Position numbers and translations under genes: made by a program. From Gammaproteobacteria bacterium (GTDB lineage Bacteria > Pseudomonadota > Gammaproteobacteria > Arenicellales > JAJDZL01), in NCBI GenBank assembly GCA_022823405.1, contig JAJDXD010000096.1, forward strand, positions 5,943 through 69,942: a DNA stretch of 64,000 nt, written 5' to 3'. This document shows positions 1 to 64,000 of this stretch, in pieces. Numbering within the stretch: the stretch's first letter is position 1; each line of letters begins with the position of its first letter. The notes beneath the pieces were generated by a model. The model searched no databases. It was not told the origin of the DNA and was given only the letters and a program-made list of their open reading frames with translations.

Positions 1-171
1 CGTTTACGTGAAGCTGATCTCGAGGGCTCTTTAGATGGTGAGAATCTGGATAATGGCACGGAGGAGGGGAACGAATCCAGCCTGAATCCGGCAGTGAAGG
101 AGGATTACCAACTTCAGGAGGCTCTTAATCTGCTGAAGGGATTAAGCATCGCACGACGACAGATCGGTTGA
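1..171 (+). CDS. C-terminal end of S41-family carboxyl-terminal processing protease (partial, 5' truncated)
   Basis: Frame 1 reads RLREADLEGSL...DYQLQEALNLLKGLSI..stop at 169-171; READL and DYQLxEALNLLKG are typical CtpA C-terminal motifs. Confidence 0.75.
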   Translation, partial: RLREADLEGSLDGENLDNGTEEGNESSLNPAVKEDYQLQEALNLLKGLSIARRQIG

Positions 172-320
172 GTCGTTACAAAAGCAGACCCGCTGCGAAA
201 ACCTGCATTTGAATGATATGGTTGTGAAAGTCACCTTGACGGGTGTTGTTTCTGGTTGATATCCACATAGCACTTGCCAGCTAACTGCCGGGTACCTCTT
301 TCATTCGATGGGAGTGAGAA

Positions 321-1313
321 ATGTCCAATAAAGCGTTGGTTCTCCATGAGTTGGGTCCGCCAGAGAACATGCTGTGGCAGGACTGGTCCGTTCCTGACCC
401 CGGGCCGACGGAAGTACGGCTTCGTCAAACTGCCATCGGTCTTAATTTTGCGGATACCTATCATCGAGCGGGAATTCCGCACCCGTGGCTCGTACCACCT
501 TGTCCAGTTGTAATCGGATTTGAAGCAGTTGGAGTTGTGGAGGCTGTTGGACGTGAAGTGACCACCCTTGATATTGGTGATCGGGTCGGATACGCAATTC
601 CGCCGCTTGGTAGTTATTCACAGTATCGAAATTACCCCGCAGCGAGCCTAGTGCGAATTCCCGACGACTTGGAAGACCGCCAAGTCGCTGCATTATTGCT
701 CAAGGGTATGACAGCGCACTATCTGTTGCACCGTACTTATGCGGTACAAGCAGGTGACACGATCGTTGTTCACGCTGCATCAGGTGGAATGGGACTGATT
801 CTGTGTTCATGGGCCAACGCGATGGGAGCCATGATTGTCGGTACGGTTAGTACCGAAGAAAAGGCTGAACTGGCTCGCGAGGCCGGTTGCCAGCATCCAA
901 TCGTGCGCTCGAAAGAAAGCTTTGTTGATAAAGTCATGGAAGTTTCTGATGGTGAAGGTGCAGCAGTGGTCTATGAATCGATTGGAAAAGATACCCTGCA
1001 GCAGTCCCTCGATTGTTTGCGGCCGATGGGTATGTGTGCGGCTTATGGCCACGTTTCTGGTCCTCCAGATCCAGTTGATATCATTAAAGACTTGGGTCAA
1101 CGGGGCTCACTATTCATAACCCGTCCAGCGATCATGCATTACATCGCCAAACGCAAAGATCTGTTGGAGACTGCAGACGGTCTTTTCAGCGCTATTCGAA
1201 GTGGATTCGTGAGCGCCCACGTCAATTACGAATATCCTCTGAAAGATGCCCCCCAGGCACATCGTGCAATAGAAAGCGGCACAACAACTGGGGCAACTGT
1301 ATTAATTCCGTAG
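321..1313 (+). CDS. qor: NADPH:quinone oxidoreductase (zeta-crystallin/MDR family)
   Basis: 330 aa; IGLNFADTYHRAG, GFEAVGVV, HAASGGMG nucleotide-binding loop, GSLFITRP, TTGATVLIP. Confidence 0.85.
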   Translation: MSNKALVLHELGPPENMLWQDWSVPDPGPTEVRLRQTAIGLNFADTYHRAGIPHPWLVPPCPVVIGFEAVGVVEAVGREVTTLDIGDRVGYAIPPLGSYSQYRNYPAASLVRIPDDLEDRQVAALLLKGMTAHYLLHRTYAVQAGDTIVVHAASGGMGLILCSWANAMGAMIVGTVSTEEKAELAREAGCQHPIVRSKESFVDKVMEVSDGEGAAVVYESIGKDTLQQSLDCLRPMGMCAAYGHVSGPPDPVDIIKDLGQRGSLFITRPAIMHYIAKRKDLLETADGLFSAIRSGFVSAHVNYEYPLKDAPQAHRAIESGTTTGATVLIP

Positions 1314-1350
1314 AATAAACAGCGGTCAGTAACGCGTGGCAAGTCAGTGA

Positions 1351-2766
1351 TTAGACGGCAGGTATTGTTTCAGCGCTGATTTGAGACATTTGAAGTGCAG
1401 TCGGTTCTGCACAGCAGTACCAGGGCTCGGACATTTGCGGTGCGTGCGGTTGTACACCCTGAGTCAGTGCTGGAGGTTGCGAACCGTTCATGCTGTGCGC
1501 TAATTTCCAGACGCCAGCAAAAATTTTCTGCCGATCAAGACCGTCTTGTTCAGCATCCATTACCCAATTCTGAATGCGCTCCTGAAGATCGTCAACCAGT
1601 GGATCTGGGTGAATCCACTTATACCCCAGCATTTGAGAGTCGAACTCACCTAGCCAGTCGGCGTGACGATGTTCAGACTCCAAAAGACGCGTTCCGTGCG
1701 GCAGCAGCAAGCGAATGCTCAGTTGAACAGGGGCAACGCAATTGACTAGCCTCAGTCGTACGATTGCTTTCAAGAGTCGCAAATAGCCTTCAATAGTGGT
1801 CCATGGTGTAAATGGGACAAAAGTGGGTAACATTGAAATTCCTAGTGATCTCAATAACTCCAGAGCCTGGTAAAAGTCTGCCTCTTCGTGGCCCTTTTCC
1901 AACTCTTCCAATACTTGATTTTCAATGGATTCGACAGCACTGGTGATAAAAAGGCAATGATTGGTCGCAAAATACTCAATGTGTTTTGCATGTGCCAGAA
2001 GGTGCTCAACCTTGATGGTTGCATCCCAGCTTGTGCCTGGAAATTCACTCTGAAATCGCTCAATTATGCGACGTGCATGTCCCGGTCCATTCAAGAAATC
2101 AGGATCACCAAAGGAGATGTGTTGTGCACCTGCCGCCATCTGTTGGCGGATGTCTTGCATCACCACGTCGATTGAAACGACTCGAAATACGCCGGCATAG
2201 ACTGGTACGATAGGGCAGTGTCGGCATAAGTGTTTGCATCCGCGGGTCGTTTCTACAAAGCCGACGGTTTTTTCACGACCGTCGGCTAACCTTAACGACG
2301 CGTACTGATCAAGCGCGGGCAAACTCGAACGGTCAGGCGTGATGAATTCCTGTTTATCCAGTGAATTTCGGGTCAGTCTAAACTCATCGGTAGGGTGTTT
2401 TTCGCGAAGTGCCTGACTGAGAGAACGCAGGTCAGATTCTGCTTCGCCACCGAAGACGTATTCACAGCCAAGCGAGCGAAAATAGGCATCATTGACCGGT
2501 GCATACAATCCATAAACACAGATGGACGCATTTGGGGCTTCCTTACTGATTTGTGGAATTATTTCGGCTGCTAGGCGTGCACCTGCATGCATGATGAGAT
2601 GTATCGCAATCAGACGCGCGTCAGCGAATCTTGACGGTTCGAAAGGCTGGTTGGCGAGATCAATACACTCTACATCAAAATCTTCCTGTTTCAGCCAGGC
2701 TGCCGGTTCAGCCAGTGCAAACGGCTGACGCCCGATTTCGTAAGGGCTGATCAGAACGACTTTCAC
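1351..2766 (-). CDS. B12-binding-domain radical SAM protein of the CUAEP/CCAEP-tail type
   Basis: 471 aa; N-terminal LISPYEIGRQP; ETTRGCKHLCRHCP (CxxxCxxC); FGDPDFLNGP; C-terminal SEPWYCCAEP tail (codons TGC TGT, no UGA). Confidence 0.85.
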   Translation of the reverse strand: MKVVLISPYEIGRQPFALAEPAAWLKQEDFDVECIDLANQPFEPSRFADARLIAIHLIMHAGARLAAEIIPQISKEAPNASICVYGLYAPVNDAYFRSLGCEYVFGGEAESDLRSLSQALREKHPTDEFRLTRNSLDKQEFITPDRSSLPALDQYASLRLADGREKTVGFVETTRGCKHLCRHCPIVPVYAGVFRVVSIDVVMQDIRQQMAAGAQHISFGDPDFLNGPGHARRIIERFQSEFPGTSWDATIKVEHLLAHAKHIEYFATNHCLFITSAVESIENQVLEELEKGHEEADFYQALELLRSLGISMLPTFVPFTPWTTIEGYLRLLKAIVRLRLVNCVAPVQLSIRLLLPHGTRLLESEHRHADWLGEFDSQMLGYKWIHPDPLVDDLQERIQNWVMDAEQDGLDRQKIFAGVWKLAHSMNGSQPPALTQGVQPHAPQMSEPWYCCAEPTALQMSQISAETIPAV

Positions 2767-2787
2767 GGGTCCGCAGGTACAGAATTT

Positions 2788-3225
2788 TTATAACAGCCCC
2801 AGGCTCAGTAATGCGTCCTCGCTCATTCGATCTTTTGTCCAGGGCGGGTCCCATACCAGTTCGACATGAACATCTTCGACACCATCGACACACTTGATAG
2901 CACACTCGACAGTGCCCGGAAACGTCTGTGCAACAGGACAACCGGGAGTCGTCAGAGTCATCTCAATATTGACTGACCGGTTGTCAGAAATGTTTATCGA
3001 ATAAATCAGGCCAAGGTCATAAATATTGATTGGAATTTCCGGATCGTAGACATTGCGCAGTGCATCAACAATTTGCTGTTCCAATACCATGTCGGTAATG
3101 GATGTTTGCTGATCCAGTTCCGGTAGATTCTGAACCTCAGAATCAGAGTGATCTGACTTCAGGAAGTCGGCGAAAAAATCATCAGCGGTGACGTCTGATT
3201 CGCTAGGGGGTTTGTTGCCACTCAT
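2788..3225 (-). CDS. sufT: SUF-associated Fe-S assembly protein (DUF59/SufT)
   Basis: VYDPEIPINIYDLGLIY, MTLTTPGCPVA, VWDPPW; ATG at 3225 lies just after the sufU stop. Confidence 0.85.
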   Translation of the reverse strand: MSGNKPPSESDVTADDFFADFLKSDHSDSEVQNLPELDQQTSITDMVLEQQIVDALRNVYDPEIPINIYDLGLIYSINISDNRSVNIEMTLTTPGCPVAQTFPGTVECAIKCVDGVEDVHVELVWDPPWTKDRMSEDALLSLGLL

Positions 3226-3232
3226 TGTCTCA

Positions 3233-3685
3233 TTACTCCGTTGTGACTTGTTCTTCACTGCGGTTAATCGCTGCAATCGCAGTATGCCAGGGGAGTGTGG
3301 CACACTTGACTCGAGTTGGAAATTCCCGTACTCCGCTCAGCACTTCAAGTTTGCCAATGTCGGCAGATCGAAACTCGTCCAGCCCCGTCACTCTCGCCCG
3401 AAAGTCTTCAAACAAACTCTCAGCCTCTGATTTTGTGAGACCCTTTAGCATTTCGGTCATGATGGACGCTGACGCGATTGAGATTGCACAGCCTTGTCCA
3501 ACAAATTTCACATCCTGTATCACATCATTTCCATCGAGCCAGCATTGAAGTGTCAGTTCATCACCGCAGAGCGGATTGACGCCTTCTGCCGAACAGTTGG
3601 CTGACTCCAGCGCACCGAAGTTTCGCGGATTTCGGCTGTGGTCAATGATGACCTCTTGATAGAGCGCCTTTAGATCGTCCATCAT
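3233..3685 (-). CDS. sufU: SUF system NifU-like protein
   Basis: LYQEVIIDH, NPLCGDE, GCAISIASAS, RVKCATLPW; overlaps the sufS stop (TAATG). Confidence 0.92.
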   Translation of the reverse strand: MMDDLKALYQEVIIDHSRNPRNFGALESANCSAEGVNPLCGDELTLQCWLDGNDVIQDVKFVGQGCAISIASASIMTEMLKGLTKSEAESLFEDFRARVTGLDEFRSADIGKLEVLSGVREFPTRVKCATLPWHTAIAAINRSEEQVTTE

Positions 3686-4950
3686 TAGCCAAAGAGCTCC
3701 CTTGCGAAGTTGATTGCCTCAAACATGCGGTCGATTTCGTCATGCGTGTTGTAGACCGCAAACGAAGCACGTGCAGTCGCAGCAACATTAAAGTGTTTCA
3801 TGACCGGCATGGCACAGTGGTGACCGACCCTGATCGCCACACCTTGTCGGTCGAGAACGGTTCCCAGATCGTGGGCATGAACTTTGTCTAGAGTGAAGGC
3901 GAACACACCGGCCTTGTGTTTTGCGTTACCGTAAATTCTTATGTCTTCGTACCGCTCTGCACACTCGTGCACGTAGTCAAGTAGTTCTTTTTCATGTGTA
4001 GCAATTTCGTCAATACCAATATCCCACATGAACTGACAAGCGGCACCGAATCCAACCGCGTCTGCGATGTTTGGTGTACCCGCTTCAAAACGGTGAGGGA
4101 TATCTGCATAAGTCGAGCCTTCGAACGATACGCGTCGAATCATTTCACCGCCACCTTGGTATGGCGGCATTGCCTCAAGAAGTTCCCCTTTGCCATACAA
4201 AATGCCGATACCGGTTGGTGCGTACATTTTGTGTCCGGAAAGTGCGAGAAAATCACAGTCAAGATCAATAACATCAATGCTAATGTGAGGTGCAGCCTGA
4301 GCAGCGTCAACAACAACCACTGCACCGGCATCGTGCGCCATGCGCACCATTTCCTTGATTGGGTTAACCGTACCTAAAGAGTTCGCCACGTAGGTAATGG
4401 CCACGATCTGAGTTTTGTCGTTCAGCAGATTTAGGTAGTCTTCCTGAATGATTTCGCCGTTGTCATTCATCGGAATCATGCGAACGATACTGCCAGTACG
4501 TTCTGCAATGAGTTGCCAGGGTACGATATTGGAATGATGTTCCATCTCACTGACCAGAATTTCATCGCCTGGCTGCAGCTTCCAGCGGCCATAGGATTCG
4601 GCAACCAGATTCAGACCCTCAGTCGTCCCTCGAACAAAAATGATTTCTTCCGTACGATTCGCATTGACAAATTTACAGGCGGTTTTACGAGCTGACTCGT
4701 AGGCTTCAGTCGCACGATCACTTAGTTCATGCACGCCGCGATGAACGTTGGCGTGCTGTGTAGCATAGTATCGTTCCAAAGTTTCAGTAACAGCAATCGG
4801 TTTTTGGGAGCTTGCTCCATTATCCAGGTAGGCTAGTGTGTTGCCGTGCACAATCTCCCCCAGAATGGGAAATTGAGCGCGAATTTCTTGAATATCCAGC
4901 AAGTTTCCGGACTGGATCTCTGTTGGAGTCTTGAGTGCAGCTTCACTCAT
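3685..4950 (-). CDS. sufS: SufS cysteine desulfurase
   Basis: YLDNGASSQKP, EHHSN, SGHKMYAPTG (PLP Lys), RVGHHCA (catalytic Cys, group II). Confidence 0.95.
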   Translation of the reverse strand: MSEAALKTPTEIQSGNLLDIQEIRAQFPILGEIVHGNTLAYLDNGASSQKPIAVTETLERYYATQHANVHRGVHELSDRATEAYESARKTACKFVNANRTEEIIFVRGTTEGLNLVAESYGRWKLQPGDEILVSEMEHHSNIVPWQLIAERTGSIVRMIPMNDNGEIIQEDYLNLLNDKTQIVAITYVANSLGTVNPIKEMVRMAHDAGAVVVVDAAQAAPHISIDVIDLDCDFLALSGHKMYAPTGIGILYGKGELLEAMPPYQGGGEMIRRVSFEGSTYADIPHRFEAGTPNIADAVGFGAACQFMWDIGIDEIATHEKELLDYVHECAERYEDIRIYGNAKHKAGVFAFTLDKVHAHDLGTVLDRQGVAIRVGHHCAMPVMKHFNVAATARASFAVYNTHDEIDRMFEAINFARELFG

Positions 4951-6290
4951 GCCGCCTCCTTAAGATTGTGGTCGCCGACAAGTTTGTCTCGTACGAGTTC
5001 GAGAAGGAATTCCCGAACGGGTGCCAGCTCAATTTGATCCAGAATTTCCGCAGCGAATGCTTCTGTAAGAATCGTTCGAGCTTCCGCTTCGCTCAGACCG
5101 CGGCTTCGAAGGTAAAAAATCGCATCGGCTTCCAGGTAGCCGACTGTCGCACCGTGAGAGCACTTGACATCATCTGCATATATTTCGAGCTGCGGCTTGG
5201 TATCCGCTTCTGCGTCAGTTGACAGCAGCAAATTTCGATTTTGCTGATGAGCGTCTGTATGCTGTGCATCCGGATCAACCCGGATTCTGCCGTGAAACAC
5301 AGCCCGAGAGCGATCATTCAGAATACCTTTGTAAAATTCATCGCTGCTGGCATCCGGTGAAGCATGCACGACAGTGGTGTAGTTATCAATGTGCTGTTTG
5401 CCGCGGCCAATATAGAGTCCTTTCATTTCGCAGTGCGCGTCGGCTCCTTCCAGGCTTTGCCTGACTTCGTGACGGTCAAGCAGCGAACCTAGCGATATGG
5501 AGAAAATCCGGTAACAGCTGTCAGAGTTTTGTCTGGCGTTGGCATAGCCGATGTGCATTGAGGCATCACTTTCATCTTGAATTCGGTAATGGCTAAGTTC
5601 AGCGGACTCAGCAAGATCAATACGAATTGAGACGTTCGTCATGTGTCGGGTATCAGCCATTGAGACGTAGCGTTCGATCAGGTTTAGTTTGGCGCCTTTT
5701 TCCAGTGTGATGCAGTGATTGATATTGGCGAGACGCGAATTGGCATCATTCTGAGTAATATGCAAAATTTCGAGAGGCTTATCGAGCTCCAGTCCGGCTT
5801 CCAATCGCAGTACCACACCATCTGCCGCAAAAGCAGAGTTCAACGCTTCGAATCCGTGCCCGGCACGGGCCGTTCGATCTTCAAGAATCTGAATTGTCTC
5901 TGAATCAGCGCTCCCTTCAAGCACATTTTTAAGGCGGTTAAACACTAAGCCTTCTGGCAACTCATCGAGGGTGCTATGCGCCTCGCTAACCCAGCCATCC
6001 AGAACAACGATGCGATATCGGTTCAATGATGGAATTTCCAATGCTGCAAAATCCAGCTTCGTCAGTGCAGCATTGGATTCAGCAGTAGGTCTGAATGCAA
6101 CTTTGTCAAACGCGCGAATGTTGGTATAGCGCCAAGCCTCGTCGGTTATTTTCGGCAAACCGATTTCAGTCAGTCGGGCAATAGCGCGTTGACGCATAGC
6201 GGCAACAGTCGCGTCCTGGGCTCCTGGCAAACCACCCGAAAGTTCCTCATGAAGTCCGATCAGGTGACCGGTGAGTGGGCTTTGTCTCAT
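4947..6290 (-). CDS. sufD: Fe-S cluster assembly protein SufD
   Basis: EAWRYT, KPQLEIYADDVKCSHGATVG, FYLRSRG; ATG at 6290 overlaps the sufC stop. Confidence 0.92.
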   Translation of the reverse strand: MRQSPLTGHLIGLHEELSGGLPGAQDATVAAMRQRAIARLTEIGLPKITDEAWRYTNIRAFDKVAFRPTAESNAALTKLDFAALEIPSLNRYRIVVLDGWVSEAHSTLDELPEGLVFNRLKNVLEGSADSETIQILEDRTARAGHGFEALNSAFAADGVVLRLEAGLELDKPLEILHITQNDANSRLANINHCITLEKGAKLNLIERYVSMADTRHMTNVSIRIDLAESAELSHYRIQDESDASMHIGYANARQNSDSCYRIFSISLGSLLDRHEVRQSLEGADAHCEMKGLYIGRGKQHIDNYTTVVHASPDASSDEFYKGILNDRSRAVFHGRIRVDPDAQHTDAHQQNRNLLLSTDAEADTKPQLEIYADDVKCSHGATVGYLEADAIFYLRSRGLSEAEARTILTEAFAAEILDQIELAPVREFLLELVRDKLVGDHNLKEAA

Positions 6291-7063
6291 GCAACGGCCT
6301 CGGTCGGATTGTTGATCCTCTCGGTCACCCACGTGTAGCCATACTTTTCTAGATCATGTGCAGTGTTCTTGTCGCCGGAGTGCACAATCTTCCCGTTCAG
6401 CATGACATGGACGCGGTCGGGGACTATGTATTCTAGAATTCTGGGGAAGTGAGTAACGATGATGATTGCGCGGCCGTCATCAGCCAGAGAGTTGACGCCG
6501 CGAGATACAACTTTAAGCGCATCAATATCGAGTCCTGAATCTGTTTCGTCGAGCAGCGCGAGCTGCGGTTCAAGCATCAGCATCTGAAGAATTTCGTTTC
6601 GCTTTTTCTCACCGCCAGAAAATCCGTCATTTACCGACCGGTATAGAAATGACTCGTTGATTTCGAGAAGCTTCATCTTTGCTCGAATCAGTTTCAGAAA
6701 ATCAATTGCATCCACTTCTGCTTCGCCGCGGTGTTTGCGCATTGCGTTGACTGCCGCCTTGATGAGATATATGTTGTTCACACCAGGAATTTCAGTCGGA
6801 TGCTGAAAGGCGAGAAAGATACCCTCCCGAGCACGTTCTTCAGGATCGAGTTCCAGCAGATCGTAGCCCTGATACTCAACGGTACCGGAAATGTCTTCCT
6901 CCATCTTGCCGGTGATCACATTGGCCAAGGTGCTTTTACCGGATCCGTTGGGTCCCATAATGGCATGAATCTCGCCGGCATTGACGGATAGATCAATACC
7001 ATTCAGAATTTTCTTGTCTCCGATTTCAACTTTCAGGTTTCGAATTGACAGCATTCTTGTCAA
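6287..7063 (-). CDS. sufC: Fe-S cluster assembly ATPase SufC
   Basis: GPNGSGKST, FSGGEKKRNE, LDETDSGLDIDAL. Confidence 0.96.
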   Translation of the reverse strand: MTRMLSIRNLKVEIGDKKILNGIDLSVNAGEIHAIMGPNGSGKSTLANVITGKMEEDISGTVEYQGYDLLELDPEERAREGIFLAFQHPTEIPGVNNIYLIKAAVNAMRKHRGEAEVDAIDFLKLIRAKMKLLEINESFLYRSVNDGFSGGEKKRNEILQMLMLEPQLALLDETDSGLDIDALKVVSRGVNSLADDGRAIIIVTHFPRILEYIVPDRVHVMLNGKIVHSGDKNTAHDLEKYGYTWVTERINNPTEAVA

Positions 7064-7108
7064 GCCTCTTTTATGGTGGTTGTGTTTTTGAGAAATGCAG
7101 GCGGCTGG

Positions 7109-8560
7109 TTAGCCAACTGCGCCTTCCAAACTGATGCCCAGCAGTTTCTGTGCTTCGACTGCGAACTCCATCGGTAATTCCTTGAAGACTTCCTTGCAAA
7201 AGCCATTTACGATCATGGACACCGAGTCTTCTTCTGAAAGCCCGCGCTGCTTGCAATAAAACAGTTGGTCTTCACTGATTCGCGAAGTTGTTGCTTCATG
7301 TTCGACTTTGGCGCTTGGATTCTTGACTTCAATATATGGAAACGTGTGTGCCCCACATTTGTCTCCCATCAACAGTGAGTCGCACTGCGAATAATTGCGG
7401 GCATTAGCTGCACCTTTCAAGATACGCACGAGCCCGCGGTACGAGTTTTGGCCTTTGCCGGCCGAGACTCCCTTGGAGATAATTGTGCTTGATGTGTCTT
7501 TCCCGATATGGACCATCTTGGTACCAGTATCGGCCTGCTGGTAATTATTGGTGAGTGCCACTGAATAGAATTCACCGATTGAACGGTCACCCTCAAGCAT
7601 CACACTCGGGTATTTCCATGTAATTGCCGAGCCTGTTTCAACTTGGGTCCAGGAAATTTTTGCATTATCACCACGACAGGCACCGCGTTTGGTGACAAAG
7701 TTGTAGATACCACCGCGTCCTTCTTCGTCACCTGGGTACCAGTTCTGCACTGTCGAATACTTGATTTCTGCATCTTTCATGGCGACCAGTTCAACAACTG
7801 CTGCATGCAGTTGATTTTCGTCGCGCATCGGTGCGGTGCAACCTTCGAGGTAACTGACATAACTGCCTTCCTCGGCGACGATCAGTGTTCTTTCAAACTG
7901 ACCGGTGTTCATTGCATTGATTCGAAAGTAGGTCGAAAGTTCCATTGGGCAGCGCACGCCTTTCGGAATATAGACAAATGATCCGTCGCTAAAGACCGCC
8001 GAATTTAATGCCGCAAAAAAATTGTCTCCCGACGGTACGACTGAACCCAGATATTTCTTGACAAGTTCCGGGTATTCCTGAACAGCTTCAGAGAATGAGC
8101 AGAAAATCACTCCTGCATCCGCTAGTGTTTTCTTGAAAGTGGTTGCTACTGAAACACTGTCGAACACAGCATCAACTGCAACACCTGCCAGCATTTTTTG
8201 TTCCGATAGCGGAATTCCGAGCTTTTCGTAGGTCTCAAGCAGTTTCGGGTCCACCTCATCCAGGCTTTTCGGACGGTCGGCATCGGACTTGGGAGCAGAA
8301 TAATAACTGATCGACTGATAGTCGATCGGGGTGTAATTCACGTGCGCCCAGACGGGTTCCTGCATTTTTTTCCAGCGGGCAAACGCCTTCAGCCGCCAGT
8401 CCGTCATGAACCGGGGTTCATTTTTCTTTTTTGATAGTGCGATGACAACGTCTTCATCCAGGCCGGGCGGAAAGGTATCAGATTCAATATCTGTTGTAAA
8501 TCCTTCCTTGTACTCACGGCCGACAAATTCACTAATGTCCTGAGCGGTAGAGGTGTTCAC
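7109..8560 (-). CDS. sufB: Fe-S cluster assembly protein SufB
   Basis: [34 protein letters not shown]; continuous, no intein-sized insertion. Confidence 0.97.
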
Positions 8561-8593
8561 AGTGTAGTCCTTGTGAAAAAGTTAATAAATGAA

Positions 8594-9073
8594 TTAGGTA
8601 AATGACACGTGTTGTGTCTGTTGTGTTTCCGTGCAGCGCATTGATTGACGTGCGGCAACTTTTCGCACCCTTTCGGACTGTACGATGTCTCCCAGTTTAA
8701 GTTGATCCAGAAAAGATGAAATCTGGTTGCTGAGATCGGTCCACAGTCCGTGGGTGAGACACACTTCCCCATCTTGGCAGTCTTTCTTGCCATGGCAACG
8801 GGTGATGTCAATCGGTTCGTCAACTGCATCAATGATCTCGAAAATCGAAATGGTTTCGGCAGATCGTGAGAGACGGTATCCGCCATTTGGCCCGCGGATC
8901 CCATTGACTAACCCACCAGCTTTAAGCTTGGAGAATATCTGCTCAAGATATGCAACGGAAATTTCCTGGTGATTTGCAATCGACTTGAGCGAGACATACT
9001 CATGTTCCGACTGGTGCAGCGCCAGATCCATCATCGCGGTCACGGCATAACGGCCTTTCGTTGTCAATTTCAT
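8594..9073 (-). CDS. iscR: Rrf2-family Fe-S sensing regulator, IscR type
   Basis: MKLTTKGRYAVTAMMDLA, YLEQIF, RGPNGGY; three Cys plus His (CHGKKDCQDGEVCLTH) as cluster ligands; first gene of the suf operon. Confidence 0.85.
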   Translation of the reverse strand: MKLTTKGRYAVTAMMDLALHQSEHEYVSLKSIANHQEISVAYLEQIFSKLKAGGLVNGIRGPNGGYRLSRSAETISIFEIIDAVDEPIDITRCHGKKDCQDGEVCLTHGLWTDLSNQISSFLDQLKLGDIVQSERVRKVAARQSMRCTETQQTQHVSFT

Positions 9074-9096
9074 CGCTGGTCATTCAAAATGATGTT

Positions 9097-9121
9097 ATTT
9101 CCGACTATTTTACTTGGTTAT
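9097..9121. promoter_or_regulatory. Putative IscR type-1 operator
   Basis: ATTTCCGACTATTTTACTTGGTTAT, 25 bp, resembles the type-1 consensus ATASYYGACTRWWWYAGTCRRSTAT; 24 bp upstream of the iscR start. Confidence 0.65.
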
Positions 9122-9847
9122 TATTCAAGTAAAAAAGATTTTTCGTGTTTACAGGTGATCAAGCCACTTTGTAGCAACCACGCCATAAGAACTAATGAAG
9201 CAAAGTTGAATGTAAATTTGGGGACTTATAAACAAAGGTTGACAAAATAACAAATACTGCATAATATCAATATGTTATAATTATCTTAATAAATTATCGG
9301 AACATCCGTATCGCCTCTATCCCAAGACATCCAACAAAGCCAAACAGCTGAATAACCGTCCGAGTAACCACTGGATGTTCCTTGATATTCCGACCGAAGA
9401 AATAACATTGCCCGATTGTAAAGATTCTTGTAGGTTCTGTTTGTACGGTCGATTCTTACTGGCTGTTGGAGGGGATTGATGACATTGCTGACAGAATCGA
9501 TTCGAATTCTGAGCTCCTGCAACAATCGAAAATTTGTTGCAGAGCGACTTATGCTCATGAGTTTACGACAGCGGCCTTCAGAACGCGATTTAGCGGAGTA
9601 TCAGAAGACAACTCGTCATATCGGCAGGCAACCAAGTCTGGTCTGACAGACAAACGTGTATATTGCTACACAATATCCAGCTTTCCGCGAAGCTGCGGTA
9701 AGTCATCTTCTTAGGCAATATATCGTCTCGGAAGCCCTTGACGCACTTCCGATAGAAGTTGACTAGCGAACAAGTGGATCGAATATTCGAGTAATTTTGA
9801 CTGCCAATCTATCACGTCAATTCTTTCTGTGCATGATCTCCCGCAAC

Positions 9848-10846
9848 CTAATTGACAATTTTTCGCTTCAAAGGAAATAGTTCAATTTGAGTTTTGTCGT
9901 AGATGAGTCCCCACACCCCTTGTGGCATTTTCAACATGGTAAGAATCGCAATCAAACCCAGAATAATCAGATAGTAAGATCCAAAATCTGCGAGAAAACC
10001 GCGCAAAAGAAAAAATATTATTGTCCCAACCACAGCGCCTTCCAATCGTCCAAGGCCACCAATCACAACGATGAAGATGATGTTCGCAGTCCACTCGTTA
10101 ACGTCATAGGCAGAAGTTGGAGAAATTCTTAGTTTACCCAAAAACAAAATTGCGCCTACAAGTCCGGCGACAGCGGAGGCTACCAGGAATACCTGTAATT
10201 TGTTTCGCATGACATTCACGCCGAGCCCTGAAGCTGCCACTTCATCGTCACGCATCGCTGTCAGAGCAAGTCCACGAGACGAACGTAGCCACAAGTAGGC
10301 GATCAACAGTGCGGCAATCACAATTGCTAAAGCAATCCACCAGAAAAGCGCAGCTCTTTCCGTCGAATTTCCAAAGGACTTAGCAACAGCTGTGGGAAAA
10401 CTCATCCCCGAACCCGCACCCAGATAATCAGATTGTGCTGTCAACAAGAGAAAAATTTCTGCCATCACCCACGACCCAATCGCAAAGTAAGCACCATTTA
10501 GCCGAAACAGAATGAGACCGACCGGAATTGCCAAAAGCCCAGCGACCAAACCCGCCAGCAATATGGATGGAATCAGCGGGACACCCCATAGGCCTGCTAG
10601 AGTGAATACGGCATATCCGCCAACTCCGACAAACGCCTGTTGCCCAATTGACATCACACCGGCATACCCCGCCAGCAAATTCCACATCACGGCCAAAGCA
10701 AGATAACCTGCCATTTCTGTGGCAAGTCGCATGGTGGACTTATCGCCCCAGAAGGGCAATAGAACGAGAAAAACGAGCAGAACACCGAAGCCTATCAAGA
10801 CTCCGGTATGGTATTTCTCATTCCGTTCAATTTTGTAATTTGGCAC
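9848..10846 (-). CDS. Liv-type (HAAT) ABC permease, LivM-like
   Basis: WNLLAGYAGVMSIGQQAF, GLALTAMRDDEVAASGLGV, VIGGLG. Confidence 0.9.
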   Translation of the reverse strand: MPNYKIERNEKYHTGVLIGFGVLLVFLVLLPFWGDKSTMRLATEMAGYLALAVMWNLLAGYAGVMSIGQQAFVGVGGYAVFTLAGLWGVPLIPSILLAGLVAGLLAIPVGLILFRLNGAYFAIGSWVMAEIFLLLTAQSDYLGAGSGMSFPTAVAKSFGNSTERAALFWWIALAIVIAALLIAYLWLRSSRGLALTAMRDDEVAASGLGVNVMRNKLQVFLVASAVAGLVGAILFLGKLRISPTSAYDVNEWTANIIFIVVIGGLGRLEGAVVGTIIFFLLRGFLADFGSYYLIILGLIAILTMLKMPQGVWGLIYDKTQIELFPLKRKIVN

Positions 10847-10850
10847 GTTA

Positions 10851-11711
10851 TTACTGCCCTTTGAAAATACCCGCTGGGCGTAAAACCAAAATGATGATGA
10901 ATGCGATATGTCCCGCTAGCATCTGCCATGCGGGATTTAGGTAACCGCCGAAAGCTTGAGCGACGCCTAGTGTCAGTCCACCTATCAGTGTTCCCCATAT
11001 TGACCCTAACCCCCCAATCACTACAACTTCAAACGCGATCAATAGTCTCGAAGGTCCAGACAGCGGAGTGAAACTAGTCCATGCTGCGAACAATACAGCA
11101 GATATCCCACAAACAACCATCGCAATCGCCATTGCAACCGAAAAAGTGTGTCTTGTATTTACCCCCATTACCTGAGCCACTTCCGGATCATCTGCCGTTG
11201 CCCTAAGTACCCGGCCGATGCGAGTCTTGTACGATATGAACTGCAGCCCCGCAATGATTGCGATAGCGCATACAAAAACCAATATCGAATACCACCCAAT
11301 CGAGATGTTACCGATTTGCATGCTGGCTATCTCAATGTTTCCGAAGTCGAGTTTGCGGTCATCAGCAGTGAAAATTTGCAGCAACCCATTTTGCAAAATT
11401 ATTGCGATACCGAAGGTGACGAGCAGTGGAGGCAATACGTTCGTACCAACAGTCCTGTTTAAAATTGCTCGTTGAATGCTGTAACCAAGAAGAGCCATAA
11501 AAGGCAAGACAAAAACAACACTGAGTGCCGCGTGTATGCCGAGTATCGAAGTCGCAGTAAACGCGAGAAAAGATCCTGTAACAATCAAATCACCGTGGGC
11601 AAGATTGACTACGCGCATCACACCAAACACCAATGAGAGTCCCGCTGCGAACAGAGCATAGAGACCACCGATAAGGATTCCCTGAATGATTGTGTTTACG
11701 AGTTCACTCAT
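10851..11711 (-). CDS. Liv-type ABC permease, LivH-like
   Basis: GLSLVFGVMRVVNLAHGD, GRVLRATADD, VVIGGLGS, RPAGIF. Confidence 0.9.
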   Translation of the reverse strand: MSELVNTIIQGILIGGLYALFAAGLSLVFGVMRVVNLAHGDLIVTGSFLAFTATSILGIHAALSVVFVLPFMALLGYSIQRAILNRTVGTNVLPPLLVTFGIAIILQNGLLQIFTADDRKLDFGNIEIASMQIGNISIGWYSILVFVCAIAIIAGLQFISYKTRIGRVLRATADDPEVAQVMGVNTRHTFSVAMAIAMVVCGISAVLFAAWTSFTPLSGPSRLLIAFEVVVIGGLGSIWGTLIGGLTLGVAQAFGGYLNPAWQMLAGHIAFIIILVLRPAGIFKGQ

Positions 11712-11713
11712 GG

Positions 11714-12412
11714 TTAAACTCCAAAAAAGGCATTTGCGACATCGTCGAATGCAAGTTCGTTGCTTTCACCTTCCAAATTTATTTTGCCTTCGAGAATGCA
11801 ATAGACATAGTCAGATAAATCCAACGCGCGACGAACATCTTGCTCTACGACAATCATGCTTACGCCTTTATCACGAAGTACAGGTAGCGTGCGACAGATA
11901 TCACCCACAATTGTTGGTGCAAGACCAAGGCTAAGCTCATCGAATAACAGTACCTTTGGATTGGCCATCAGTGCCCGACCAATTGCTACCATTTGCTGCT
12001 CACCACCAGAAAGGTCTGAACCACGACGCTTACGCAAGCCTTGCAATACTGGAAAGAGGTCGAACACGGTGTCTGTTGACCAGTCACCTGACCGATTGGA
12101 CTCTTGACCCATCAGCAAGTTTTCTTCTACTGAGAGACTGTGAAAAAGTCGTCTCCCCTCGGGGACGGAAGCTATTCCGAGTGCAACAACTTTTTCTGCG
12201 GCGAAACCCCCTATGGATTCGTCATCAAATGTTACACACTCGCGTTCTACTGGGACCCATCCGGCAAGGCTCCGAAGTAACGTGGTTTTCCCAGCGCCGT
12301 TCGGCCCGATTATCGCTACAATTTGACCAGCGTCAAGAGAGATGGAAACACCATAAAGCGCCTGGAAGTCGAGATAGTAAGCATCGAGGTTATGCGTTTG
12401 CAGCAAAGTCAC
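11714..12412 (-). CDS. Liv-type ABC ATPase, LivF-like
   Basis: GPNGAGKTT, LSGGEQQMVAIGRALM, DELSLGLAP. Confidence 0.92.
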   Translation of the reverse strand: MTLLQTHNLDAYYLDFQALYGVSISLDAGQIVAIIGPNGAGKTTLLRSLAGWVPVERECVTFDDESIGGFAAEKVVALGIASVPEGRRLFHSLSVEENLLMGQESNRSGDWSTDTVFDLFPVLQGLRKRRGSDLSGGEQQMVAIGRALMANPKVLLFDELSLGLAPTIVGDICRTLPVLRDKGVSMIVVEQDVRRALDLSDYVYCILEGKINLEGESNELAFDDVANAFFGV

Positions 12413-13137
12413 GCAGGCGTCCCCATATAGATCTCTCTCACTGTTGGCAGAGCAATTACTTCATTCGGTTCCCCTTCTGCAGTCAATTTCCCCTGGTCCA
12501 TTACAACCAGACGATTGACTACTGCGAGTAGAGCATGGACGATATGTTCTATCCAGACAATTGCGACTCCTGTTTTGGCAACTTCACGAATTGTCTGAAT
12601 TAGACTCTCACATTCCATATCCGTTAGGCCACCCGCTACTTCGTCGAGCAGTAGAATGCGAGGTTTCGTAGCTAGGGCTCTCGCCATTTCCAAGCGTTTG
12701 CGATCCAGAAGACGTAGCGTACTTGCCGGTGATTTTGCATGTGCGAGCAACGCTGTATTTTCCAGCACATCAAAACACTGATCATAAGCGGAGCGCTCTG
12801 GCAGGTTGCCGCCAAGTGTTGCACCTACGAGAACGTTTTCGAATACGCTCATACCCAAAAATGGTCTGGGAACCTGGAAGGCACGTGCAATACCTAAAGC
12901 GGCTCGCTGTTGCGCTGGAACTCTGGTTACATCCCTTCCTTCGAGAAAAATAGCACCTTCGGCGGGTAACTTGGTACCCATCGACAAGTCAAGCAATGTG
13001 GACTTACCGGCTCCATTGGGGCCAATGAGGCCAATTACGTCCGTTTGGTCAACTCGAAGCGAAACGTTGTTGGTAACAGTTAATGCACCATAACGGAATG
13101 TAATTCCCTTCAGTTCAAAAAGTAGTCTAGACGTCAC
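12409..13137 (-). CDS. Liv-type ABC ATPase, LivG-like
   Basis: GPNGAGKST, ARAFQVPRPF, LLLDEVAGGL, WIEH. Confidence 0.92.
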   Translation of the reverse strand: MTSRLLFELKGITFRYGALTVTNNVSLRVDQTDVIGLIGPNGAGKSTLLDLSMGTKLPAEGAIFLEGRDVTRVPAQQRAALGIARAFQVPRPFLGMSVFENVLVGATLGGNLPERSAYDQCFDVLENTALLAHAKSPASTLRLLDRKRLEMARALATKPRILLLDEVAGGLTDMECESLIQTIREVAKTGVAIVWIEHIVHALLAVVNRLVVMDQGKLTAEGEPNEVIALPTVREIYMGTPA

Positions 13138-14425
13138 GCAAATTACGTAGCTCAGCCGTTATCGGCACCTCAGGGAGAAAATCATTGGATATGATGTCAA
13201 CCTCAATGCCAAATTCACCACCAAGGCGCCACTGCCCGCCCACAAGCGGTGTGATAGACACGTTGCGACCAAATGGGCCGGTCGAGAAGTTGACCGGTCC
13301 AAGGGTCGTCTCAAGATTGGTTGCCGCCAAAGCTTCGTTAACTGATTCTCGGTCTTCCGGATCGCTCGCAGTAACCAGTGCGTTTATACCAACTTCAAAA
13401 ATTGCATGAGTCCATCCCAAAGGTGGAGTCCAGGGTTTTCCTGAAGCTTTAGTCCAAGCCGCTGCTAGCTCGGCTGAACTTTGTCCGGTCAGGGATGAAG
13501 AAAATGGAAAGTTTGGTGCCCAAACAACTTCCATAGTAAGCCCGTCAGCGAGGTCGCCCAATGTCGCTACCGCTGCTGGAAATACCAAAGCTTTTCCTAT
13601 AGTGGCTGCCTTTGGCCTGAGCCCCTGTTGGCGAGCTTGACGCCAGAAGGTATTCCAGTCCGGCGGATTAAGCACACCTGTCAGCAACTCGGTGTCTTCT
13701 GTTTTAAAGGCGCTTATATGTGCGGAAAAATTGTCGGTTAGGTTGGTAAATGTACCAGGATTTATTAATTTGTAACCCATCCCCGGTAACAGTCCTGGAG
13801 CACCCACCTCTGGATGTGACCAGGCTGCACCATCCGCATCATTCGGGAAAAGGCCACCGACGACTTTATTAGTATCGAGTCGATTCCAGGTCGAAGTGTA
13901 GGCGTTGAGTGCGTCGTTAAGTCCAAAGAAAAAGTGATAGGTGTAGTCGAAACCACTATCAGGAGTCCCGCCACGGCCGAAATACCAGGCTTCCCAAGGG
14001 GCCGCGGTCGACGCACAGGGAACTTCAGCCAGCTCACATTGATCAGCGACAGGGTTAGTAGTATCCGGTGTCGCAGTAACTAGCATAAGGTTGACTTCGT
14101 CTCGCTCAATAAGTTCAGCGGCAACGGTCGCTGCACGACTCGATGAGGATTGACTATCTTTTACGATTATTTCGATTTGGCGTTTTTTTCCGTTGATTTC
14201 AATTCCATTGGCTAGTGACTGTCTTACACCGTCCAGAATGAAATTGTCGGTTTCTCCAAAAACTGCCAACGGACCGGTTTGCGGTGAGACGTATCCAATT
14301 TTGAGTGGGTGTTTACTGGCGAATAGTGGCATTGGCAGAGCGGTAGCCGCAAGTAAAGATGTAGTTCGACCAATAAATGTTCGTCGAGACATCGTTTTAG
14401 AATCATGGTGTTTATGTGTAGACAC
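13127..14425 (-). CDS. Tat-exported ABC substrate-binding protein (Liv/PBP1 family)
   Basis: Twin-arginine SRRTFI; KIGYVSPQTGPLAVFGE; GTG at 14425 preceded by AGAGGA; start uncertain. Confidence 0.85.
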   Translation of the reverse strand: MSTHKHHDSKTMSRRTFIGRTTSLLAATALPMPLFASKHPLKIGYVSPQTGPLAVFGETDNFILDGVRQSLANGIEINGKKRQIEIIVKDSQSSSSRAATVAAELIERDEVNLMLVTATPDTTNPVADQCELAEVPCASTAAPWEAWYFGRGGTPDSGFDYTYHFFFGLNDALNAYTSTWNRLDTNKVVGGLFPNDADGAAWSHPEVGAPGLLPGMGYKLINPGTFTNLTDNFSAHISAFKTEDTELLTGVLNPPDWNTFWRQARQQGLRPKAATIGKALVFPAAVATLGDLADGLTMEVVWAPNFPFSSSLTGQSSAELAAAWTKASGKPWTPPLGWTHAIFEVGINALVTASDPEDRESVNEALAATNLETTLGPVNFSTGPFGRNVSITPLVGGQWRLGGEFGIEVDIISNDFLPEVPITAELRNLRDV

Positions 14426-14521
14426 AGTTATTTCCTCTCTTAGGTTAGTTTCGTTCAATCACCTGAATTGGCTAGGCAAAGTGGTGCAGGCATCTCGTCA
14501 AATTAAGTATTATCATTACAA

Positions 14522-16063
14522 TCAGCTGTCATCTAGAGTGATCAGATTGTCCCAAGGTGATTCGTTACTCCAGTTAATGCAAACACTCTGTCTTCGCATG
14601 TAACCCTTCCAGGCATCCGAACCTGCGGTTCGGCCGCCGCCGGTTTCCTTTTCCCCACCAAATGCGGCACCGACATCAGCGCCAGTCGTGCCCATATTAA
14701 CTTTGGCGATTCCACAGTCAGTGCCTGACGCAGACAAAAACTTTTCGATATTGTTCAAATTCTGACTTTGAATTCCCGATGCCAGCCCTTGGGCGACACC
14801 GTTGTGAATGTCGATTGCCTCGTCCAAGTCTTCATAGTCAATTACGAAGACCAGTGGTGCAAATGTTTCTCGCTGGATACACGGCCAATCAGCCTGACAA
14901 TCAGAAATGATGGTTGCTTCAACATAGTAGCCAGGACGATCTATTCGTTTCCCACCGTACTCAATCTTTCCTCCCTTTTCGACAGCTTCGGAAACGGCAG
15001 TCTCAAAATGTCCTACCGCAGCAGGGTCGATAAGAGGTCCAACCATCGCAGTTTCTTCCCGTGGATCACCGATGCTGATTTGCTCGAAAGAGCTGACCAA
15101 GTTTGCGATTAGTTCATCTCTAACGCTTTTGTGCGCGATGATCCGTCGAGTGCTGGTGCAACGCTGACCTGTCGTACCTACTACACCGAATGTAATTGAA
15201 CGTGCGGCAAGCTTCAGGTCTGCGGTTTCATCTACGATGCAGCCATTGTTTCCAGAACACTCCAATAGACATCGTCGCCCAAGAGTTTTGGCAACTGTAC
15301 TGGCAACATGCTGTCCCACTGCTGTAGACCCAGTGAATGAAATTAGAGCAACTCGTTCGTCTTTGACCATTTCCTCGGCAACTTCATTGTCTTCTGGTAT
15401 GAAGAGCGAGAAAACTCCGTTGTGTCCGGTTTCCTCCATGGCGCGATTAGTCAGATGCTGTAAAGCTATAGCAGTCAAGGGCACTTTGGGACTGGGTTTC
15501 CAAATTACGGTGTTGCCACCAATTGCTGACAAAAATCCATTTTGTGCCCACACAGCGGCTGGAAAGTTGTACGCGGTAATCAAGCCAGCAACACCGAGCG
15601 GTAACCATTGTTCGTACATTCGGTGTTTCTCGCGTTGTGACTGTTGGGTATGGCCGTATAACATACGTGACTGGCCAGTTGCCAGACGGCCCATGTCAAT
15701 TGCTTCCTTGACCTCGCCCTTGCCTTCCATTACTGATTTTCCAGTATCAATCGCTACAATCTTGCCGAGTGCATCGTGGTTCTCGGCCATAAGATCAGCT
15801 ATTCGTGAAATCAGTTCGCCGCGGGCCGGTGCCGGCACCATGCGCCAACGTTTTTGGGCTTCCACGGCACAATTGATGATGCGGTCGTAATCATTACGTG
15901 TTGCAGATGAAATTCCGACCGTTTTCTCACCGTTGGCAGGAAACACATGAGAAAAAACTCCATTTTCGTCAACTGGGAACCATCCATCTGCACTGCAAAA
16001 TGCTCCAGAATTCACAGTTTCTATGCCAAGCTGATCGAAGACCTCACTGATTTCAAATTTCAT
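14522..16063 (-). CDS. Aldehyde dehydrogenase, ALDH7/antiquitin-like
   Basis: GEVKEAID, ITAYNFP, FTGST, LLECSGNN (catalytic Glu), GQRCT (catalytic Cys), AFGGEKETGGGR, GSDAWKGYMRR. Confidence 0.9.
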   Translation of the reverse strand: MKFEISEVFDQLGIETVNSGAFCSADGWFPVDENGVFSHVFPANGEKTVGISSATRNDYDRIINCAVEAQKRWRMVPAPARGELISRIADLMAENHDALGKIVAIDTGKSVMEGKGEVKEAIDMGRLATGQSRMLYGHTQQSQREKHRMYEQWLPLGVAGLITAYNFPAAVWAQNGFLSAIGGNTVIWKPSPKVPLTAIALQHLTNRAMEETGHNGVFSLFIPEDNEVAEEMVKDERVALISFTGSTAVGQHVASTVAKTLGRRCLLECSGNNGCIVDETADLKLAARSITFGVVGTTGQRCTSTRRIIAHKSVRDELIANLVSSFEQISIGDPREETAMVGPLIDPAAVGHFETAVSEAVEKGGKIEYGGKRIDRPGYYVEATIISDCQADWPCIQRETFAPLVFVIDYEDLDEAIDIHNGVAQGLASGIQSQNLNNIEKFLSASGTDCGIAKVNMGTTGADVGAAFGGEKETGGGRTAGSDAWKGYMRRQSVCINWSNESPWDNLITLDDS

Positions 16064-16107
16064 AAGATTGTTCCTGTCGTATTCACGAAAGTAGTCATAT
16101 TGAATAA

Positions 16108-16842
16108 CTAGTTCTTGGGCCTGCCACCAGCAACCCATTTCTGAAACTCGTCTCGGCTATTTTCAGTGGAGGGGAACAGGCCAAAAATAGAACGACCCTG
16201 AGAGATTTGAACTTCAACAAACTCTTCATAGTCGGTAGTCGCATAGGCCGAATCTGCAACATCGTCAACCAAATGGGCAGGAATGACTACGACACCCTCC
16301 CTGTCTCCGACCACAGTATCATTCGGATACACAGCGACACCCGCGCAGCCTATTGGAACTTCCAAGTCTACTGCATGCAGCGCGATTACTGTTGAAGGGG
16401 GGGCTGATTGCCTCTGATACCCGGGAAGTCCAGCTGCCACGATGGCTGGAGTATCACGACATCCGCCATCCGTGACAAACCCGGCTATCCCTCTTTTTTT
16501 GAGGCGAGTTGCCATAATGTCGCCGATCGATGATGCTGCTACGCAATTTCCGGTATCCATTACCAGTACCGATCCCTCTGGAATTTCCTCGATCGCACGT
16601 CGATGGACATTACTGTCAAGCTCATAAATTTCCAAGTTGTCCAAGTCTTCACGTGCTGGAATAAATCGCAGTGTGTAGGCTTTTCCCAGCATTTGAGGTT
16701 GTTGAGGGTCTAAAGGGTTGAGGCCCATCAGATACCTATTTCTAAATCCCAGGGCCAGTAACGCATTGGCGATTGTTGATGTGCTGCATGCGAGCAATTT
16801 GTCATTGCTGGACAATTGGTCAGCAGTACTAGAATTCTGCAA
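16108..16842 (-). CDS. RraA/HMG-CHA aldolase family protein
   Basis: GKAYTLRFIPAREDL, IGDIM, VTDGGCRD, VGDREGVVVIP; TTG start. Confidence 0.85.
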   Translation of the reverse strand: MQNSSTADQLSSNDKLLACSTSTIANALLALGFRNRYLMGLNPLDPQQPQMLGKAYTLRFIPAREDLDNLEIYELDSNVHRRAIEEIPEGSVLVMDTGNCVAASSIGDIMATRLKKRGIAGFVTDGGCRDTPAIVAAGLPGYQRQSAPPSTVIALHAVDLEVPIGCAGVAVYPNDTVVGDREGVVVIPAHLVDDVADSAYATTDYEEFVEVQISQGRSIFGLFPSTENSRDEFQKWVAGGRPKN

Positions 16843-16867
16843 TTTTTCCTCAAAAATTAGGTCATGA

Positions 16868-16895
16868 GTTTAACATTTTATATGAAATGTTAAAC
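16868..16895. promoter_or_regulatory. 28-bp near-perfect palindrome; putative operator, core ATTTTATATGAAAT
   Basis: GTTTAACATTTTATATGAAATGTTAAAC, 26 bp upstream of the RraA-ALDH-Liv operon. Confidence 0.7.
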
Positions 16896-17310
16896 GATTC
16901 TGCTCAAATCTAAGTGTTGCAGATGACGGACTTCATAGCAAAGCCACCACTGAATCCAATTAGAACTTACCCAGGTTTGCAGGATCAACTTTTGCATTGG
17001 CAGAGATGGCGAGTGTCATATTCTCGATTTGTCCAAAAGTGGGTTCAAAGGCCGATTCGTGAGTTTTCGAATTAGTAAACCATCTTCACGTTAATCAAAC
17101 TCATTTGTTCGTTGATACGTGTTGGGTGGAATCGCCGACACCATGGGTCTGGATTGAAGTCATGGCAAAATCATTGGACACTTTCAGAAACCATCTCCAA
17201 ATAGCTGTAAATGGACTTTGTGGTTCACATCATTGCCTCTGTATGGAATACCAACGCCAAGCGAGATTAAGAAGTTCTTATAAAATATTAGCTGATAAAC
17301 TCACTAAGTC

Positions 17311-17324
17311 ATTTCATGTGAAAT
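17311..17324. promoter_or_regulatory. Operator copy ATTTCATGTGAAAT upstream of the GntR gene
   Basis: Same 14-bp palindrome family, 54 bp upstream of the GntR ATG. Confidence 0.65.
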
Positions 17325-17377
17325 AATCATTTAGAATTTCAAATGAGGGACGATTCTACAAATCGAAATGGAGCGCA

Positions 17378-18028
17378 ATGAACGATAACGTTAAAGCAAA
17401 GGTGTCAAAGCAATCTCAAAGTGATAAGGCGTATGAAATACTCAAGTGGAAAATACTGAACTCCGAACTCGCGCTAGGTCAGTTATACACAGAGATGGAA
17501 CTTTGCGAAGTCAGTGGCCTGGGAAGATCGCCGGTACGAAACGCGCTGTTTCGATTGAACCACGACCGTCTAATAAAGGTTGTTCCGCGTAAGGGCATGT
17601 TTATTCGAGGATGGTCTACAGACGAACTGAAGTCGGTTATGGAGTCACGCCTAATTCTTGAGTCCGCCACTGCAGGAATGGCAGCTAAAAATGCTACAAG
17701 CGAGCAAATCAAATATCTAGATCAATTGATGAATGACGCCGACAAATTTTTAGAAAAAAAAGATCGGAAAAGCTTGATGCGGGTTGATCACGATTTTCAT
17801 ATTGGGCTAGCAGATGCATCTGGCAATCCAGTACTTGCAGAACTGATTGGATCACTAAAGCAGCGTTCCAATCCATTGTGGTTCTTGCGGATTACAGGAC
17901 GCGATAAACTCGAAGTGGTACAAACTGAACATAGGGCGATCCTTGAGGCTGTCAAAAAAGCTGATCCCGAAGCTGCTGTCAAAGCACTGCGCGATCACAT
18001 AAAACAGTTGTCAGAAGTTATAGGGTAA
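17378..18028 (+). CDS. GntR/FCD-family transcriptional regulator
   Basis: N-terminal wHTH (SPVRNALFRL..VVPRKG); FCD domain with DHDFH, SGNPVL, EHRAILEA. Confidence 0.92.
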   Translation: MNDNVKAKVSKQSQSDKAYEILKWKILNSELALGQLYTEMELCEVSGLGRSPVRNALFRLNHDRLIKVVPRKGMFIRGWSTDELKSVMESRLILESATAGMAAKNATSEQIKYLDQLMNDADKFLEKKDRKSLMRVDHDFHIGLADASGNPVLAELIGSLKQRSNPLWFLRITGRDKLEVVQTEHRAILEAVKKADPEAAVKALRDHIKQLSEVIG

Positions 18029-18443
18029 TTCTCATGTTCTATCCGATGAATGTGTTGAAACAATAGTTTCAATTGTTGTTAGTTCTTCGAATCTGAATTT
18101 TCCTGTTATGAGGCGGCTGCATGAGCCAGTGGCTGGGCACGAGCGACAGGTACACTAATTCTCCGATGAGCCTACCTTCTATCTTCTGCGACGGAAGAAT
18201 TCACGTTTGATTGTCAGCAGATTGATTCCGAATCTTTCATCGGGCTGTAGTCGGTGGATACGATAGTAGACCTTCCAGGTGATGTCGAAACTAGATCCGA
18301 AAACTAGGCAAACATCATGTGGGTTTCAACCCCTTTCATGATTCCGTCCGTCGGTGTACCAGTCTTCAAATGTACCCGTTCGCCTGATTGACTGCTCGGC
18401 GAGAAATACTGTAAAGATATCTGTTGTATCAATATTAACTAAA

Positions 18444-18457
18444 ATTTTATATAAAAT
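18444..18457. promoter_or_regulatory. Operator copy ATTTTATATAAAAT (perfect palindrome)
   Basis: 38 bp upstream of ATG 18495; followed by GTT as in the 16868 and 20666 copies. Confidence 0.65.
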
Positions 18458-18494
18458 GTTTTACGGAGTATTACCAACTACCGGAACTAACAAT

Positions 18495-19175
18495 ATGACT
18501 GACGAAACGTTAATTCACACCCAACACCTGAGCACCAATGATTGGCAATCATTCGAGAAATTTGCGTTAAAGCAATATGTCCTGTGGGAGCATCCGACGA
18601 CTGGAGCGAGTATTGCCCTATTGGATTTTCCCAAGGGGTCGGGAATTCCCGAAAAACACTCGCATGCTTCAAATCAGTTTATGTATTGCCTTGAAGGTAA
18701 ATACGAATATACGGACTCGAATCTAGTGCTGACACCCGGTAGTTTCTACTCAAACCCCAAAGACCATCCCCATGGCCCAACGTTAGCACATGAGCGCAGC
18801 ATTCTCATTGAGGTCTACGATGGACCGCACTACTACGAAATGCCGGATTACCATACCGATAGCACAATTGGAAAGGTAACCAGTGACGAGCAATATTACA
18901 TGGTTATTGCAGTTGCGGCCAATCCGCTCCCCGGAAGTGACAGTGCTGCATATTCCGCTCACCAGCAGTTCATTAGCGGACTATCAGCTCAAAATCTAAG
19001 CCATCTCAGTGGCAGTCTAGGCAGTGAGTCTGGGAGTGAGTCGCTGGGCACGACCTATATCATCAGTGCTGAGAGCGAACAACATGCCCGCGAAATTGCA
19101 TCTAGTGATCCCTACACATCTGAAGGTCTCTATAAGAGTGTTCAGATTTTCCCGTGGCATGAACACCGTGGTTAG
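18495..19175 (+). CDS. Cupin-domain protein fused to a C-terminal YciI domain
   Basis: Cupin metal motif HSH..YCLEG..HPHGP; C-terminal AH..SGSL..G..IISAESEQHA..DPY..G...PW typical of YciI. ATG 18495 preferred over the ORF-track start because the operator lies between them. Confidence 0.75.
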   Translation: MTDETLIHTQHLSTNDWQSFEKFALKQYVLWEHPTTGASIALLDFPKGSGIPEKHSHASNQFMYCLEGKYEYTDSNLVLTPGSFYSNPKDHPHGPTLAHERSILIEVYDGPHYYEMPDYHTDSTIGKVTSDEQYYMVIAVAANPLPGSDSAAYSAHQQFISGLSAQNLSHLSGSLGSESGSESLGTTYIISAESEQHAREIASSDPYTSEGLYKSVQIFPWHEHRG

Positions 19176-19176
19176 T

Positions 19177-19575
19177 ATGAAAAAGCAACGTATCCTAACA
19201 TCTGATGTAGCAGAACCCCCACCCAAACGATGGTCCAATTGCATGCGCATTGGCGACACGGTATACATCGCCGGACTTACAGCTCGAAAACATGATGGTG
19301 AAACCCTCGCCGGAGACAATGAATATGAGCAATCACACTACATCTTCTCTAAGTTTGCTGCTTACATGAAATCAGTCGATGGCTCTATGGACGATATAGT
19401 GCAAATGATCATCTATGTGACCAACATGGCCAATAATCATGAAGTCTGGCGTGCGCGAGAAGAATTTTTTAGTGGTGATTTTCCAACCTGCACACTGGTC
19501 GAGGTCAGCAAACTTGCCAAACCAGAGATTCTGGTTGAAATAAGTGCCACGGCGCACCTTGGATGCTCTGCGTAA
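19177..19575 (+). CDS. RidA/YjgF/UK114 family protein
   Basis: VYIAGLTA, VWRAREEFF, FPTCTLVEVSKL..LVEISATA; ATG 1 bp after the upstream stop. Confidence 0.88.
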   Translation: MKKQRILTSDVAEPPPKRWSNCMRIGDTVYIAGLTARKHDGETLAGDNEYEQSHYIFSKFAAYMKSVDGSMDDIVQMIIYVTNMANNHEVWRAREEFFSGDFPTCTLVEVSKLAKPEILVEISATAHLGCSA

Positions 19576-19611
19576 ATTCAGAAATCACGTTGCCTCTCTG
19601 GAGGCCAACCA

Positions 19612-20544
19612 TTATTCGAAGAATTTATCCGGTGGAATTGGTCCCCATTGAGTCACCCCTTCCGGGGTTCCAGCTATAACAGATGGGGAGTGATGGCGAT
19701 CAACGACATCCCCGTCGCTGTAGTGCTCAATCCTTTGCTCAAAAGGATCCATCCAATAATCAAATACCTGACTACCGGCCATATGCCGCCCTACTCCAAC
19801 TTCAATTTCATATCCTTGAGAAATCAAATAATCGTGAGCTGACATAACAGCATCAATGTCCTGAACCTCAAAAGCGCAGTGATGGATTTTTATGTCGTCA
19901 GACTGCGAGATGAAAATACTATGATGATCACAGGTCCCATCTCCAGGGTCGCAACTCATGAACACGCCAATTACATTTTGCTGCTCATCCGGAGTGGCCA
20001 AATAATCTGCAGCTCGCAACCCGAAATGCGTTCCGAACCATGTTTCTGAATCGGCAGCATCACTAACAGTTATCGCCACGTGGCCAAGACGCAAAGCATG
20101 CGCAATTCCCTTTGGTGGGCGTTGCGACTCGTTTACGCGTTGTTTGTGGGTTCCGAAATTGTGAATCAATGGCTCTCGCACGTCAGTCGGACGATGCCAT
20201 TGGCGCCCATACACAACATCTATTCGGTGACCATCAGGGTGCATTACTGTGGCTTTTTTCCCACCATAATGGCTGCCCAGTGATTCCACATTCGTTGCCA
20301 ATCCATTATCAACCAGTATTTCTAGATCCTTCTCATTTCGGGCTTCCAACGCAAGACCTAGAAACTTATTGGAACTACCCAAAGTAGCGATATATGCATA
20401 CGGGTTCCCATTGGCAGTGGAGAAACCGACTTCGCTTTCGGTTTGATAACCTATTCCAAGCCCAAAGTCATACATAAACTTGATCATTACGTTCAGGTCT
20501 GTCACCTGATAATGGACATAAGCCAAATCTCTTACGGTAATCAT
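19612..20544 (-). CDS. Two-domain VOC extradiol dioxygenase, 2,4,5-trihydroxytoluene oxygenase (DntD)-like
   Basis: RLGHV, DHHSIF, IHHCAFEV, GVGRHMAGSQVFDYWMDPF..IEHYSDGD, QWGP: His/His/Glu triad and signature of the THT-oxygenase subfamily. Confidence 0.82.
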   Translation of the reverse strand: MITVRDLAYVHYQVTDLNVMIKFMYDFGLGIGYQTESEVGFSTANGNPYAYIATLGSSNKFLGLALEARNEKDLEILVDNGLATNVESLGSHYGGKKATVMHPDGHRIDVVYGRQWHRPTDVREPLIHNFGTHKQRVNESQRPPKGIAHALRLGHVAITVSDAADSETWFGTHFGLRAADYLATPDEQQNVIGVFMSCDPGDGTCDHHSIFISQSDDIKIHHCAFEVQDIDAVMSAHDYLISQGYEIEVGVGRHMAGSQVFDYWMDPFEQRIEHYSDGDVVDRHHSPSVIAGTPEGVTQWGPIPPDKFFE

Positions 20545-20665
20545 TAAATCAGCACCCAAGAATGATGAAGGTTTACCCAAAACTCGAAAATAGAATTCTC
20601 ATTTCCAACGGAACAGCATAGATCGAGTTTGGTCGCAACATTTTGCGTTCAGGAATATTTTATGT

Positions 20666-20679
20666 ATTTCATGTGAAAT
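20666..20679. promoter_or_regulatory. Operator copy ATTTCATGTGAAAT in the divergent dioxygenase/FAH promoter gap
   Basis: Identical to the 17311 copy, followed by GTTA. Confidence 0.65.
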
Positions 20680-20726
20680 GTTATAGTAAACGTTATCCCA
20701 AATGAAACTAGATACTGGACGAAAAC

Positions 20727-21575
20727 ATGAAACTACTGAGAGTTGGCGATACTGGAGCCGAAGTACCTGCTATTTTGGATTCGAAAGGAGTGGCCAGGGA
20801 CATATCAAAGGTTATTCCCGAAATTTCCGGCGAGTATCTGGGACGCAGCACTCTGGATCAGCTTCGGAACCTCGACTTGTCGCAATTTCCTAAAATTTCG
20901 GCAAATACTCGCGTAGGACCATGTGTTGGCGCTAGCTCAAAGTTTGTGTGTATCGGTCTGAACTACGTCGACCACGCCCGAGAAGCGGGCAGACCAATTC
21001 CCAAAGAACCCGTAGTTTTTATGAAAGCTACGACGTCTATCAGTGGTCCGTTCGACGACATCGAAATGCCAGCAGATTCGAAAAAATCCGACTGGGAAGT
21101 TGAGCTAGGTATCGTCATCGGTGAGCACACCAAGCGAATTTCTGAGGACAGCGCCTTTGATCACATTGCTGGCTATTGTCTGGTGGACGATGTTTCTGAG
21201 CGCGCATACCAATCAGAACGAGGGGGCCAATGGGTCAAAGGGAAAAGTTTGGATAGTTATGGACCGATCGGTCCATGGCTGGTCACAAAGGAGGAAATAC
21301 CTGATCCTAACGCGCTGACAATTTGGCATGAGGTAGACGACCATCGTTACCAGGATGGATCTACGTCCGATATGATCTTCAGAGTCGGCTACTTGGTTAG
21401 CTACCTTAGCCAATTTATGACGTTGTTACCTGGAGACATCATTTCTACAGGAACCCCGGCAGGAGTTGGTCTTGGTCAAAAACCGGACCCTGTATACCTT
21501 AAACCTGGACAGACGCTCAGATTAGGCATCGACGGACTCGGGGAACAACTTCACAAAGTCGTGAGCGTTCAATAG
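20727..21575 (+). CDS. Fumarylacetoacetate hydrolase family protein
   Basis: CIGLNYVDHA, DWEVELG, DVSERAYQ..WVKGKS, GDIISTGTPAGVG. Confidence 0.92.
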   Translation: MKLLRVGDTGAEVPAILDSKGVARDISKVIPEISGEYLGRSTLDQLRNLDLSQFPKISANTRVGPCVGASSKFVCIGLNYVDHAREAGRPIPKEPVVFMKATTSISGPFDDIEMPADSKKSDWEVELGIVIGEHTKRISEDSAFDHIAGYCLVDDVSERAYQSERGGQWVKGKSLDSYGPIGPWLVTKEEIPDPNALTIWHEVDDHRYQDGSTSDMIFRVGYLVSYLSQFMTLLPGDIISTGTPAGVGLGQKPDPVYLKPGQTLRLGIDGLGEQLHKVVSVQ

Positions 21576-21687
21576 TCACCGAATACAGCCTACCGTGCGG
21601 GGATTGCACTTTCAACCTCGGCCAGTGTGAACCATGTAGTATAGTGGCACCGACACCAATCTATGCTGTCAACAATAGGAATTAGTC

Positions 21688-22128
21688 CTAATTCTCAACA
21701 ATTCGTTTCAGTTCAGATACAAACTCGTTTCCGATTGAATCGGCAACTTTTTCCATCATTCCTCCACCAAATTTTCCTAGACGCCCGACAAGGCTAAAAT
21801 CCGATTCGTAGGTAACTGAGGTGTTGTTACCATTTCCACTCAAAGCTAGAGTGCTTGTGGCTTTAAGCCGACTGGACTTCTTTCCTTCGTCTCCTTTACT
21901 CTCATATCTGGCGTATTCAGGTGGGCGCTGCTCGACGCAAGCAATGTTGAGATTGAACTTTGTTTTTATTGGTCCAAGTTTCACGAGAACGGTTACACGG
22001 TACGTGTCGTCTACTTGTTCAGCATTTTCACAGCCGGGTACACATTGCGCAACTTGTTTGGGATCGGTGACAACTCCCCAAACCCTGTCAATCGGCGCTT
22101 CGACCTCGAATGTTTTTTTGATTAACAA
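21688..22128 (-). CDS. CoxG/SRPBCC-family protein
   Basis: VWGVVTDP..AQCVPG, VKLGPI, GRLGKFG. Confidence 0.85.
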   Translation of the reverse strand: MLIKKTFEVEAPIDRVWGVVTDPKQVAQCVPGCENAEQVDDTYRVTVLVKLGPIKTKFNLNIACVEQRPPEYARYESKGDEGKKSSRLKATSTLALSGNGNNTSVTYESDFSLVGRLGKFGGGMMEKVADSIGNEFVSELKRIVEN

Positions 22129-22130
22129 GG

Positions 22131-24461
22131 CTACAGTTTTCCCAATGCCTGGAGTACCTTTTCAGGTGTAATCGGCAAGTCACGAATACGGGCCCCCGTA
22201 GCATTGTAGACAGCATTTGCAATCGCTCCTGGCGGTGCTATCAGACAACACTCCGAAAGGCTTTTTGCGCCAAAAGGACCGGTCGGTTCATTGGACTCAA
22301 TAAAAATACATTCAATTTCTGGCGGCATTTCGACAGCAGTGGGCATTTTGTAATCAAGAAAGTCACTGGACAGGCAGGCACCGGTATCTGGATCAAACTG
22401 AACCTGCTCAGTCAGCGTGTAGCCGATGGCTTGCTGTAAACCACCTTCAACTTGACCCTCTGCTCCGGCCGGATTGATAACTCGACCAATGTCATGGGCA
22501 TATACCGCGCGAACCACCCGAACTTCTCCAGTGTCGGTATTGACCTCAACCTTTACGAACATCGCAGATGCGGGAATTGGGCTGAAAGTGGGTGCCATTG
22601 TGGCACTACCAATGATAGTACCGCGATAAGGGGTTGAATCACCCTGGGGTCCTTGCTCGGTCATGGTTACCAACGGTGAATCAGCACGAGACGCTACGTC
22701 GCTTATGCTTATCGATAGATTCTCCACTCCTTTCACGAACACCATACCGTCCCGGGTATCCAGATCTTCAGGACTGGCTTCCAGCATGGTGCCTGCGACT
22801 TTGAGAAGATTCCTCTTGGCATCGGCAGCGGCAGCCTTTACTGTGTTACCGACCGCATTCGTTCCACGACTGGCATGCATTGGAGCATCAAATGGAGCAT
22901 TGCTGGTATCGGTTGAGGACATTCGCACCTGTTCTACAGGGATGCCCAGTTCGGCAGCAACAATTTGGCAGAACACAGTATTTTGCCCACACCCGATATC
23001 AATAGCCGCTGAGCAAATGTCGGCGGATCCGTCTACATTTAGCTTGATGAATGCTCCCGAATGTTCGTACAGATCGGGCTGAGCAGAACAGTTCGATGTC
23101 CAGGTAACGGCGCAACCGAGGCCAATACCTGTTTTGACTACACCTTCGTCTGAACCAGCTTTCTTGCGTTGGCTCCAGCCTATACGCTCGGCACCTTGCC
23201 GCAGGCAGTCATCAAAACGGTAAGTACTAAAGGTTCCGTTAAAGATTGGGTGGGGCTCTCCCTCTTTATGTGCATTCTTGATTCGAAACTCAACAGGGTC
23301 CAGATTCAGTTCCTCACAAATTTCGTCGATCTGCTGTTCGACAGCAAAGGATGCTTGAGGGGCGCCATAGCCCCTAAAACCACCACTAATTACGTTGTTG
23401 GTATGAACGGATAAGCCTTCCCAACGTCTATTCGCACAACTATAAGTGAAGCAGTAGCCGAACAGGCCATGGACCATTATTACGGTTGAGGCGTGAGTTG
23501 CATGCGCGCCGGCATCCAGTGTGCTACGGGCTTGCCTTACGGTTATTGTCCCGTCAGACTTTACACCAGTTTTGAGTTCCATTCGAATTGGGCACTTATT
23601 GCTGGTCACAAACTCTTCGGCTCGGGTCAAAACCATCCGGACAGGACGATTGGTGATTTGACTGAAGATCGCAGAAATTGGCTCAATTGGTGTGATGTCG
23701 AGCTTACCACCAAATCCACCTCCTATGTAAGGCGGCTTGACCACTCTGACTTTGCTTTGCGGTAGTCCCAACACAAACGCGAGCTTTTCGCGAAGGCCGA
23801 ACAAATGTTGCATGGAGCTCTGAATAGTGACGTTACCGTTAAAGTCCACATCAGCTATACAAACATGAGGTTCCATCGAACAAATGTTGATACGATGGGT
23901 TTCGTAGGTTTGCTCGAAAACGTGGTCAGCTTCTGCAAAACCTGCATCGGGGTCTCCAGTTTCAACCTTCTCATGCTTGGCGATGTTTTTTTCGGTGTAA
24001 TCGTGAATTGCAGGCGCCCCATCCATCATTGCGTCGTCAACATTGAAGACCGCAGGTAATTCTTCATATTCGATGTCAATCAAATCCAGAGCTTGCTCCG
24101 CAATTTCTGGTGTAGTCGCTGCTACCGCTGCAACAGGTTGGCCGGCGTAACGTACGGTTCGACTCATTAGGGTCATGTCCTGAATACAGCCAAGACCCTC
24201 AGTCGGCATAAAGTAAATTGGAGAGTACTTGATCTGAGGCACGTCGTCCGGGGTCAGCACTGCCTTAACGCCAGGAAGCGATTCTGCGTGGGAAACATCG
24301 ATGCTGACAATCTTGGCGTGGGGATACGGACTACGTAACATTATTCCATGCAGCATTCCAGGTAATGATGCATTGATTGGAAAGCCCCGGCCGCCGGTGA
24401 CCTTGTCTTCGGCATCGTGAAACTTGACGTGGGTGCCTACGGTATCGCTGAATTTCGACAT
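22131..24461 (-). CDS. Xanthine-dehydrogenase-family molybdopterin large subunit
   Basis: RSPYPHA, IGGGFGGK, FRGYGAPQ, HASRG, GQVEGG, GPFGAKSLSE (catalytic Glu). Confidence 0.93.
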   Translation of the reverse strand: MSKFSDTVGTHVKFHDAEDKVTGGRGFPINASLPGMLHGIMLRSPYPHAKIVSIDVSHAESLPGVKAVLTPDDVPQIKYSPIYFMPTEGLGCIQDMTLMSRTVRYAGQPVAAVAATTPEIAEQALDLIDIEYEELPAVFNVDDAMMDGAPAIHDYTEKNIAKHEKVETGDPDAGFAEADHVFEQTYETHRINICSMEPHVCIADVDFNGNVTIQSSMQHLFGLREKLAFVLGLPQSKVRVVKPPYIGGGFGGKLDITPIEPISAIFSQITNRPVRMVLTRAEEFVTSNKCPIRMELKTGVKSDGTITVRQARSTLDAGAHATHASTVIMVHGLFGYCFTYSCANRRWEGLSVHTNNVISGGFRGYGAPQASFAVEQQIDEICEELNLDPVEFRIKNAHKEGEPHPIFNGTFSTYRFDDCLRQGAERIGWSQRKKAGSDEGVVKTGIGLGCAVTWTSNCSAQPDLYEHSGAFIKLNVDGSADICSAAIDIGCGQNTVFCQIVAAELGIPVEQVRMSSTDTSNAPFDAPMHASRGTNAVGNTVKAAAADAKRNLLKVAGTMLEASPEDLDTRDGMVFVKGVENLSISISDVASRADSPLVTMTEQGPQGDSTPYRGTIIGSATMAPTFSPIPASAMFVKVEVNTDTGEVRVVRAVYAHDIGRVINPAGAEGQVEGGLQQAIGYTLTEQVQFDPDTGACLSSDFLDYKMPTAVEMPPEIECIFIESNEPTGPFGAKSLSECCLIAPPGAIANAVYNATGARIRDLPITPEKVLQALGKL

Positions 24462-24464
24462 GTT

Positions 24465-24938
24465 CTACTCCCCGGTCGTCTGGCCTGAAGCTAGTTTCAC
24501 AGCTTCGATAATTTTGTGATAGCCGGTACAGCGGCATAAATTGCCCGCAAGACCTTGTCGTATTTCGGCATCATTTGGCTTGCTGTTAATGGAAAGCAGC
24601 TGCTTAGTTGCCAATATCATACCGCTCGTGCAGTAACCACACTGAACCGCACCACTGTCGATGAATGCCTGTTGAATGTGATCCAAATTTCGACCATCAG
24701 CTAATCCTTCAACCGTTGTGATTTCGGCATCTGCGACGGTCATTGTGTATGTCATACAGCTATAGCGAGATTCACCGTTAACTAGCACGGTGCAACAACC
24801 GCAGCCACCGGTATCGCAACCTTGTTTCGGCCCTATAAGATGCAACTCGTTCCGAAGCGTATGTAAGAGAGTATCGAAGGGTTCGATTATCGCGGGTTGA
24901 ACCTCGCCGTTAACATTAATCTCAATTTGTTGTTTCAT
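24465..24938 (-). CDS. Mo-hydroxylase small [2Fe-2S] subunit
   Basis: GCDTGGCGCCTV, QCGYCTSG, GNLCRCTGY. Confidence 0.95.
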   Translation of the reverse strand: MKQQIEINVNGEVQPAIIEPFDTLLHTLRNELHLIGPKQGCDTGGCGCCTVLVNGESRYSCMTYTMTVADAEITTVEGLADGRNLDHIQQAFIDSGAVQCGYCTSGMILATKQLLSINSKPNDAEIRQGLAGNLCRCTGYHKIIEAVKLASGQTTGE

Positions 24939-24955
24939 CCTGATAGTTCCCAAAG

Positions 24956-25828
24956 TCAAGACAATTGATTGGCAACACGTGCTAGACAGCGTCTTACCAA
25001 AACGCCGGTAATATGCTTTCGGTATTGAGCCGATGCTCGGTGATCCGAAAAAGGCTCAATTTCGCCTTTGGCTGCTGTGGCCGCCCGCTTAATATCCTCC
25101 GCATTCAACTCTGAATTCTCAAGAACCGCTTCAGCTTCGCAGCAGCGAAACGGGACTTCACCGATTCCGCCCCCGACAAAAATTCGAGCACCTGACTGTG
25201 AACCACCGCTCAATGAAAGTCTGACACCGACGCTGACAATTGAAAGATCGTTGGCGGTAGTCTCCATTTTTTCGAATGACGATGCCGACTGTTCTGACGG
25301 TTGAGGTACCTTGATCTCTGTAATGATTTCGCCAGGAATCAAATTAGTTTCAAATAGAGATACGAACAACTCATCAATTGGAAATTCCCTAGTGCCGTCA
25401 GGACCAGTTGCACAAACCATCGCGTCCAATGCCAAAAAGGCAATCGGCATATCAAGGTAAGGACACGACGCTGCCACGCCTCCCCCAATAGTTGCTGCGT
25501 TCTTTACCTGTCGAGGCGGGTATGCAATCGCTTCGCGTAATGCTCCCAGCAACGAAATATTCTGAATCTCGGCAGAGGCCTCAAGACTGGCAAATGAAGT
25601 GCTCGCACCGAGTCTAATGACATTTTCGTCGAACGTCATATGGTTCAGATTTAGACGCGACAAATCAATGAGCTGTTCAACATCGGTAACGAGGCCTCTT
25701 GCTACCAAACCGTGAATAAACGTGCCACCACCGATAACCATCGCAGAATCCTGACAGGCCTGCAGTATCGCAACTGCCTCTTCGACGCTATTGGGCTGAC
25801 TAAACCCCTGTAGTGTTGTAAGTGCCAA
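24956..25828 (-). CDS. Mo-hydroxylase FAD-binding medium subunit
   Basis: IGGGT, QVKNAATIGG, DHRASAQYR. Confidence 0.9.
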   Translation of the reverse strand: MALTTLQGFSQPNSVEEAVAILQACQDSAMVIGGGTFIHGLVARGLVTDVEQLIDLSRLNLNHMTFDENVIRLGASTSFASLEASAEIQNISLLGALREAIAYPPRQVKNAATIGGGVAASCPYLDMPIAFLALDAMVCATGPDGTREFPIDELFVSLFETNLIPGEIITEIKVPQPSEQSASSFEKMETTANDLSIVSVGVRLSLSGGSQSGARIFVGGGIGEVPFRCCEAEAVLENSELNAEDIKRAATAAKGEIEPFSDHRASAQYRKHITGVLVRRCLARVANQLS

Positions 25829-26070
25829 TGTTCTCTCCTCGGTAGTTACCTTGACTATACGACCCTGCTTCTGTTAGCGGTCGTCATGCCAGATTAAATG
25901 CGCTGATTGTGATATGATAATATTTCTTGTAATATCTTACTAGACATTTAAGCCCGACCCATCTAAGCGCGACCCATCAACAAATTCTACGCTAATTTTG
26001 ATATTTGGTATTGAACGTCGATGGAAGTCGGAATTTCATTTTGACAAATAGATAACGTGGAGGTAACACA

Positions 26071-26880
26071 GTGTCAGAACTAACTCTTTATGATTTTGCC
26101 GAGTCAGTCTGTTGCCAGAAAGTGCGTCTAGTCATAGCTGAAAAGGGTCTCTCGGTGCGGGAAGTGCCAGTGCCGCTGGATGAGGGTGCTCAGTTTAAGC
26201 CCGAATTTCTCAAACTGAATCCAAAGGCTATTGTTCCGGTCGCTACACACAATGATCGAGTGATAACCGAGTCGACGGTAATCAACGAATATATAGAGGA
26301 AGCGTTTGAAGGACCAAATCTACTACCCGAAAATGCCTATCACCGGGCGATGGCCCGTAACTGGTCGCTTCGAGTGGATTTAGGGTTACATAGCCCCCAC
26401 ACCACTGTGGTTAGTTTTGTCGTGGCTCTGCGTTATGCATTTATGGACAAGCTGGACACACCGGAAAAGATAGCAGCGCATTTGCAAAATGTCATGGATC
26501 CGGTAAGTCGCGAAATGCAGCGCCAAGGATTTGAGATGGCTTACGAGGCACCGGCTTTTCGTGACGCTATCTTGGCATTTGATGATTTGCTCGAGCAAAT
26601 GAATGCGGCACTGACACAGTCCAAGTGGTTGGTTGGTGATCACGTGTCGTTGGCAGATTTCAATCTTGCACCTTACATTCATCGACTCGACACCCTAGGT
26701 TTGTCAGGTATGTGGTCCCATCGAAGTGATGTAGCTCGCTGGTACGAGGCATTACAGCAGCGTCAAAGTTGGGACCAGGCGATTCAGAAACCCCATGTGG
26801 CAATGTGGCTTGATCTAATGGCAATGGGTGGTAAAGAAGGTGCCCCAATTGTGGCGAGAATGCTCGAAACGTCATCCTGA
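26071..26880 (+). CDS. Glutathione S-transferase family protein
   Basis: [40 protein letters not shown]. Confidence 0.92.
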
Positions 26881-27027
26881 GGCAACAAACATCTTCTATC
26901 AACGCAATTTTGTTCAGCAAATGCGAACAGAATCGAAAGTCATTTCAATCCAATTTGACTCCACTTGAGAAGAGGATTGAGGTGTTGTATGCGAGTCCCG
27001 ATTCAATAGCAAAAAGGTGATGCAATT

Positions 27028-27402
27028 ATGGACATATCTGAACTCTTAAATTTTGTCGGAAGAGTGCTGGTTGCGGCGTACTTTCTCTGGGCTGTCTGGT
27101 TCAATTTCGCGAACCGTGGATTTCATCTATCCGAGTTTGAACGAATCGGCGTAGGTGGTGGGAAAATCCTTTTCTTGGTTGGGCAGGTTTTCGCACTGGG
27201 TGGCAGTGTAATGTTTCTGATTGATGCGGTCGCGTTATACGGTGCCGCTTTACTGATCATCTTCACATTGGTGGCTGACATGCTGTTTCACAGATTCTGG
27301 ACTTATCCGGACCCAGAGCATTCAACTATTCACAAGTTCTTTTTGTATGAGCATGTAGCTCTGATCGGCGGAATTCTAGGACTTGCCAGTGCACACCTTT
27401 AA
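27028..27402 (+). CDS. DoxX-family membrane protein
   Basis: GRVLV..F, four hydrophobic segments, FHRFW, EHVALIGG. Confidence 0.8.
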   Translation: MDISELLNFVGRVLVAAYFLWAVWFNFANRGFHLSEFERIGVGGGKILFLVGQVFALGGSVMFLIDAVALYGAALLIIFTLVADMLFHRFWTYPDPEHSTIHKFFLYEHVALIGGILGLASAHL

Positions 27403-27564
27403 CGTCTTTCTAAGTTAAGGGTGCTATTTCCGCCTCGCGGTGCATGTGCAGTTGAGGTGAGGAATTGTGGCTGCCGATTGTACGTTAACTTTTTTACCCT
27501 GCTATTGCTCAAAAATGTAATTTGTGTATAATTTCTCAAAAAATATCACATAAAATTTCTGCAA

Positions 27565-27891
27565 ATGACAGCATACTTTATCGCACTAGGAACCTTAAAG
27601 GATCCAGAAAAAATGGAGCGTTATGTAGAACTATCTGGGCCAATCATGGCTAGGCATGGTGGACAATGGATTTCCACTGGAGAGGTTAAGAAGATTCTCA
27701 CTGGGTCACACAAACATGATCGAGTGGCGATATTCAGCTTCCCAAGTATTGAACATGTTGAGGCTTGGTATAACGACCCGGACTACAAATCGCTTTGGGA
27801 GTTCCGGAGCGAATGTGGTGATTTTGATTTCTTGGCCGTGGAAGAATTTCCTTGGGTCGCAGACGCAAAAAAAACACTTGAAGAGGAGTAA
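27565..27891 (+). CDS. DUF1330-family protein
   Basis: MTAYFI..DPEK...Y...HGG, FPS.E...AWY.DPDY. Confidence 0.85.
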   Translation: MTAYFIALGTLKDPEKMERYVELSGPIMARHGGQWISTGEVKKILTGSHKHDRVAIFSFPSIEHVEAWYNDPDYKSLWEFRSECGDFDFLAVEEFPWVADAKKTLEEE

Positions 27892-27895
27892 TTAT

Positions 27896-28981
27896 ATGAA
27901 AACAATGAGATTCTGTGCCAAACTGGTAATCGCAGGAGCGATCACCCTGACTGTGGGCGTGGGTTCGACGGTTGCTGACTGGAGCTTCGACGTTTTAGCC
28001 CGGGACGACCTTCGTAAAACCGCAATGGAACCTCTCAATGGTTCAGTGAAAACATATACAGCACTAAGCCAATCCGAGGTGACAAAAAAATGGAGCCTGT
28101 GCATGCTGGTTCCACATACGACCAATGAGATTTTACGTGCTTACATTTGGGGTACAGTTGATGAAGCTAAACGTCTAGGCGCAAAGCTGACAACATTCGA
28201 CGCTGGAGGTTATGACAAGCTATCCACGCAACTGTCCCAATTTGACGATTGTGTCACTCTAGGTGCCGACGCAATTCTTCTTATGGCGATCTCACCTACC
28301 GCCTACGGACAAAAAATTGCTGCAGCTAGAGAACGGGGCGTTAAGGTTATTGACCTGAATATCGGTGTTGATGCCGAGGTCGATGGACGTGTGGTTGTCA
28401 CCTTCAAGTTTGTTGGCGACGTTATTGGTAAAGCATTGGCGGAACGACACCCCAGTGACAGTGTATCGGTCATCGTGATGCCCGGACCTGCCGGTGTAGC
28501 ATGGTCAGAAGATATGGTTATTGGCCTTAATGACGCAATTGTTGGTTCTGGCGTAAGTGTCGAAAAGGTAGTTTACGGTGCGCCGGGCAAAATTGACCAG
28601 CAGCCATTGGTTGAGGATGTTTTGACTGCGTATGCCGATCTGGACTACATCGCGGGAATGGGAAGCTCCGTTGAAGCGGCAGTAAACATCCTTCGGGAAC
28701 AAGGTCGTGTTGGTGAGGTGAAACTCTATGGAACTTGGTTGACACCGACCGTTATCCAGGGCTTGAAGGACAAAATTATTGAAGGCGTCGTCCTTGAGAA
28801 CTCAGTGATCGTCAACCGTTTGGCTGTCGACCTTGCTATTCGAGTTCTCGAAGGCAAAGCCGATCCGACCTTGCTTGATGTGGTTCCTGTCGTGTCACTG
28901 GTTGATGGTGTGTCTGTAGATGACGCGCCGGCTGCCAACTTTGCACCAGCGGACTGGCAAACCGAAATGAACGTGGACTAG
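27896..28981 (+). CDS. TorT-like periplasmic ABC substrate-binding protein
   Basis: Signal peptide after GAGGAG RBS; KKWSLCMLVPH, EAKRLG...DAGGY, DCV..GADAI, PGPAG..W: TorT-like pattern. Confidence 0.8.
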   Translation: MKTMRFCAKLVIAGAITLTVGVGSTVADWSFDVLARDDLRKTAMEPLNGSVKTYTALSQSEVTKKWSLCMLVPHTTNEILRAYIWGTVDEAKRLGAKLTTFDAGGYDKLSTQLSQFDDCVTLGADAILLMAISPTAYGQKIAAARERGVKVIDLNIGVDAEVDGRVVVTFKFVGDVIGKALAERHPSDSVSVIVMPGPAGVAWSEDMVIGLNDAIVGSGVSVEKVVYGAPGKIDQQPLVEDVLTAYADLDYIAGMGSSVEAAVNILREQGRVGEVKLYGTWLTPTVIQGLKDKIIEGVVLENSVIVNRLAVDLAIRVLEGKADPTLLDVVPVVSLVDGVSVDDAPAANFAPADWQTEMNVD

Positions 28982-29000
28982 TTCTGCTTAGGAAAATTTT

Positions 29001-29028
29001 AGGTGGCAGGTGAACTGCCACCTTTTTT
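29001..29028 (+). terminator. Intrinsic terminator or stabilising hairpin after the binding-protein gene
   Basis: AGGTGGCAG-GTGAA-CTGCCACCT followed by a T run. Confidence 0.75.
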
Positions 29029-29055
29029 CCAAAAACATAACATCTGGAAACTCTC

Positions 29056-29649
29056 ATGCCAAGGCTATCTCCTCTCGAAAGAAACAAACTCACTGAGTTT
29101 GAATCAGTATTTAAAGAAATGGAGGACGCTCTGGGTTACGTTCCGAATAGCTTCTTCACTATGGGACGTGTTCCAGAGATTATGCACGCAGTCAGCGGCT
29201 TAATGGACCATCTTTGGTACCCCGACAGGGTTTCGGAGCCGGTTCGTCGCCTTGTCACTTATGCATATAGCTGGTTCGCCGGTTCTCCATATAGCGCTGC
29301 CCATTGCGCCTGCGGTGCGGAGGAGTTAGGGTTATCACTTGAAAAAATCCAAGCAATTGAGGATTACGAAACTTCATCTGTCTATTCAGAATCCGAAAGA
29401 TGTCTACTGCGCCTCTGCAGACATGCAGCTTACATGCCGGCACGTGTTGAGGATGAAGATATAGAACAGTTGCGTAATCACTTTTCCGAATCTGAGATTC
29501 TGTATGTCATCGGATTGATCTCCTGCGTCGCATTTCTGAATAAATGGAACGAAATCATTCAGACTGCTCTTGAGCCCATCCCAGAAGAATGGGCAACCCG
29601 AAATTTGCACGGATTTAAGTCAAGTTTCAACAAGTCTAGTAACGTTTGA
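29056..29649 (+). CDS. AhpD/carboxymuconolactone decarboxylase family protein lacking the CxxC motif
   Basis: LGYVPNSF..M..VP, GSPYSAAH, FSESEI, FLNKWN. Confidence 0.78.
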   Translation: MPRLSPLERNKLTEFESVFKEMEDALGYVPNSFFTMGRVPEIMHAVSGLMDHLWYPDRVSEPVRRLVTYAYSWFAGSPYSAAHCACGAEELGLSLEKIQAIEDYETSSVYSESERCLLRLCRHAAYMPARVEDEDIEQLRNHFSESEILYVIGLISCVAFLNKWNEIIQTALEPIPEEWATRNLHGFKSSFNKSSNV

Positions 29650-31166
29650 TCAGGGAAGCTGCACAACTTCTGCTTCAGGTTCGGGCAATATCCAAACGAT
29701 ACGGTGCTGTTCAGGCATTGTCTAGTATGGATTTTGATCTGGCTGCAGGTGAAGTTCATGTGTTGTTCGGGGAAAACGGCGCGGGCAAGTCCACACTGAT
29801 AAACGTCATCTGCGGGGCAGTTCCACCGGACGAAGGCGAAGTGTCGTTGCGAGGTAACCCAATTAAGCTCCGCGATGTGCACGATGCGCGAAGCAGGGGC
29901 ATTTCAGCGATGTTTCAGGAATTTAGCCTTGCTCCACATCTATCCGTAGAAGAAAACATTTACCTTGGAGATGAGCCAAAGGCGGGTTTGTGGTTGAAGC
30001 GAGGCGTACGCCGTCACGGTGCCAAGGAAGCATTGGAACGATTTGGATTTGATCTTAACCCTTCGACGATGGTGGGAATGCTGTCCCGTGCGCAGCAGCA
30101 AATGGTGGAAATGGCCAAGGCGTTACGCACAGGACCCGATGTCCTGATCCTGGATGAACCGACTGCGTCGTTGTCAGAAAAGGAAACCGAAACTCTGTTT
30201 AGCCTTATCCGTGATCTCAGAAAACAAGGTGTTGGGATCATATATATCACCCACAGAATAAAGGAAATCAAGGAAATCGGCGATCGCGTCACTGTAATGC
30301 GCGATGGCAAACCGGTCAAGACTGTCGATGCCGGCTCGACTGACCACAAGGAGTTTGTCGAGTTGATGATTGGTCGCACGTTCGACAATTTCTACCCACA
30401 ATTCACCTGCGAGCCCACTGAGGAGCGACTTACTGTTGAGAACCTCTCGACGGTATCGGGTCATGTTCGATCGGCTACGATAAAAGTGCTTGCCGGGGAG
30501 ATCGTAGGTCTAGCGGGTTTGGTCGGTTGCGGAAAATCGGAGATCGGACGTGCGGTATTCGGCCTTGAGCCAATCCTCTCGGGCAGTGTTAAGCACGAGG
30601 GAACAGAAATTAAACGACCAACACCGCGCCGAATGCTTGACCGGGGAGTGGTATACATAACCTCTGATCGTCACAACGAGGGGTTAATGCTGTTGCGGTC
30701 TACTAAGGAAAATATCAGTCTGTCAGCACTTTCGCTATCAGAATATTCAAGGGCAAGTTGGATAAATCGTGGTGCGGAGCAGCAGATGGCACAAAGAGTC
30801 GCCAAGCGAATGAAGGTGACACCTTTGGATCTTTCCAAGCCTGTGTCTGCGTATTCCGGGGGAAATCAACAAAAAATCCTAATTACCAAGGCACTCGCTC
30901 GTGATACTCGCGTGTTCATTTTTGACGAACCCACTGTCGGTATTGACGTTTCGGCAAGGGTTGAGGTGTACAAATTCATGAAGGATCTCATCACTGCTGG
31001 TGAGTCGGTTCTCATGATAAGTTCCGACCTACCCGAAATCATCAATATGAGCCATCGCGTTTACGTCGTGAAAGATGGCGAAGTAGTGGATCATATGGAA
31101 AAATCGGAAATTTCCGAGCCAAGACTATTGAACGCCTTTTTTAGTGGCACCAAGGAAGTTGCGTGA
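29646..31166 (+). CDS. Sugar-type (CUT2) ABC ATPase, two fused domains
   Basis: GENGAGKSTL, LDEPTASL, YSGGNQQK, DEPTVGIDV. Confidence 0.93.
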   Translation: MIREAAQLLLQVRAISKRYGAVQALSSMDFDLAAGEVHVLFGENGAGKSTLINVICGAVPPDEGEVSLRGNPIKLRDVHDARSRGISAMFQEFSLAPHLSVEENIYLGDEPKAGLWLKRGVRRHGAKEALERFGFDLNPSTMVGMLSRAQQQMVEMAKALRTGPDVLILDEPTASLSEKETETLFSLIRDLRKQGVGIIYITHRIKEIKEIGDRVTVMRDGKPVKTVDAGSTDHKEFVELMIGRTFDNFYPQFTCEPTEERLTVENLSTVSGHVRSATIKVLAGEIVGLAGLVGCGKSEIGRAVFGLEPILSGSVKHEGTEIKRPTPRRMLDRGVVYITSDRHNEGLMLLRSTKENISLSALSLSEYSRASWINRGAEQQMAQRVAKRMKVTPLDLSKPVSAYSGGNQQKILITKALARDTRVFIFDEPTVGIDVSARVEVYKFMKDLITAGESVLMISSDLPEIINMSHRVYVVKDGEVVDHMEKSEISEPRLLNAFFSGTKEVA

Positions 31167-32179
31167 AAATGAATCGTAGAGATGGTGACAAAAGATCTGC
31201 CGACGCAACTTCGTGGCTTCGTCAAGCATTTATTCATCTGGGTATTCTGCCTTTATTGCTGGTTGCTGCGATTCTTTTATTCGCAATTCAGGAGGAGCGC
31301 TTCTATTCGAGCCTGAATATCTTCAATGTAGTGAGGCAAACAACCTTCCTGTTGATTGTCGCATTGGGACAGATGATCGTGATTCTGACCAAAGGGCTCG
31401 ATATGTCGATGGGTGCTGTGGTTGGGTTTTCGGGTGTCGTCGGTGCGTTGGCAATGAAGGCAGTTCTCGGAGTCGCTCCAGACGCATTATTGCTAGGTGG
31501 CATTGTGGCCGTGCTTGCGGGCATTTCGGCAGGCGCATTAGCCGGAGCTTTTAATGGAATCGGTGTCTCGTATCTGAATGTACCTCCCTTTATGATGACA
31601 TTGGGTACCTGGACCAGTCTGGTTGGGGTGTCTTTACTACTGACGAAAGGTATGCCGCTAACAGGAGTTCCCGATGAATTTATGCGTGCACTGGGATATG
31701 GTCGCATTTTTGGACTCGCACCTCCGGTGCTCGTGACTATTATTCTTGTCGTACTGGTGTATGCGCTTCTCAACCGGACTACTATCGGGCGTTACTTCTA
31801 CGCGATTGGCTCAAACCTCCGAGCCGCAAAGCTTTCCGGGATCAATGCCAGTGGCCAAATGTTTTTTGCCTATGTATTGTCCGGAACATTTGCAGGTGTG
31901 GCTGGTGTCTTGTTCATCGCCAGGACAGGGTCGGCCGAAGCATTGAACGGTAGTGCTTATACTCTGCAGGCGATTGCAGCATGTGTTATCGGTGGTGTAT
32001 CTCTATTCGGTGGCATCGGCAAAGTGCGTGACGTTTTGCTCGGTGCTTTCTTCATCACAATTTTGACTAACGGTATGAATCTCATTCGGGTGGAGTCATA
32101 TATTCAGTCAATTGTGTTGGGATTGGTTTTGATTTTGTCGCTCGTCGCAGATCAATTTCGCATGAAACTTTTGAAATGA
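31163..32179 (+). CDS. Sugar-type ABC permease (RbsC-like)
   Basis: GLDMSMG, VPPFMMTLG, IGSNLRAAKLSGI, IAACVIGGVSLFGG. Confidence 0.92.
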   Translation: MKMNRRDGDKRSADATSWLRQAFIHLGILPLLLVAAILLFAIQEERFYSSLNIFNVVRQTTFLLIVALGQMIVILTKGLDMSMGAVVGFSGVVGALAMKAVLGVAPDALLLGGIVAVLAGISAGALAGAFNGIGVSYLNVPPFMMTLGTWTSLVGVSLLLTKGMPLTGVPDEFMRALGYGRIFGLAPPVLVTIILVVLVYALLNRTTIGRYFYAIGSNLRAAKLSGINASGQMFFAYVLSGTFAGVAGVLFIARTGSAEALNGSAYTLQAIAACVIGGVSLFGGIGKVRDVLLGAFFITILTNGMNLIRVESYIQSIVLGLVLILSLVADQFRMKLLK

Positions 32180-32189
32180 GGATGCAATA

Positions 32190-32573
32190 GTGAATCAAGT
32201 AGAAGAAAACAAGAGGGTTGTGGTTGCTTTTCTTGATACCGTTTTCAATCGTCACCAAGTGGACGAAGGGATAGACAACTACATGGGCTCAACATATACC
32301 CAGCACAATCCGGGAGTTGAGAACGGTGTGGAAGCATTTCGTGCCTTTTTTCACGCGTTCTTCGCGAATATGCCGGAATCGACTTTCGACATCAAGCGAG
32401 TTTTCTGTGAGGGCAATTACGTCACTGTTCACGCACATTGGAAGGAAAATGCGGATGACCGTGGTCAAGCTGTTATGGACATTTTCAGGGTAGAAAAAGG
32501 CAAAATTGTGGAACATTGGGACGTTATGCAGCCGATCCCAGAAAAGCTTGCGCACAACAATACGATGTTCTAA
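32190..32573 (+). CDS. SnoaL/NTF2-like protein
   Basis: NKRVV..F, YTQHNP, MDIFRVEKGKIVEHWD. Confidence 0.88.
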   Translation: MNQVEENKRVVVAFLDTVFNRHQVDEGIDNYMGSTYTQHNPGVENGVEAFRAFFHAFFANMPESTFDIKRVFCEGNYVTVHAHWKENADDRGQAVMDIFRVEKGKIVEHWDVMQPIPEKLAHNNTMF

Positions 32574-32607
32574 TCATCTTCACACCCTTCACAGAAAGAG
32601 AGAAGTG

Positions 32608-33225
32608 ATGCAGTCTCCCAATATTGAAAACACTCTGCGCGCGCTCAACGAAAGTGCCCTAGATATCATTTTTCGTGAAGCACGTACTCGAAATGGCTGG
32701 AAGGATCAACCGGTGCCAGATCAGCTGATTCGGGCAGTTTACGCGGACGCAATTCTAGGTCCGACTTCGGCGAATTGCCTTCCTATGCGAATTGCCTTTG
32801 TTTCGTCACCAAATGCCAAGCAACGCCTTGCACCAGCGTTAGAAGAAGGGAACCTAGCAAAAACAATGAAAGCTCCGGTTGTGGCCATTTTCGCATTTGA
32901 TCTACTCTTTTTCGAGCATTTAGAGAAAACCTTTCCTCATGCACCTGACGCACGAACTTGGTTTGAAGGTAATGATGCACTTATATTCGAAACAGCATTT
33001 CGTAATGCTACACTGCAGGCAGCATACTTCATGCTGGCTGCCCGTGCACATGGCCTCGATTGTGGCCCTATGTCTGGATTTGACCAGGAAAAAGTTAACG
33101 CAGAATTTTTTCCGGACGGCCGATATCAGTCTAATTTCATCTGCAGTATTGGGTATGGCACTGACGAAAACATATTTCCGCGAAGCCCACGACTTGAATT
33201 TGAAGACAGCTGCAGCATTCTTTAG
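32608..33225 (+). CDS. RutE-like nitroreductase-fold (malonic semialdehyde reductase-like) protein
   Basis: FREART, GPTSANCLPMR, RNATLQAAY, GLDCGPMSGFD, PRSPRL. Confidence 0.85.
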   Translation: MQSPNIENTLRALNESALDIIFREARTRNGWKDQPVPDQLIRAVYADAILGPTSANCLPMRIAFVSSPNAKQRLAPALEEGNLAKTMKAPVVAIFAFDLLFFEHLEKTFPHAPDARTWFEGNDALIFETAFRNATLQAAYFMLAARAHGLDCGPMSGFDQEKVNAEFFPDGRYQSNFICSIGYGTDENIFPRSPRLEFEDSCSIL

Positions 33226-33584
33226 TACTCGCTGGCTCGCTCAAATCAGCGAACACATACCCAGAATTCGGTTTCTTCAACAATTTGATTGCGTGTAGGT
33301 CATTTCACCTACGGTTAAGCGCGTATCACGCACCGATGCATTTAAAGTGTCGGGGCCTTCACGTCAAAAACAAAAGACAGAAGGTGCACTCGCGGTCGTA
33401 AGCCATGGGCGCCATGCAATGTGTCTTTCGACTTCGTGAAACTGTCTGGAATCATCAATAACGATATAACAAATGTTGGTGGGTCAGGTAGTACCGTCGT
33501 GAATGGTACAGGATTTTTAATCGGTGAAAGTGGGGAAGATTAATCGTTGGTGATAGTTTGCTGTCGGTCGGAAAACTCACCGCC

Positions 33585-34040
33585 TTCTCTGTCGGCCAGC
33601 CGGTCTGAAAATGACTCTCGCCACAGAAGTACTGCCAGTATGGATTTTCTAGCCAGCCGATGATCAGCTACTCATCGGACAGCTTGTGAATGTGCTTCAG
33701 ATGCAGCAGACCCACCACATCAGCTGGGTGGGTTTCCAGGGCTGCCGGCCCCGGCGTGATACAGCGCACCGAAACGATCATCGAACACGCTCCAGTCAAT
33801 CAGAGCCGCCAGTCGGACCAGCTCATGGTTCATGTTGATCTGGCCATCAGGGCGGTAGCGGAACAGTTCTCTCTGGTTTGGATTCTGTGGTTTTAGAGGC
33901 TTCATTTTTACTCTCTGAATTGCAGGGAAACAGGACCCAATCATACCGTTTCCTGCAATTTCAAACCCAGGAATGTGACACCATTACTCAATAGTAACAA
34001 AGATATATCGCTGAATTATGGATCATTCAGGGACGACTAA
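33585..34040 (-). pseudogene. Truncated, frameshifted IS5-family transposase remnant with probable left end
   Basis: MKP..INMNHELVRLAALIDW..F, frameshift, then VGLLHLKHIHKLSDE*..WLENPYWQYFCGE; no catalytic domain follows; TTAGTCGTCCCTGAA at about 34040 resembles an IS5 terminus. Confidence 0.8.
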
Positions 34041-34276
34041 TTACGGATTAGGGGAAACCAGAAATTACGCAAATAAATTTGCTTGTCCAAACAGATTTAA
34101 AGTGAAATCATGCTCACAGTCCTATATCCGCTCGCTAATGGTAAACGAGATCTAGATCGAGCACAGTAGCGGCATATTGGATGAGTGATAAAATTTCGCA
34201 CTCAGTTTGCTGAGGCGAGTGCAACTAGATTGTTTTTGACCACCCAAAATATCCCCAACACTTCCTGAGTTCTGGC

Positions 34277-35059
34277 ATGCTTTTTGAATTGTCACCCTGG
34301 GTTATCGCATGGTGTGCGCTCGCCATGGCGTGTGGTGGATTGATCAAAGGGCTACTGGGAATTGGTACGCCGCTATTGACTGTCCCAATGATGGCACTGG
34401 TTCTCCCGGCTCACCATGCTGTGGTAATCATGGCATTTCCGGTTGTGGTTGCAAACCTCTGGCAAGTCTATGATGCAGACCAGCCCGTTGCTACGATTAA
34501 GCGCTTTTGGCCCGCTTTCGTTGCGCTTCTGATTGGGACTTGGGTCGGGATTGAGGTTTTCACTGGTATCGACGAGAAGACTCTGCTATTTGTAGTGGGA
34601 ATTCTAGTGATCTGCTTTACACTCGTACAAGCGTCACCACGAAAAATTACCATTCCGTCCGCCATGGAGAAGCCTGCTGGAGCAGCGTTTTGTGGTACTG
34701 CAGGAGTGATTGGCGGTCTGTCATCAATGTTCGGGCCGATGCTGATTCTTTATCTTGTCTCGCTTCCAACACTCGACAAGAACCGATTCGTCAACACCAT
34801 CAGCTTTCTTTACATTGGCGCGGTTGTCCCATGGGTCATTATCATGATATTGGTTGGGGTACTCGATGGACGGCTCGCCATCATGTCAGCATTGGCGGTG
34901 ATTCCGCTGGCGATTGGATTGGCGGCCGGTCGAGCTTTAAGAAAACGCGTTGAAGATACGATCTTTTATCGCCTGGTGCTCGGCGTGTTGATCGTTTCAG
35001 GAATCAGCATGATGTGGCGCGCCTGGCAGTTCGGAGCAACTGCTGCAGTCGCCGGCTGA
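34277..35059 (+). CDS. TauE/SafE (sulfite exporter family) membrane protein
   Basis: GGLIKGLLGIG, repeated GVIGGLSSMFGP half, about 8 TM segments. Confidence 0.85.
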   Translation: MLFELSPWVIAWCALAMACGGLIKGLLGIGTPLLTVPMMALVLPAHHAVVIMAFPVVVANLWQVYDADQPVATIKRFWPAFVALLIGTWVGIEVFTGIDEKTLLFVVGILVICFTLVQASPRKITIPSAMEKPAGAAFCGTAGVIGGLSSMFGPMLILYLVSLPTLDKNRFVNTISFLYIGAVVPWVIIMILVGVLDGRLAIMSALAVIPLAIGLAAGRALRKRVEDTIFYRLVLGVLIVSGISMMWRAWQFGATAAVAG

Positions 35060-35109
35060 TTCGTTCTGCACTAAACGGTTCGTATACAGCGAACTGCTGA
35101 GGTTTCTGA

Positions 35110-35976
35110 TTAATTTCGAGCTGACTTGTCTCTCTGGACAAAAATCGACAATATCGCCAAAAGTCCGGAACCGACCATGAGGAAAAACGACACCGCATTC
35201 AACACCGGAGTCGAGCCCACTTTATGAACCCGATCAAACATGGTGATGGTAAGTGGCGATTCGGAGCCGACCAAAAACAGGGTGGTGTTGAAGTTTTCGA
35301 ACGATACCAAAAATGCAACGATACCTGCAGCAATCATCGCGGAGCGAAGAAACGGTAAAGTTACAGTCCACAGTACTCGATTCGTACTTGCGCCAAGGTT
35401 AAGTGCCGCCTCCTCCATCGTAATGTCGAACTTTTTGAGTTTTGCAGCAATCACGAGTGAGGTGATTGTCGCGGTGAACGATATCTGGCCAAGTACCACA
35501 AGAAAAATGCCCGGTCTTAAAAGCTCAAGCTCAAAATTGAACTGATTTTCCAGACCGTTGGCAGCAGAACTTGCCAGCACCAGAATTGAGATACCAAGAA
35601 TGACACCGGGGATAACCAGTGGAACAATCATCAAAATGTAGAAAAAATTCTTCCCCGGAAAATCCTTACGGACGAAAAGAAATGCGTTGCAGGTACCGAT
35701 AAAGACGGTTAGCAGCGAAACCATCACCGCAATAATGAATGAATAATAAAGTCCGCTTATCAACCGCCGATCGTAGAACATGCCAAGCTTGGGTTCCGTA
35801 TCACCAAAAAACCAGCTCAGTGTGAATCCTTGCCAGGGTAATGCCGGGAAAAGCGAATCATTGAATGCGAAAGTTGCCGCTGATAGGAGAGGTGCTGCCA
35901 GAAAAATGAAAAATGCCAATACATAGGCTCGATACCCCCATAGCATTTTGTCGAATTTGTTTTTTTGGATAAGCAT
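35110..35976 (-). CDS. Polyamine-type ABC permease (PotC-like)
   Basis: GFTLSWF, PLVIPGVILG, EEAALNLGAS (EAA loop). Confidence 0.9.
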   Translation of the reverse strand: MLIQKNKFDKMLWGYRAYVLAFFIFLAAPLLSAATFAFNDSLFPALPWQGFTLSWFFGDTEPKLGMFYDRRLISGLYYSFIIAVMVSLLTVFIGTCNAFLFVRKDFPGKNFFYILMIVPLVIPGVILGISILVLASSAANGLENQFNFELELLRPGIFLVVLGQISFTATITSLVIAAKLKKFDITMEEAALNLGASTNRVLWTVTLPFLRSAMIAAGIVAFLVSFENFNTTLFLVGSESPLTITMFDRVHKVGSTPVLNAVSFFLMVGSGLLAILSIFVQRDKSARN

Positions 35977-35982
35977 CGACAA

Positions 35983-36849
35983 CTATGTCTTGGTGACAGT
36001 ATTGGCCAGAGTCTGGCCAGTGAGCTTGAGACCAAGCCATACTACGATAGAGGTAAAGGCAAGAAGCAGCATACCAAACGCAGCGCCGGATTCCCAATTG
36101 TAGCGAGTGATGAACTGATCATAGATCTGCTCAGTAAACCAACTCGAATTCTTACCGCCAAGCAAAATCGGTGTCAGGTAGCTGCCTGCAGTCAACATGA
36201 AAACGATGATGCAGCCGGATGCGATACCCGGCATAGCGTACGGAATAATGATGCGTCGCAGTACAGTGCTTCCGCGCCCGCCAAGGTTGTACCCTGCTTC
36301 AATCATCGAGTTATCCATACCGTCCAGGGTTGATGCCAAAGGGACGATCATGAACAGAATGACTGTATAGACAAGACCGATGATGACCGTAACATCGTTG
36401 TATAGCATTTCAATCGGACCACTGAGTATCCCCAACCACTGTAGAAAACTGGAAATGACACCAGTCTCCCTCAGCAGCAGAATCCAGCCAAACGCTCGAA
36501 TGAGGTCGCTCACCCAAAGTGGAATCAGGCACAACAGAAACAGGGCACCGCGCATTCTTGGCCCGGCGATTTTGGCGATGTAGTAAGCAATTGGAAAACC
36601 GATGATCAAAGCGAGAACAGTCACCAGCAGGGACATCGAACCAGTTCGAATCAGTGTGTTCCAATAAATGGGTTCATTGAAAAACTCAATGTAGTTCGCG
36701 AATCCATACTCATAAACCCGCGGTGCTACCTTCTCCCGCAGTGACAAAACGACCATACCAATATGGGGCAGCAGGATCAGCAGGGTGATCCACAGGGCGA
36801 AAGGGGCAAATAACAGGATCAGCGACAGGCGCTTGATGTCCTTTTGCAT
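35983..36849 (-). CDS. Polyamine-type ABC permease (PotB-like)
   Basis: IGFPIAYY, IPLWVSDLIRAFGW, IEAGYNLG, NWESGAA. Confidence 0.9.
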   Translation of the reverse strand: MQKDIKRLSLILLFAPFALWITLLILLPHIGMVVLSLREKVAPRVYEYGFANYIEFFNEPIYWNTLIRTGSMSLLVTVLALIIGFPIAYYIAKIAGPRMRGALFLLCLIPLWVSDLIRAFGWILLLRETGVISSFLQWLGILSGPIEMLYNDVTVIIGLVYTVILFMIVPLASTLDGMDNSMIEAGYNLGGRGSTVLRRIIIPYAMPGIASGCIIVFMLTAGSYLTPILLGGKNSSWFTEQIYDQFITRYNWESGAAFGMLLLAFTSIVVWLGLKLTGQTLANTVTKT

Positions 36850-36861
36850 TAGCGAGCCTCG

Positions 36862-37974
36862 TCAGGCGCTAAAGCACATGGTTTGCTCACAAGACCAGAT
36901 CAGCTGCACATCTTCACCCGGTTTAAGGTCCTCGAACCCACCAGTAAGAACTATGTCAGCCTCAATCAACTGATCGGTGGGACTGCGTACCAGCGCTCGG
37001 CTGTTCGCACCGTTAAATAACAGGCTGTCGACGATACCGGTCAGTCTGTTCTGTCCAGGTTGAGTGTTCTCCGATTCATCACGTGTGCGTTCGACCTGAA
37101 TGAATTCAGGTCGAATAAAAATGCTGACCTTCTGAGAGCGATCTGTACTACGGGCATCATTCGGCATGGCCAGCAGTTCAAGGCCATCATCAGTTTTGAC
37201 TTTCAGCACTTCTCCGGCGGATTCAACTGCGGTCCCAGACCAGCTATTGCTATCGCCGACAAAGCCTGCGACAAATGCTGATTGCGGATTGTGATAAAGC
37301 TCTTGCGGCGTACCGACCTGTTCAAATCTTCCCTGATTCATAATGGCGACCTGATCCGACATCACCAGCGCTTCGGATTGATCGTGTGTGATATAGATGA
37401 AGGTCGTGTCGAACTGGTGCTGAAGCAGTTTAAGTTCAATTTTCATTGCCTCTCGCAACTTCAGATCTAGTGCTCCAAGTGGTTCGTCCAGTAAAAGAAC
37501 GTCCGGGTCGAGGACCATGCACCTTGCTACGGCAATGCGTTGTTTTTGGCCGCCAGATAACTGGTGAATTTCGCGCTCACCGACATCTGGCAGAGCGATA
37601 CGATCCAGTACGTTGTTAACTCGTTCGTCGATCTCCTGTTTTGCAACCCCACGGCATCGAAGACCGTAGGCAATGTTTTCGTAGACATTCATCATTGGAA
37701 ACAGCGCCAGATGCTGAAAGACCATTTTGACGTTCCGCTTGTTGGGTGCGGTATTGAGCACGGATGCACCCTTGATTCGGATTTCTCCTGAGTCAGGCTG
37801 TTCAAAGCCTGCGATCATTCGAATGAGAGTGGTTTTACCGCAGCCGGAGGGTCCAAGTATCGAGAAAAAACTCCCGCTGGGTATATCAAACGAGACGTCG
37901 TCTACAGCAAGAACATCGCTGAAAGTCTTTGAAATGTTGATGCATTCCAGGTCAATGGCTGTTGAATCAGGCAT
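36862..37974 (-). CDS. Polyamine-type ABC ATPase (PotA-like)
   Basis: GPSGCGKTT, LSGGQKQR, LLLDEPLGALDLKLR, C-terminal TOBE region. Confidence 0.93.
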   Translation of the reverse strand: MPDSTAIDLECINISKTFSDVLAVDDVSFDIPSGSFFSILGPSGCGKTTLIRMIAGFEQPDSGEIRIKGASVLNTAPNKRNVKMVFQHLALFPMMNVYENIAYGLRCRGVAKQEIDERVNNVLDRIALPDVGEREIHQLSGGQKQRIAVARCMVLDPDVLLLDEPLGALDLKLREAMKIELKLLQHQFDTTFIYITHDQSEALVMSDQVAIMNQGRFEQVGTPQELYHNPQSAFVAGFVGDSNSWSGTAVESAGEVLKVKTDDGLELLAMPNDARSTDRSQKVSIFIRPEFIQVERTRDESENTQPGQNRLTGIVDSLLFNGANSRALVRSPTDQLIEADIVLTGGFEDLKPGEDVQLIWSCEQTMCFSA

Positions 37975-38072
37975 GCTGCTGTGGCCCGATTTTGAGAAAG
38001 AAATCTGAGACGCGTCGCACGGGCATTAATTCTAACTCGTACAACGCGTCTACTGATTGGATAAGATTTATA

Positions 38073-39152
38073 TTAACCGCCGGTTGCTGCCTTGATCTTT
38101 TCCAAAGCCTTGCCTTCCATGTCTTCGATGCCTGGAGGAATGTTGGCAAAGAATTTCAGGTTGGCGATATCTTCCGGTGTAAAAGCAGCATTAACTGCAG
38201 CTTTTTTGTCCGCTGGCAGCAGATCCTGACCGCCGGATACCGCTGCAATCGCACCGGAACTCGCAGACATGATGGTTACATTTTCTGACCTCAGGACAAA
38301 ATTGATCCACTTGTAGGCTGCATCATCAGCTTTGCCTTTGCGAGGTAGGGTAAATGTGTCAATCCAGGTCAATGCACCAGTTGACGGTGGTACAAATACG
38401 ATATTTGGATTTTCACTGTAAATTCTGTAGGCTGTTGAATCCCAGGTTTCGGAAGCAACAATTTCACCCGACAACATCAACGCTGCCAGATCGTCGCCGC
38501 CTTTCCAATAGGCCTTCACATTGTCTTTGCACGCAATCAGCACATCGACAACTTCATCGAGAATTTTCTGGTACTCATCTAGGTCCGCATATGCGGCGAA
38601 TGGATCGTAGCCCATTGAAAATGCGGTTCCAAGTAGAATTGTGCGCTTCAGCCGCATCGAAGTCTTACCCTTGTACATGGGATCGCAAAGATCAGACCAA
38701 TGTTTGAAATCAGGTGCTTTCGACTTGTCCGCCATCAGGCCGGAAGTTCCCCACTGGTGTGGAACTGAGTAAACTTCACCATCAATCGTGGTATTTGCTT
38801 TCACACCTTCCAGATGGACCTCTGACATCACCGATGTATCGATCTGCGACAGATCCATTGGTTTGTAAATGTCGTATTCCAGTTGTGCTGCGTGAACCCG
38901 ATCGTGGCTGGGTTGAGCAAGGTCAAATCCTGCACCACCGGTGGCGCGCAGCTTGGCGATCATTTCCTCGTTATTTGAGAAAGTTACTTCAACAGTGATG
39001 TCGGGATATTCCGCTTCAAACTTCTGAATTAACTCATCTGGAGCATAGGATCCCCACGTGAGTAACCGAAGCGTGGATTCCGCTTGGGCAATTGATGCAA
39101 CGCTGAGTGCCAACGCTGCAACCACACCAATCATGGTAGCTTTGTATTTCAT
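38073..39152 (-). CDS. Polyamine-type ABC binding protein (PotD/PotF-like)
   Basis: Signal peptide; LLTWGSY, SNNEEMIAKL, PHQWGTSGL, WIDTF. Confidence 0.88.
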   Translation of the reverse strand: MKYKATMIGVVAALALSVASIAQAESTLRLLTWGSYAPDELIQKFEAEYPDITVEVTFSNNEEMIAKLRATGGAGFDLAQPSHDRVHAAQLEYDIYKPMDLSQIDTSVMSEVHLEGVKANTTIDGEVYSVPHQWGTSGLMADKSKAPDFKHWSDLCDPMYKGKTSMRLKRTILLGTAFSMGYDPFAAYADLDEYQKILDEVVDVLIACKDNVKAYWKGGDDLAALMLSGEIVASETWDSTAYRIYSENPNIVFVPPSTGALTWIDTFTLPRKGKADDAAYKWINFVLRSENVTIMSASSGAIAAVSGGQDLLPADKKAAVNAAFTPEDIANLKFFANIPPGIEDMEGKALEKIKAATGG

Positions 39153-39587
39153 CAAAATCCTCTCAATTTAAATAGTAATGGAATTGCTGTCATGTATCCC
39201 ACATCGCCAAATATTGACTAACTAACAGCACAGTCTATCAATACAGATCGATGAATTGGGTCAGTGGGAAAATTAATTTTAACACTAATAAAAAATCTCA
39301 TTGTTCCGTCACCCGCAAGGAGCGGAATTCGAAAGTTAACCAAGACTTTAGGAAATCCGAAGAAGAAAAATCATTTATTTCTGGTGTTGAATTTCGAATG
39401 GCAGACTCAGCAATCAACCATTGCAAATTACACTAAAATCGAATTGAGTGACTCAAAAGATAGCTTGCTTTCCCATCAATGGTACAGAACATCTGCCTCA
39501 ATTGATGGGATGCGCAATTAATAGCTTGAAATTTAACGTCACACTCACCGCACGTATTCCTTAATCAGTTCATCCACTTCAATACAA

Positions 39588-41921
39588 ATGGAACAACCGG
39601 CAGCTGAGCCACATTCTGTATCTCCGATTCAGGACCCCGTATGCGGCATGCGAGTGGACCCGGAAAAATCAGAGCATCATTTTATGTACGACAGCGAAAC
39701 CTACTGGTTTTGTTGCCGCGGTTGCCTCGAAAAATTCCAGAAAGATCCCGAAAAGTATCTGAATCCTGACTTCAACGAGGCAGACAGCTACCAATCCGCT
39801 CCGCCCGGCACACAGTTTACCTGCCCTATGCACCCAGAAATTGTTAAGGAAGGACCTGGTGAGTGTCCCAGTTGCGGTATGGCGCTACAGCCAATGGACC
39901 CGCTACTCGCAGCCGATGAACCAAATTACGAGCTGATTGACTTCACAAGACGTTTTCGAATCGGATTGGTGTTTGGCCTGCCAGTACTAATTCTGGCGAT
40001 GGCACCGCATTTTGGAATTCCACTTCACCAGTTCATGGAAGAGCGAACTTCCAATTGGCTTCAACTGCTGCTCGCGTCGCCAGTATTTCTGTGGTGCGGT
40101 TGGCCGTTCCTTCAGCGTGGTTGGTCGTCTGTCAGGAACCGCGCATTGAACATGTTCACTCTTATTGCACTCGGTACCAGCACAGCATATCTCTACAGTT
40201 TGGCGGTTGTGCTGTTTCCAGGCTGGTTTGAAATTGTATTCGGCAACGTAGTGACCAATACTGGTGTTTACTTTGAAGTTTCAGCAGCCATCATTGTCTT
40301 GGTGCTGAACGGGCAGATACTAGAACTAAGAGGGCGCGATAGAACCGGTAAAGCAATTCGCTCTTTGATGAAACTCATGCCGCAGACTGCGATGCGGCTT
40401 ACCAGTTCAGGAGTGCTTGAAGAGGTTGATATTGACCAGGTCCTCGCTGGTGATCGGCTGCGGGTACGCCCAGGCGAAAATATTCCCCTGGATGGTGTTG
40501 TTGTTTACGGTACATCTGAAGTCGATGAATCACTTCTGACAGGAGAATCAATGCCCGTAACAAAGGGTGTCGGTGACGATGTAAGAGCGGGAACACTGAA
40601 CGGTAGCGGTGCGTTTGATTTGCAAGTTGATAGAGTGATGTCCGACACAACGTTGTCACAAATCATTCGTATGGTCGGCAATGCTCAGCTTAGTCGTGCA
40701 CCCATTCAGAGAACCGCCGATGTCGTTGCCGCCTGGTTTGTGCCAATCGTGGTGTCGGTCGCCATCATTGCGTTGATTAGCTGGCTGAGTTGGGGGCCAG
40801 CCGGAGATTTCAGTTTCGCACTGATTGCATTTGTTTCGGTCTTGATCATCGCTTGTCCTTGCGCACTCGGCCTGGCGACTCCAATGTCGATCACGGTTGG
40901 TGTCGGACAGGCAGTGTTGTCTGGAGTTTTGGTCAAAGAAGCTGAGGCACTTGAGGTACTGCCAAAAATTGACGCGTTGATAATTGACAAGACGGGAACA
41001 ATCACCATAGGAAAACCGTCAGTCGTTCATGTCCATTGTCAAGACATTTCAGAAACTAAAGTACTGGCGTACGCCGCTGCAGTTTCGCGCCTGAGTGGTC
41101 ACCCGATTGCAGTCGCAATTGTTGATGAATCGGAGAGGCGAGATGCACAGGTGTACGAAGCAATCGATTTTGAGTCGGTGGCTGGCCAAGGTGTGAAGGC
41201 TCATGTCAATGAACGGATTGTCGCAGTGGGAAGCAGAAGGTTTATGGAATCACTGAACATTCCGAATCTGGACTCCATCGCGACGCTGGAAGACTTACGG
41301 CAGGCCAGTAAATCTGTTGTTTACGTTGCAATAGGAAACAAACTTGCGGCCGCGCTAGAATTGGAAGAAACCATCCGGGTCGATAGTCCAGCCGCGGTCA
41401 GCCAACTGCAGAAGCGTGGTGTGAACGTCATTATGGCGACCGGTGATCGCCAGGCAGCTGCGAAGTCAATTGCAAATAAATGCGGTATCACCGAGGTCTA
41501 CTCTGAACTGTCGCCGCTGGACAAACTGGACCTTGTCAAATCGCTTCAGACAAACGGTAAACTCGTCGCGATGGCGGGTGATGGAATCAATGACGCTCCG
41601 GCTCTGGCTCAGGCGGATGTGGGAATTGCGATGGGTGGTGGTGCAGATGTCGCTATGGAATGTGCCGGCATGACCATTCTAAGTGAAGATCTAAACGCCA
41701 TTGTGCGAGCCCATTCCATCGCCCGGGCTACCATGACCAATGTCAGGCAAAATCTTTTTTTTGCGTTTTGCTACAACGCGGTTGGCGTACCGATCGCCGC
41801 TGGACTGCTCTACCCAGCCTTTGGCATTCTTTTGTCACCCATCTTTGCAGCCGCCGCCATGAGCCTGTCTTCGGTATCGGTAATCGGCAACGCCCTTCGA
41901 TTACGCAGTTTCAGACCTTAA
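39588..41921 (+). CDS. copA: Cu(I)-exporting P1B-type ATPase with N-terminal YHS and TCPMHP domains
   Basis: DPVCGM..FCCRGC (YHS), [43 protein letters not shown] and MSLSS. Confidence 0.92.
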
Positions 41922-41931
41922 ATCAAGTGGG

Positions 41932-43560
41932 CTAGGTTTTGCGACGCGGCCATGCCTCACTCAGACAGACTGCACCAATAAGGATTAGCAGAATTCCGAG
42001 TGGACTGAACCCGCTTATCAGCCATTCGATCATTGGTGCCAGTAGTGCAATGAACCCGATTACCAGAAAAAACAGACTCCGGTACAACTGATTCGCACCA
42101 GTCGATACTCCGGTATTCCTGATACTGCGTTCACGAATCTGCTGATGGTGCATATCAGTAAGCACTGTATGAATCAGTCTTGGCAGGTCGGGGCTGTCGG
42201 CAATCCAGTGAGGGACCTCGTCCTTTATTTTCTTCCCAATGTTGCGCAGCGTATACCTGTTTTTTACCCAGTTTTCCAAAATGGGTCGAACAGTGTCGGG
42301 AATATTGAGTTCCGGATTCAGCATCCGGGTCAAACCTTCAAGGCTCAAGTAGGTTTTCTGAAACAGCATCAATTGAGGCTGAATGACGATGTTGAACTCC
42401 CTTGTCATCAGAAACAGTCGACCCATCAGCGTTCCGAATGACAGTTCACCAACTGGCTGGTCATTGAACGGTTCGCAAATCGTTCGAACCGCGACTTCGA
42501 ACCGCTCAGGGGAAATATCGGGTGGTGCCCAGCCTGAGCGAATATGCGCATTGACCACTTCGCGGTAGTCGCGGTTTAAGATGGCGGTAATGTTTTCAAC
42601 GAGATAGTTGCGATCGAGATTTGAAAGCGATCCGGTAATTCCAAAATCCACAATATTGAGCACTCCGGACTCGGAAACGAACATATTGCCCGGATGAAGA
42701 TCACCATGGAAAAATCCATCCTCAAACACCTGTGTAAAAAACATCTTGACCAGATTTTCTGAGAGTCTGCCAGTGTCAATTCCGGCTTCCTTTAGGGCAT
42801 TAATTTCTCGAATCGGGATGCCGCTAACGCGTTCCATGACCATAACTGAGGAGCGGCTGTAGTTCCAGTAAACGCGCGGCACTTTAAGGAACGCATCATT
42901 GGTGTATTGAACACGGAAGCGATTACAACTTGCAGCCTCAATCGTAAGATCAAGGCTGTCTGTTATTGTCTGTGCATAACTTTGCACCACTTCGACGGGG
43001 TTGTAGTTTTTGGCCCCGGGCAAAATCAATCTAACGATTTTCGCGAATGTCATCATTACCTGGATATCGCGACGAACCTGGACTTCGATACCCGGACGCA
43101 GCACCTTGACAACAACTTCTTCCCCAGATTTTAGAACTGCATTGTGAACCTGCGCCACAGACGCGGATGCAACCGGGACATTATCGAACTGGCTGAACAC
43201 CTCCGAGATCGGTTTGCCAATTGCTTTTTCGATCCTGCTACGAGCCGCCTCGCTGGGAAATGCTTCAACCCTGTCCTGTAGCGGTCGCAACTCTTCGACG
43301 ATATGATCGGGAAATACGTCTGGACGCATGGACATCATTTGTCCGAATTTGATGAAAATTGGCCCAAGATCCTGAAGAGCTTCTCGCAATCTGGCACCAT
43401 ATGGCTTTTGTGGGTCGAAGCTCGGTCTGCCAAATAGCAGATTAACAGCGAATTTGATGATGTGAAATCTCAGATAAGTTTCAAGTTCCTCATCAAGTCC
43501 ATGACGACGCGCGGTCCTGGCGATTTGCAATAACCGTCCAGACTGGGAGAAAAGGTTCAT
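41932..43560 (-). CDS. ubiB: Ubiquinone biosynthesis kinase-like protein UbiB
   Basis: LGPIFIKFGQ, ASASVAQVH, VVKVLRP, FFHGDLHPGN, DFGI. Confidence 0.93.
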   Translation of the reverse strand: MNLFSQSGRLLQIARTARRHGLDEELETYLRFHIIKFAVNLLFGRPSFDPQKPYGARLREALQDLGPIFIKFGQMMSMRPDVFPDHIVEELRPLQDRVEAFPSEAARSRIEKAIGKPISEVFSQFDNVPVASASVAQVHNAVLKSGEEVVVKVLRPGIEVQVRRDIQVMMTFAKIVRLILPGAKNYNPVEVVQSYAQTITDSLDLTIEAASCNRFRVQYTNDAFLKVPRVYWNYSRSSVMVMERVSGIPIREINALKEAGIDTGRLSENLVKMFFTQVFEDGFFHGDLHPGNMFVSESGVLNIVDFGITGSLSNLDRNYLVENITAILNRDYREVVNAHIRSGWAPPDISPERFEVAVRTICEPFNDQPVGELSFGTLMGRLFLMTREFNIVIQPQLMLFQKTYLSLEGLTRMLNPELNIPDTVRPILENWVKNRYTLRNIGKKIKDEVPHWIADSPDLPRLIHTVLTDMHHQQIRERSIRNTGVSTGANQLYRSLFFLVIGFIALLAPMIEWLISGFSPLGILLILIGAVCLSEAWPRRKT

Positions 43561-44189
43561 TCGGCTGTTTGTCTCTCGAGTCGTTCTACGCGTTTTTCAA
43601 GCCGGTCGATTTTGGCTTGCAAACTGTCGACATCATTTACAAATGTCTCAATTCTTCGGTGATCCGGTACTAGATAGTGTTCATCAACGAGTGTTTCTCG
43701 AGTTCGTTCCTGAAGCGTTTCACGGAACTCTGATGCCTGCGCCTTTCCCCAACGAAACAAGTTGCCGGCCTGCCGCGCTGGAATGTCTCCGATTCGCTTC
43801 GACAGTTCATCTTCCCAATCGAATTCAAGATTGGTGAATATCTGATAGAACTGTTGAATCAGATGGACATCGCCTACGATCTTGACTTCTTGGAGAATGG
43901 TTGGATCAAGTTTTCCTCGAGCTAGAAGCTTGACTAGGACTGGTAATGTTGTTTGTACGGCAACATCTTCTGGAATATTGGATTCGCTGTCAATCAGTAC
44001 AGTTTGACCTTCAACTCTCAGGACGAATTGATAATTGAAGTCAGTCAGTTCAAAACGAATGGATTTGCCTTCAAATTGATCGAGTACTTCACGAATTGCG
44101 GGAGATGCATTCGCACCTTGATTAATCGCTTTTGCGAGAGCATCCGAGAACGTTGCTCCGACTAGTTTGAGATATGGATTGCGGATCAT
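43557..44189 (-). CDS. ubiJ: Ubiquinone biosynthesis accessory factor UbiJ
   Basis: SCP2-like N-terminus, DWEDELSKRIGD, C-terminal coiled coil; lies between ubiE and ubiB. Confidence 0.85.
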   Translation of the reverse strand: MIRNPYLKLVGATFSDALAKAINQGANASPAIREVLDQFEGKSIRFELTDFNYQFVLRVEGQTVLIDSESNIPEDVAVQTTLPVLVKLLARGKLDPTILQEVKIVGDVHLIQQFYQIFTNLEFDWEDELSKRIGDIPARQAGNLFRWGKAQASEFRETLQERTRETLVDEHYLVPDHRRIETFVNDVDSLQAKIDRLEKRVERLERQTAE

Positions 44190-44199
44190 GCGATGAAAC

Positions 44200-44961
44200 T
44201 TAAAGTTTCCAAGCCACGTGCATGGCAACAATACCACCCGTGAGGTTGAAGTACTCAACGCGTTCAAATCCCGCTTGAGCCATCATATCAGCCAGAGAAT
44301 CCTGGTCCGGATGCTGACGAATCGACTCAACCAGGTACTGATAACTATCCCGATCGCGCGCAACGACCCGCCCGATTGTGGGTATGACTCTGAACGAATA
44401 TTCGTGGTAGATTTTTTCAAGAAGCGGAATCACCGGTTTGGAAAACTCAAGCACCAGTAGTCGGCTACCTGGCCGCATTACCTGATACATTGATTCAAGT
44501 GCCTGATTTATTCGAGTGACATTTCTTAGTCCAAATGAAATGATGACCCGGTCAAAACTACCCTCGGCAAAGGCCAGATTCTCCGCGTCAGATTGAACGT
44601 AGCTAAAGCGCGCAAGATGACCGTGATCAAGCATTCGGTTGCGGCCGAGTCTAAGCATTGATGAATTAATATCAGTCAGAACAAGCCTGCCGCTCGGTCC
44701 CAGTTTTTTTGCAATTGCGAGGCTTATGTCAGCGGTACCACAGGCGACATCCAAAACTGAGCTGTTGTGTCGAACGCCAAGGTGTAAAACAGCCAATCGC
44801 TTCCAGACCCGATGTACTCCGAATGACATCAGGTCATTCATCAGGTCATAGTTCTCAGCGACCGATTTGAATACCCGTTCTACCAGCTGATCCTTTTCAG
44901 ACTCGATTACCTTTCGAAATCCGAATTGAGTTTGTGCATCCCTTCTATCGTGAGTTTCCAT
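44200..44961 (-). CDS. ubiE: Ubiquinone/menaquinone C-methyltransferase
   Basis: YDLMNDLMSFGVHR, LDVACGTAD, SFGLRNVT, YQYLVESIR. Confidence 0.96.
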   Translation of the reverse strand: METHDRRDAQTQFGFRKVIESEKDQLVERVFKSVAENYDLMNDLMSFGVHRVWKRLAVLHLGVRHNSSVLDVACGTADISLAIAKKLGPSGRLVLTDINSSMLRLGRNRMLDHGHLARFSYVQSDAENLAFAEGSFDRVIISFGLRNVTRINQALESMYQVMRPGSRLLVLEFSKPVIPLLEKIYHEYSFRVIPTIGRVVARDRDSYQYLVESIRQHPDQDSLADMMAQAGFERVEYFNLTGGIVAMHVAWKL

Positions 44962-45341
44962 TATTCGATTCTGTTGTCATCTATCCTGCGTTCATAACCT
45001 GCTGCACTCAGACGATCCAAATAGCTTTGCCAGTACTTTTCCTGATTGATACCGAGTTCATACAGCAGATCCCACGAATAAATTCCAGTGTCATGATTGT
45101 CGTCGAATTTGAAGACGACTGCGTAGTTTCCCACCGGTTCGATCGCCCAGACATTTACGCGCTCCTTACCATACTGGAGTACCTCCTGACCCGGCCCATG
45201 CCCCTGAACCTCGGCTGATGGTGAATAGACTCGAAGATACTCGCAGGGAAACTCAAACGTTTTCCCGTCTTCGAATGAAATTTCGACCACGCGAGACTGC
45301 TTGTGGAGCTTAATCTCTGTGGGCCTGACACGCCTGATCAC
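44961..45341 (-). CDS. DUF971 family protein
   Basis: EYLRVYSPSAEVQGHG, VGNYA..FDDNHDTGIYSW. Confidence 0.9.
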   Translation of the reverse strand: MIRRVRPTEIKLHKQSRVVEISFEDGKTFEFPCEYLRVYSPSAEVQGHGPGQEVLQYGKERVNVWAIEPVGNYAVVFKFDDNHDTGIYSWDLLYELGINQEKYWQSYLDRLSAAGYERRIDDNRIE

Positions 45342-45367
45342 AAGATTCTATTCGGTGAAGTTTGGGT

Positions 45368-47096
<1,729 letters not shown>

Positions 47097-47264
47097 TCCT
47101 CAAAAGCAATGAATTTCATTTTATTCGCAATCCGTCAGCAAATCAGTAATTTGGGAGAAGTGGGATTGTTGAATTAGACTCGATGGGGATTAAGATAGGA
47201 AGGATTTCTTGAAATCTATTAACCAAAGTTGAACACAGAATCTGCAACCTTATAATTTTCCATT

Positions 47265-47627
47265 ATGCTTGATTACACGGAACAGGAATGGCAGGCAGTT
47301 CAGCAGGTGCTAAATGAGCGCTACAAATCGCCCGTCGAGATCCATCTCGCAGACTGTCAGGTTCAACCCGACAAGGAGCGTAATGAACGGGTTGAGCGTC
47401 CTGCAATTTTTTGGAGCGCACTCGATTGCAATTTTGTGCTAATCAAAATGGCAGATGATGAATTTCAGGGTATCTTTTTCTATCAGCCTGACGAACACTT
47501 TGCTAGTGCGCAGCAAACCTATTCGAATGTAGTGAATTGTGTCATTGCACTTTTGCAATCTCAGGTAGACCAGTTTGGTGAGTCTCGAGGATATGTGTCC
47601 GGTGCAACCGCTGCCGATGTCAATTGA
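47265..47627 (+). CDS. Hypothetical protein
   Basis: 120-aa acidic ORF ending 28 bp before the PFK gene; no recognised motif. Confidence 0.7.
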   Translation: MLDYTEQEWQAVQQVLNERYKSPVEIHLADCQVQPDKERNERVERPAIFWSALDCNFVLIKMADDEFQGIFFYQPDEHFASAQQTYSNVVNCVIALLQSQVDQFGESRGYVSGATAADVN

Positions 47628-47655
47628 ACCATATCCATACCTTGCATGATGAGAA

Positions 47656-48927
47656 ATGACTATTAAGGGAAATTTGCTTTACGCCCAATCGGGTGGTGTA
47701 ACTTCTGTGATAAATGTCAGCGCGGCCGCGATTATTGACGCTAGCGCCCAGCATCCTGAAGCCATTGACAGTGTTTACGCTGCCAAGAACGGAATTCTCG
47801 GTGTGCTGAATGAGGAATTGATTGATGTCGGTCGTGAATCGCCCGAAGCAATTCGCGCACTGCGTCATACACCATCAGGTGCATTCGGCTCATGTCGTTA
47901 CAAGTTGCAGGACCCCGATCGTCAGCAGAGAGAGTTCGAACGAATTTTTGAGGTGTTTGAACAGCACAACATCCGACATTTCCTGTACAACGGCGGCGGC
48001 GACTCAGCAGATACCTGTCTCAAACTGGCCTTGCAGGCGAAAGCTCGCAATCTGGAAATGACGGTCAATCACGTTCCCAAAACGGTTGATAACGATCTTC
48101 CCATTACCGATTGCTGCCCAGGTTTTGGATCGGTTGCCAAATATATTGCCATTTCAACCCGCGAGGCCAGCTTCGATGTTGCGGCGATGGCGTTAACCTC
48201 AACCAAGGTTTTTGTGATTGAGGTCATGGGGCGCCACGCTGGCTGGATTGCAGCAGCAGGCGGCTTGGCATCTGATGCTGAAACAGACATTCCGATTGTT
48301 ATTCTTTTTCCAGAAATCCCGTTTGAAAGACAAAAGTTTATGGAACGTGTAAAGACGAGTGTTGAACAGTCGGGCTATGTATCGGTGGTGGTATCAGAGG
48401 GTGCGCGTTACGACGACGGGTCATTTTTAGCAGACCAAGGGACTCGGGATGCGTTCGGACATGCGCAACTAGGTGGCGTAGGGCCAGTTGTTGCCAACAT
48501 GATTAGAGAAGATCTGGGCTTCAAATTTCACTATGCGGTAGCGGATTATCTGCAGCGTTCAGCTCGGCACATTGCATCCAAGACTGATTATGAGCAAGCC
48601 TATGCCTTGGGTAAGCGAGCCGTTGTGTATGCCAGTGAGGGCCGAACCACGCTCATGCCGGCAATTCGAAGGCTGTCGGATGCTCCGTACAAATGGGACA
48701 TCGTACCTGCGGACCTTAATCAAATTGCAAATGTCGAAAAATCACTACCGCGTGATTACATCACGGAAGATGGATACGGCATTACTGAAAAAGCGCGCCG
48801 CTATCTGGCTCCGCTGATAGAGGGTGAAGACTACCCGCCGTATTCCAACGGGATGCCAAAGTATGTTCGCCTCAAGAATGCTCTGGTGCCCAGGAAACTG
48901 CCATCTGACTGGAAAAATGGAGGTTGA
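47656..48927 (+). CDS. pfp: Phosphofructokinase, probably PPi-dependent
   Basis: AQSGG, NGGGDS (Asp) and PKTVDND (Lys) PPi determinants, EVMGRHAGW. Confidence 0.85.
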   Translation: MTIKGNLLYAQSGGVTSVINVSAAAIIDASAQHPEAIDSVYAAKNGILGVLNEELIDVGRESPEAIRALRHTPSGAFGSCRYKLQDPDRQQREFERIFEVFEQHNIRHFLYNGGGDSADTCLKLALQAKARNLEMTVNHVPKTVDNDLPITDCCPGFGSVAKYIAISTREASFDVAAMALTSTKVFVIEVMGRHAGWIAAAGGLASDAETDIPIVILFPEIPFERQKFMERVKTSVEQSGYVSVVVSEGARYDDGSFLADQGTRDAFGHAQLGGVGPVVANMIREDLGFKFHYAVADYLQRSARHIASKTDYEQAYALGKRAVVYASEGRTTLMPAIRRLSDAPYKWDIVPADLNQIANVEKSLPRDYITEDGYGITEKARRYLAPLIEGEDYPPYSNGMPKYVRLKNALVPRKLPSDWKNGG

Positions 48928-49034
48928 GTGTCATGGCGATGACTATAGATCGTGTGTGTGAATCCCTGACTACCTTTTCTGAATGGAACCCAGTAACCCT
49001 TTAAGTTCACTGGGTAACGACTGATGGATGCAAC

Positions 49035-49063
49035 TAGCTGACGCCTGACGAAGGCGCCAGCTA
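49035..49063. terminator. Hairpin between convergent pfp and hppA
   Basis: TAGCTGACGCCT-GACGA-AGGCGCCAGCTA, 12-bp stem with one G.U pair on the minus-strand transcript; no strong U tract. Confidence 0.5.
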
Positions 49064-49089
49064 AATTAGATCGTAATTTGATGGTCAGG

Positions 49090-51090
49090 TTAAAGGAGGG
49101 GTGCGATAACCAGACTGACGATAGCCATCACATTGATGAGAATGTTCATTGATGGGCCGGAAGTATCCTTGAAAGGATCACCAACGGTATCTCCAACGAC
49201 CGTCGCTTTGTGAATATCTGAGCCTTTACCGCCGAGATTACCTCGTTCAACGAACTTTTTTGCATTGTCCCAGGCACCACCGGCATTGGCCATGGTAAGT
49301 GCAAGAAGAACGCATCCGATTAAGGCACCACCAAGCATACCGCCAAGCGCTTCTGCTCCCAGAGGTGAAAACCCAACCACTACAGGTGCCGCCACTGCGA
49401 GGATTCCCGGAGGTACCATTCGCTTGAGAGCTGCCTTTGTAGCGATGTCAACGCAGCGCTCCGTATCAGGCTCTGCCTTACCTTCCAGCAGACCATCAAT
49501 TTCTCGGAACTGGCGACGAATTTCCTTGATCATGTCGAAGGCAGCGTCACCGACTGCAGTCATCGTCATGCTACTGACCAGGAATGGAAATATCCCACCA
49601 AGAAACATACCCGCAAGCACAAGCGGATTGTTGATTTCGAGTGAAAATTCGGGATTGTTGTGCGCAACTGTCTCAATAAAGGCGGTAATAATTGCTAGTG
49701 CTGCCAATGCTGCCGCACCAATTGCAAATCCTTTGCCAATCGCTGCCGTGGTATTACCGAGCGCGTCTAGCGAATCGGTAATTTCTCTGGTCTCCTCTCC
49801 GAGTCCAGCCATTTCGGCGATTCCTCCGGCGTTGTCCGCGACTGGTCCGTAGGCATCAATTGCCATGGTCATTCCGACCGTTGCCAGCATGCCGACTGCA
49901 GCAATTCCAACACCGTAGAGCCCAGCAAGTGAACTTGCCACGTAAATAATGACGCAGAGCATCAGCAGGGGGACAGTAACGGACTGCATGCCAATGGAAA
50001 GCCCATTGATCATGACAGTCGCCGGACCGGTTTCACCACCTTCAGCAATCTTGCGAATGGGTTTGCCAGCTGTATAGTATTCAGTTACAAGGCCGATAAC
50101 AATGCCACCGACTGCACCAACAAGCACTGAACCCCAAACTACCAAACTGACGCCAACCCACGCAATTACTGCGGCAGCTGCGGCAATAAAGATGACTGAC
50201 GCGCCGACCGTACCAATTCTGAGTGCAACTTCAGCCGATTTACTGGTAAAAACCCGAACCAAAATGATGCCGAGCATGGAGCAGATGATTCCTGTAGATG
50301 CAAGTGCCAGCGGTAGAAACATCAAAACATTTTGCGCGCCGATTTCGTTGTCGCCAAGAGTTGCAGCAATCGCAATGGTAGCGATCATTGATCCACAGTA
50401 GGATTCGAAAATATCAGAGCCCATGCCTGCGACATCACCTACGTTGTCACCAACATTGTCCGCAATAACGCCAGGATTCCTTGGATCGTCTTCAGGTATG
50501 CCAGCCTCAACTTTTCCAACGAGGTCGGCACCGACATCGGCACTCTTGGTAAAAATGCCTCCACCTACACGAGAAAAAAGTGCTACCGACGATGCACCCA
50601 TTCCAAATCCGTGTATCGCATGGGCATGTTCTGGATCAGAACCGAAGTAAAGATAAAGCAGACCCAATCCGAAAAGTCCCATGGCTGCCACGGTAAGACC
50701 CATGATTGAACCGCCATAAAACGCAACAGTTAGTGCTTCCGATGCACCACGAGTATTCGCTGCGGTTGTGGTTCTAACATTCGTTTTGGTGGCGGTGTAC
50801 ATACCAATGTAACCGGCGCTACCGGAACAAAAGGCACCGAGCAAAAACGCGTACATGGTATTGAGCCCAAGATCTGAAAGTGCGATTAGCACCGCAACGA
50901 CGATGACAAATACCGCGAGAATGGTGTATTCACGTCGCATGAACACCATTGCGCCTTTATGGATCGCATCCGAAATCTCTACGACTTTCCCTTCTCCGAC
51001 GGGGTAGCGCTTGATTATGGTGAAAATGATAAATGCGGCTACCAGTCCCAGAATTCCGAGTGTAACAGGAATCCAACTCCCTGCAATCAT
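49090..51090 (-). CDS. hppA: Membrane-bound ion-translocating pyrophosphatase, K+-dependent (likely Na+-PPase)
   Basis: [28 protein letters not shown] (Ala = K+-dependent), [14 protein letters not shown]. Confidence 0.93.
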
Positions 51091-51394
51091 GATAGTCTCC
51101 CCAAAAATGTATGAAATGACACCACTATGTGCACCGATGATCGGCGAATTAATTCATTACTGAATAGATTCTCAGTAGTGGTTGGCGTGATAATTTTCTG
51201 CCAAATTGAATTGATTTGGATGTGCTGTCAGACAGAATTTCGTTGAATAAAACACATCGTGCATGAAAGTAAATACAAAATGCAATATTTTACATTCAAT
51301 TGGTGCCTATGTTGCAGTGCAATATGAGACATCATTATTACTGTTGGTTATCCTGTTTCTGAGAGAGTAAATCAAATTGAGCGGTAATTTATGC

Positions 51395-53155
51395 CTAGAG
51401 CGTTTTGTTTTGACGTCTCGTTCTCTCAGCCTCATCCCAAGCCAGAAGTGGTTGATAATTTGGTACGAAACCTAGCCCTTTTCGTGAATCGGAGGATACA
51501 GCCTCCTGTGAGGTAACTACATCAATGACTGCTGGTGCATTCTCCAGCCCTCGAGTAATGGCGCCAGCAAGTTCATTCGGATCCTCGACCCTTTCACCAT
51601 AGGCACCGAGGCCGCGCGCCATTACTGCATAATCGCAGTGGCTCAGCAGTGTTCCTACGATTCGACCTCCGTAGTTGATGTCTTGATCAATTCGTTCGAT
51701 GTTCCAAGCGGCATTGTTTGAAATGATAAATACAGCTTTCGCGCCATGACGGACTGCTGTGTCAATCTCCATTGCATTTAATCCAAATGACCCGTCTCCG
51801 TTTACAGATATCACCTGGCGGTCTGGATAGAGCAACGCTGCAGCGACTCCAAATGGTACACCCACTCCAAGACAGCCGAACGCTCCAGAATCCAGATACG
51901 TTCGCGCTTGAAGACCAATTCGAGCGAAGCTCAAAAGATCCCCACCATCAGCGATACCGATGTAATCCGGGTCTGCGACTTCCTTAATCGCCTCAAATAT
52001 CGCCATTGGATGAATTTTTCCATCCGCTTCAAGTGCTGGGGGTGCGTTTTTCTGACCTTGAGCAATTCGCTCGCGATGTTTGGTGCGAAGTGTATCCAGC
52101 CAGTTCGTATCGCGAGCTCCCTGGTCATTTCCCAGCTCATCGACGATCGCGTCAAGGGTAAGGGCTACGTCAGCAAGAATTTCGGGTGATCCTCGTCGAT
52201 TATCAATCAGTTCGCTAGCATTGTCTGCAATTCGTAGGAATTGAGCATTCGGAAATGCTGCCGGTGATCCGAAACCGAGTTGGTAATCAAGTTTGCGGCC
52301 AAGCGTAATCACGAGGTCAGCTTGAGCCATGGCAGCGCCTCGCACTGCACCGGCTACCGATGCATGGTCCGCCGGTATCAGTCCGCGGCTTTCCTGGGTG
52401 TCAAGATATAGCGCGTCAACGGTATTAAGGAAACGTAGCAACGATTCGTCCGCATTGCGTGCACCCCGTCCGCTGACGACGAGTGGGCGCTTCGCGGTTC
52501 GTATGACAGCAATTGCATCTGTGACTCTTTCAGGGTCGGGCAGGAGACGGCGTGGTGGAGTGGGGTTTAACCAGTCCTTGAGAATAAGATTCGGATTTAC
52601 AGATTGACGCAAAACGTCCGGTGGAAATTCAATATAGGCGGGACCAGGTTCACCGGCATCACCGTTTGCTCTCGCAATCGCATTATTCAGTTCCCTAATC
52701 GCCTGATCTGCTACTCTGGCAGTGTTTGAATAGCGCGTAATCGGTTGCATTATCTCTGTGTGTGATATTTCCTGAAGCCCTCCCATGTTCGCTTGCATCG
52801 TGGTAGGACACCCCCCGATTAGAAGCACCGGTATCCGTGAGAGATAAGCATTTGCGATTGCAGTTACAGTATTCGTGACTCCGGGACCGGCTGTTGCCAG
52901 CGCAACACCCAGACAGCCAGTCAGTTCAGAGTGAGCGTGAGCCATATGTACAGCGGCGCGCTCATCTCGAACATCAATTATTTGAATTCCTTCCTGGGCG
53001 ACACGATCCCAGAGTGGCTGAATATGTCCACCCTGAAGTCCGTACAACCGATTCACACCACGCTTTTTCAGTAAGCATGCGATCCATGCGGCAACGCTTG
53101 TTTTGTCAGCATTCAAGTCCAGTCGTTGCGGATTACTGGTTGAAGTACCTGTCAC
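51395..53155 (-). CDS. ThDP-dependent 2-hydroxyacyl-CoA lyase-like enzyme
   Basis: GLQGGHIQP, RDERAAVHMA, GDGSFG..NN ThDP motif, WNIER, C-terminal KGLGFVPNYQ lid. Confidence 0.8.
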   Translation of the reverse strand: MTGTSTSNPQRLDLNADKTSVAAWIACLLKKRGVNRLYGLQGGHIQPLWDRVAQEGIQIIDVRDERAAVHMAHAHSELTGCLGVALATAGPGVTNTVTAIANAYLSRIPVLLIGGCPTTMQANMGGLQEISHTEIMQPITRYSNTARVADQAIRELNNAIARANGDAGEPGPAYIEFPPDVLRQSVNPNLILKDWLNPTPPRRLLPDPERVTDAIAVIRTAKRPLVVSGRGARNADESLLRFLNTVDALYLDTQESRGLIPADHASVAGAVRGAAMAQADLVITLGRKLDYQLGFGSPAAFPNAQFLRIADNASELIDNRRGSPEILADVALTLDAIVDELGNDQGARDTNWLDTLRTKHRERIAQGQKNAPPALEADGKIHPMAIFEAIKEVADPDYIGIADGGDLLSFARIGLQARTYLDSGAFGCLGVGVPFGVAAALLYPDRQVISVNGDGSFGLNAMEIDTAVRHGAKAVFIISNNAAWNIERIDQDINYGGRIVGTLLSHCDYAVMARGLGAYGERVEDPNELAGAITRGLENAPAVIDVVTSQEAVSSDSRKGLGFVPNYQPLLAWDEAERTRRQNKTL

Positions 53156-53191
53156 TTCTTCTCTCCTGTCGAATCGAATTCAGTCTAAGGT

Positions 53192-54763
53192 TCAGTCGGT
53201 GCCAAGTCGTTGTGCAAGTGTTTCACGTAACACCCGGTGAAGTATTTTCCCAGTTGCATTCCGCGGCATCTCCGAATCACTCAGAAAAACTATTTCACGT
53301 GGGCGCTTATAGCCGGCCAGTCGGCCATTTGTCCATTCAATCAGCGTCGTGTCATCGATTTGAGAATTGGGAGCTCGAACGACTGCGGCCTGAACACTTT
53401 CTCCCCACTTGGGATCTGGACGACCGACGACGGCGACTTCGCGGACTTCGGGGTGAGTCACTAGAACGGATTCCACCTCAGATGGATAGACATTTTCACC
53501 GCCAGAAATGATCAGATTCTTTTTTCTATCAATCAGTCGAATGTAGCCGTCTGTGTCGCGCATTGCAATATCGCCCACAGTCAGATAGTCTCCGCGAAAC
53601 ACCTCGGCAGTTTTTTCTGGCAAGTTCCAGTACCCATCAAACGAATAGGGATTGCATGAATAAAGTTCACCTGGATTTCCATCCGTTACCTCTTCATCGC
53701 TGTCGTCGATTAACTTGATTGGTGCAGACCCAACCACCTCTCGACCGACGCTTCCCAACTTGTCAAACTGCTCGTGAGGGTGGAGCATGGTTACCCAGCC
53801 CGCTTCCGTGGAACCGTAAAGCTCGAACAGGCCCGAGTTCACAAACATCTCCATTATCGCCCGCTTGGTATCGCCCCGTGCCGGAGCCGATGAGATCATC
53901 AGTTTTTCAACCCTTTCAAAGTCTCTCGGATTACGTTCGGAAACTGGTATGTCAAGCAGCAAAGTGTAATGCGTAGGAACCATTGAAGTGAAGGTAGCTC
54001 CCGTTTCAGCGAAAGTGCGAAGACACAGTGCAGGATCAAAACTCTTGCGCGAAAAGATCGTTACTGTACCGCCACAATACGTAAATGCACTAAAAAAGTT
54101 CAGCGAATTGGCGTGAAACATTGGCATGACGAGCAGTGCATCATCTCTACGGTGGAGTTTCAGTTCAACCTCAGTCATCAAAGCCAGCATTGCCATGCCA
54201 CGGTGACCGCGAATTGCACCTTTCGGATTTCCTGTTGTCCCCGACGTGTACATTAGACACCAGGGATCATCTGCATTAACAGTTACATCTGGTTCTGTTG
54301 CAGCACCTGTGTGAAGGAAATCTTCGTATTCACGCCATCCGACCTGCTTCGACAGATCCCCAATGCCAACGAAATTTCTTTCTGGAATTTCGATGCTGTC
54401 GCGAATGCTTTCGACAACCGGTATCAGTTCGTCCTCAACAATGAGTGCACTTGCACTGGAGTCTTTGAGGATGTAGTACACTTCTGGACCCGTAAGACGA
54501 AAATTGATGGGAACGGTAATTAGGCCAGACTTGGCCATTGCAATGTAAATTTCTGCCCACTCAACTCGGTTGTAGGACAGAACTGCGACCCGTTCGCCTC
54601 GCGCGAGTCCAAGCCCAATGAGTGCGTTCGCCAGACGGCAGGAGCGCTCATTCCACTGGCGGTAATTCATTGATCGCGTAAGATCGCGCGCTGCAGTTTT
54701 TTCTGGTTGAAGTCGTGCGTGAGCGCTAACAACTTGTCCAATGGTCAGTGGTGCAAGACTCAT
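53192..54763 (-). CDS. Acyl-CoA synthetase (ANL superfamily)
   Basis: YTSGTTGNPKG, YGSTE, GD, RKKNLIISGGENVYP, PRNATGK. Confidence 0.92.
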   Translation of the reverse strand: MSLAPLTIGQVVSAHARLQPEKTAARDLTRSMNYRQWNERSCRLANALIGLGLARGERVAVLSYNRVEWAEIYIAMAKSGLITVPINFRLTGPEVYYILKDSSASALIVEDELIPVVESIRDSIEIPERNFVGIGDLSKQVGWREYEDFLHTGAATEPDVTVNADDPWCLMYTSGTTGNPKGAIRGHRGMAMLALMTEVELKLHRRDDALLVMPMFHANSLNFFSAFTYCGGTVTIFSRKSFDPALCLRTFAETGATFTSMVPTHYTLLLDIPVSERNPRDFERVEKLMISSAPARGDTKRAIMEMFVNSGLFELYGSTEAGWVTMLHPHEQFDKLGSVGREVVGSAPIKLIDDSDEEVTDGNPGELYSCNPYSFDGYWNLPEKTAEVFRGDYLTVGDIAMRDTDGYIRLIDRKKNLIISGGENVYPSEVESVLVTHPEVREVAVVGRPDPKWGESVQAAVVRAPNSQIDDTTLIEWTNGRLAGYKRPREIVFLSDSEMPRNATGKILHRVLRETLAQRLGTD

Positions 54764-54804
54764 CGAATTTAGCTATCAGAAAATGCAAGTGAAACCTGAT
54801 GATA

Positions 54805-55707
54805 TTATTTTTTTGACTTTCGTTTGGCCCGAGGGTGGGCACGGTCGTACTCTCTGGACAAATGTCCAAAATCCAGATGAGTATATATCTGTGTCGTCGA
54901 AATATTGGCGTGTCCTAAAAACTCCTGTACTGCGCGGATATCACCACTTGATTCCAGCACATGCGTCGCAAACGAATGCCTTAGCATATGAGGGTGCACG
55001 CCTGTCGGCATACCCTGTTGAACAGCTCTTACCTGAATGCGCTGCTGTATCGCGCGGGTAGTAGGTCTTGCACCTCGTCGAGTTACGAAAAATGCAGTTT
55101 CCTCATCCGCTGCCCAGTTACCACGACAGGTCAGCCAGTTTTTCAGGGCGTCAACCGCGTAGCTGCCAATCGGTACGATTCGTGTCTTCGACCCCTTGCC
55201 CAGCACTCGCATGATGCCTTCCTGTAAATTTACATCTGTCAGGTTAAGTCCAACAAGTTCCTGTAAACGAATTCCAGATGTGTAAAACAGTTCGAGAATC
55301 GCGCGGTCGCGAATGGCGAGTAAATCATCCCCAGGGATGTCGACCAGCTTGATTGCCTGTTCGGCAGTCAGGATTTTTGGCAGCTTACGCTTTGACTTCG
55401 GTGCGGAAACGCCATCAAAGGGATTGTTTTGAACCAGTTTCTCGCGAATCAGGTAGCGAAAGAAGGTTCGCGCCGCGGACAGCCTACGCGCGATGCTGCT
55501 GCCGGACAGACCCTTGCGATAGCTTTCACCAGCGAAACCTCTTGCCATAACAACCTGTACTTCGTTCCAACATCGAATGCTGTGACTTTCCAGGTATTCG
55601 TTTAACCTTTCCAGATCGCGGCGGTAATTGAGAATTGTATGAGGAGATACCCGGCGTTCTTTTTCCAGGTGCAGTACAAAGTCATTAATTAGATTCTGTT
55701 CCGGCAT
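54805..55707 (-). CDS. xerC: Tyrosine recombinase XerC
   Basis: SPHT..Y.RDL, RDRAILEL, GKGSKTR, HPHMLRHSFATH, LGHA..TTQIYT, HPRA; directly downstream of dapF. Confidence 0.93.
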   Translation of the reverse strand: MPEQNLINDFVLHLEKERRVSPHTILNYRRDLERLNEYLESHSIRCWNEVQVVMARGFAGESYRKGLSGSSIARRLSAARTFFRYLIREKLVQNNPFDGVSAPKSKRKLPKILTAEQAIKLVDIPGDDLLAIRDRAILELFYTSGIRLQELVGLNLTDVNLQEGIMRVLGKGSKTRIVPIGSYAVDALKNWLTCRGNWAADEETAFFVTRRGARPTTRAIQQRIQVRAVQQGMPTGVHPHMLRHSFATHVLESSGDIRAVQEFLGHANISTTQIYTHLDFGHLSREYDRAHPRAKRKSKK

Positions 55708-55736
55708 CGGAGTGGGGTAAGCAGTTCAATCAATAC

Positions 55737-56558
55737 TCAGGTTGCAATCCATCGGCCTTCATAAACATACGCAGCCGGGCCTGACAAGTGAACCGGTCTA
55801 TCGCTACCTTCCCACTCGACGAACAGTGATCCCGCGGTCAGTTTCACTTCGACCGAATGGTCTAGAAGTCCCAGTCGGATTCCAGCCACTACCGCAGCGC
55901 ATGCGCCGCTTCCACAGGCAAACGTTTCTCCCACGCCGCGTTCGAATACGCGAAGTCGGATGGAACTTCTGCTGACAACCTGGAGGTAGCCAACATTGGT
56001 TCGTTCAGGAAACCGGGGATGTGATTCAATTTTGGGTCCAGTTTCAGCGACAGGGGCTGTCTCAACATCCTCAACAAGTATCACAGCATGCGGATTGCCG
56101 ATGGAGAGTGCTGAGAACTGAATGTTATCGCCATTGACCTCAAGTTCATAGGTTGGCTGCTCCGATTCCGAGATAAATGGAACTTCAGATGGTCTGAATC
56201 TAGGTACTCCCAGGGCGACTGAAGTTTCAGAGCTGTTTACACGGCACAACATTTCGGCAGCAGAGGTTTTGAGAATAAATTCTCTTCCGGTCAAATAGCC
56301 ACGATCATGCAATAATCGACCCACACAGCGAGCGCCGTTACCGCATTGTGCGGATTCAGATCCATCAGCATTGTAAATCCTGAAATTAAAACTATTCTCA
56401 CCAGTGTTATTCACTAGTAAAATTTGATCGCATCCGATCCCAGTGTACCGGTCAGCAATGATTTTTGCCTGTGTTGGGTCAAAAGACACAGCCTTGTCAA
56501 CACCGTCAATGATTACGAAGTCATTACCCAATGCGTGCATTTTTGTGAATTCGAACAT
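55737..56558 (-). CDS. dapF: Diaminopimelate epimerase
   Basis: FTKMHALGNDF, QCGNGARC, GNPH, ERGVGETFACGSG. Confidence 0.96.
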   Translation of the reverse strand: MFEFTKMHALGNDFVIIDGVDKAVSFDPTQAKIIADRYTGIGCDQILLVNNTGENSFNFRIYNADGSESAQCGNGARCVGRLLHDRGYLTGREFILKTSAAEMLCRVNSSETSVALGVPRFRPSEVPFISESEQPTYELEVNGDNIQFSALSIGNPHAVILVEDVETAPVAETGPKIESHPRFPERTNVGYLQVVSRSSIRLRVFERGVGETFACGSGACAAVVAGIRLGLLDHSVEVKLTAGSLFVEWEGSDRPVHLSGPAAYVYEGRWIAT

Positions 56559-56588
56559 GGTAGTGATCAACTGGTAGGCAGCAAGAAT

Positions 56589-56849
56589 ATGTCAGCATCC
56601 CGAACTAAGAAATTCATTAGTTTGCTCCATTCCTTTCCGGCATGGTTACGCAAATTAATCGGGATATCACTGATATTTTTAGGATTTCTAGGATTTTTGC
56701 CGATTATCGGATTTTGGATGATTCCGCTTGGCCTTATTGTACTCTCAGCGGATTATCGGTTTGCACGCTCCATTTACGTCAGGTCCCGCTTGCTAATTCA
56801 TCGTTTCAAGAAAAAAAGAAGGCGAGCCGCTCGTGCCCGAACGGGTTGA
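56589..56849 (+). CDS. Small membrane protein
   Basis: 86 aa; hydrophobic hairpin GFLPIIGFWMIPLGL followed by a basic tail. Confidence 0.7.
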   Translation: MSASRTKKFISLLHSFPAWLRKLIGISLIFLGFLGFLPIIGFWMIPLGLIVLSADYRFARSIYVRSRLLIHRFKKKRRRAARARTG

Positions 56850-57099
56850 ATGTTGATTCTGGCTTGAAATTCTTAGATGCTGCTTCAGACAAAGCAGGAC
56901 ATTTCGTTCATCTGAAACAATCACCGACTGGTGGATAGTCTTAGAGCGGAAATTATTGGAGCTTACGAAAAACACTCCGAGGACTGAACATTCTGTCCTT
57001 GATAGGTGGAGGATTGGATAGAGTGATGAACTGCAGTCAATATTCCACCTGATTGACCCAAATAAGTAAATACTTGCAGTTCGATGGGAGGAAGTAATA

Positions 57100-57480
57100 A
57101 TGTCTAAATATGAACCTCTGGCAAATTATTTGAAGTCGGTCGATTTCGAATCAATTCCCATGACTTTTACAAAAATTGAACTAATCATAAATGACAGTTT
57201 ACCTGCTTCAGCTCGCAAGCACCGACCTTGGTGGAGCAACAATCCATCCAACAGCACAGTGCTCCGGTCGTGGATTGCAGCCGGCTACAAGGTGACCAAA
57301 GTTAATATGAATAACGAATGTCTAGTATTTGTCAAGATCGGAGCCGAAGATAAATTAGCAAAAGCACCATCAATTCCGACCTTGAAAAAATCAGACGTTC
57401 ATCCTGCTTTTGGATGCTTGCGGGGAACGGTAACCATACCTTGCGATATCGATTTGACTGCGCCTGCAATAGATAGTTAG
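57100..57480 (+). CDS. Hypothetical protein with an antitoxin-like C-terminal tail
   Basis: GGGAGG RBS; MSKYEPL..L, LP.SA....WWSN..SW..AG domain; tail HPAFGCLRGTV..DLTAP. Confidence 0.7.
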   Translation: MSKYEPLANYLKSVDFESIPMTFTKIELIINDSLPASARKHRPWWSNNPSNSTVLRSWIAAGYKVTKVNMNNECLVFVKIGAEDKLAKAPSIPTLKKSDVHPAFGCLRGTVTIPCDIDLTAPAIDS

Positions 57481-57511
57481 GCAGTCATTGCCTTGAATGC
57501 GGAACTCCACA

Positions 57512-57575
57512 ATGAAAAATCTTCTGCTAATACCTAGACTGTCATTTGGACAAGAACAGGCGATTCAGTCATAAA
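57512..57575 (+). pseudogene. Degenerate 5' remnant of a PIN-domain (VapC-like) toxin
   Basis: ATG AAA AAT CTT CTG CTA [G]AT ACC TAG ACT GTC ATT TGG; restoring one G gives MKNLLLDT*TVIW, matching the LLLDTxxxIW PIN start. Confidence 0.45.
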
Positions 57576-57696
57576 TTTCCGACAAACAAATATTGCTGTG
57601 ATAGGGCAATCAATTTTGGCTTGAACAAAGGACTTCGCTAAAATTGTTTCCTTAGCACTAACTGAAATGTCGGCTGGACAAATAGGGAGGTAAATC

Positions 57697-58401
57697 ATGT
57701 CTGGATCAATGATCACCATAAACTCATCAGATGGAGGCCAATTCGATGCCTACATGGTCGCACCAGAAAGCGGTTCTGGGCCAGGACTTGTTCTGATACA
57801 GGAAATATTCGGTATCAACTCGTTTCTTCGTGAGACAGCACAAGATTTTGCCAATAAAGGATATGTTGCCGTGGTACCGGATCTGTTCTGGCGATTTGAA
57901 CCCGGTATCGTGCTTGGCTATCACGATGAAGACTTCGCGAAGGCTTTTGACTACTACGGCCGGTTTGATGTCGATAACGGAATCAAAGATATTGCTGCCA
58001 CAATTGCCGCAGTCAGGGAACTGCCGCAGTGCAGTACTGGACAAGTTGGTGCACTCGGTTACTGTCTCGGTGGGTATTTGGCCTATTTGACTGCAGCAAG
58101 AACAGATGTAGACTGTTCAATCAGCTACTATGGTGTTTCGATTGAAAATTCACTGGATGAAGCTAATAACATCAACTGTCCGATGGTTATGCACTTCGCT
58201 GGAGCAGATGGCTTTGTCCCACCGGAAGCAGTTGAGCAAATCAGTGAAAAATTCAAAGGCTGCGAAGATATCGAAATCTACAGCTATCCGGGACTTGATC
58301 ACGCGTTTGCAACTCCCGGTCGAGAAAGTTATGATGAAGCTTCTGCTGATACAGCTAATTCTCGTAGTCTCGCACTGCTTCAGAAAGTACTAGGGTCGTG
58401 A
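57697..58401 (+). CDS. Dienelactone hydrolase family protein
   Basis: QEIFG, PDLFWR, GYCLGG nucleophile elbow, HAFA. Confidence 0.92.
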   Translation: MSGSMITINSSDGGQFDAYMVAPESGSGPGLVLIQEIFGINSFLRETAQDFANKGYVAVVPDLFWRFEPGIVLGYHDEDFAKAFDYYGRFDVDNGIKDIAATIAAVRELPQCSTGQVGALGYCLGGYLAYLTAARTDVDCSISYYGVSIENSLDEANNINCPMVMHFAGADGFVPPEAVEQISEKFKGCEDIEIYSYPGLDHAFATPGRESYDEASADTANSRSLALLQKVLGS

Positions 58402-58563
58402 TTTAGTCTAAAGCGGCAGCAAAAACACGCATCTGACCGGTGCAACAAAATGAAAATTCTGCCTTTTTAGTGCCGGTCAGCAAGCGGAATCTTCAAGCAA
58501 CTTCGTTCTGAACGCGGACGATTTAGAATTATTGAGTAGCTTTCCAAACCTCGGATTTAGCCG

Positions 58564-59400
58564 TTACATTTCTGGTAGGTAGTGCTGCCAATCCAACCCA
58601 CCGGAGCCTATCGCGAGAAACTTTGGGTTTCTAAGTTTCGCATCGGCCTTGTTGTATTTGAGCCGGTTATTGTCCATATCAATCACGGATCCACCTGCAC
58701 ACTCTAGGACACATTGTCCAGCCGCCGTATCCCATTCAGATGTCTGTCCATATCTCAAAAATACATCGACTGTGCCTTCAGCAGCCCTACAGAACTTTAT
58801 TGAGCTCGAACTTCGCAGAATCTCACAGGTAAATGAGTCCGCTTCAAGGTTGCGTTTGAACGCTTCAACTCCATCATTCATTCCAGACCTTGATATCAGC
58901 ATTCTGATGTAACTGTTGTTCAACTGTCCTGTATTTATCGATGCTGGTTCGTCAAATTCGGCGACTGAGCGGTAAGCGCCGACGCCGACGGCACCCCAGT
59001 AGGTACTTCCTTCGACTGGGCTGTGGACCACACCTAGAATTGGATAATGGCTTTCGATCAGCGCGATATTGACTGTGAACTCGTCGGTACCCTGAACAAA
59101 CGAGCGCGTGCCGTCCAGTGGGTCAATCAACCAGTAACGTTGCCAATGAGACCGCACTGAGTAATCCGCTATGTCGGACTCTTCTGAGATGATCGGAATT
59201 TCAGGTGTAAGTTCCGCAAGACTTGAGACAATGATTTCATTGGCTGCTAAATCCGCTTCAGTAACTGGACTGTTGTTTGATTTTTGCTGGACACTATAGT
59301 CAGATTTGTAATACCGAAGAATTTCGTGCCCAGCCTGAATCGAAATATTGGTAACGCGACCAACGATTGATTCCAAATCCATAGGATTGGTAATTGTCAT
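58564..59400 (-). CDS. cysQ: 3'(2'),5'-bisphosphate nucleotidase CysQ
   Basis: SPVTEADL, ISEES, WLIDPLDGT..EFTVNIAL, EWDTAAG. Confidence 0.92.
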   Translation of the reverse strand: MTITNPMDLESIVGRVTNISIQAGHEILRYYKSDYSVQQKSNNSPVTEADLAANEIIVSSLAELTPEIPIISEESDIADYSVRSHWQRYWLIDPLDGTRSFVQGTDEFTVNIALIESHYPILGVVHSPVEGSTYWGAVGVGAYRSVAEFDEPASINTGQLNNSYIRMLISRSGMNDGVEAFKRNLEADSFTCEILRSSSSIKFCRAAEGTVDVFLRYGQTSEWDTAAGQCVLECAGGSVIDMDNNRLKYNKADAKLRNPKFLAIGSGGLDWQHYLPEM

Positions 59401-59712
59401 TTGTCTAATTTGCTCACTTAAAGTCTATTGTTGAAAACCGGGTTGGTCATTCGATACATCAAGTATCCGTGTATCGGGTGATGCTGCTGCCAAATATTTC
59501 AATACTTTATGTTCGGTTGAAATAACACAGTTTGTAGAAGTTTAGGTCAGATAAACACACTGCCAATCATCAGGTTTTCACACGGTTAACCCATATAATT
59601 ATTGATTATCAAATACTTATAACGTGAATTATTCGAGCAACTTACTGTTGATTGATGTTCATGATATTTTCTAAGACCACCTCACTAAGGATTCAGATGT
59701 TGGAGCGCCATT

Positions 59713-60819
59713 GTGTCGGACTCGTCGCTGATTGAACGCTATAGGCAAGCTGTTCAAGAAGAAGGAATTGTGGCGGATCCCGGCCAGCAAAAAATTATAG
59801 AGCACCTCCAGCGCCTGCATAACCAGCTGTTGAACTCCGGTTCGATTCGACAGAGTCGAGTGTTAAAGCGATTTTTCCGACCCGACGAGGATTTGATCAA
59901 AGGAATTTACATCTGGGGAGGTGTCGGTCGCGGAAAGACTTTTCTAATGGACTTATTTTTCAGTTCTGCACCGGTTGATCTCAAATTGCGTACGCATTTC
60001 CACCGCTTCATGCAGTCAGTTCACCAAGAACTAAAAGAGTTCAGGGATACGACTGATCCCCTCGAAAAGATAGGTCGGAAGTTCTCGAAGCGTTGCAAAC
60101 TCTTGTGTCTTGATGAGTTTTTTGTCCTGGATATTGGTGATGCTGTAATACTTTCAGGTCTGCTTCGTTCGCTGCTTGAAAATGGTGTTGTGATTGTGGT
60201 TACTTCAAACACCAGCCCGGATAATCTTTACCTCGGAGGGATACAAAGAGATCGATTTATGGCCGCAATCCGGCTGATAAATTCGCAAATCGATGTGGTT
60301 CAGATCGATGACGGGACCGATTTCCGTCTACAGACACTGGCTGGGAAAAAGCTCTACTACGATTCGCTATCGCCTGAGACGGACGCAGTGTTCAAAAGTT
60401 TATTCACGGACCTGAGTGCTGGCTTGCCCGAGTACTCAAATTCACTGGAAATATTGAACCGGACTATCCAAAACGTTTGTCATTCGGACCACCTTGTCTG
60501 GTTTGAGTTTGCTGATATTTGTGATGGTCCGCGTTCTAAAGCTGACTACATTGAAATTGCCAGTCTGTATCGAACCGTGATGATCTCCAACATACCAGAA
60601 TTGAATTGGGAGTTCGAAAACCAAGCGCGCAGATTCATCGAACTGGTCGATGAGTTCTATGACCGCGGTGTACATCTGATAATCTCAGCTCATTCCTCAA
60701 TTAATTCACTTTACACGGGTAAGCGTTTGTTGAAAGAATTCGAGCGAACCACCAGCAGATTACATGAAATGCAAACTGATCGATATTTGTCGAGAGAACA
60801 TTGTGTATCAGCTGGCTAG
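59713..60819 (+). CDS. zapE: AFG1/ZapE-family ATPase
   Basis: GGVGRGKTFLMD, HFHRFM, DEFFV.DIGDA, RRFIELVDEFYD, FERTTSRL.EM. Confidence 0.92.
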   Translation: MSDSSLIERYRQAVQEEGIVADPGQQKIIEHLQRLHNQLLNSGSIRQSRVLKRFFRPDEDLIKGIYIWGGVGRGKTFLMDLFFSSAPVDLKLRTHFHRFMQSVHQELKEFRDTTDPLEKIGRKFSKRCKLLCLDEFFVLDIGDAVILSGLLRSLLENGVVIVVTSNTSPDNLYLGGIQRDRFMAAIRLINSQIDVVQIDDGTDFRLQTLAGKKLYYDSLSPETDAVFKSLFTDLSAGLPEYSNSLEILNRTIQNVCHSDHLVWFEFADICDGPRSKADYIEIASLYRTVMISNIPELNWEFENQARRFIELVDEFYDRGVHLIISAHSSINSLYTGKRLLKEFERTTSRLHEMQTDRYLSREHCVSAG

Positions 60820-60962
60820 ATGAATTGAAATATTGGTTGTTGAATTGGGATTGAAATAACCTCGCTGGACTAACTAAAGGTTTGATTTATTGTCTATAAT
60901 CGATTGATAGCGCACTCGTCGTAGGTAGGCGGACAGAGTATTTCATGAAATCAAATTAGATG

Positions 60963-60977
60963 ATATGGAATCCTCTC
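60963..60977 (+). repeat. IS left sub-terminal inverted repeat ATATGGAATCCTCTC
   Basis: Exact reverse complement of 62428-62442. Confidence 0.9.
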
Positions 60978-61033
60978 ACCCTCAAAGGTAGAATAAGGTT
61001 TATTGACAAACCAACCTGAAAGAGTGAGAGGTT

Positions 61034-62119
61034 ATGATGGAAAGTACATACGATAGCACAACGATTGGACTGGATTTGGCCAAAAATGTTTTTCACTACA
61101 CGGAGTTGAACCGGAACATGAAGATCATCCGCCAGGCGGGCATGCGCCGGTCAGAGGTGTTGAGGTTTTTCTCAGGCCTTGATGTTGACAAGGTTCGCTG
61201 TGTGGCGATGGAGGCCTGTGGTGGCGCCCATTTCTGGGGTCGGAAATTTGAGCGGATGGGATTGACGGTGAAGCTGCTGCCGCCGAGGTGGGTGAAGGCT
61301 TATGTGTTGAACAACAAGACTGATGCGAATGATTCGGTGGCGATTGCGGAAGCGGCGCAGCGGCCGAAACTGCGGGCTGTTGCGGTGAAGTCGGCTGCGC
61401 AGCAGGATCTGACGATGCTGCACGGCTGCCGCAGACAGGCGATCAAGACCCAGACGCAGTGGCGGAATTCGATCCGCGCCCATCTGGCCGAGCGCGGGCT
61501 GGTGACCGGTCGTTCGAAAAGACGTCTGGATGAGATGATCAAAGAGGTGTTGGCAGCCGATGAACAGGCGTTATCCGAGCTGGAGATCAGCGCTGAGTTC
61601 ATCTCGACATTGGAATACGAGTGGGTTCAGCTGCAGCGGATTGCTGAGAAGGTCAGGTACTACACGGATCGGATCAATGCGGTCAGTGCCGGAATGGAAG
61701 AAGTCAGACGGCTGCAGACGATTCCGGGGTTTGGGCCGATTGTGGCCAGTGCGCTGGTGGCGGCGGTGGGCGATGGCCGGGCGTTTGGCTGCGGGCGGGA
61801 CATGGCCGCCTGGCTGGGACTGGTTCCTCGGCAGCACTCAAGTGGCGGTCATCACCGCTCTGGCGGCATCTCCAAAGCCGGAGACCGTTACGTGCGCACG
61901 ATGCTGATCCATGGTGCCAGAGCGGTGTGTCGGTCTGCGAATCTGGATCCGAAAAAGCAGGACGCGCTGCACGACAAAGCGAGACGGGTGGCAAACAGGG
62001 CCAATCAGCAAAAGGCGGTGGTGGCGGTGGCCAACCAGATGGCGAGAATTGCCTGGGCAGTGCTGTCCAGGGAAGTTGAATATGACGCCCATCATAAAGC
62101 TGGTGTGACAAAGGCATAG
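61034..62119 (+). CDS. IS110-family DEDD recombinase/transposase
   Basis: IGLDLAK (D), AMEACG (E), KTDAND (D,D), IPGFG, GLVPRQHSSGG (catalytic Ser), VAVANQMARI. Confidence 0.95.
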   Translation: MMESTYDSTTIGLDLAKNVFHYTELNRNMKIIRQAGMRRSEVLRFFSGLDVDKVRCVAMEACGGAHFWGRKFERMGLTVKLLPPRWVKAYVLNNKTDANDSVAIAEAAQRPKLRAVAVKSAAQQDLTMLHGCRRQAIKTQTQWRNSIRAHLAERGLVTGRSKRRLDEMIKEVLAADEQALSELEISAEFISTLEYEWVQLQRIAEKVRYYTDRINAVSAGMEEVRRLQTIPGFGPIVASALVAAVGDGRAFGCGRDMAAWLGLVPRQHSSGGHHRSGGISKAGDRYVRTMLIHGARAVCRSANLDPKKQDALHDKARRVANRANQQKAVVAVANQMARIAWAVLSREVEYDAHHKAGVTKA

Positions 62120-62427
62120 ACAGAACGGCTGACAGAATGTGAACCATCGCTGTGCGAGATGGACTGGCGCAGCGGATGGTGAAATGGTTTACCTTTCGAG
62201 GGAGATTGCTTTGGTGAGATTGTGAACTGATGACGAAAAGGGCGATGCCTGCACAGGAAGAACCTGGAAGTTCCTACGGCTGCATGCAAGCCGAAAATTA
62301 GATAAGGGTCCTGTGTGCGAAGATCATCACGGCTCGGGGACAGGTAAACAAGTCCCCCTTTAGACGAAGCCGAATATAAGACTGCAACCCGGCTTGTTCA
62401 TTGACTCACAGTTTTAACTTGCAATCA
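62120..62427 (+). ncRNA. Putative bridge/seek RNA region of the IS1111-type element
   Basis: Non-coding right end with hairpins (GGGGAC..GTCCCC) and short matches to the element's flanks and ends; RNA boundaries unknown. Confidence 0.65.
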
Positions 62428-62442
62428 GAGAGGATTCCATAT
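62428..62442 (+). repeat. IS right sub-terminal inverted repeat GAGAGGATTCCATAT
   Basis: Exact reverse complement of 60963-60977. Confidence 0.9.
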
Positions 62443-62475
62443 AAGGGGACTAAGTCATGACTAGGGAGAGCTCAG

Positions 62476-64000
62476 ATGTTTAAACGAATTCTTGCATTAC
62501 TGTTTTTATCGCTGTTGTCATTATCAAATGTTGCGCAGTCAAAAGATACATTGGTAATTGGCGTCACCCAGTTCCCTTCAACATTTCACCCCGGCATTGA
62601 TTCGATGTTGGCCAAGTACTACGTTTTGAATCTCACCATGCGGCCATTTACTGCCTATGATGCAAATTGGAATCTCATCTGCATGCTGTGCACAGAGTTG
62701 CCGACCATAGAAAACGGCGGTGCAGTGGAGACCGATCTTGGAGAAGGAAAAGTAGGTGTCGCAATCACCTACACAATTCAGCCTCAAGCGCGATGGGGTG
62801 ATGGGACCCCAATCACTACAAAAGACGTTGAATATACAATCGAAATTGGGAAGCATCCACAAAGCGGCATTGTTGGAGCTGAATTCTATCGACGGGTGCT
62901 GTCTGTCGACATCATCGATGACAAAACATTTACCCTGAATATGGACCGACTGGACTACAAATACAACGAACTTGATCTGTATTTGGTTCCAGAGCATATT
63001 GATCGCCCCGCATTTGCTGAGCCGGAAGAGTATCGCCATCGTAATACACACGACACAGATACCTACAATCCTGGACTGTACTTTGGGCCTTACCGAATTA
63101 TTAATGTAGAACCTGGTTCGCATGTTGAGTATGCGAGAAATGAAACATGGTGGGGACGTCAGCCATACTTTGACAAGATTGTGATACGAACAATTGAAAA
63201 TACTGCTGCTTTGGAGGCGAATCTTCTGTCAAATTCCATTGATCACATGTCTGGTACGCTTGGAATCACACTTGACCAGGCTCTGACGATGGAAAAGAGA
63301 CATGGTGCAACCTTTAATTTTCATTACCAACCTGGTCTGATTTACGAACATATCGATCTTAACCAGGATAACCCAATTCTTGCTGATGTGAGAGTGCGGC
63401 AGGCGTTGATTCACTCAATCGACCGGCATGCAATCAGCGAACAGTTGTTTGAAGGAAAGCAACCCGTCGCCGATTCATTCGTTAATCCGCTGGATTCGAT
63501 TTATGACACAACCATTCCAAAGTATTCCTATAACCCAGGTCTGGCTCGAGATCTATTGGAAGAATCCGGATGGAGCGAAGTTATCGATGGCATTCGCCAC
63601 AATGAGAGTGGAGAGCCCTTGACGCTGGAAATTGGGACGACTGCTGGGTCGCGGATCAGAGAGACTGTACAGCAGGTTTTGCAGGCTCAGTGGCGGGAAG
63701 TTGGCATTGATATCAAAATTCGAAATGAGCCGGCGCGCGTGTATTTTGGCGAAACTGTTGGGAAACGTCAATTTTCTGGTATGGCCATGTATGCGTGGAT
63801 CAGTGATCCTGAAAGTTCGCCGCGAGGTACTCTACATTCGACTGAAATACCGACCGCCGAGAACAACTGGCAGGGAAGCAACTATCCTGGATATCGAAGT
63901 GAACAGATGGATGCTTTGATTGATAAGGTTGAAGTTACTTTGGACAAAGCAGAGCGGCAGGAATTGTGGTCAAATATTCAACACCTATATGCGACAGACT
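62476..64000 (+). CDS. Peptide/nickel ABC substrate-binding protein, family 5 (partial, runs off the window)
   Basis: Absent from the ORF track because no stop lies in the window. GGGAG RBS; MFKRILALLFLSLL signal peptide; ARWGDGTPITTKDV, GPYR, DVRVRQAL..SIDR. Confidence 0.9.
   Translation, partial: MFKRILALLFLSLLSLSNVAQSKDTLVIGVTQFPSTFHPGIDSMLAKYYVLNLTMRPFTAYDANWNLICMLCTELPTIENGGAVETDLGEGKVGVAITYTIQPQARWGDGTPITTKDVEYTIEIGKHPQSGIVGAEFYRRVLSVDIIDDKTFTLNMDRLDYKYNELDLYLVPEHIDRPAFAEPEEYRHRNTHDTDTYNPGLYFGPYRIINVEPGSHVEYARNETWWGRQPYFDKIVIRTIENTAALEANLLSNSIDHMSGTLGITLDQALTMEKRHGATFNFHYQPGLIYEHIDLNQDNPILADVRVRQALIHSIDRHAISEQLFEGKQPVADSFVNPLDSIYDTTIPKYSYNPGLARDLLEESGWSEVIDGIRHNESGEPLTLEIGTTAGSRIRETVQQVLQAQWREVGIDIKIRNEPARVYFGETVGKRQFSGMAMYAWISDPESSPRGTLHSTEIPTAENNWQGSNYPGYRSEQMDALIDKVEVTLDKAERQELWSNIQHLYATD

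Follow-up and report, generated by a model that had tools for sequence, protein, structure and literature searches.

Parts of the locus considered here resemble parts of several described systems, namely the 2,4-dinitrotoluene (DNT)/orcinol lower pathway, hpa, amn, kpi/pyd and Rut. The DNT parallel drawn in the first-pass annotation is partial: a dioxygenase, an FAH-family hydrolase and an aldehyde dehydrogenase are present, but the last is ALDH7-like and not a methylmalonate-semialdehyde dehydrogenase. The known 3,4-dihydroxypyridine dioxygenases are of the LigB and amidohydrolase types, and MnpC is LinE-like. The window (the whole 64-kb stretch of DNA that was analysed) carries an island. 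We consider it fairly likely that this encodes an extradiol ('meta') pathway, so far uncharacterised, that opens a small, hydroxylated aromatic ring, probably one with nitrogen in it.

Extent and distribution of the island

Empty-site comparison with genomes of the same genus shows that a 25-kb block is an insert relative to close relatives. In three of these (G015, G029 and G030), the suf/Rrf2 and TauE flanks are joined directly, 41-118 bp apart, and window position ~9143-9220 meets 34182. Because of these empty sites, the insert is placed from about 9150/9220 to 34181 (left junction 9143-9220, right junction 34181/34182), which makes the unit slightly wider than the 9848..33225 given in the first-pass annotation. 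Among the 31 genomes of the genus, the dioxygenase, and so too the island, is present in two; the other carrier, G013, is collinear over the block at 97% nucleotide identity. The block is horizontally acquired, and its gain or loss involves the entire unit, as a presence/absence polymorphism.

All gene families named in the first-pass annotation were recovered in place by Pfam and NCBIfam searches, although the open reading frames number 24 and not about 25, and several true starts, given below for the dioxygenase, the TorT-like binding protein, RutE, RidA and the cupin, fall within the frames as listed. The gene-free gap described at the left end was confirmed: no Pfam family is found in the reading frames of 8912-9714, and tRNA and Rfam searches of the gap gave no match. 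The proposed IS5 scar at the right end is also real. Decayed remains of the N-terminal part of an IS5-family transposase lie at 33455..33983 (- strand, by tblastn), of which 33720-33983 (-) matches plasmid IS5/IS4-family transposase genes at 37-53% identity (tblastn, 211 records, best listed E 6e-12). A Pfam search of the fragment gave no detection, and diverged copies (75-82% identity) occur at other places in the same genome.

Proposed ring cleavage, downstream enzymes and hydroxylation

The dioxygenase (19612..20544, - strand, true start 20544) is a two-domain extradiol enzyme of the VOC type, encoded divergently from the FAH gene. Its residues H155, H207/H208, H222, H254, Y263 and E273 are invariant across 24 sequences, in the extradiol pattern. 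No close homologue was found among solved structures (best E 1.6e-7), and in a quick tree the window sequence has a long branch (1.37). The earlier label 'THT-oxygenase-like' agrees with the UniRef name of one homologue (P0029, 39% identical) but has no other support. The ring cleaved may be of the hydroxyquinol type, as the first-pass annotation proposed, but this stays a conjecture.

The FAH-family protein (20727..21575, + strand) is a beta-diketone hydrolase of the acylpyruvate type. It matches PDB 8gsr (E 1.9e-81), its nearest relative being a 2,4-diketo-acid hydrolase, and scores 367 bits on the 2,4-didehydro-3-deoxy-L-rhamnonate hydrolase model (cut-off 500). The ALDH7-like aldehyde dehydrogenase (14522..16138, -) reaches 603.5 bits on the piperideine-6-carboxylate dehydrogenase model (cut-off 730) and E 2.9e-155 against PDB 10fm, keeps the Q-R-C-T active-site stretch of aligned ALDH7-type chains, and has homologues at 60-67% identity in eight related loci. 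The leftward operon begins with an RraA-like class II aldolase or decarboxylase (16108..16842, -; NF006093, 268 bits, cut-off 208). This protein has a further match to an FAH-RraA fusion model, over the C-terminal half of that model, and recurs at 53-60% identity in 15 of the 18 related loci. The aldehyde dehydrogenase, FAH, aldolase and Mo subunits all fall under their NCBIfam equivalog cut-offs.

Rightward from 18354 to 19175 (+), Pfam places a cupin (Cupin_7, residues ~50-175) fused to a YciI/YCII domain (~186-273), with the true start probably at about 18455 or 18492. Its H102, H104, E114 and H140 are invariant, and it is 57-66% identical to stand-alone cupins in eight related loci. The nearest folds are acetylacetone dioxygenase, KdgF and 2,4'-dihydroxyacetophenone dioxygenase, whose substrates are beta-diketones and enols. 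The related cluster of Gemmobacter has two neighbouring genes for the cupin and YciI, where the window has a single fused reading frame. The RidA-family protein that follows (19177..19575, +, true start 19177; Pfam) is 47-58% identical to its relatives and belongs to an arginine-less subgroup: at what we take to be the arginine position of canonical RidA, the residue is C, S or A in each of the nine members aligned. Deamination by this protein therefore cannot be assumed from the general statement that RidA proteins deaminate enamines. A RutE-type malonic semialdehyde reductase (32608..33225, +, true start about 32608; NF003768, 286 bits, cut-off 152) closes the set, with homologues in Gemmobacter (52% identity) and beside the dioxygenase in four of 80 loci (47-52%).

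The region 21688..25828 encodes, on the - strand, CoxG (21688-22128) and an XDH-family Mo enzyme with a large subunit (22131-24461), a 2Fe-2S subunit (24465-24959) and an FAD subunit (24956-25828), by Pfam and NCBIfam. Among solved chains, 4-hydroxybenzoyl-CoA reductase alpha is the nearest (E 6e-112). The place of the Mo enzyme in the pathway, as first proposed, is the weakest link: the Mo enzymes of related clusters are all only 27-33% identical to its large subunit, and close homologues lie in other contexts. More than 120 homologues reach 60-83% identity. Homologues at 59-62% in three of 400 sampled genomes of the same class have unrelated surroundings, although one of them also has an adjacent FAH gene. 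The relatives have other front ends, an HpaB-like oxygenase in 12 of the 18 loci (with a flavin reductase detected in eight of the 12), an FAD monooxygenase in L017 and a Rieske oxygenase in L008. HpaB homologues in the genome of the window are only 21-28% identical to the HpaB-like oxygenases of the relatives, which score 643-668 bits on the HpaB-2 model (cut-off 885).

Regulation and import

The sole regulator of the island is of the GntR/FCD family (17378..18028, +; Pfam), and its homologues adjoin the dioxygenase in L010 (40% identity) and occur in the Gemmobacter plasmid cluster (32%). A 14-bp palindrome is found at five sites in the window, each in a promoter region of the island: 33 bp before the first gene of the RraA operon (16875..16888), 54 bp upstream of gntR (17311..17324), just upstream of or overlapping the start of cupin-RidA (18444..18457), in the divergent dioxygenase/FAH promoter region (20666..20679), and, with one mismatch, upstream of the TorT-like operon (27543..27556). 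The pattern ATTTYATRTRAAAT, which was built from four of its own five sites, gives nine strand-matches at these sites when at most one mismatch is allowed, where ~0.32 matches are expected, and none of 100 shuffles reaches nine. The pattern is absent from the Gemmobacter cluster. The island genes are probably co-regulated through this operator-like palindrome.

Two ABC importers were identified by Pfam and NCBIfam. The Liv/Urt-type system (9848..14458, -) comprises permeases (9848-10846 and 10851-11711), ATPases (11714-12412 and 12409-13137) and a Peripla_BP_6 binding protein with a twin-arginine-like leader (13127-14458); its top NCBIfam scores are to the urea-transporter models UrtB/UrtE, all under cut-off. 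The CUT2-type region (27896..32179, +) comprises a TorT-like binding protein (27896-28981, the true start of 27896 lying inside the listed reading frame), a hairpin 3' of that gene (29001-29023), a CMD/AhpD-like protein (29056-29649), a fused ATPase (29646-31166) and a permease (31163-32179). Its gene order is kept in Gemmobacter at 54-66% identity. A TorT-like gene occurs in five of the 18 related loci, with ATPase and permease alongside in four and the ATPase only in L012, and TorT-like importers on other plasmids adjoin genes for lactam or amide hydrolases. The transporters linked to core genes are of NCS1 cytosine/HMP-like, NMT1/THI5-like, Urt-like and TorT-like types. Because of these types a pyridone-like N-heterocycle is favoured; a substrate of the pyridone or hydroxypyridine type is a tentative proposal that falls somewhat short of even chances, and any single named compound would be an improbable guess.

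The smaller genes are a weakly DoxX-like membrane protein (27028..27402, +, under the Pfam cut-off) that shares 59% identity with a 'hypothetical protein' of the Gemmobacter cluster, a SnoaL/NTF2-like protein (32190..32573, +; Pfam), 63% identical to the Gemmobacter gene at the same position, and a glutathione S-transferase (GST; 26071..26880, +; Pfam and NCBIfam). No GST was found in the Gemmobacter cluster; nine of 80 loci have one in the neighbourhood of the dioxygenase (26-33% identity), and membership of the unit is supported by position in the island only.

Conserved linkage and competing readings

Homologues of the island genes are linked in other bacteria, and not scattered without linkage, which would have refuted the first-pass annotation. 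Plasmid p1 of Gemmobacter fulvus has matches to 17 of the 24 reading frames within ~20 kb, 14 of them at 46-66% identity (TorT 58%, CMD 54%, ATPase 60%, permease 66%, RraA 54%, FAH 57%, RidA 47%, cupin plus YciI 46%); the matches also include the dioxygenase (36%), CoxG (26%) and Mo enzymes. Among 80 distant dioxygenase loci, 18 carry the core of RraA-like (15), cupin (16) and RidA-like (15) genes, 11 of them with a linked FAH gene, and this core is spread across Proteobacteria and Actinobacteria. The dioxygenases of the window, Gemmobacter and the core-linked loci form one clade (21 rows, support 98) that takes in all 19 dioxygenases linked to core genes. In the 19 related clusters, ALDH7 is found in eight and a distinct Mo enzyme in another eight, never both. 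The island is thus probably one coherent extradiol catabolic unit.

The same pathway logic would apply to a carbocyclic ring with an amino group or amino side chain (aminophenol, aminocatechol or tyrosine/DOPA-type), a reading that we regard as rather unlikely. Here, cleavage would give a product like 2-aminomuconate semialdehyde, which ALDH7 would oxidise; the RidA-like protein would then remove the amino group, and the route would be completed by the FAH and RraA-like enzymes, as in the lower pathway for 2-aminophenol. The Q-R-C-T stretch is that of alpha-aminoadipate semialdehyde dehydrogenases, of which substrate 2-aminomuconate semialdehyde would be an unsaturated analogue. The amn/nbz route offers a parallel to the combination of dioxygenase, aldehyde dehydrogenase, RidA, FAH and aldolase, and He and Spain (1998) are cited for the deaminase precedent. 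HpaB-2-like oxygenases, carried by the relatives, typically act on 4-substituted phenols, and imine-reductase families occur in cluster variants. However, Mo enzymes are present, and an oxygenase absent, in both the window and Gemmobacter, and to our knowledge a Mo hydroxylase cannot hydroxylate such a benzene ring. None of the linked transporters is of an amino-acid or aniline type, the arginine is missing from the RidA-like protein, and the aminophenol dioxygenases that we know of are LigB-type or cupins, not VOC.

Counting against the route that we favour, the ALDH7, OCD/mu-crystallin (L010) and Ldh2-type genes hint instead at open-chain or cyclic imino-acid intermediates, such as arise from aminophenol-type rings.

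If the pathway had already been characterised under other names, the island would be ordinary. The resemblances listed at the outset speak for this, but it appears quite unlikely. No one-to-one match to a characterised pathway and no description of the gene set was found in the open-access main texts searched, which take in part of PMC. PGAP names are generic in three annotated clusters, as are Atlas names for the cupin, and the dioxygenase is remote from solved structures and differs in type from MnpC and the known 3,4-dihydroxypyridine enzymes.

Less probable still is a reading of the block as unrelated operons that happen to travel as one mosaic (amino-acid/urea and sugar importers, a purine-type dehydrogenase and detoxification genes). 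The generic family names would suit many functions, the window-type Mo enzyme is found in other places where the remaining genes are lacking, linkage of the GST is not conserved, and Liv-type ATPases adjoin the dioxygenase only in two Variovorax loci (L017 and L018). Nevertheless, the five operator-like sites take in four transcription units, separate or divergent, together with both importers, the alphaproteobacterial plasmid matches most of the island, the core is kept across two phyla, and the island comes and goes as a whole. A non-phosphorylative deoxy-sugar route (rhamnose/fucose type) is highly improbable, since the closeness of FAH to L-2,4-diketo-3-deoxyrhamnonate hydrolase, the sugar-like CUT2 ATPase and permease and the scores of the Mo subunits on glyceraldehyde dehydrogenase models are set against an FAH score below cut-off, a full extradiol residue set, aromatic hydroxylases in relatives, and a Pfam search that found no sugar dehydrogenase, lactonase, sugar-acid dehydratase or 4-dehydrogenase.

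In the extradiol route that we favour, the substrate would enter via the TorT-like CUT2 importer and/or the Liv/Urt-type importer, and the GntR/FCD regulator would release its palindromic operators. The Mo enzyme with CoxG would add a hydroxyl group from water, where relatives use a flavin or Rieske oxygenase instead. The VOC dioxygenase would then cut the diol or triol next to its vicinal oxygens. The product would be an acid semialdehyde of the polyketo or enol kind, whose aldehyde the ALDH7-like enzyme would oxidise, a step that a different Mo enzyme may take in other clusters. The cupin-YciI and RidA-like proteins may tautomerise, trim or de-aminate the enol or enamine, the FAH hydrolase and RraA-like aldolase/decarboxylase would, by beta-diketone hydrolysis and decarboxylation or aldol cleavage, yield pyruvate and a C3 fragment, probably malonate semialdehyde, and RutE would convert malonate semialdehyde to 3-hydroxypropionate. 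Although no description of it was found in the literature searched, such a route would be one that recurs in many bacteria.

Insertion and gene content of the island

Among the 31 genomes of the genus compared, the ring-cleavage dioxygenase gene is present in only two, the window's own genome (G000) and a relative, G013, which is collinear with window positions 1064-39099 at 97% identity. In three other relatives (G015, G029 and G030) the flanks are 87-93% identical, and window ~9143-9220 is joined directly to 34182 with 41-118 bp between. These empty-site junctions therefore define the island as ~9150/9220 to 34181, and its presence or absence at a fixed site among close relatives is one of the features expected of a genomic island. 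It includes a 0.6-kb coding-free left end and, as the first-pass annotation had noted in speaking of an IS5 scar, a decayed IS5-family transposase fragment (33455-33983), of which diverged copies occur elsewhere in the genome. This fragment is the sole trace of mobility: no tRNA, Rfam match or integrase gene was found, a Pfam scan of the IS fragments detected nothing, no flanking direct repeat of at least 18 nt is among the repeats listed, and the 698-bp left gap had no match when searched against plasmids.

Directly to the right of TauE, window 35180-39387 carries a Pot-type ABC importer operon, comprising two permeases, an ATPase with a TOBE domain and an SBP_bac_8 binding protein. The operon is absent from G015 and G029, represented by its proximal part (to ~36657) in G030, and complete in G013, which makes it a second indel adjoining the island. 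At 47656-51090, a PFK-family gene (423 aa, possibly PPi-dependent) adjoins that of a membrane H+-pyrophosphatase; the pair may serve a PPi-based energy economy.

The ORF listing, together with Pfam and NCBIfam scans of the window, reproduced the gene list of the first-pass annotation, and the island ORFs form six transcription units. A leftward operon on the reverse strand begins with the RraA-like gene (16842-16108) and the ALDH7-like gene (16138-14522), and continues through a Peripla_BP_6 binding protein, two ATPases and two permeases to 9848. The forward strand carries gntR (17378-18028), followed by a cupin-YciI fusion and a RidA-family gene (18354-19575). The VOC dioxygenase gene (20544-19612, reverse strand) is divergent from the FAH gene (20727-21575, forward strand), next to which CoxG and the Mo enzyme subunits are encoded on the reverse strand (25828-21688). 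Finally, a forward unit (26071-33225) encodes GST, a DoxX-like protein, a TorT-like binding protein, CMD, a fused ATPase, a permease, SnoaL and RutE.

RutE is the only island enzyme to exceed an NCBIfam equivalog cut-off (NF003768, 286.4 bits against 152), and by this score the product of 32608-33225 is predicted to be the malonic semialdehyde reductase. The RraA-like protein passes NF006093 (268 bits, cut-off 208), a subfamily model without an assigned function; an HMG/CHA aldolase (LigK/GalC) was rejected at 71 bits against 304 (TIGR02798) and 80.5 against 179 (NF006731). The TorT-like protein is barely above the cut-off of NF008185 (202 bits against 200). It was rejected as the TMAO-sensing TorT, since the gene lies within an ABC importer operon, the island has no sensor kinase, and TIGR02955 gives 145 bits, below its cut-off of 310. 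The parts of the leftward importer score highest on urea-transporter models (UrtB, 143 bits; UrtE, 202 bits), all below cut-off, and the ALDH reaches 603.5 bits on NF050084 (piperideine-6-carboxylate dehydrogenase; cut-off 730). For the Mo enzyme, Pfam found the architectures of the large MoCo, 2Fe-2S and FAD subunits; the best equivalog for the large subunit is XdhA (599 bits, below 780), and the alpha subunit of 4-hydroxybenzoyl-CoA reductase gives 558 bits, below 995.

Two further features concern the importers. The Liv-type binding protein (13127-14458, reverse strand) starts with a twin-arginine-like leader, S-R-R-T-F-I-G, which suggests Tat export, unusual in its family. A strong hairpin with a T-run (29001-29023; nine pairs, six of them G-C) follows the TorT-like binding-protein gene inside its importer operon, and could result in a higher ratio of binding protein to transporter.

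Conserved linkage and a shared operator-like site

A protein search found 60 relatives of the dioxygenase, 21 of them at 50% identity or more and nearly all metagenomic and without names. Equal longest-contig sizes for P0014 and P0068 (17,948) and for P0018 and P0071 (131,447) hint that some of these proteins share contigs. A metagenome scan returned only six loci at 28-34% identity, none of them close, while relatives at 50-72% are known from the protein search. In a profile scan of 185,579 species genomes there were at least 598 relatives, of which the best 80 loci (top identity 44%) were kept and their neighbourhoods searched by tblastn with the island proteins.

The first-pass annotation had regarded the block as one self-contained catabolic unit, and its linkage elsewhere agrees with this: other core genes stand beside the dioxygenase in 18 of the best 80 loci, as well as on a Gemmobacter plasmid. 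In these 18 loci, a stand-alone cupin is found in 16 (60-69% identity to the window), an RraA-like gene in 15 (53-60%), a RidA-like gene in 15 (48-58%) and an FAH gene in 11 (33-41%). The hosts include Variovorax, Pseudomonas schmalbachii, Aquabacterium, Lautropia, Rhodococcus, Arthrobacter and Streptomyces. More widely, the VOC dioxygenase adjoins an FAH-family hydrolase in 52 of the best 80 loci. In a quick maximum-likelihood tree of 82 rows, all 19 core-linked dioxygenases group with that of the window, which has a long branch, and that of locus L016 in one clade (support 98).

The plasmid cluster was reached by a plasmid search with the cupin, and lies on a ~20-kb stretch of p1 of Gemmobacter fulvus con5 (NZ_CP076362, ~144-164 kb). 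This stretch encodes TorT, two CMD proteins, ATPase, permease, SnoaL, DoxX-like, RraA, GntR, CoxG and RidA proteins, Mo subunits, YciI, cupin, VOC dioxygenase, a second Mo enzyme, FAH and RutE. Fourteen matches to the window are 46-66% identical; the dioxygenase, GntR and CoxG are at 26-36%, or 26-47% with the Mo subunits included. The TorT-CMD-ATPase-permease-SnoaL-DoxX-like genes have the same order in both. In Gemmobacter the FAH gene is divergent from a Mo enzyme, and the dioxygenase, FAH and RutE genes are together. Unlike the window, the plasmid cluster lacks ALDH7, the Liv-type importer and GST, and has the cupin and YciI as separate genes rather than a fusion. One of its two Mo enzymes belongs to the kind found in place of ALDH7 in other clusters, while the other is 33% identical to that of the window.

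A smaller module of cupin, Ldh2-family oxidoreductase, RidA and FAH genes is found on A. tumefaciens pQ15_94_2 (13959-16752) and M. loti pML2037 (13947-16743), with cupins 47-49% identical to that of the window. It adjoins Liv-type importer genes, GntR or LysR regulators, Mo-enzyme subunits and Rieske oxygenases, and possibly encodes a related lower pathway that includes an imine reduction.

The island also has a repeated promoter element. A repeat search found a pair of nearly identical 20-bp palindromes, one ahead of the RraA operon and the other ahead of the cupin gene, and a related 14-bp palindrome occurs upstream of gntR and between the dioxygenase and FAH genes. When a degenerate pattern allowing at most one mismatch was scanned over the 64-kb window and 100 shuffles, nine strand-matches at five sites were obtained against ~0.32 expected, and no shuffle reached nine. 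All five sites are within island promoter regions, and the fifth, upstream of the TorT-like operon, played no part in building the pattern. No site precedes the Mo operon or the GST gene, and the Gemmobacter cluster has no match. We infer that the predicted operator is bound by the GntR regulator. A promoter scan found 17 promoters against a shuffle mean of 24, and was thus not above shuffles. Overall, at least 22 of the 24 genes are supported by more than their position, the exceptions being GST and, largely, the window's own Mo enzyme.

Predicted ring-fission enzymes and apparently interchangeable steps

Type I extradiol dioxygenases consist of two VOC modules, with a 2-His-1-carboxylate metal site and catalytic His/His/Tyr residues in the C-terminal half. 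In the island dioxygenase, Pfam detects a Glyoxalase domain over residues 164-285, and weak full-length matches to catechol 2,3-dioxygenase and HpaD models are below cut-off. An alignment of 24 sequences shows H155, H207/H208, H222, H254, Y263 and E273 to be invariant, which we take, by spacing from the BphC pattern, to be the His, His, Glu metal set and the His, His, Tyr set. These features place the protein, as a prediction, in the type I (VOC) extradiol ring-cleavage family. No close solved relative was found, and a possible tie to DntD comes from the UniRef name of one relative (P0029) that is 39% identical. A PydA-like 3-hydroxy-4-pyridone dioxygenase was rejected because PydA is LigB-type, as was an MnpC-like aminohydroquinone dioxygenase, MnpC being LinE-like with GST, amidase and maleylacetate reductase in its cluster, according to the available parts of these sources.

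The nearest structure to the FAH protein is a 2,4-diketo-acid hydrolase (PDB 8gsr, E 1.9e-81). The window and Gemmobacter share one FAH subtype (367 and 393 bits), unlike most relatives (169-194 bits). An L-2,4-diketo-3-deoxyrhamnonate hydrolase (LRA6) was rejected, since 367 bits is below the cut-off of 500 and the island has no LRA1-5-type genes. The ALDH matches solved ALDH7A1 chains at E ~1e-121 and keeps the Q-R-C-T stretch of the ALDH7 type, which suggests that its substrate carries a distal carboxylate.

The cupin has an invariant His-x-His...Glu...His site. Its model (confident over residues 60-160; mean pLDDT 62.8 overall) is nearest to acetylacetone dioxygenase, KdgF and 2,4'-dihydroxyacetophenone dioxygenase. 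These small metalloenzymes act on beta-diketones, enols and alpha-hydroxyketones, the kind of product that extradiol cleavage of a triol would yield. The RidA relative has the fold (Pfam Ribonuc_L-PSP, 72 bits) and scores below the TIGR00004 and RutC cut-offs. The position of the canonical arginine, presumably Arg105 of Salmonella RidA, which binds the substrate carboxylate, is C, S or A in all nine aligned members. With the scores, this speaks against a canonical RidA imine/enamine deaminase, and the enamine deamination of the first-pass annotation cannot be taken for granted.

A RutE gene stands beside the dioxygenase in four of the best 80 loci (L058, L059, L081 and L086), three of which also have the FAH gene. 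The lower routes for 2,4-dinitrotoluene (DNT) and orcinol give a malonate-semialdehyde-type product, and by analogy the linkage of RutE, dioxygenase and FAH would fit malonate semialdehyde as a product here.

Several steps appear to be interchangeable among the 19 related clusters, that is, the 18 loci and the Gemmobacter plasmid. The ALDH7-like gene is present in eight (60-67% identity), and a distinct Mo enzyme in another eight (61-76% among seven genome loci, 51-56% to the Gemmobacter large subunit MoL1), several with CoxG. No cluster has both, and three have neither, two of which end at contig ends. Because the two never occur together, the simplest reading is that they do the same job, the oxidation of an aldehyde.

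The hydroxylase also varies. An HpaB-2-like oxygenase gene is upstream of the dioxygenase in 12 of the 18 loci, with a flavin reductase detected in eight of the 12, and there is an FAD monooxygenase in Variovorax and a Rieske oxygenase in L008. (The Variovorax ORF upstream of the Liv genes, considered as a binding protein, is an FAD monooxygenase instead.) The window and Gemmobacter clusters have no HpaB-2-like, FAD-type or Rieske oxygenase, and in both an extra XDH-family Mo enzyme adjoins the dioxygenase/FAH pair. On these grounds, the window Mo enzyme may be assigned the hydroxylation step with modest confidence. This assignment is weakened by the low identity (33%) of the two extra Mo enzymes, and because enzymes of the window type are frequent in other contexts, from which no informative pattern emerged. 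HpaB elsewhere in the genome was rejected as the missing hydroxylase, being only 21-28% identical to the oxygenases of the related clusters; the two HpaB-family genes are on contigs C49 (98760-99554) and C119 (1593-2384). In two sampled genomes of the same class, window-type Mo homologues (59-60%; L148 in G158 and L149 in G070) adjoin a DMSO-reductase-family molybdoenzyme and an ETF-ubiquinone oxidoreductase, together with a 4Fe-4S protein (L148) or an NrfD-like membrane protein (L149). Such an arrangement may pass electrons on to the quinone pool.

Finally, the importers of the related clusters are of four types: NCS1 cytosine/HMP-like, NMT1/THI5-like, Liv/Urt-like and TorT-like CUT2.

Relation to described pathways and candidate substrates

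The island probably encodes a meta-cleavage pathway with an unusual and conserved combination of enzymes. The DNT lower pathway (DntD, DntG, DntE) and the orcinol/resorcinol meta route likewise place a VOC extradiol dioxygenase by an FAH hydrolase, and their malonate-semialdehyde-type product fits RutE. However, the island has no CoA-acylating methylmalonate-semialdehyde dehydrogenase, its ALDH being ALDH7-like, and it adds the conserved RraA-like, cupin and RidA-like genes, importers and the Mo enzyme. In the amn/nbz (2-aminophenol/nitrobenzene) and 3-hydroxyanthranilate lower routes, cleavage is followed by a semialdehyde dehydrogenase, a RidA/YjgF deaminase, an FAH enzyme and an aldolase. 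The order of chemistry matches that predicted for the island, but the island differs from these routes in its VOC dioxygenase, ALDH subfamily and aldolase family (RraA-like), and in a RidA-like protein without the canonical arginine. The Rut pyrimidine pathway shares RutE and a weak RutC match to the RidA-family protein (43 bits against 169), whereas RutA, RutB, RutD, RutF and RutG are absent from the island and its ring would be opened by a dioxygenase.

Precedent for heterocycles comes from 4-hydroxypyridine (kpi, Arthrobacter sp. IN13) and 3-hydroxy-4-pyridone (pyd, Rhizobium TAL1145) degradation. The available parts of these reports describe how a pyridone is hydroxylated to a diol and its ring cleaved by an extradiol enzyme, with an FAH-family enzyme (KpiD) proposed for the last step, and name pyruvate, formate and ammonia as end products; hydroxylation, extradiol cleavage and an FAH-family last step are also proposed for the island. 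In the same portions of text, the cleaving enzymes are of other families than the island's VOC enzyme (KpiC amidohydrolase-type, PydA LigB-type), an alpha/beta-hydrolase deformylase is described that the island lacks, and ALDH7, RraA, cupin and Mo enzyme do not feature.

The island shares logic with the DNT/orcinol, amn/nbz, hpa, kpi/pyd and Rut routes and does not appear to be a member of any. The first-pass annotation had not recognised the combination as a described pathway, and this stands: no published description was found in open-access full texts, and annotated copies of the cluster bear only generic names.

The substrate is tentatively taken to be a pyridone-, hydroxypyridine- or pyrimidinone-type N-heterocycle, small and polar, a choice that is quite possible and still falls short of an even call. 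It is favoured because of the importer types, because TorT-like importers on other plasmids adjoin 5-oxoprolinase-like or amidohydrolase genes, and because a Mo hydroxylase would be used where relatives have oxygenases. The TorT-like CUT2 importers in question (38-41% identity) are on a Ruegeria sp. TM1040 megaplasmid, A. crystallopoietes pLDW-10 and R. pyridinivorans pA. Some adjoin 5-oxoprolinase-like, biotin carboxylase, GABA transaminase and succinate-semialdehyde dehydrogenase genes, and others an FAD oxidoreductase and an amidohydrolase. Such neighbours are a hint that this subfamily of binding proteins takes up lactams or N-heterocycles, not sugars.

Alternatively, the substrate could be an amino-bearing carbocycle (aminophenol-like). 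That the ALDH is of the ALDH7 type and that variant modules contain imine-reductase genes would suggest intermediates that are amino or imino acids; set against the importers and the Mo hydroxylase, which favour a heterocycle, this alternative is the less likely of the two. Candidate genes for paracetamol/4-aminophenol were rejected as a match, since the available part of the source paper reports them as not clustered.

A broader and rather doubtful proposal is that the island, the Gemmobacter cluster and at least 18 loci in Proteobacteria and Actinobacteria represent a widespread undescribed pathway for small N-heteroaromatic rings (pyridone, hydroxypyridine, pyrimidinone). The front-end hydroxylase would be interchangeable between a Mo enzyme and HpaB-type, FAD-type or Rieske oxygenases, and the aldehyde step between ALDH7 and a Mo aldehyde oxidoreductase. 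The VOC dioxygenase would be a third independent family cleaving pyridine diols or triols, beside LigB-type PydA and amidohydrolase-type KpiC, and the Dke1/KdgF-like cupin and the arginine-less RidA relative would perform new steps on the ring-fission product.

The predicted operator and the contrast between G000 and G013, which have the island, and G015, G029 and G030, which have the empty site, make the question directly testable. If a known compound and pathway match after all, this is an ordinary accessory catabolic island. The clusters illustrate modular pathway evolution: one core is found together with hydroxylases of four kinds, importers of four kinds and aldehyde oxidisers of two kinds. 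If the broader proposal is true, a function would be given to about six conserved genes of unknown role (VOC dioxygenase, cupin, RraA-like, arginine-less RidA, ALDH7/Mo and FAH), whose hosts range from Streptomyces to marine Gammaproteobacteria, and the clusters would constitute a new turnover route for small nitrogen-containing aromatic rings in soil and water.

Follow-up and report, generated by a model that had tools for sequence, protein, structure and literature searches.

A ~22-kb island of degradation and transport genes (9848-32179 of the window, the whole 64-kb stretch of DNA analysed) has the same AT-rich palindrome repeated before its genes. The island is horizontally acquired. The palindrome is a predicted operator, very probably recognised by the island's own GntR-type repressor. 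The genes concerned are:

9848-16842, minus strand: seven-gene operon for an RraA-like aldolase, an aldehyde dehydrogenase (ALDH), a LivK-type binding protein, two ABC ATPases and two permeases (Pfam, spacing)
17378-18028, plus strand: GntR-family regulator with an FCD effector domain, 216 aa (Pfam GntR 40.5 bits, FCD 106.3 bits)
18495-19575, plus strand: Cupin_7/YCII fusion gene, then a RidA-family gene (Pfam)
19612-20580, minus strand: two-domain VOC (extradiol-type) dioxygenase gene (Pfam)
20727-21575, plus strand: FAH-family hydrolase gene (Pfam, 236.7 bits)
21688-25828, minus strand: three-subunit molybdenum hydroxylase operon (FAD, 2Fe-2S, Mo) with CoxG (Pfam)
26071-27402, plus strand: GST-like gene and DoxX gene, divergent from the hydroxylase operon (Pfam)
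27565-32179, plus strand: second transporter unit, with a DUF1330 gene, a TorT-like binding protein, a CMD-family protein, an ABC ATPase and a permease (Pfam, NCBIfam)

The first of these is probably a single operon, judging by its tightly packed genes on one strand. The dioxygenase has weak similarity to solved dioxygenases; the NCBIfam model nearest the FAH-family hydrolase is 2,4-diketo-acid hydrolase, matched below that model's cut-off; and the nearest solved large subunit to the molybdenum hydroxylase is 4-hydroxybenzoyl-CoA reductase alpha. At the orthologous locus of lineage L022, DoxX directly follows an ALDH gene of like strand. In the second transporter unit, the 441-aa ORF of the TorT-like binding protein extends too far 5', its Pfam match beginning only at residue 145. 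RNA-library contigs from one sponge metatranscriptome cover the whole island.

Distribution of the palindrome

Computed directly, ATTTYAYRTRAAAT has four exact copies in the window, at 16875, 17311, 18444 and 20666 as the first-pass annotation had reported, and these are the only ones in the assembly (3,149,712 bp in 166 contigs), with none across the rest of the 3.15-Mb genome. No copy arose in 100 dinucleotide-preserving shuffles of the window. The AT-matched background and genome-wide scan that had been proposed as checks gave the same picture: among 5000 dinucleotide-preserving shuffles of five island gaps (1551 bp, 60.7% AT), five had at least one copy (mean 0.001, observed 4), and the gaps hold seven sites of at least 13 bits, with a maximum of two in any shuffle. 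The motif is better described than before as ATnTYAY-RTRAnAT, centred on AY-RT and often with AACAT/ATGTT flanks. Its sites fall into six regions:

W1, 16868-16895: exact 14-mer at 16875-16888 within an inverted repeat of 13/14 pairs; 18.0 bits, rank 3 genome-wide, by a matrix learned only from orthologous loci elsewhere (ortholog-only matrix)
W2, 17311-17324: exact; 17.1 bits by the ortholog-only matrix; 60.5 nt upstream of the GntR ATG
W3, 18432-18457: weak 14-mer at 18432-18445 (10.9 bits) and exact one at 18444-18457 (16.4 bits), in 12-bp phase
W4, 20666-20679: exact; 17.1 bits by the ortholog-only matrix; in a divergent gap
W5, 25922-25947: two 14-mers in 12-bp phase, at 25922 (14.3 bits) and 25934 (8.9 bits), between the molybdenum hydroxylase operon (minus) and the GST-DoxX unit (plus)
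W6, 27531-27556: two 14-mers in 12-bp phase, at 27531 (13.1 bits) and 27543 (16.0 bits), 27.5 and 15.5 nt before the DUF1330 gene

The 28-bp palindrome noted earlier around the 16875 copy is borne out, its arms (16868-16881 and 16882-16895) being 93% complementary. By mismatch counting alone, degenerate copies are not told apart from chance: the genome has 10 one-mismatch and 158 two-mismatch matches, of which the window has one and seven, and matches with at most two mismatches number 12 in the window and 3.72 +/- 1.86 in shuffles. Two of the three degenerate copies listed in the first-pass annotation stand by the ortholog-only matrix, 27543 at 17.6 bits (rank 4 in the genome) and 25922 at 16.0 bits (rank 9), the latter in the orthologous place upstream of the molybdenum hydroxylase operon in L022 and L023. 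The third, at 17273, is not supported: no 14-mer starting there reaches 8 bits (best nearby, 8.0 bits at 17275), and a 99%-identical twin locus has a substitution inside it. Conversely, the sites at 18432, 25934 and 27531 are absent from that annotation, and each is exactly 12 bp from a site that it contains. Its remark that no copies precede housekeeping genes holds: besides the lack of exact copies elsewhere, only three off-island matches reach at least 16 bits, all beside unrelated genes (bactofilin, a LysR/binding-protein pair, TerB).

All supported sites are in gaps upstream of a unit start, as first described, with centres 15.5-142.5 nt before the start codon. The TTG start codon of the RraA-like aldolase gene, first in the minus-strand operon, follows the W1 centre by 39.5 nt; the AACAT-N10-ATGTT frame of W1 recurs before the RraA gene in L029/L030, and in L023 its form is AATAT-N10-ATGTT. 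W2 is a candidate autoregulatory operator. W3, the top match genome-wide by the ortholog-only matrix (18.9 bits), has its two centres 56.5 and 44.5 nt before the cupin/YCII start at 18495. W4 is 92.5 nt from the extradiol dioxygenase gene (minus) and 54.5 nt from the FAH-family gene (plus), and its orthologous sites adjoin the FAH gene in L022/L031, L023 and L029/L030. In L022 and L023 an element alignable with W5 precedes the FAD-subunit gene. W6 begins where a promoter candidate, TTGCTC-16-TATAAT, ends, and is without orthologous support because the transporter unit is seen only in the window and its twin.

Seven of eight units have one or more weak sigma-70 candidates overlapping the site, RraA being the unit for which none was found; the candidates are 8-9/12 matches, from a scan that gave fewer than shuffles did (12 vs. 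16.2). An RNA-library contig (17231-17937) spans W2; if it is a true transcript, W2 is inside the leader and not over the -10 box.

Sites often come in twos or threes, forming arrays with a phase of exactly 12 bp. Around 28 anchor sites, 19 of the 56 flanks have a second site at +/-12 bp, with 0-4 of 56 at all other offsets from 4 to 30; around 62 off-island chance anchors, the count at +/-12 bp is 0/124. The matrix for this count was trained on the same gaps, with the offset itself outside the training.

The regulator and its orthologues

The island encodes no transcription factor besides the GntR/FCD protein, and the scan of 48 ORFs (321-51090) found just one other in the window, the Rrf2 gene of the suf operon. 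The protein has wHTH and FCD domains by Pfam, and its AF2 model (pLDDT 85.5) fits VanR-type repressors over the full length; within the GntR family it is an FCD member of VanR-type architecture. Among solved structures, the best matches over the whole model are McbR/YncC (4p9f), AlkR(VanR) (9isw), 3ihu and 7u5q, at TM 0.81-0.84 (vs. 0.39-0.50 to FadR); identity is 17-31%, and none is an orthologue. Residues E39, R50, S51, R54 and G73 are invariant across 23 orthologues, and by a constant offset correspond to conserved DNA-contact places given in the available portion of PMC7797058. Also invariant are D137, H141, H185 and H207; TM0439, which the same text describes as a metal-binding FCD protein, has identical residues at the aligned positions. 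The regulator probably carries an Asp/His3 metal site.

The orthologues form a discrete group of 23 protein clusters at 51-100% identity, after which identity drops to 31%. In nine lineages of Gammaproteobacteria the orthologue adjoins the same enzyme genes in rearranged order, that of L024 being on an 8.6-kb contig without the enzyme cluster. De novo discovery by palindromic EM in 24 promoter gaps (5359 bp) from the eight other lineages, window and twin excluded, converged on the same 14-mer, ATTTTATATAAAAT, in which position 5 is T/C and position 7 is C/T. By the ortholog-only matrix, six island sites are among the top 9 matches in the genome and seven among the top 14. When lineages were left out one at a time, six of seven left-out loci had their top matches in cluster promoter gaps (window, 7/7; L022, 3/3; L023, 3/3; L026, 4/4; L027, 6/6; L029, 2/2), L025 giving one weak match only. 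Three of the nine lineages lend the motif little support: L025/L028, with a best site of just 11.0-11.8 bits; L024, with 10.1 bits near the regulator gene; and L032, with no site upstream and one downstream.

The gap 5' of the regulator gene has a site of at least 10 bits in six of nine lineages (window, L023, L024, L026, L027, L029), which fits the possible autoregulation suggested earlier by the copy before the GntR gene. The orthologue is present in two of 243 genomes of the order. Among same-genus genomes, two of 31 have four motif copies each, exactly those with the orthologue; the other 29 hold 0-2, eight in total. Across genomes with GC contents of 44-63%, the motif is kept beside the regulator's orthologues, and in 41 non-cluster ORFs of the orthologous loci there is no regulator domain except in one HicB-like antitoxin. 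Rediscovery, co-occurrence and synteny all agree with one local GntR-run regulon, as proposed when units on both strands were first taken for a single system.

A predicted operator and the alternatives

We consider it probable that the island's own VanR-type FCD regulator uses the palindrome as its operator and acts as an effector-released repressor of six promoter regions. We infer that dimers of the 17378-18028 protein would bind at W1 (16875), W2 (17311), W3 (18432/18444), W4 (20666), W5 (25922/25934) and W6 (27531/27543), which head eight transcription units including the regulator's own gene, and that the outcome would be repression rather than activation: because the sites are over or just downstream of likely core promoters, bound protein would block RNA polymerase. 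A pathway substrate or intermediate, most likely a carboxylate at the FCD Asp/His3 metal site, would free the repressor and lead to induction. Two 14-mers with a shared terminal AT would place two dimers side by side, and these could bind cooperatively.

The GntR protein could instead bind the motif as an activator or dual regulator at some or all promoters, which seems unlikely. The sites in the hydroxylase/GST gap are 100-142 nt from both start codons, a distance that also suits an upstream activator; the promoter predictions that put sites over core promoters are weak; and from the island-wide RNA-library contigs the genes may be on in situ. However, W1, W3, W4 (for FAH) and W6 are 15-57 nt from start codons, which leaves little room for a promoter downstream, and in the available portions of PMC7797058 and PMC4494728 repression is the role given to characterised FCD regulators (Atu1419; the FadR-subfamily survey).

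Repression by the island's regulator also has parallels in known systems, as far as the excerpts of these sources describe them. Atu1419 of Agrobacterium fabrum, a VanR-type FCD GntR repressor of a hydroxycinnamate region, represses via three identical palindromes over -10 boxes, one at its own promoter (PMC7797058). Shared with the island are an identical short palindrome over -10 boxes (candidate ones here) at several promoters of one catabolic region, own promoter included, and the VanR type with a metal site, probable here and in Atu1419 made up of three His and one Asp/Asn that hold Zn; the regulator model matches its structures with Foldseek probability 1.00 and TM 0.62-0.66, but at ~22% identity Atu1419 is not an orthologue. 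Its operator is the 10-bp ATGTATACAT, which fits GT..AC, whereas the one here is 14 bp with an AY-RT centre; and it is a tetramer with two palindromes 190 bp apart, whereas second sites here are exactly 12 bp away. Operators in the FadR-subfamily survey (PMC4494728) are, as here, A/T-rich palindromes before local catabolic operons and the regulator gene, and its weaker extra boxes 7-12 nt from the site centre resemble the 12-bp-phased second sites. Its consensus of TKGT/ACMA boxes, with GT and AC 2-3 nt apart, is nevertheless absent: the centre is AY-RT, W3 is without any G or C, and GT and AC occur only across the tandem-site junction (GTAA-N4-TTAC), 8 nt apart. BioR (the all-A/T-rich palindrome TTATMKATAA) and NanR (repeated units), subfamily members off the family consensus, indicate that FCD regulators can read atypical sites, but theirs have another sequence, length and spacing; NanR matches the regulator in the FCD domain only, and there is no orthology for either.

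This absence of the GT-N2-3-AC core expected of FadR-subfamily operators (PMC4494728, in part) could also mean that a transcription factor encoded off the island reads the motif, the GntR protein recognising something else, which we regard as quite improbable. The genome does have six other GntR/FCD paralogues, one of them (contig C152) with a 12.1-bit match ~112 nt upstream, but none has a site of at least 14 bits within 3 kb. Moreover, such a factor must travel with the island, the motif being concentrated just in the two same-genus genomes with this GntR and conserved beside its orthologues across that GC range, and the loci have no further regulator gene in common.

That the copies are non-regulatory (chance AT-rich palindromes, generic promoter elements, or a REP- or MITE-like dispersed repeat) is very improbable. 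They are AT-rich sites in AT-rich gaps, and two-mismatch matches are frequent in the genome; yet AT-matched shuffles almost never yield an exact copy, the rest of the genome has none, and orthologous promoter positions are occupied in distant genomes, one of 63% GC. The flanks of the six sites are dissimilar, so no longer element is repeated, and an Rfam search of 16000-28500 gave no match.

There is next to no chance that these are centromere-like sites for a ParB/Noc-family protein: parS and NBS are 14-16-bp palindromes spelled much like the motif, which shares its outer ATTTC...GAAAT with NBS and its inner CACGTG with parS, W2/W4 and the L022 copy resemble a hybrid of the consensus sites parS (TGTTTCAC-GTGAAACA) and NBS (TATTTCCC-GGGAAATA) as given in the available part of bioRxiv 10.1101/724823, and a literature string search with the motif core returned ParB/parS papers alone, but the likeness is of spelling alone, since protein family, genomic placement and degeneracy pattern differ, every island site differs from the 16-bp parS consensus by more than three mismatches, the genome's one ParB_N gene lies on a separate contig (C83), where a parS-like site is found 2.9 kb from the gene, the matrix favours T at position 5 and permits an all-A/T centre, Noc is confined to Firmicutes according to that text, and the sites follow catabolic promoters in every lineage.

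The preferred reading remains that of an operator for the island's own regulator, to which the 12-bp phased arrays, the absent GT-N2-3-AC core and the VanR type with its probable metal site are additions to the first-pass annotation. It would be an ordinary kind of local switch, with a recognition sequence and a 12-base phasing that are unusual for its family.

Island genes and motif copies

The first-pass annotation proposed that a 14-bp palindrome recurring in the promoter gaps of a catabolic and transport gene island marks a GntR regulon. As far as sequence analysis goes this reading is supported, the regulon being local and probably autoregulated by the GntR protein encoded within it. A GntR repressor acting locally through palindromic operators is standard textbook biology; position alone, with putative operators 5' of its own gene and of the adjacent operons, gives the regulator this arrangement.

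Gene map of the island (Pfam and NCBIfam scans)
9848-16842, minus strand: RraA-like aldolase, aldehyde dehydrogenase, LivK-type binding protein, two ABC ATPases, two permeases
17378-18028, plus strand: GntR/FCD regulator
18495-19575, plus strand: cupin/YCII fusion, RidA
19612-20580, minus strand: two-domain VOC dioxygenase
20727-21575, plus strand: FAH-family hydrolase
21688-25828, minus strand: CoxG and three-subunit molybdenum hydroxylase
26071-27402, plus strand: GST-like protein, DoxX
27565-32179, plus strand: DUF1330, TorT-like binding protein, CMD-family protein, ABC ATPase, permease

Among 48 scanned window ORFs (321-51090), just one other gene codes for a regulator, the Rrf2 gene in the adjacent suf operon. 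All of the island enzymes are far from characterised relatives, with NCBIfam equivalog matches below cut-offs and distant PDB neighbours; an aromatic or N-heteroaromatic carboxylate is our guess at the pathway substrate. The DUF1330 gene (27565-27891, 108 aa, 79.6 bits) lay masked beneath a 441-aa binding-protein ORF that extends too far at its 5' end, and is the first gene after the motif pair at 27531/27543. A DUF1330 gene is also found divergent from the regulator orthologue at another locus (L024:5263-5550), so this family recurs with the regulator. Long gaps flank the regulator gene (16843-17377, 535 bp; 18029-18494, 466 bp), the RraA-regulator gap in other lineages being ~100-250 bp. A tblastn search of these and four other gaps, using every ORF from seven orthologous loci, found no pseudogene remnants, and a 73-aa ORF at 17105-17326 has no Pfam match.

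A pattern search of the window returned the four exact copies of ATTTYAYRTRAAAT that had been reported (16875, 17311, 18444, and 20666), against none in 100 dinucleotide-preserving shuffles of the window, and the entire assembly (3,149,712 bp in 166 contigs, 47% GC; the window is C82:5943-69942) contains these four only. Against an AT-matched background, consisting of 5000 dinucleotide-preserving shuffles of five island gaps (1551 bp, 60.7% AT), an exact copy arose in five shuffles (mean 0.001, vs. four observed). The 28-bp palindrome described around the first copy is likewise present, its arms (16868-16881 and 16882-16895) being 93% complementary. Beyond the motif, the sequences flanking the six window sites are unrelated, so that the repeat consists of the site alone, with no larger element around it; no RNA families were found in an Rfam search of 16000-28500 with E up to 0.1. 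Relaxed matching is much less specific: there are 10 matches with one mismatch and 158 with two in the genome (one and seven of them in the window), and at up to two mismatches the window has 12 matches vs. 3.72 +/- 1.86 in shuffles. The degenerate copies therefore needed a separate test. Mismatch counting against an IUPAC string was dropped because it did not tell true from chance degenerate copies, and a cross-validated matrix was used instead.

For this, palindrome-constrained EM was run on 24 promoter gaps (5359 bp) from eight other lineages with the regulator, leaving out the window and its near-identical twin. A first version converged on plain A/T-richness; the final one was given a local background and kept the expected number of sites constant. 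The consensus learned from orthologous loci only, ATTTTATATAAAAT, is the motif originally noticed in the window, save for loose positions 3 and 12 (half-site A.78, T.97, T/A/G, T.92, T.67/C.32, A.69, C.40/T.45, with the second half mirrored). Over the whole genome, six of the best nine matches to this matrix are island sites (18444, 16875, 27543, 20666, 17311, and 25922), or seven of the best 14 when 27531 is counted too. With an AT-rich background, seven window matches reach at least 13 bits, every one in island gaps and none elsewhere in the 64 kb; shuffled gaps gave at most two. The suf Fe-S assembly operon with its Rrf2-family regulator (2788-9073) directly adjoins the island, and the matrix found no site of at least 13 bits in that region.

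Off the island, three genomic matches reach at least 16 bits, all beside unrelated genes. As possible operators, C128:22423, C155:46915, and C14:36257 (coordinates on other contigs of the same genome) were judged chance occurrences, adjoining a bactofilin gene, a LysR/binding-protein pair, and a TerB gene, respectively; C108:16920 sits on a gene junction and was also rejected. A 12.1-bit match at C152:10897, ~112 nt 5' of a GntR/FCD paralogue (C152:10210-10785, minus strand), may be due to chance or may be a related operator of that paralogue.

When each lineage was left out in turn, an identical consensus was learned each time, and the top matches in the left-out locus could be compared with the designated cluster gaps (2-12% of the sequence of any one locus).

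Top matches falling in cluster gaps, by left-out lineage
Window: 7/7
L022: 3/3
L023 (63% GC): 3/3
L026: 4/4
L027: 6/6
L029: 2/2
L025: one weak match, 11.0 bits

Sites are weak or lacking in three of the nine lineages (L025/L028, L024, and L032). Two of the degenerate copies put forward for the window hold up, 27543 because it matches the refined motif in full and 25922 by orthology; a third, at 17273, scores below 8 bits and carries a substitution in the 99% twin locus, and is rejected.

Regulator orthologues and the spread of the cluster

A search of 5.8 billion proteins with the regulator sequence returned 23 clusters at 51-100% identity, the next match being at 31%; judged by these identities, the regulator and its relatives are a discrete orthologous group. 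Profile scans with the orthologue alignment yielded eight loci from genome records and four from metagenome contigs, and all of the named records are Gammaproteobacteria. Dropping near-duplicates (L021, the window twin; L028, close to L025; L031, to L022; L030, to L029) gives nine lineages including the window. By tblastn with the window proteins, the regulator adjoins aldehyde dehydrogenase, RraA-like, hydroxylase, CoxG, cupin, RidA, dioxygenase, and FAH genes, with the gene order rearranged. This neighbourhood is shared by L022/L031, L023, L025/L028, L026, and L027, and is partial on the short contigs L029/L030. The scan for regulator genes at six orthologous loci took in 41 of 99 called ORFs, the remainder being known cluster orthologues, spurious opposite-strand ORFs, or ORFs at a distance of over 6 kb from it.

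Within the window's order, a regulator orthologue (E <= 1e-50) is found in two of 243 genomes, the window's own and one of the same genus (G013). In a first set of relatives, G013 was the only one of 40 other genomes with a close copy (99%), the next best match being 32%. The best matches outside the order are in unrelated Gammaproteobacteria, named in the records as Porticoccaceae and Cocleimonas. Rarity in its own order, together with the best other matches lying in unrelated Gammaproteobacteria, suggests that the island was acquired horizontally. Among 31 genomes of the genus, the exact motif occurs four times each in the window's genome and G013, always within the island; the other 29, all lacking the orthologue, have zero to two copies each, for a total of eight.

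A sodium:solute symporter gene is attached to the cluster in three lineages (L022:18959-20596, L023:18996-20465, and L026:8259-9647), where the window's counterpart transporters are two ABC systems, within 9848-14458 and 27892-32179. The enzyme core thus appears to move with interchangeable uptake modules. The RraA-like gene of L022 (9121-9898) is broken into two ORFs (9121-9441 and 9470-9898), probably by an assembly frameshift; it is whole in the near-identical metagenome contig L031. Between the regulator and aldehyde dehydrogenase genes of L025 (10700-10810) there is a tandem duplication of ~50 bp, in two nearly identical units; the motif sites, too, are at their weakest in this lineage.

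The stretch is present in sponge-metagenome runs, and 39% of its sampled words are contained in one metatranscriptome. The island sequence is present in RNA libraries: contigs of a ~98%-identical strain cover all 30 bins of window 12600-32500, as assembled contigs with possible DNA carry-over that give no reading of transcript starts, strand, or level. The contig over the DUF1330 and binding-protein genes (27552-29063) has a depth of 37.6 vs. 2-9 elsewhere, with DNA depth flat at ~9-10. Contig ends at 27552 and 16850 were considered as transcript evidence and set aside, each coming from a single study.

Arrangement of the sites

Several sites recur at orthologous positions. The FAH gene has an adjoining site in the window (20666), L022/L031, L023, and L029/L030; the frame AACAT-N10-ATGTT is found 5' of the RraA gene in the window and L029/L030, and as AATAT-N10-ATGTT in L023; and 5' of the gene for the hydroxylase FAD subunit, window 25922-25947 can be aligned to a palindrome of 26 bp in L022 and to the corresponding element of L023. 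The 27531/27543 pair is without support from orthologous loci. A putative operator lies 5' of the regulator's own gene (17311), and in six of the nine lineages the regulator's 5' gap has a site of at least 10 bits.

The sites are often in phased arrays that share a terminal AT, as in window pairs 18432/18444, 25922/25934, and 27531/27543. Similar arrays are found in L022 (19022/19034), L026 (9755/9767 and 17340/17352/17364), and L027 (8728/8740, 9891/9903, and 17282/17294). Starting from 28 anchors of at least 11 bits in seven lineages, a second site of at least 8 bits was found 12 bp to one side or the other at 19 of 56 flanking positions, against zero to four of 56 at any of the remaining offsets between 4 and 30; training of the matrix had used the counted gaps, the 12-bp offset itself playing no part in it. 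For 62 chance anchors elsewhere in the genome, none of 124 positions had a 12-bp partner.

Site centres, in nt upstream of the start codon
RraA: 39.5
GntR: 60.5
Cupin: 56.5 and 44.5
FAH: 54.5
Dioxygenase: 92.5
Hydroxylase FAD subunit: 100.5 and 112.5
GST: 142.5 and 130.5
DUF1330: 27.5 and 15.5

Weak sigma-70 candidates (8-9 of 12 matches) overlap a site at seven of the eight units, RraA being the one without; a generic promoter scan gave no excess (12 candidates vs. 16.2 in shuffles). The predicted placement of the sites would be compatible with promoter occlusion.

The regulator and known systems

The regulator (216 aa) matches a GntR winged helix-turn-helix domain (PF00392, residues 15-76, 40.5 bits vs. 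a cut-off of 27), predicted in the model as three helices and a two-strand wing over residues 14-76, and an FCD domain (PF07729, residues 87-209, 106.3 bits vs. a cut-off of 24.3). FCD regulators of the VanR subgroup lack both a domain swap and an additional helix behind the linker. The AF2 model, built on the orthologue alignment (pLDDT 85.5), superposes full-length on VanR-type structures (TM 0.84 for McbR, 0.83 for AlkR(VanR), 0.82 for 3ihu, and 0.81 for 7u5q), vs. 0.39-0.50 for the domain-swapped E. coli FadR entries. The predicted fold thus places it in the VanR and not the FadR subgroup. DSSP on the model gives seven helical elements, of which H151-163 and H165-171 could form a single kinked helix, so that helix count alone is ambiguous.

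All 23 orthologues share residues E39, R50, S51, R54, and G73, which fall, by a constant offset and not a residue-level alignment, at the positions of the conserved DNA contacts Glu34, Arg45, Thr46, Arg49, and Gly66 given in PMC7797058. The position matching the specific FadR contact Arg35 is occupied by Met in this protein and differs between orthologues, which would fit a departure from the TGGT-type half-site. Also invariant in all 23 are D137, H141, H185, and H207, which align with identical residues of TM0439; metal-binding FCD domains, TM0439 among them, are described in PMC7797058 as having three conserved His and an Asp/Asn in the effector pocket.

Operators of the FadR subfamily, according to PMC4494728, are A/T-rich palindromes with TKGT/ACMA boxes, the GT and AC being 2-3 nt apart; BioR and NanR are named there as exceptions to this consensus, and weaker extra boxes are noted 7-12 nt from site centres. 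The window motif differs from this signature: the 14-mer has TYAY and RTRA on either side of its centre, the 18432/18444 site is without any G or C, and GT...AC combinations occur across tandem junctions only, 8 nt apart. Lacking the GT/AC core, the predicted operator joins the exceptions to the family consensus, and its 12-bp partner sites fit the extra-box observation. The closest worked example is Atu1419 (PMC7797058), for which a 10-bp palindrome recurs in three identical copies over -10 boxes of a single catabolic region, its own promoter included. Open-access literature searches with the motif strings and GntR, or with the enzyme combination and GntR, returned nothing relevant.

In spelling, the motif is also close to a hybrid of consensus parS and NBS sites, as might be found at centromere-like sites of ParB or Noc type. 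This alternative is rejected: no island site is within three mismatches of the 16-bp parS consensus, the pattern of degeneracy differs, and the sites follow catabolic promoters, away from the parAB/oriC location expected of parS, the only ParB gene being on another contig (C83). A parS-like palindrome on that contig (C83:34071), 2.9 kb upstream of the genome's single ParB_N gene (C83:36993-37271), is probably a real centromere site.

With the local GntR regulon as the preferred reading, an atypical operator and clear 12-bp phasing are the only unusual traits of an otherwise well-known kind of system. A broader proposal is conceivable and, in our estimation, rather doubtful: that this regulator group reads an A/T-rich 14-mer without a GT/AC core in exact 12-bp arrays, as two to three dimers edge to edge, and controls an undescribed ring-cleavage pathway in which a molybdenum hydroxylase acts first and which marine and sponge-associated Gammaproteobacteria exchange horizontally, its transporters being swapped. 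The novelty of such DNA reading for the FCD family is part of this same proposal, and equally tentative.

The motif sets the limits of the island, at eight transcription units on both strands that include the enzymes, two ABC transporters, and the GST, DoxX, and DUF1330 genes, limits that are useful because the enzymes are so far from characterised ones. The predicted operator-repressor pair could serve as a reporter and so offer a route to the substrate, the expected effector being either the substrate itself or an intermediate. The known range of FCD operators also gains a further case through this motif and the strict 12-bp phasing of its copies.

Follow-up and report, generated by a model that had tools for sequence, protein, structure and literature searches.

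The 64,000-nt stretch of DNA analysed here, referred to below as the window, contains an IS1111-type insertion sequence that comprises 60960–62443 plus one AG core, 1486 bp in all (1484 bp without the core; Table 1). The insertion is intergenic: on one side lies zapE (59713–60819; NF040713, E = 5e-121) and on the other a gene for a peptide/nickel-type ABC substrate-binding protein (62476–63999). It lies 31 nt upstream of the start codon of the ABC substrate-binding protein gene and may therefore affect the promoter of that gene.

Most of the element is taken up by a single ORF (61034–62119), the product of which matches the DEDD RuvC-like N-terminal domain (PF01548, E = 4.4e-16) and the Transposase_20 C-terminal domain (PF02371, E = 1.1e-25) of Pfam and scores 289.4 bits with the NCBIfam model NF033542 (cutoff 140), named “IS110 family RNA-guided transposase”. 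Residues 198–354, in the C-terminal part, align to the solved recombinases ISCro4 (E = 1.1e-10) and IS621 (E = 4.1e-9; Tnp domain). The motif residues D14, E60, D97, and D100 are present, as is the GL-P----S(T)G motif, in the form GLVPRQHSSG; its S270 aligns with the region of the ESG serine of ISCro4 and is probably the catalytic serine. The subterminal inverted repeats, ATATGGAATCCTCTC on the left and GAGAGGATTCCATAT on the right, are 15 nt long, within the 7–17 bp range of the IS1111 group. The non-coding stretch downstream of the transposase gene measures 324 nt (62120–62443) versus 74 nt upstream (60960–61033). Insertion is site-specific and oriented, and the only duplication is that of the shared 2-nt core, as seen from the empty allele and from the half-sites that are kept across 36 insertion events. 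These features match those that define the IS1111 group in Siddiquee et al. (PMC11187229) and Durrant et al. (PMC11208160). The window element is thus an intact new member of a known group, and its mechanism is not new. A reading of the window made before any comparison, referred to below as the sequence-only reading, had proposed an intact IS1111-type element, which the domain matches (PF01548, PF02371, and NF033542) bear out.

Table 1. Features of the IS1111-type insertion sequence and its target, in window positions.
Feature	Position	Strand	Basis
IS1111-type insertion sequence proper	60960–62443	+	Ends fixed by empty allele
Transposase/recombinase gene, 361 aa	61034–62119	+	Pfam, NCBIfam, structure alignment, motif residues
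Left target half-site (LT) AAATT	60953–60957	+	Identical to 62295–62299
Core dinucleotide AG, left copy	60958–60959	+	Empty allele X2; same geometry in L041 versus G000:C131; TG core in L077 versus L100/L101
Left subterminal inverted repeat, 15 nt	60963–60977	+	Reverse complement of 62428–62442; 3 nt inside the end
Predicted bridge/seek RNA domain, 161 nt	62243–62403	+	Closed by helix P0 (62243–47/62399–62403); consensus fold, pair counts
Target-binding loop module	62251–62316	+	P1 62251–57/62310–16; P1b CCT 62263–65/AGG 62305–07; P2 hairpin 62277–81/62289–93; 11 × 11 nt internal loop
Top-strand (right) target guide 5'-GAAGTTC-CT-A, antisense to T-AG-RT	62267–62276	+	Reverse complement covaries with right flanks
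Bottom-strand (left) target guide: AAATT (LT), AG (core), AT	62295–62303	+	Flank covariation
AAGGG, conserved 3' strand of P1b, no right-flank guide	62304–62308	+	Pairs with CCT 62263–65
Donor-binding loop module	62317–62385	+	P3 62317–19/62383–85; P4 62330–34/62368–72; inner hairpin 62336–41/62352–57; 10 × 10 nt internal loop
Donor guide for IS left end, antisense to G + ATGATAT (60959–60966)	62321–62328	+	Contains ATCATC
Donor guide for IS right end and core, ATATA-AG	62374–62380	+	Identical to 62439–62445
Predicted junction-promoter -35, TTGCAA	62419–62424	+	-10 TAAGAT (TA + AG + AT) across circle junction (62419–62443 with 60960–60961), 17-nt spacer
Right subterminal inverted repeat, 15 nt	62428–62442	+	1 nt inside the end fixed by empty allele
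Core dinucleotide AG, right copy	62444–62445	+	Empty allele X2
Right target half-site (RT) GGGACTA	62446–62452	+	Continuous in empty allele

The assembly that holds the window contains one full copy of the element, a 3' relic (C70), and a 5' relic (C18); with one full copy, the target cannot be derived within this genome. Related copies were collected by a DNA search of 61 related genomes, which gave matches in 25, the window's own included, and in 21 of the 30 genomes of the same genus. Forty regions were fetched, in which a profile located 44 copies of the 3' non-coding region, 42 of them with a recognisable right tip and 27 of these also with a left end. For the analysis of covariation, one of the 42 right-tip copies was dropped (it lacks the 5' loop strand) and duplicates were merged, leaving 36 distinct insertion events in the same genus, 22 of which have a mapped left end. 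Five copies in one genome (L050–L054 in G005) have identical or near-identical flanks, which makes them probably part of a larger repeated unit and possibly not independent insertions; they were merged to two events. A further locus search over the genome contigs yielded 10 loci, most of them distant or already among those collected, and added little. When metagenomes were scanned for the left guide and the conserved sequence on either side of it, one truncated relic turned up (L105); it has the same left guide but, lacking a left end, says nothing about the left flank.

Incomplete forms occur in several genomes. The C70 relic (G000; L002 1501–1769, minus strand) is a solo 3' non-coding region, approximately 70% identical to that of the window, with no adjoining transposase gene. 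It ends in CCATATCAC, and the same relic stands at the orthologous site in G029 (L083), where the right flanks are 90.7% identical. C18 (G000; L003 about 1511–1615, minus strand) is what remains of the left end of a related element; it is 73% identical over 121 nt and includes the beginning of the transposase gene in degraded form. In three two-ended derivatives, L068 (G028, 588 bp), L082 (G010, 682 bp), and L048 (G028, 1314 bp), the RNA region is retained while all or part of the transposase gene is missing; the donor guide of L068 and L048 is changed (ATCTA), and their flanks fit their guides poorly.

Because all copies in one genome have TAGAT at the left and ATAAG at the right, comparing them with one another does not locate the boundary between element and target. 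The boundary follows from three kinds of uninterrupted site. The window locus itself is filled in run X1 and empty in run X2, with identical flanks, in two samples of one study. In the X2 contig, 60957 is followed directly by 62444; the skip is 1486 nt long and ambiguous by 2 nt, and the 258 and 257 flanking bases are free of differences. The contig reads CAAATT-AG-GGGAC (CAAATTAGGGGAC), with GGGACTA continuous with CAAATTAG, which means that the insertion site never had GATAA; a more diverged contig in run X4 gives a skip of 1487 nt. The orthologous sites in five relatives read TCAA(CAA/AAA/GTA)GGGGACAAA (..AGGGGACAAA) and likewise lack GATAA. An insertion in G027 (L041) reads ..ACAAGTT[AG]ATGATATGG....CCATATA[AG]AATCGAG, and its uninterrupted orthologue in the window's own genome (C131) reads ..ACAGGTTAGAATTGAC. 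In the sister clade, the interrupted site L077 (G023) reads ..GAAAAG[TG]ATGAGATGG....CCATATA[TG]TTTTATGAG, and the intact repeat copies L100 and L101 read ..GAAAAGTGTTTTATGAG. The L077 insertion sits in another multicopy repeat, found at 13 places in G023 and 11 in G025 (L099–L101; G023, G025, and G026).

Together, these sites establish the limits of the element, the empty site, and the core, which is AG for the window element and TG for the sister clade, and neither AT nor TA; the target of the window insertion is CAAATT-AG-GGGACT. An AAG after the core, considered as a conserved target sequence, was rejected, since the empty sites give A as the last base of the element and AG as the core. 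When all flanks were compared with the window's own genome by BLAST, L041 versus C131 was the one usable empty site, and the junction of the L035 locus in C23 was too diverged to be read as one. For L018, whose left flank was searched against the genus, no uninterrupted orthologue was found.

Sequencing depth in run X1 is approximately 31–34 over the element and 11–14 over its flanks, a difference of about 2.5–3 times. In contigs of runs X1–X3, other flanks branch off at 60953 (with AAATTAG preserved), at 60956, and at 62445–62446. The depth and the branching flanks indicate that other copies exist, and the contigs suggest recent movement of the element. In a variant from run X3, 17 nt that duplicate part of the right inverted repeat are inserted after 62426.

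Aligned with those of its relatives, the non-coding region shows two short blocks that differ between lineages amid constant surroundings, and these blocks correspond to the flanks. The sense block (62295–99) equals the five bases left of the core, AAATT in the window and TTTAT in G012, and matches the flank at five of five positions in 16 of the 22 events with a mapped left end. Within the single genome G027, the sense guide and the flank are both AAGTT in one sub-lineage and both AATTT in the other, and the right guides match as well; in the TG clade, the sense blocks are TAACT, GTAAT, TAAAG, TTGAT, GAACC, and TAAAC. The AT at 62302–03 equals the first 2 nt of the left end of the element, an extension that is kept in both clades. 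After the antisense block (62267–73) come CT, or CA in the TG clade, and then a single base; the reverse complement of this stretch reads LT(-1), core, and RT, with readouts such as AAGTGA for L049, TTTTAT for L077, and AATTTA for L045. Position -1 of this guide also covaries (T, C, or G). The two guide matches overlap in the target over LT(-1) and the core, 3 nt in total, and the antisense guide (62267–76) lies 5' of the sense guide (62295–62303). The same order and overlap, with the top-strand match 5' of the bottom-strand match, are given for IS1111 seekRNAs by Siddiquee et al. (PMC11187229).

Guide–flank covariation was established by permutation. Watson–Crick matches over 7 nt averaged 3.64 for a guide with its own right half-site and 1.88 with those of other events (36 events), and the corresponding values for the left half-site were 4.5 and 2.06 (22 events). 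None of 20,000 permutations reached the observed sums, nor did any when each distinct guide was represented once (26 and 12 events), a count that overstates significance because the copies are related rather than independent. Contiguous pairing with wobbles allowed was 3.11 for the right half-site, compared with 0.87 after shuffling (36 events), and 4.32 compared with 1.47 for the left; again 0 of 20,000 shuffles were as high. Misfits to their own guides are L035 (score 0–1), the defective L068 and L048 (0–2), and several solo relics (0–2). L035 (G012:C1:2303782–2306062) is a variant copy with flanks unlike its own guides, and its left half-site, AAATT, equals the left guide of the window.

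The donor loop is built on the same plan. Its guide for the left end of the element matches at six of seven positions in the window and at six or seven of seven in all 10 distinct combinations of guide and end. For the right-end guide, nine of the 10 combinations match at seven of seven positions; this guide tracks the core (AAG or ATG), being ATATATG in the TG-core clade. The donor ends vary little, so that covariation of the donor guides rests on few independent changes. Between the sister clades the core has switched (AG or TG), and of the four loop strands, three carry the compensating change. The exception is the antisense donor strand, which in the AG clade still has CA facing the AG core, so that core position 1 is an A–A mismatch.

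The secondary structure of the predicted RNA domain is supported by a consensus fold (alifold) of the aligned non-coding regions and by pair counts on a specified structure. Helix 1 is paired in 87.5% of cases, with three pairs changed on both sides, and helix 2 in 97%, with the P2 pair 51/66 going from CG to UA in eight rows; helices 5 and 6, in the donor module, are paired in 95.8% and 89.2%. These helices are conserved: over the whole structure, 89.0% of the cells are paired, compared with 29.7–40.8% when partners are slid by 1–3 columns, pair counts that favour the specified structure because it was drawn partly from the same sequences. Changes on both sides occur in seven pairs, and the covariation score is 0.201 versus 0.156 for shuffled data, with 0 of 500 shuffles reaching the observed value. 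The length of 161 nt falls within the 145–170 nt quoted for the long seekRNA in PMC11187229.

Folding of the region, which the sequence-only reading had put forward as a check, gave a divided result. The minimum free-energy (MFE) fold of 62243–62403 alone recovers the helices of the target module, whereas the donor module is absent from this single-sequence fold. The folding energy is unexceptional, with z = -0.95 for 161 nt (34 of 200 shuffles fold as well) and z = +0.44 for 215 nt. The 215-nt single-sequence fold has a different long-range structure that is unsupported and was set aside. A search of Rfam over 60800–62600 gave no matches at E ≤ 1, meaning that no curated model reached threshold.

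The sequence-only reading had located two sets of matches between the non-coding end and the junctions, and from these it had proposed two alternative crossovers. All of its strings are where it had placed them. According to its first proposal, the 14-mer AAATTAGATAAGGG (62295–62308) is a contiguous sense copy of an empty site AAATTAG-AT-AAGGG, with AAATTAGAT at the left junction (60953–60961) and ATAAGGG at the right (62441–62447) joined through a shared AT at which crossover takes place. The 14-mer is indeed present, and AT occurs at both junctions, but the proposed match to an empty site fails on the X2 contig, which shows the 1486-nt skip described above, and on the five orthologous sites, all of which lack GATAA. 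Moreover, the guide of relatives keeps GATAAGGAG, whereas in their right flanks the base after AAG is C, T, or A. The AAGG that comes after GAT is conserved in every clade, including the TG-core clade (AAGG or TAGG), where the right junction is ATATATG. In the window, the 9-mer AAATTAGAT has three occurrences where 0.59 would be expected, a number reached in 1 of 100 shuffles; ATAAGGG also has three, but 4.23 would be expected and 77 of 100 shuffles attain that number. Only the left half of the 14-mer is therefore unusual. The apparent match to the right junction consists of A (the last base of the element), AG (the core), and two chance G's, and we regard an AT crossover as extremely unlikely. 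As a guide, the 14-mer holds for its first nine bases (AAATT, AG, and AT), while AAGGG is a conserved stem strand; the crossover looked convincing, though wrong, since a target match was imitated by conserved sequences of the stem and the ends. The second proposal took TA as the core and CAAATTAAGGGG as the target, from ATCATC (62323–62328), the reverse complement of GATGAT (60959–60964), and ATATA (62374–62378, and again at 62439–62443), which flank a GGGGAC/GTCCCC hairpin (62336–41/62352–57). Both strings match the tips of the element, and as donor matches they are real and extendable (to the antisense 62321–28 and from ATATA to ATATAAG). A TA core predicts, however, a different skip length and the empty site TTAAGG, where TTAGGGG is observed, and the empty sites for L041 and L077 put the duplicated dinucleotide directly 5' of ATGA; its probability is close to nil. 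The empty allele and the other copies, by which the core was to be fixed (X2, L041, and L077), thus give AG or TG, and AT, TA, and both targets proposed with them are wrong.

The covariation with the flanks also bears on whether an RNA guide is involved at all. In favour of a reading in which the matches are only conserved end or protein-binding sequences, with the protein picking the site, are the unexceptional folding energy and the conservation of TAGAT and ATAAG whatever the site. Against this, the loop positions change with the flanks across lineages and even within one genome (G027, AAGTT versus AATTT), the loop-side helices keep pairing through compensatory changes, and other IS1111 members are RNA-guided, as shown experimentally (PMC11187229); guidance by protein alone is very unlikely here. 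A reading that we take more seriously, at somewhat less than an even chance, accepts the two-loop architecture and supposes that the right guide of the window does not specify the present site, the element having landed by its left guide, core, and a short wobble pairing, or its guide having changed later, or an RNA having acted in trans. The right guide, read as its reverse complement GAACTTC, agrees with the flank GGGACTA at two of seven Watson–Crick positions; it pairs with T, AG, and G and then through two rU–dG wobbles before mismatches set in, giving three contiguous positions past the core. Other copies exist (X1 depth, and flanks branching at 60953 and 60956), and L035 in G012 is likewise unfit to its own guides. 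On the other hand, five insertions in G012 also need wobbles to reach 4–6 contiguous pairs, and a short pairing that tolerates wobbles may be usual for this lineage.

Considering all of the above, it is highly probable that the whole explanation is an intact IS1111-group element with a two-loop bridge (seek) RNA, the guides of Table 1, an AG core, and a promoter on the excised circle. The 3' non-coding region would encode an RNA of approximately 161 nt (62243–62403) which, judging from sequence comparison, would be made, be bound by the recombinase, and direct the reaction. In the target loop, the antisense guide on the 5' strand (62267–76) would pair with the top strand of T-AG-RT, and the sense guide on the 3' strand (62295–62303) with the bottom strand of LT-AG and with two bases of the left end of the element. 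The donor loop would read the joined ends of the element in the same manner, through 62321–28, antisense to G-ATGATAT, and 62374–80, which equals ATATA-AG. Recombination at the AG core would then insert the element into CAAATT-AG-GGGACT and leave it flanked by AG on both sides, as it is now. Both the transposase gene and the RNA are most likely transcribed from a promoter that is assembled only on the excised circle. The arrangement of a -35 box, 17 nt, and a -10 box across the virtual junction is found in 27 of 27 two-ended elements, and a promoter scan of the linear element gave no promoter-like site on the + strand. A junction promoter has been described for ISEc11, as cited in PMC11187229, and the arrangement in the window matches it. 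No circle junction appeared among the contigs of the runs, a type of data that is unable to display one.

The sequence-only reading was therefore right in kind but mistaken about three key points: core, empty site, and right-target guide. Its claim that the 3' non-coding end matches the element's own target and donor stands, as the left-flank match and both donor matches lie in covarying loop strands. Of the readable target match, the left guide had been seen and the antisense right-target guide (62267–62276) had been missed. The similarity of other insertion sites to the guide segments, which it had named as decisive, is found as covariation of guides and flanks (0 of 20,000 permutations). 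The specificity was not readable from one copy: relatives and empty sites were needed, and the right guide of the window fits its own flank poorly.

The core of IS621 is CT, as against AG in the window element, and the inverted repeats of the window element are long, unlike those of IS621. The IS621 bridge RNA (Durrant et al., PMC11208160; structures 8WT6–8WT9) resembles the predicted RNA in having two internal loops, one for the target and the other for the joined ends of the element, with one strand per DNA strand and a shared 2-nt core. It differs in that the RNA of the window element lies in the right end rather than the left and in that the strand order of each loop is reversed. The donor loop of the window element is a simple 10 × 10 internal loop, in contrast to the multi-loop donor sites noted by Durrant et al. 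for many IS1111 orthologues. As in the handshake guides of IS621 (PMC13626964), the left target guide continues beyond the core for 2 nt of donor sequence (AT, 62302–03), and this AT may have a handshake-like function. The handshake dinucleotides of IS621 pair with top strands, whereas the extension in the window element belongs to the loop strand whose partner is the bottom strand; its counterpart in the donor loop, the AC that follows the core, has no match to the variable right flanks.

Among the closest parallels are the seekRNA-bearing IS1111 members ISEc11, ISPa11, and ISKpn4 (PMC11187229), which share with the window element a DEDD transposase, the GL-P----SG motif, subterminal inverted repeats, and a downstream non-coding region, together with the order of the guides, overlapping matches, a span of 145–170 nt, and a circle-junction promoter (predicted for the window element). 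At 361 aa, the transposase is slightly above the 330–350 aa quoted there for the group. The target (AAATT-AG-...) differs from those of the three elements, and the donor loop of the window was read by comparison only. The element can also be likened to ISPpu9 of Pseudomonas putida, an IS110-family element with a small-RNA gene (Ssr9) downstream of the transposase gene and with solo copies of the RNA gene, which resemble the solo relics and transposase-less derivatives among the relatives of the window element; host, sequence, and target differ, the target of ISPpu9 being REP sequences (as described in PMC12288879).

RNA-guided IS110/IS1111 recombinases are under development for genome editing, and the IS1111 branch is far less characterised than IS621. 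The window locus provides a fully resolved natural example, with the ends, the core, an empty allele of the same locus, and both target and both donor guides, and the relatives add a series in which guides and sites change together. It also gives a caution, namely that comparing the non-coding end of a single copy with its own junctions can produce a convincing but wrong crossover. Tentatively, and with the odds rather against it, the lineage, which comes from sponge-associated and marine bacteria, may represent natural reprogramming of a bridge recombinase at every layer, through guide swaps, a core switch, an extension into the donor, and wobbles. The fixed 2-nt extension of the bottom-strand guide could be a handshake on the strand opposite to that used by IS621. 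If routine rU–dG and rG–dT wobbles in recognition of the right half-site are real, they would widen the range of usable sites. If these features are functional rules and not tolerated defects, the design rules of IS1111-type recombinases would be unlike those of IS621.
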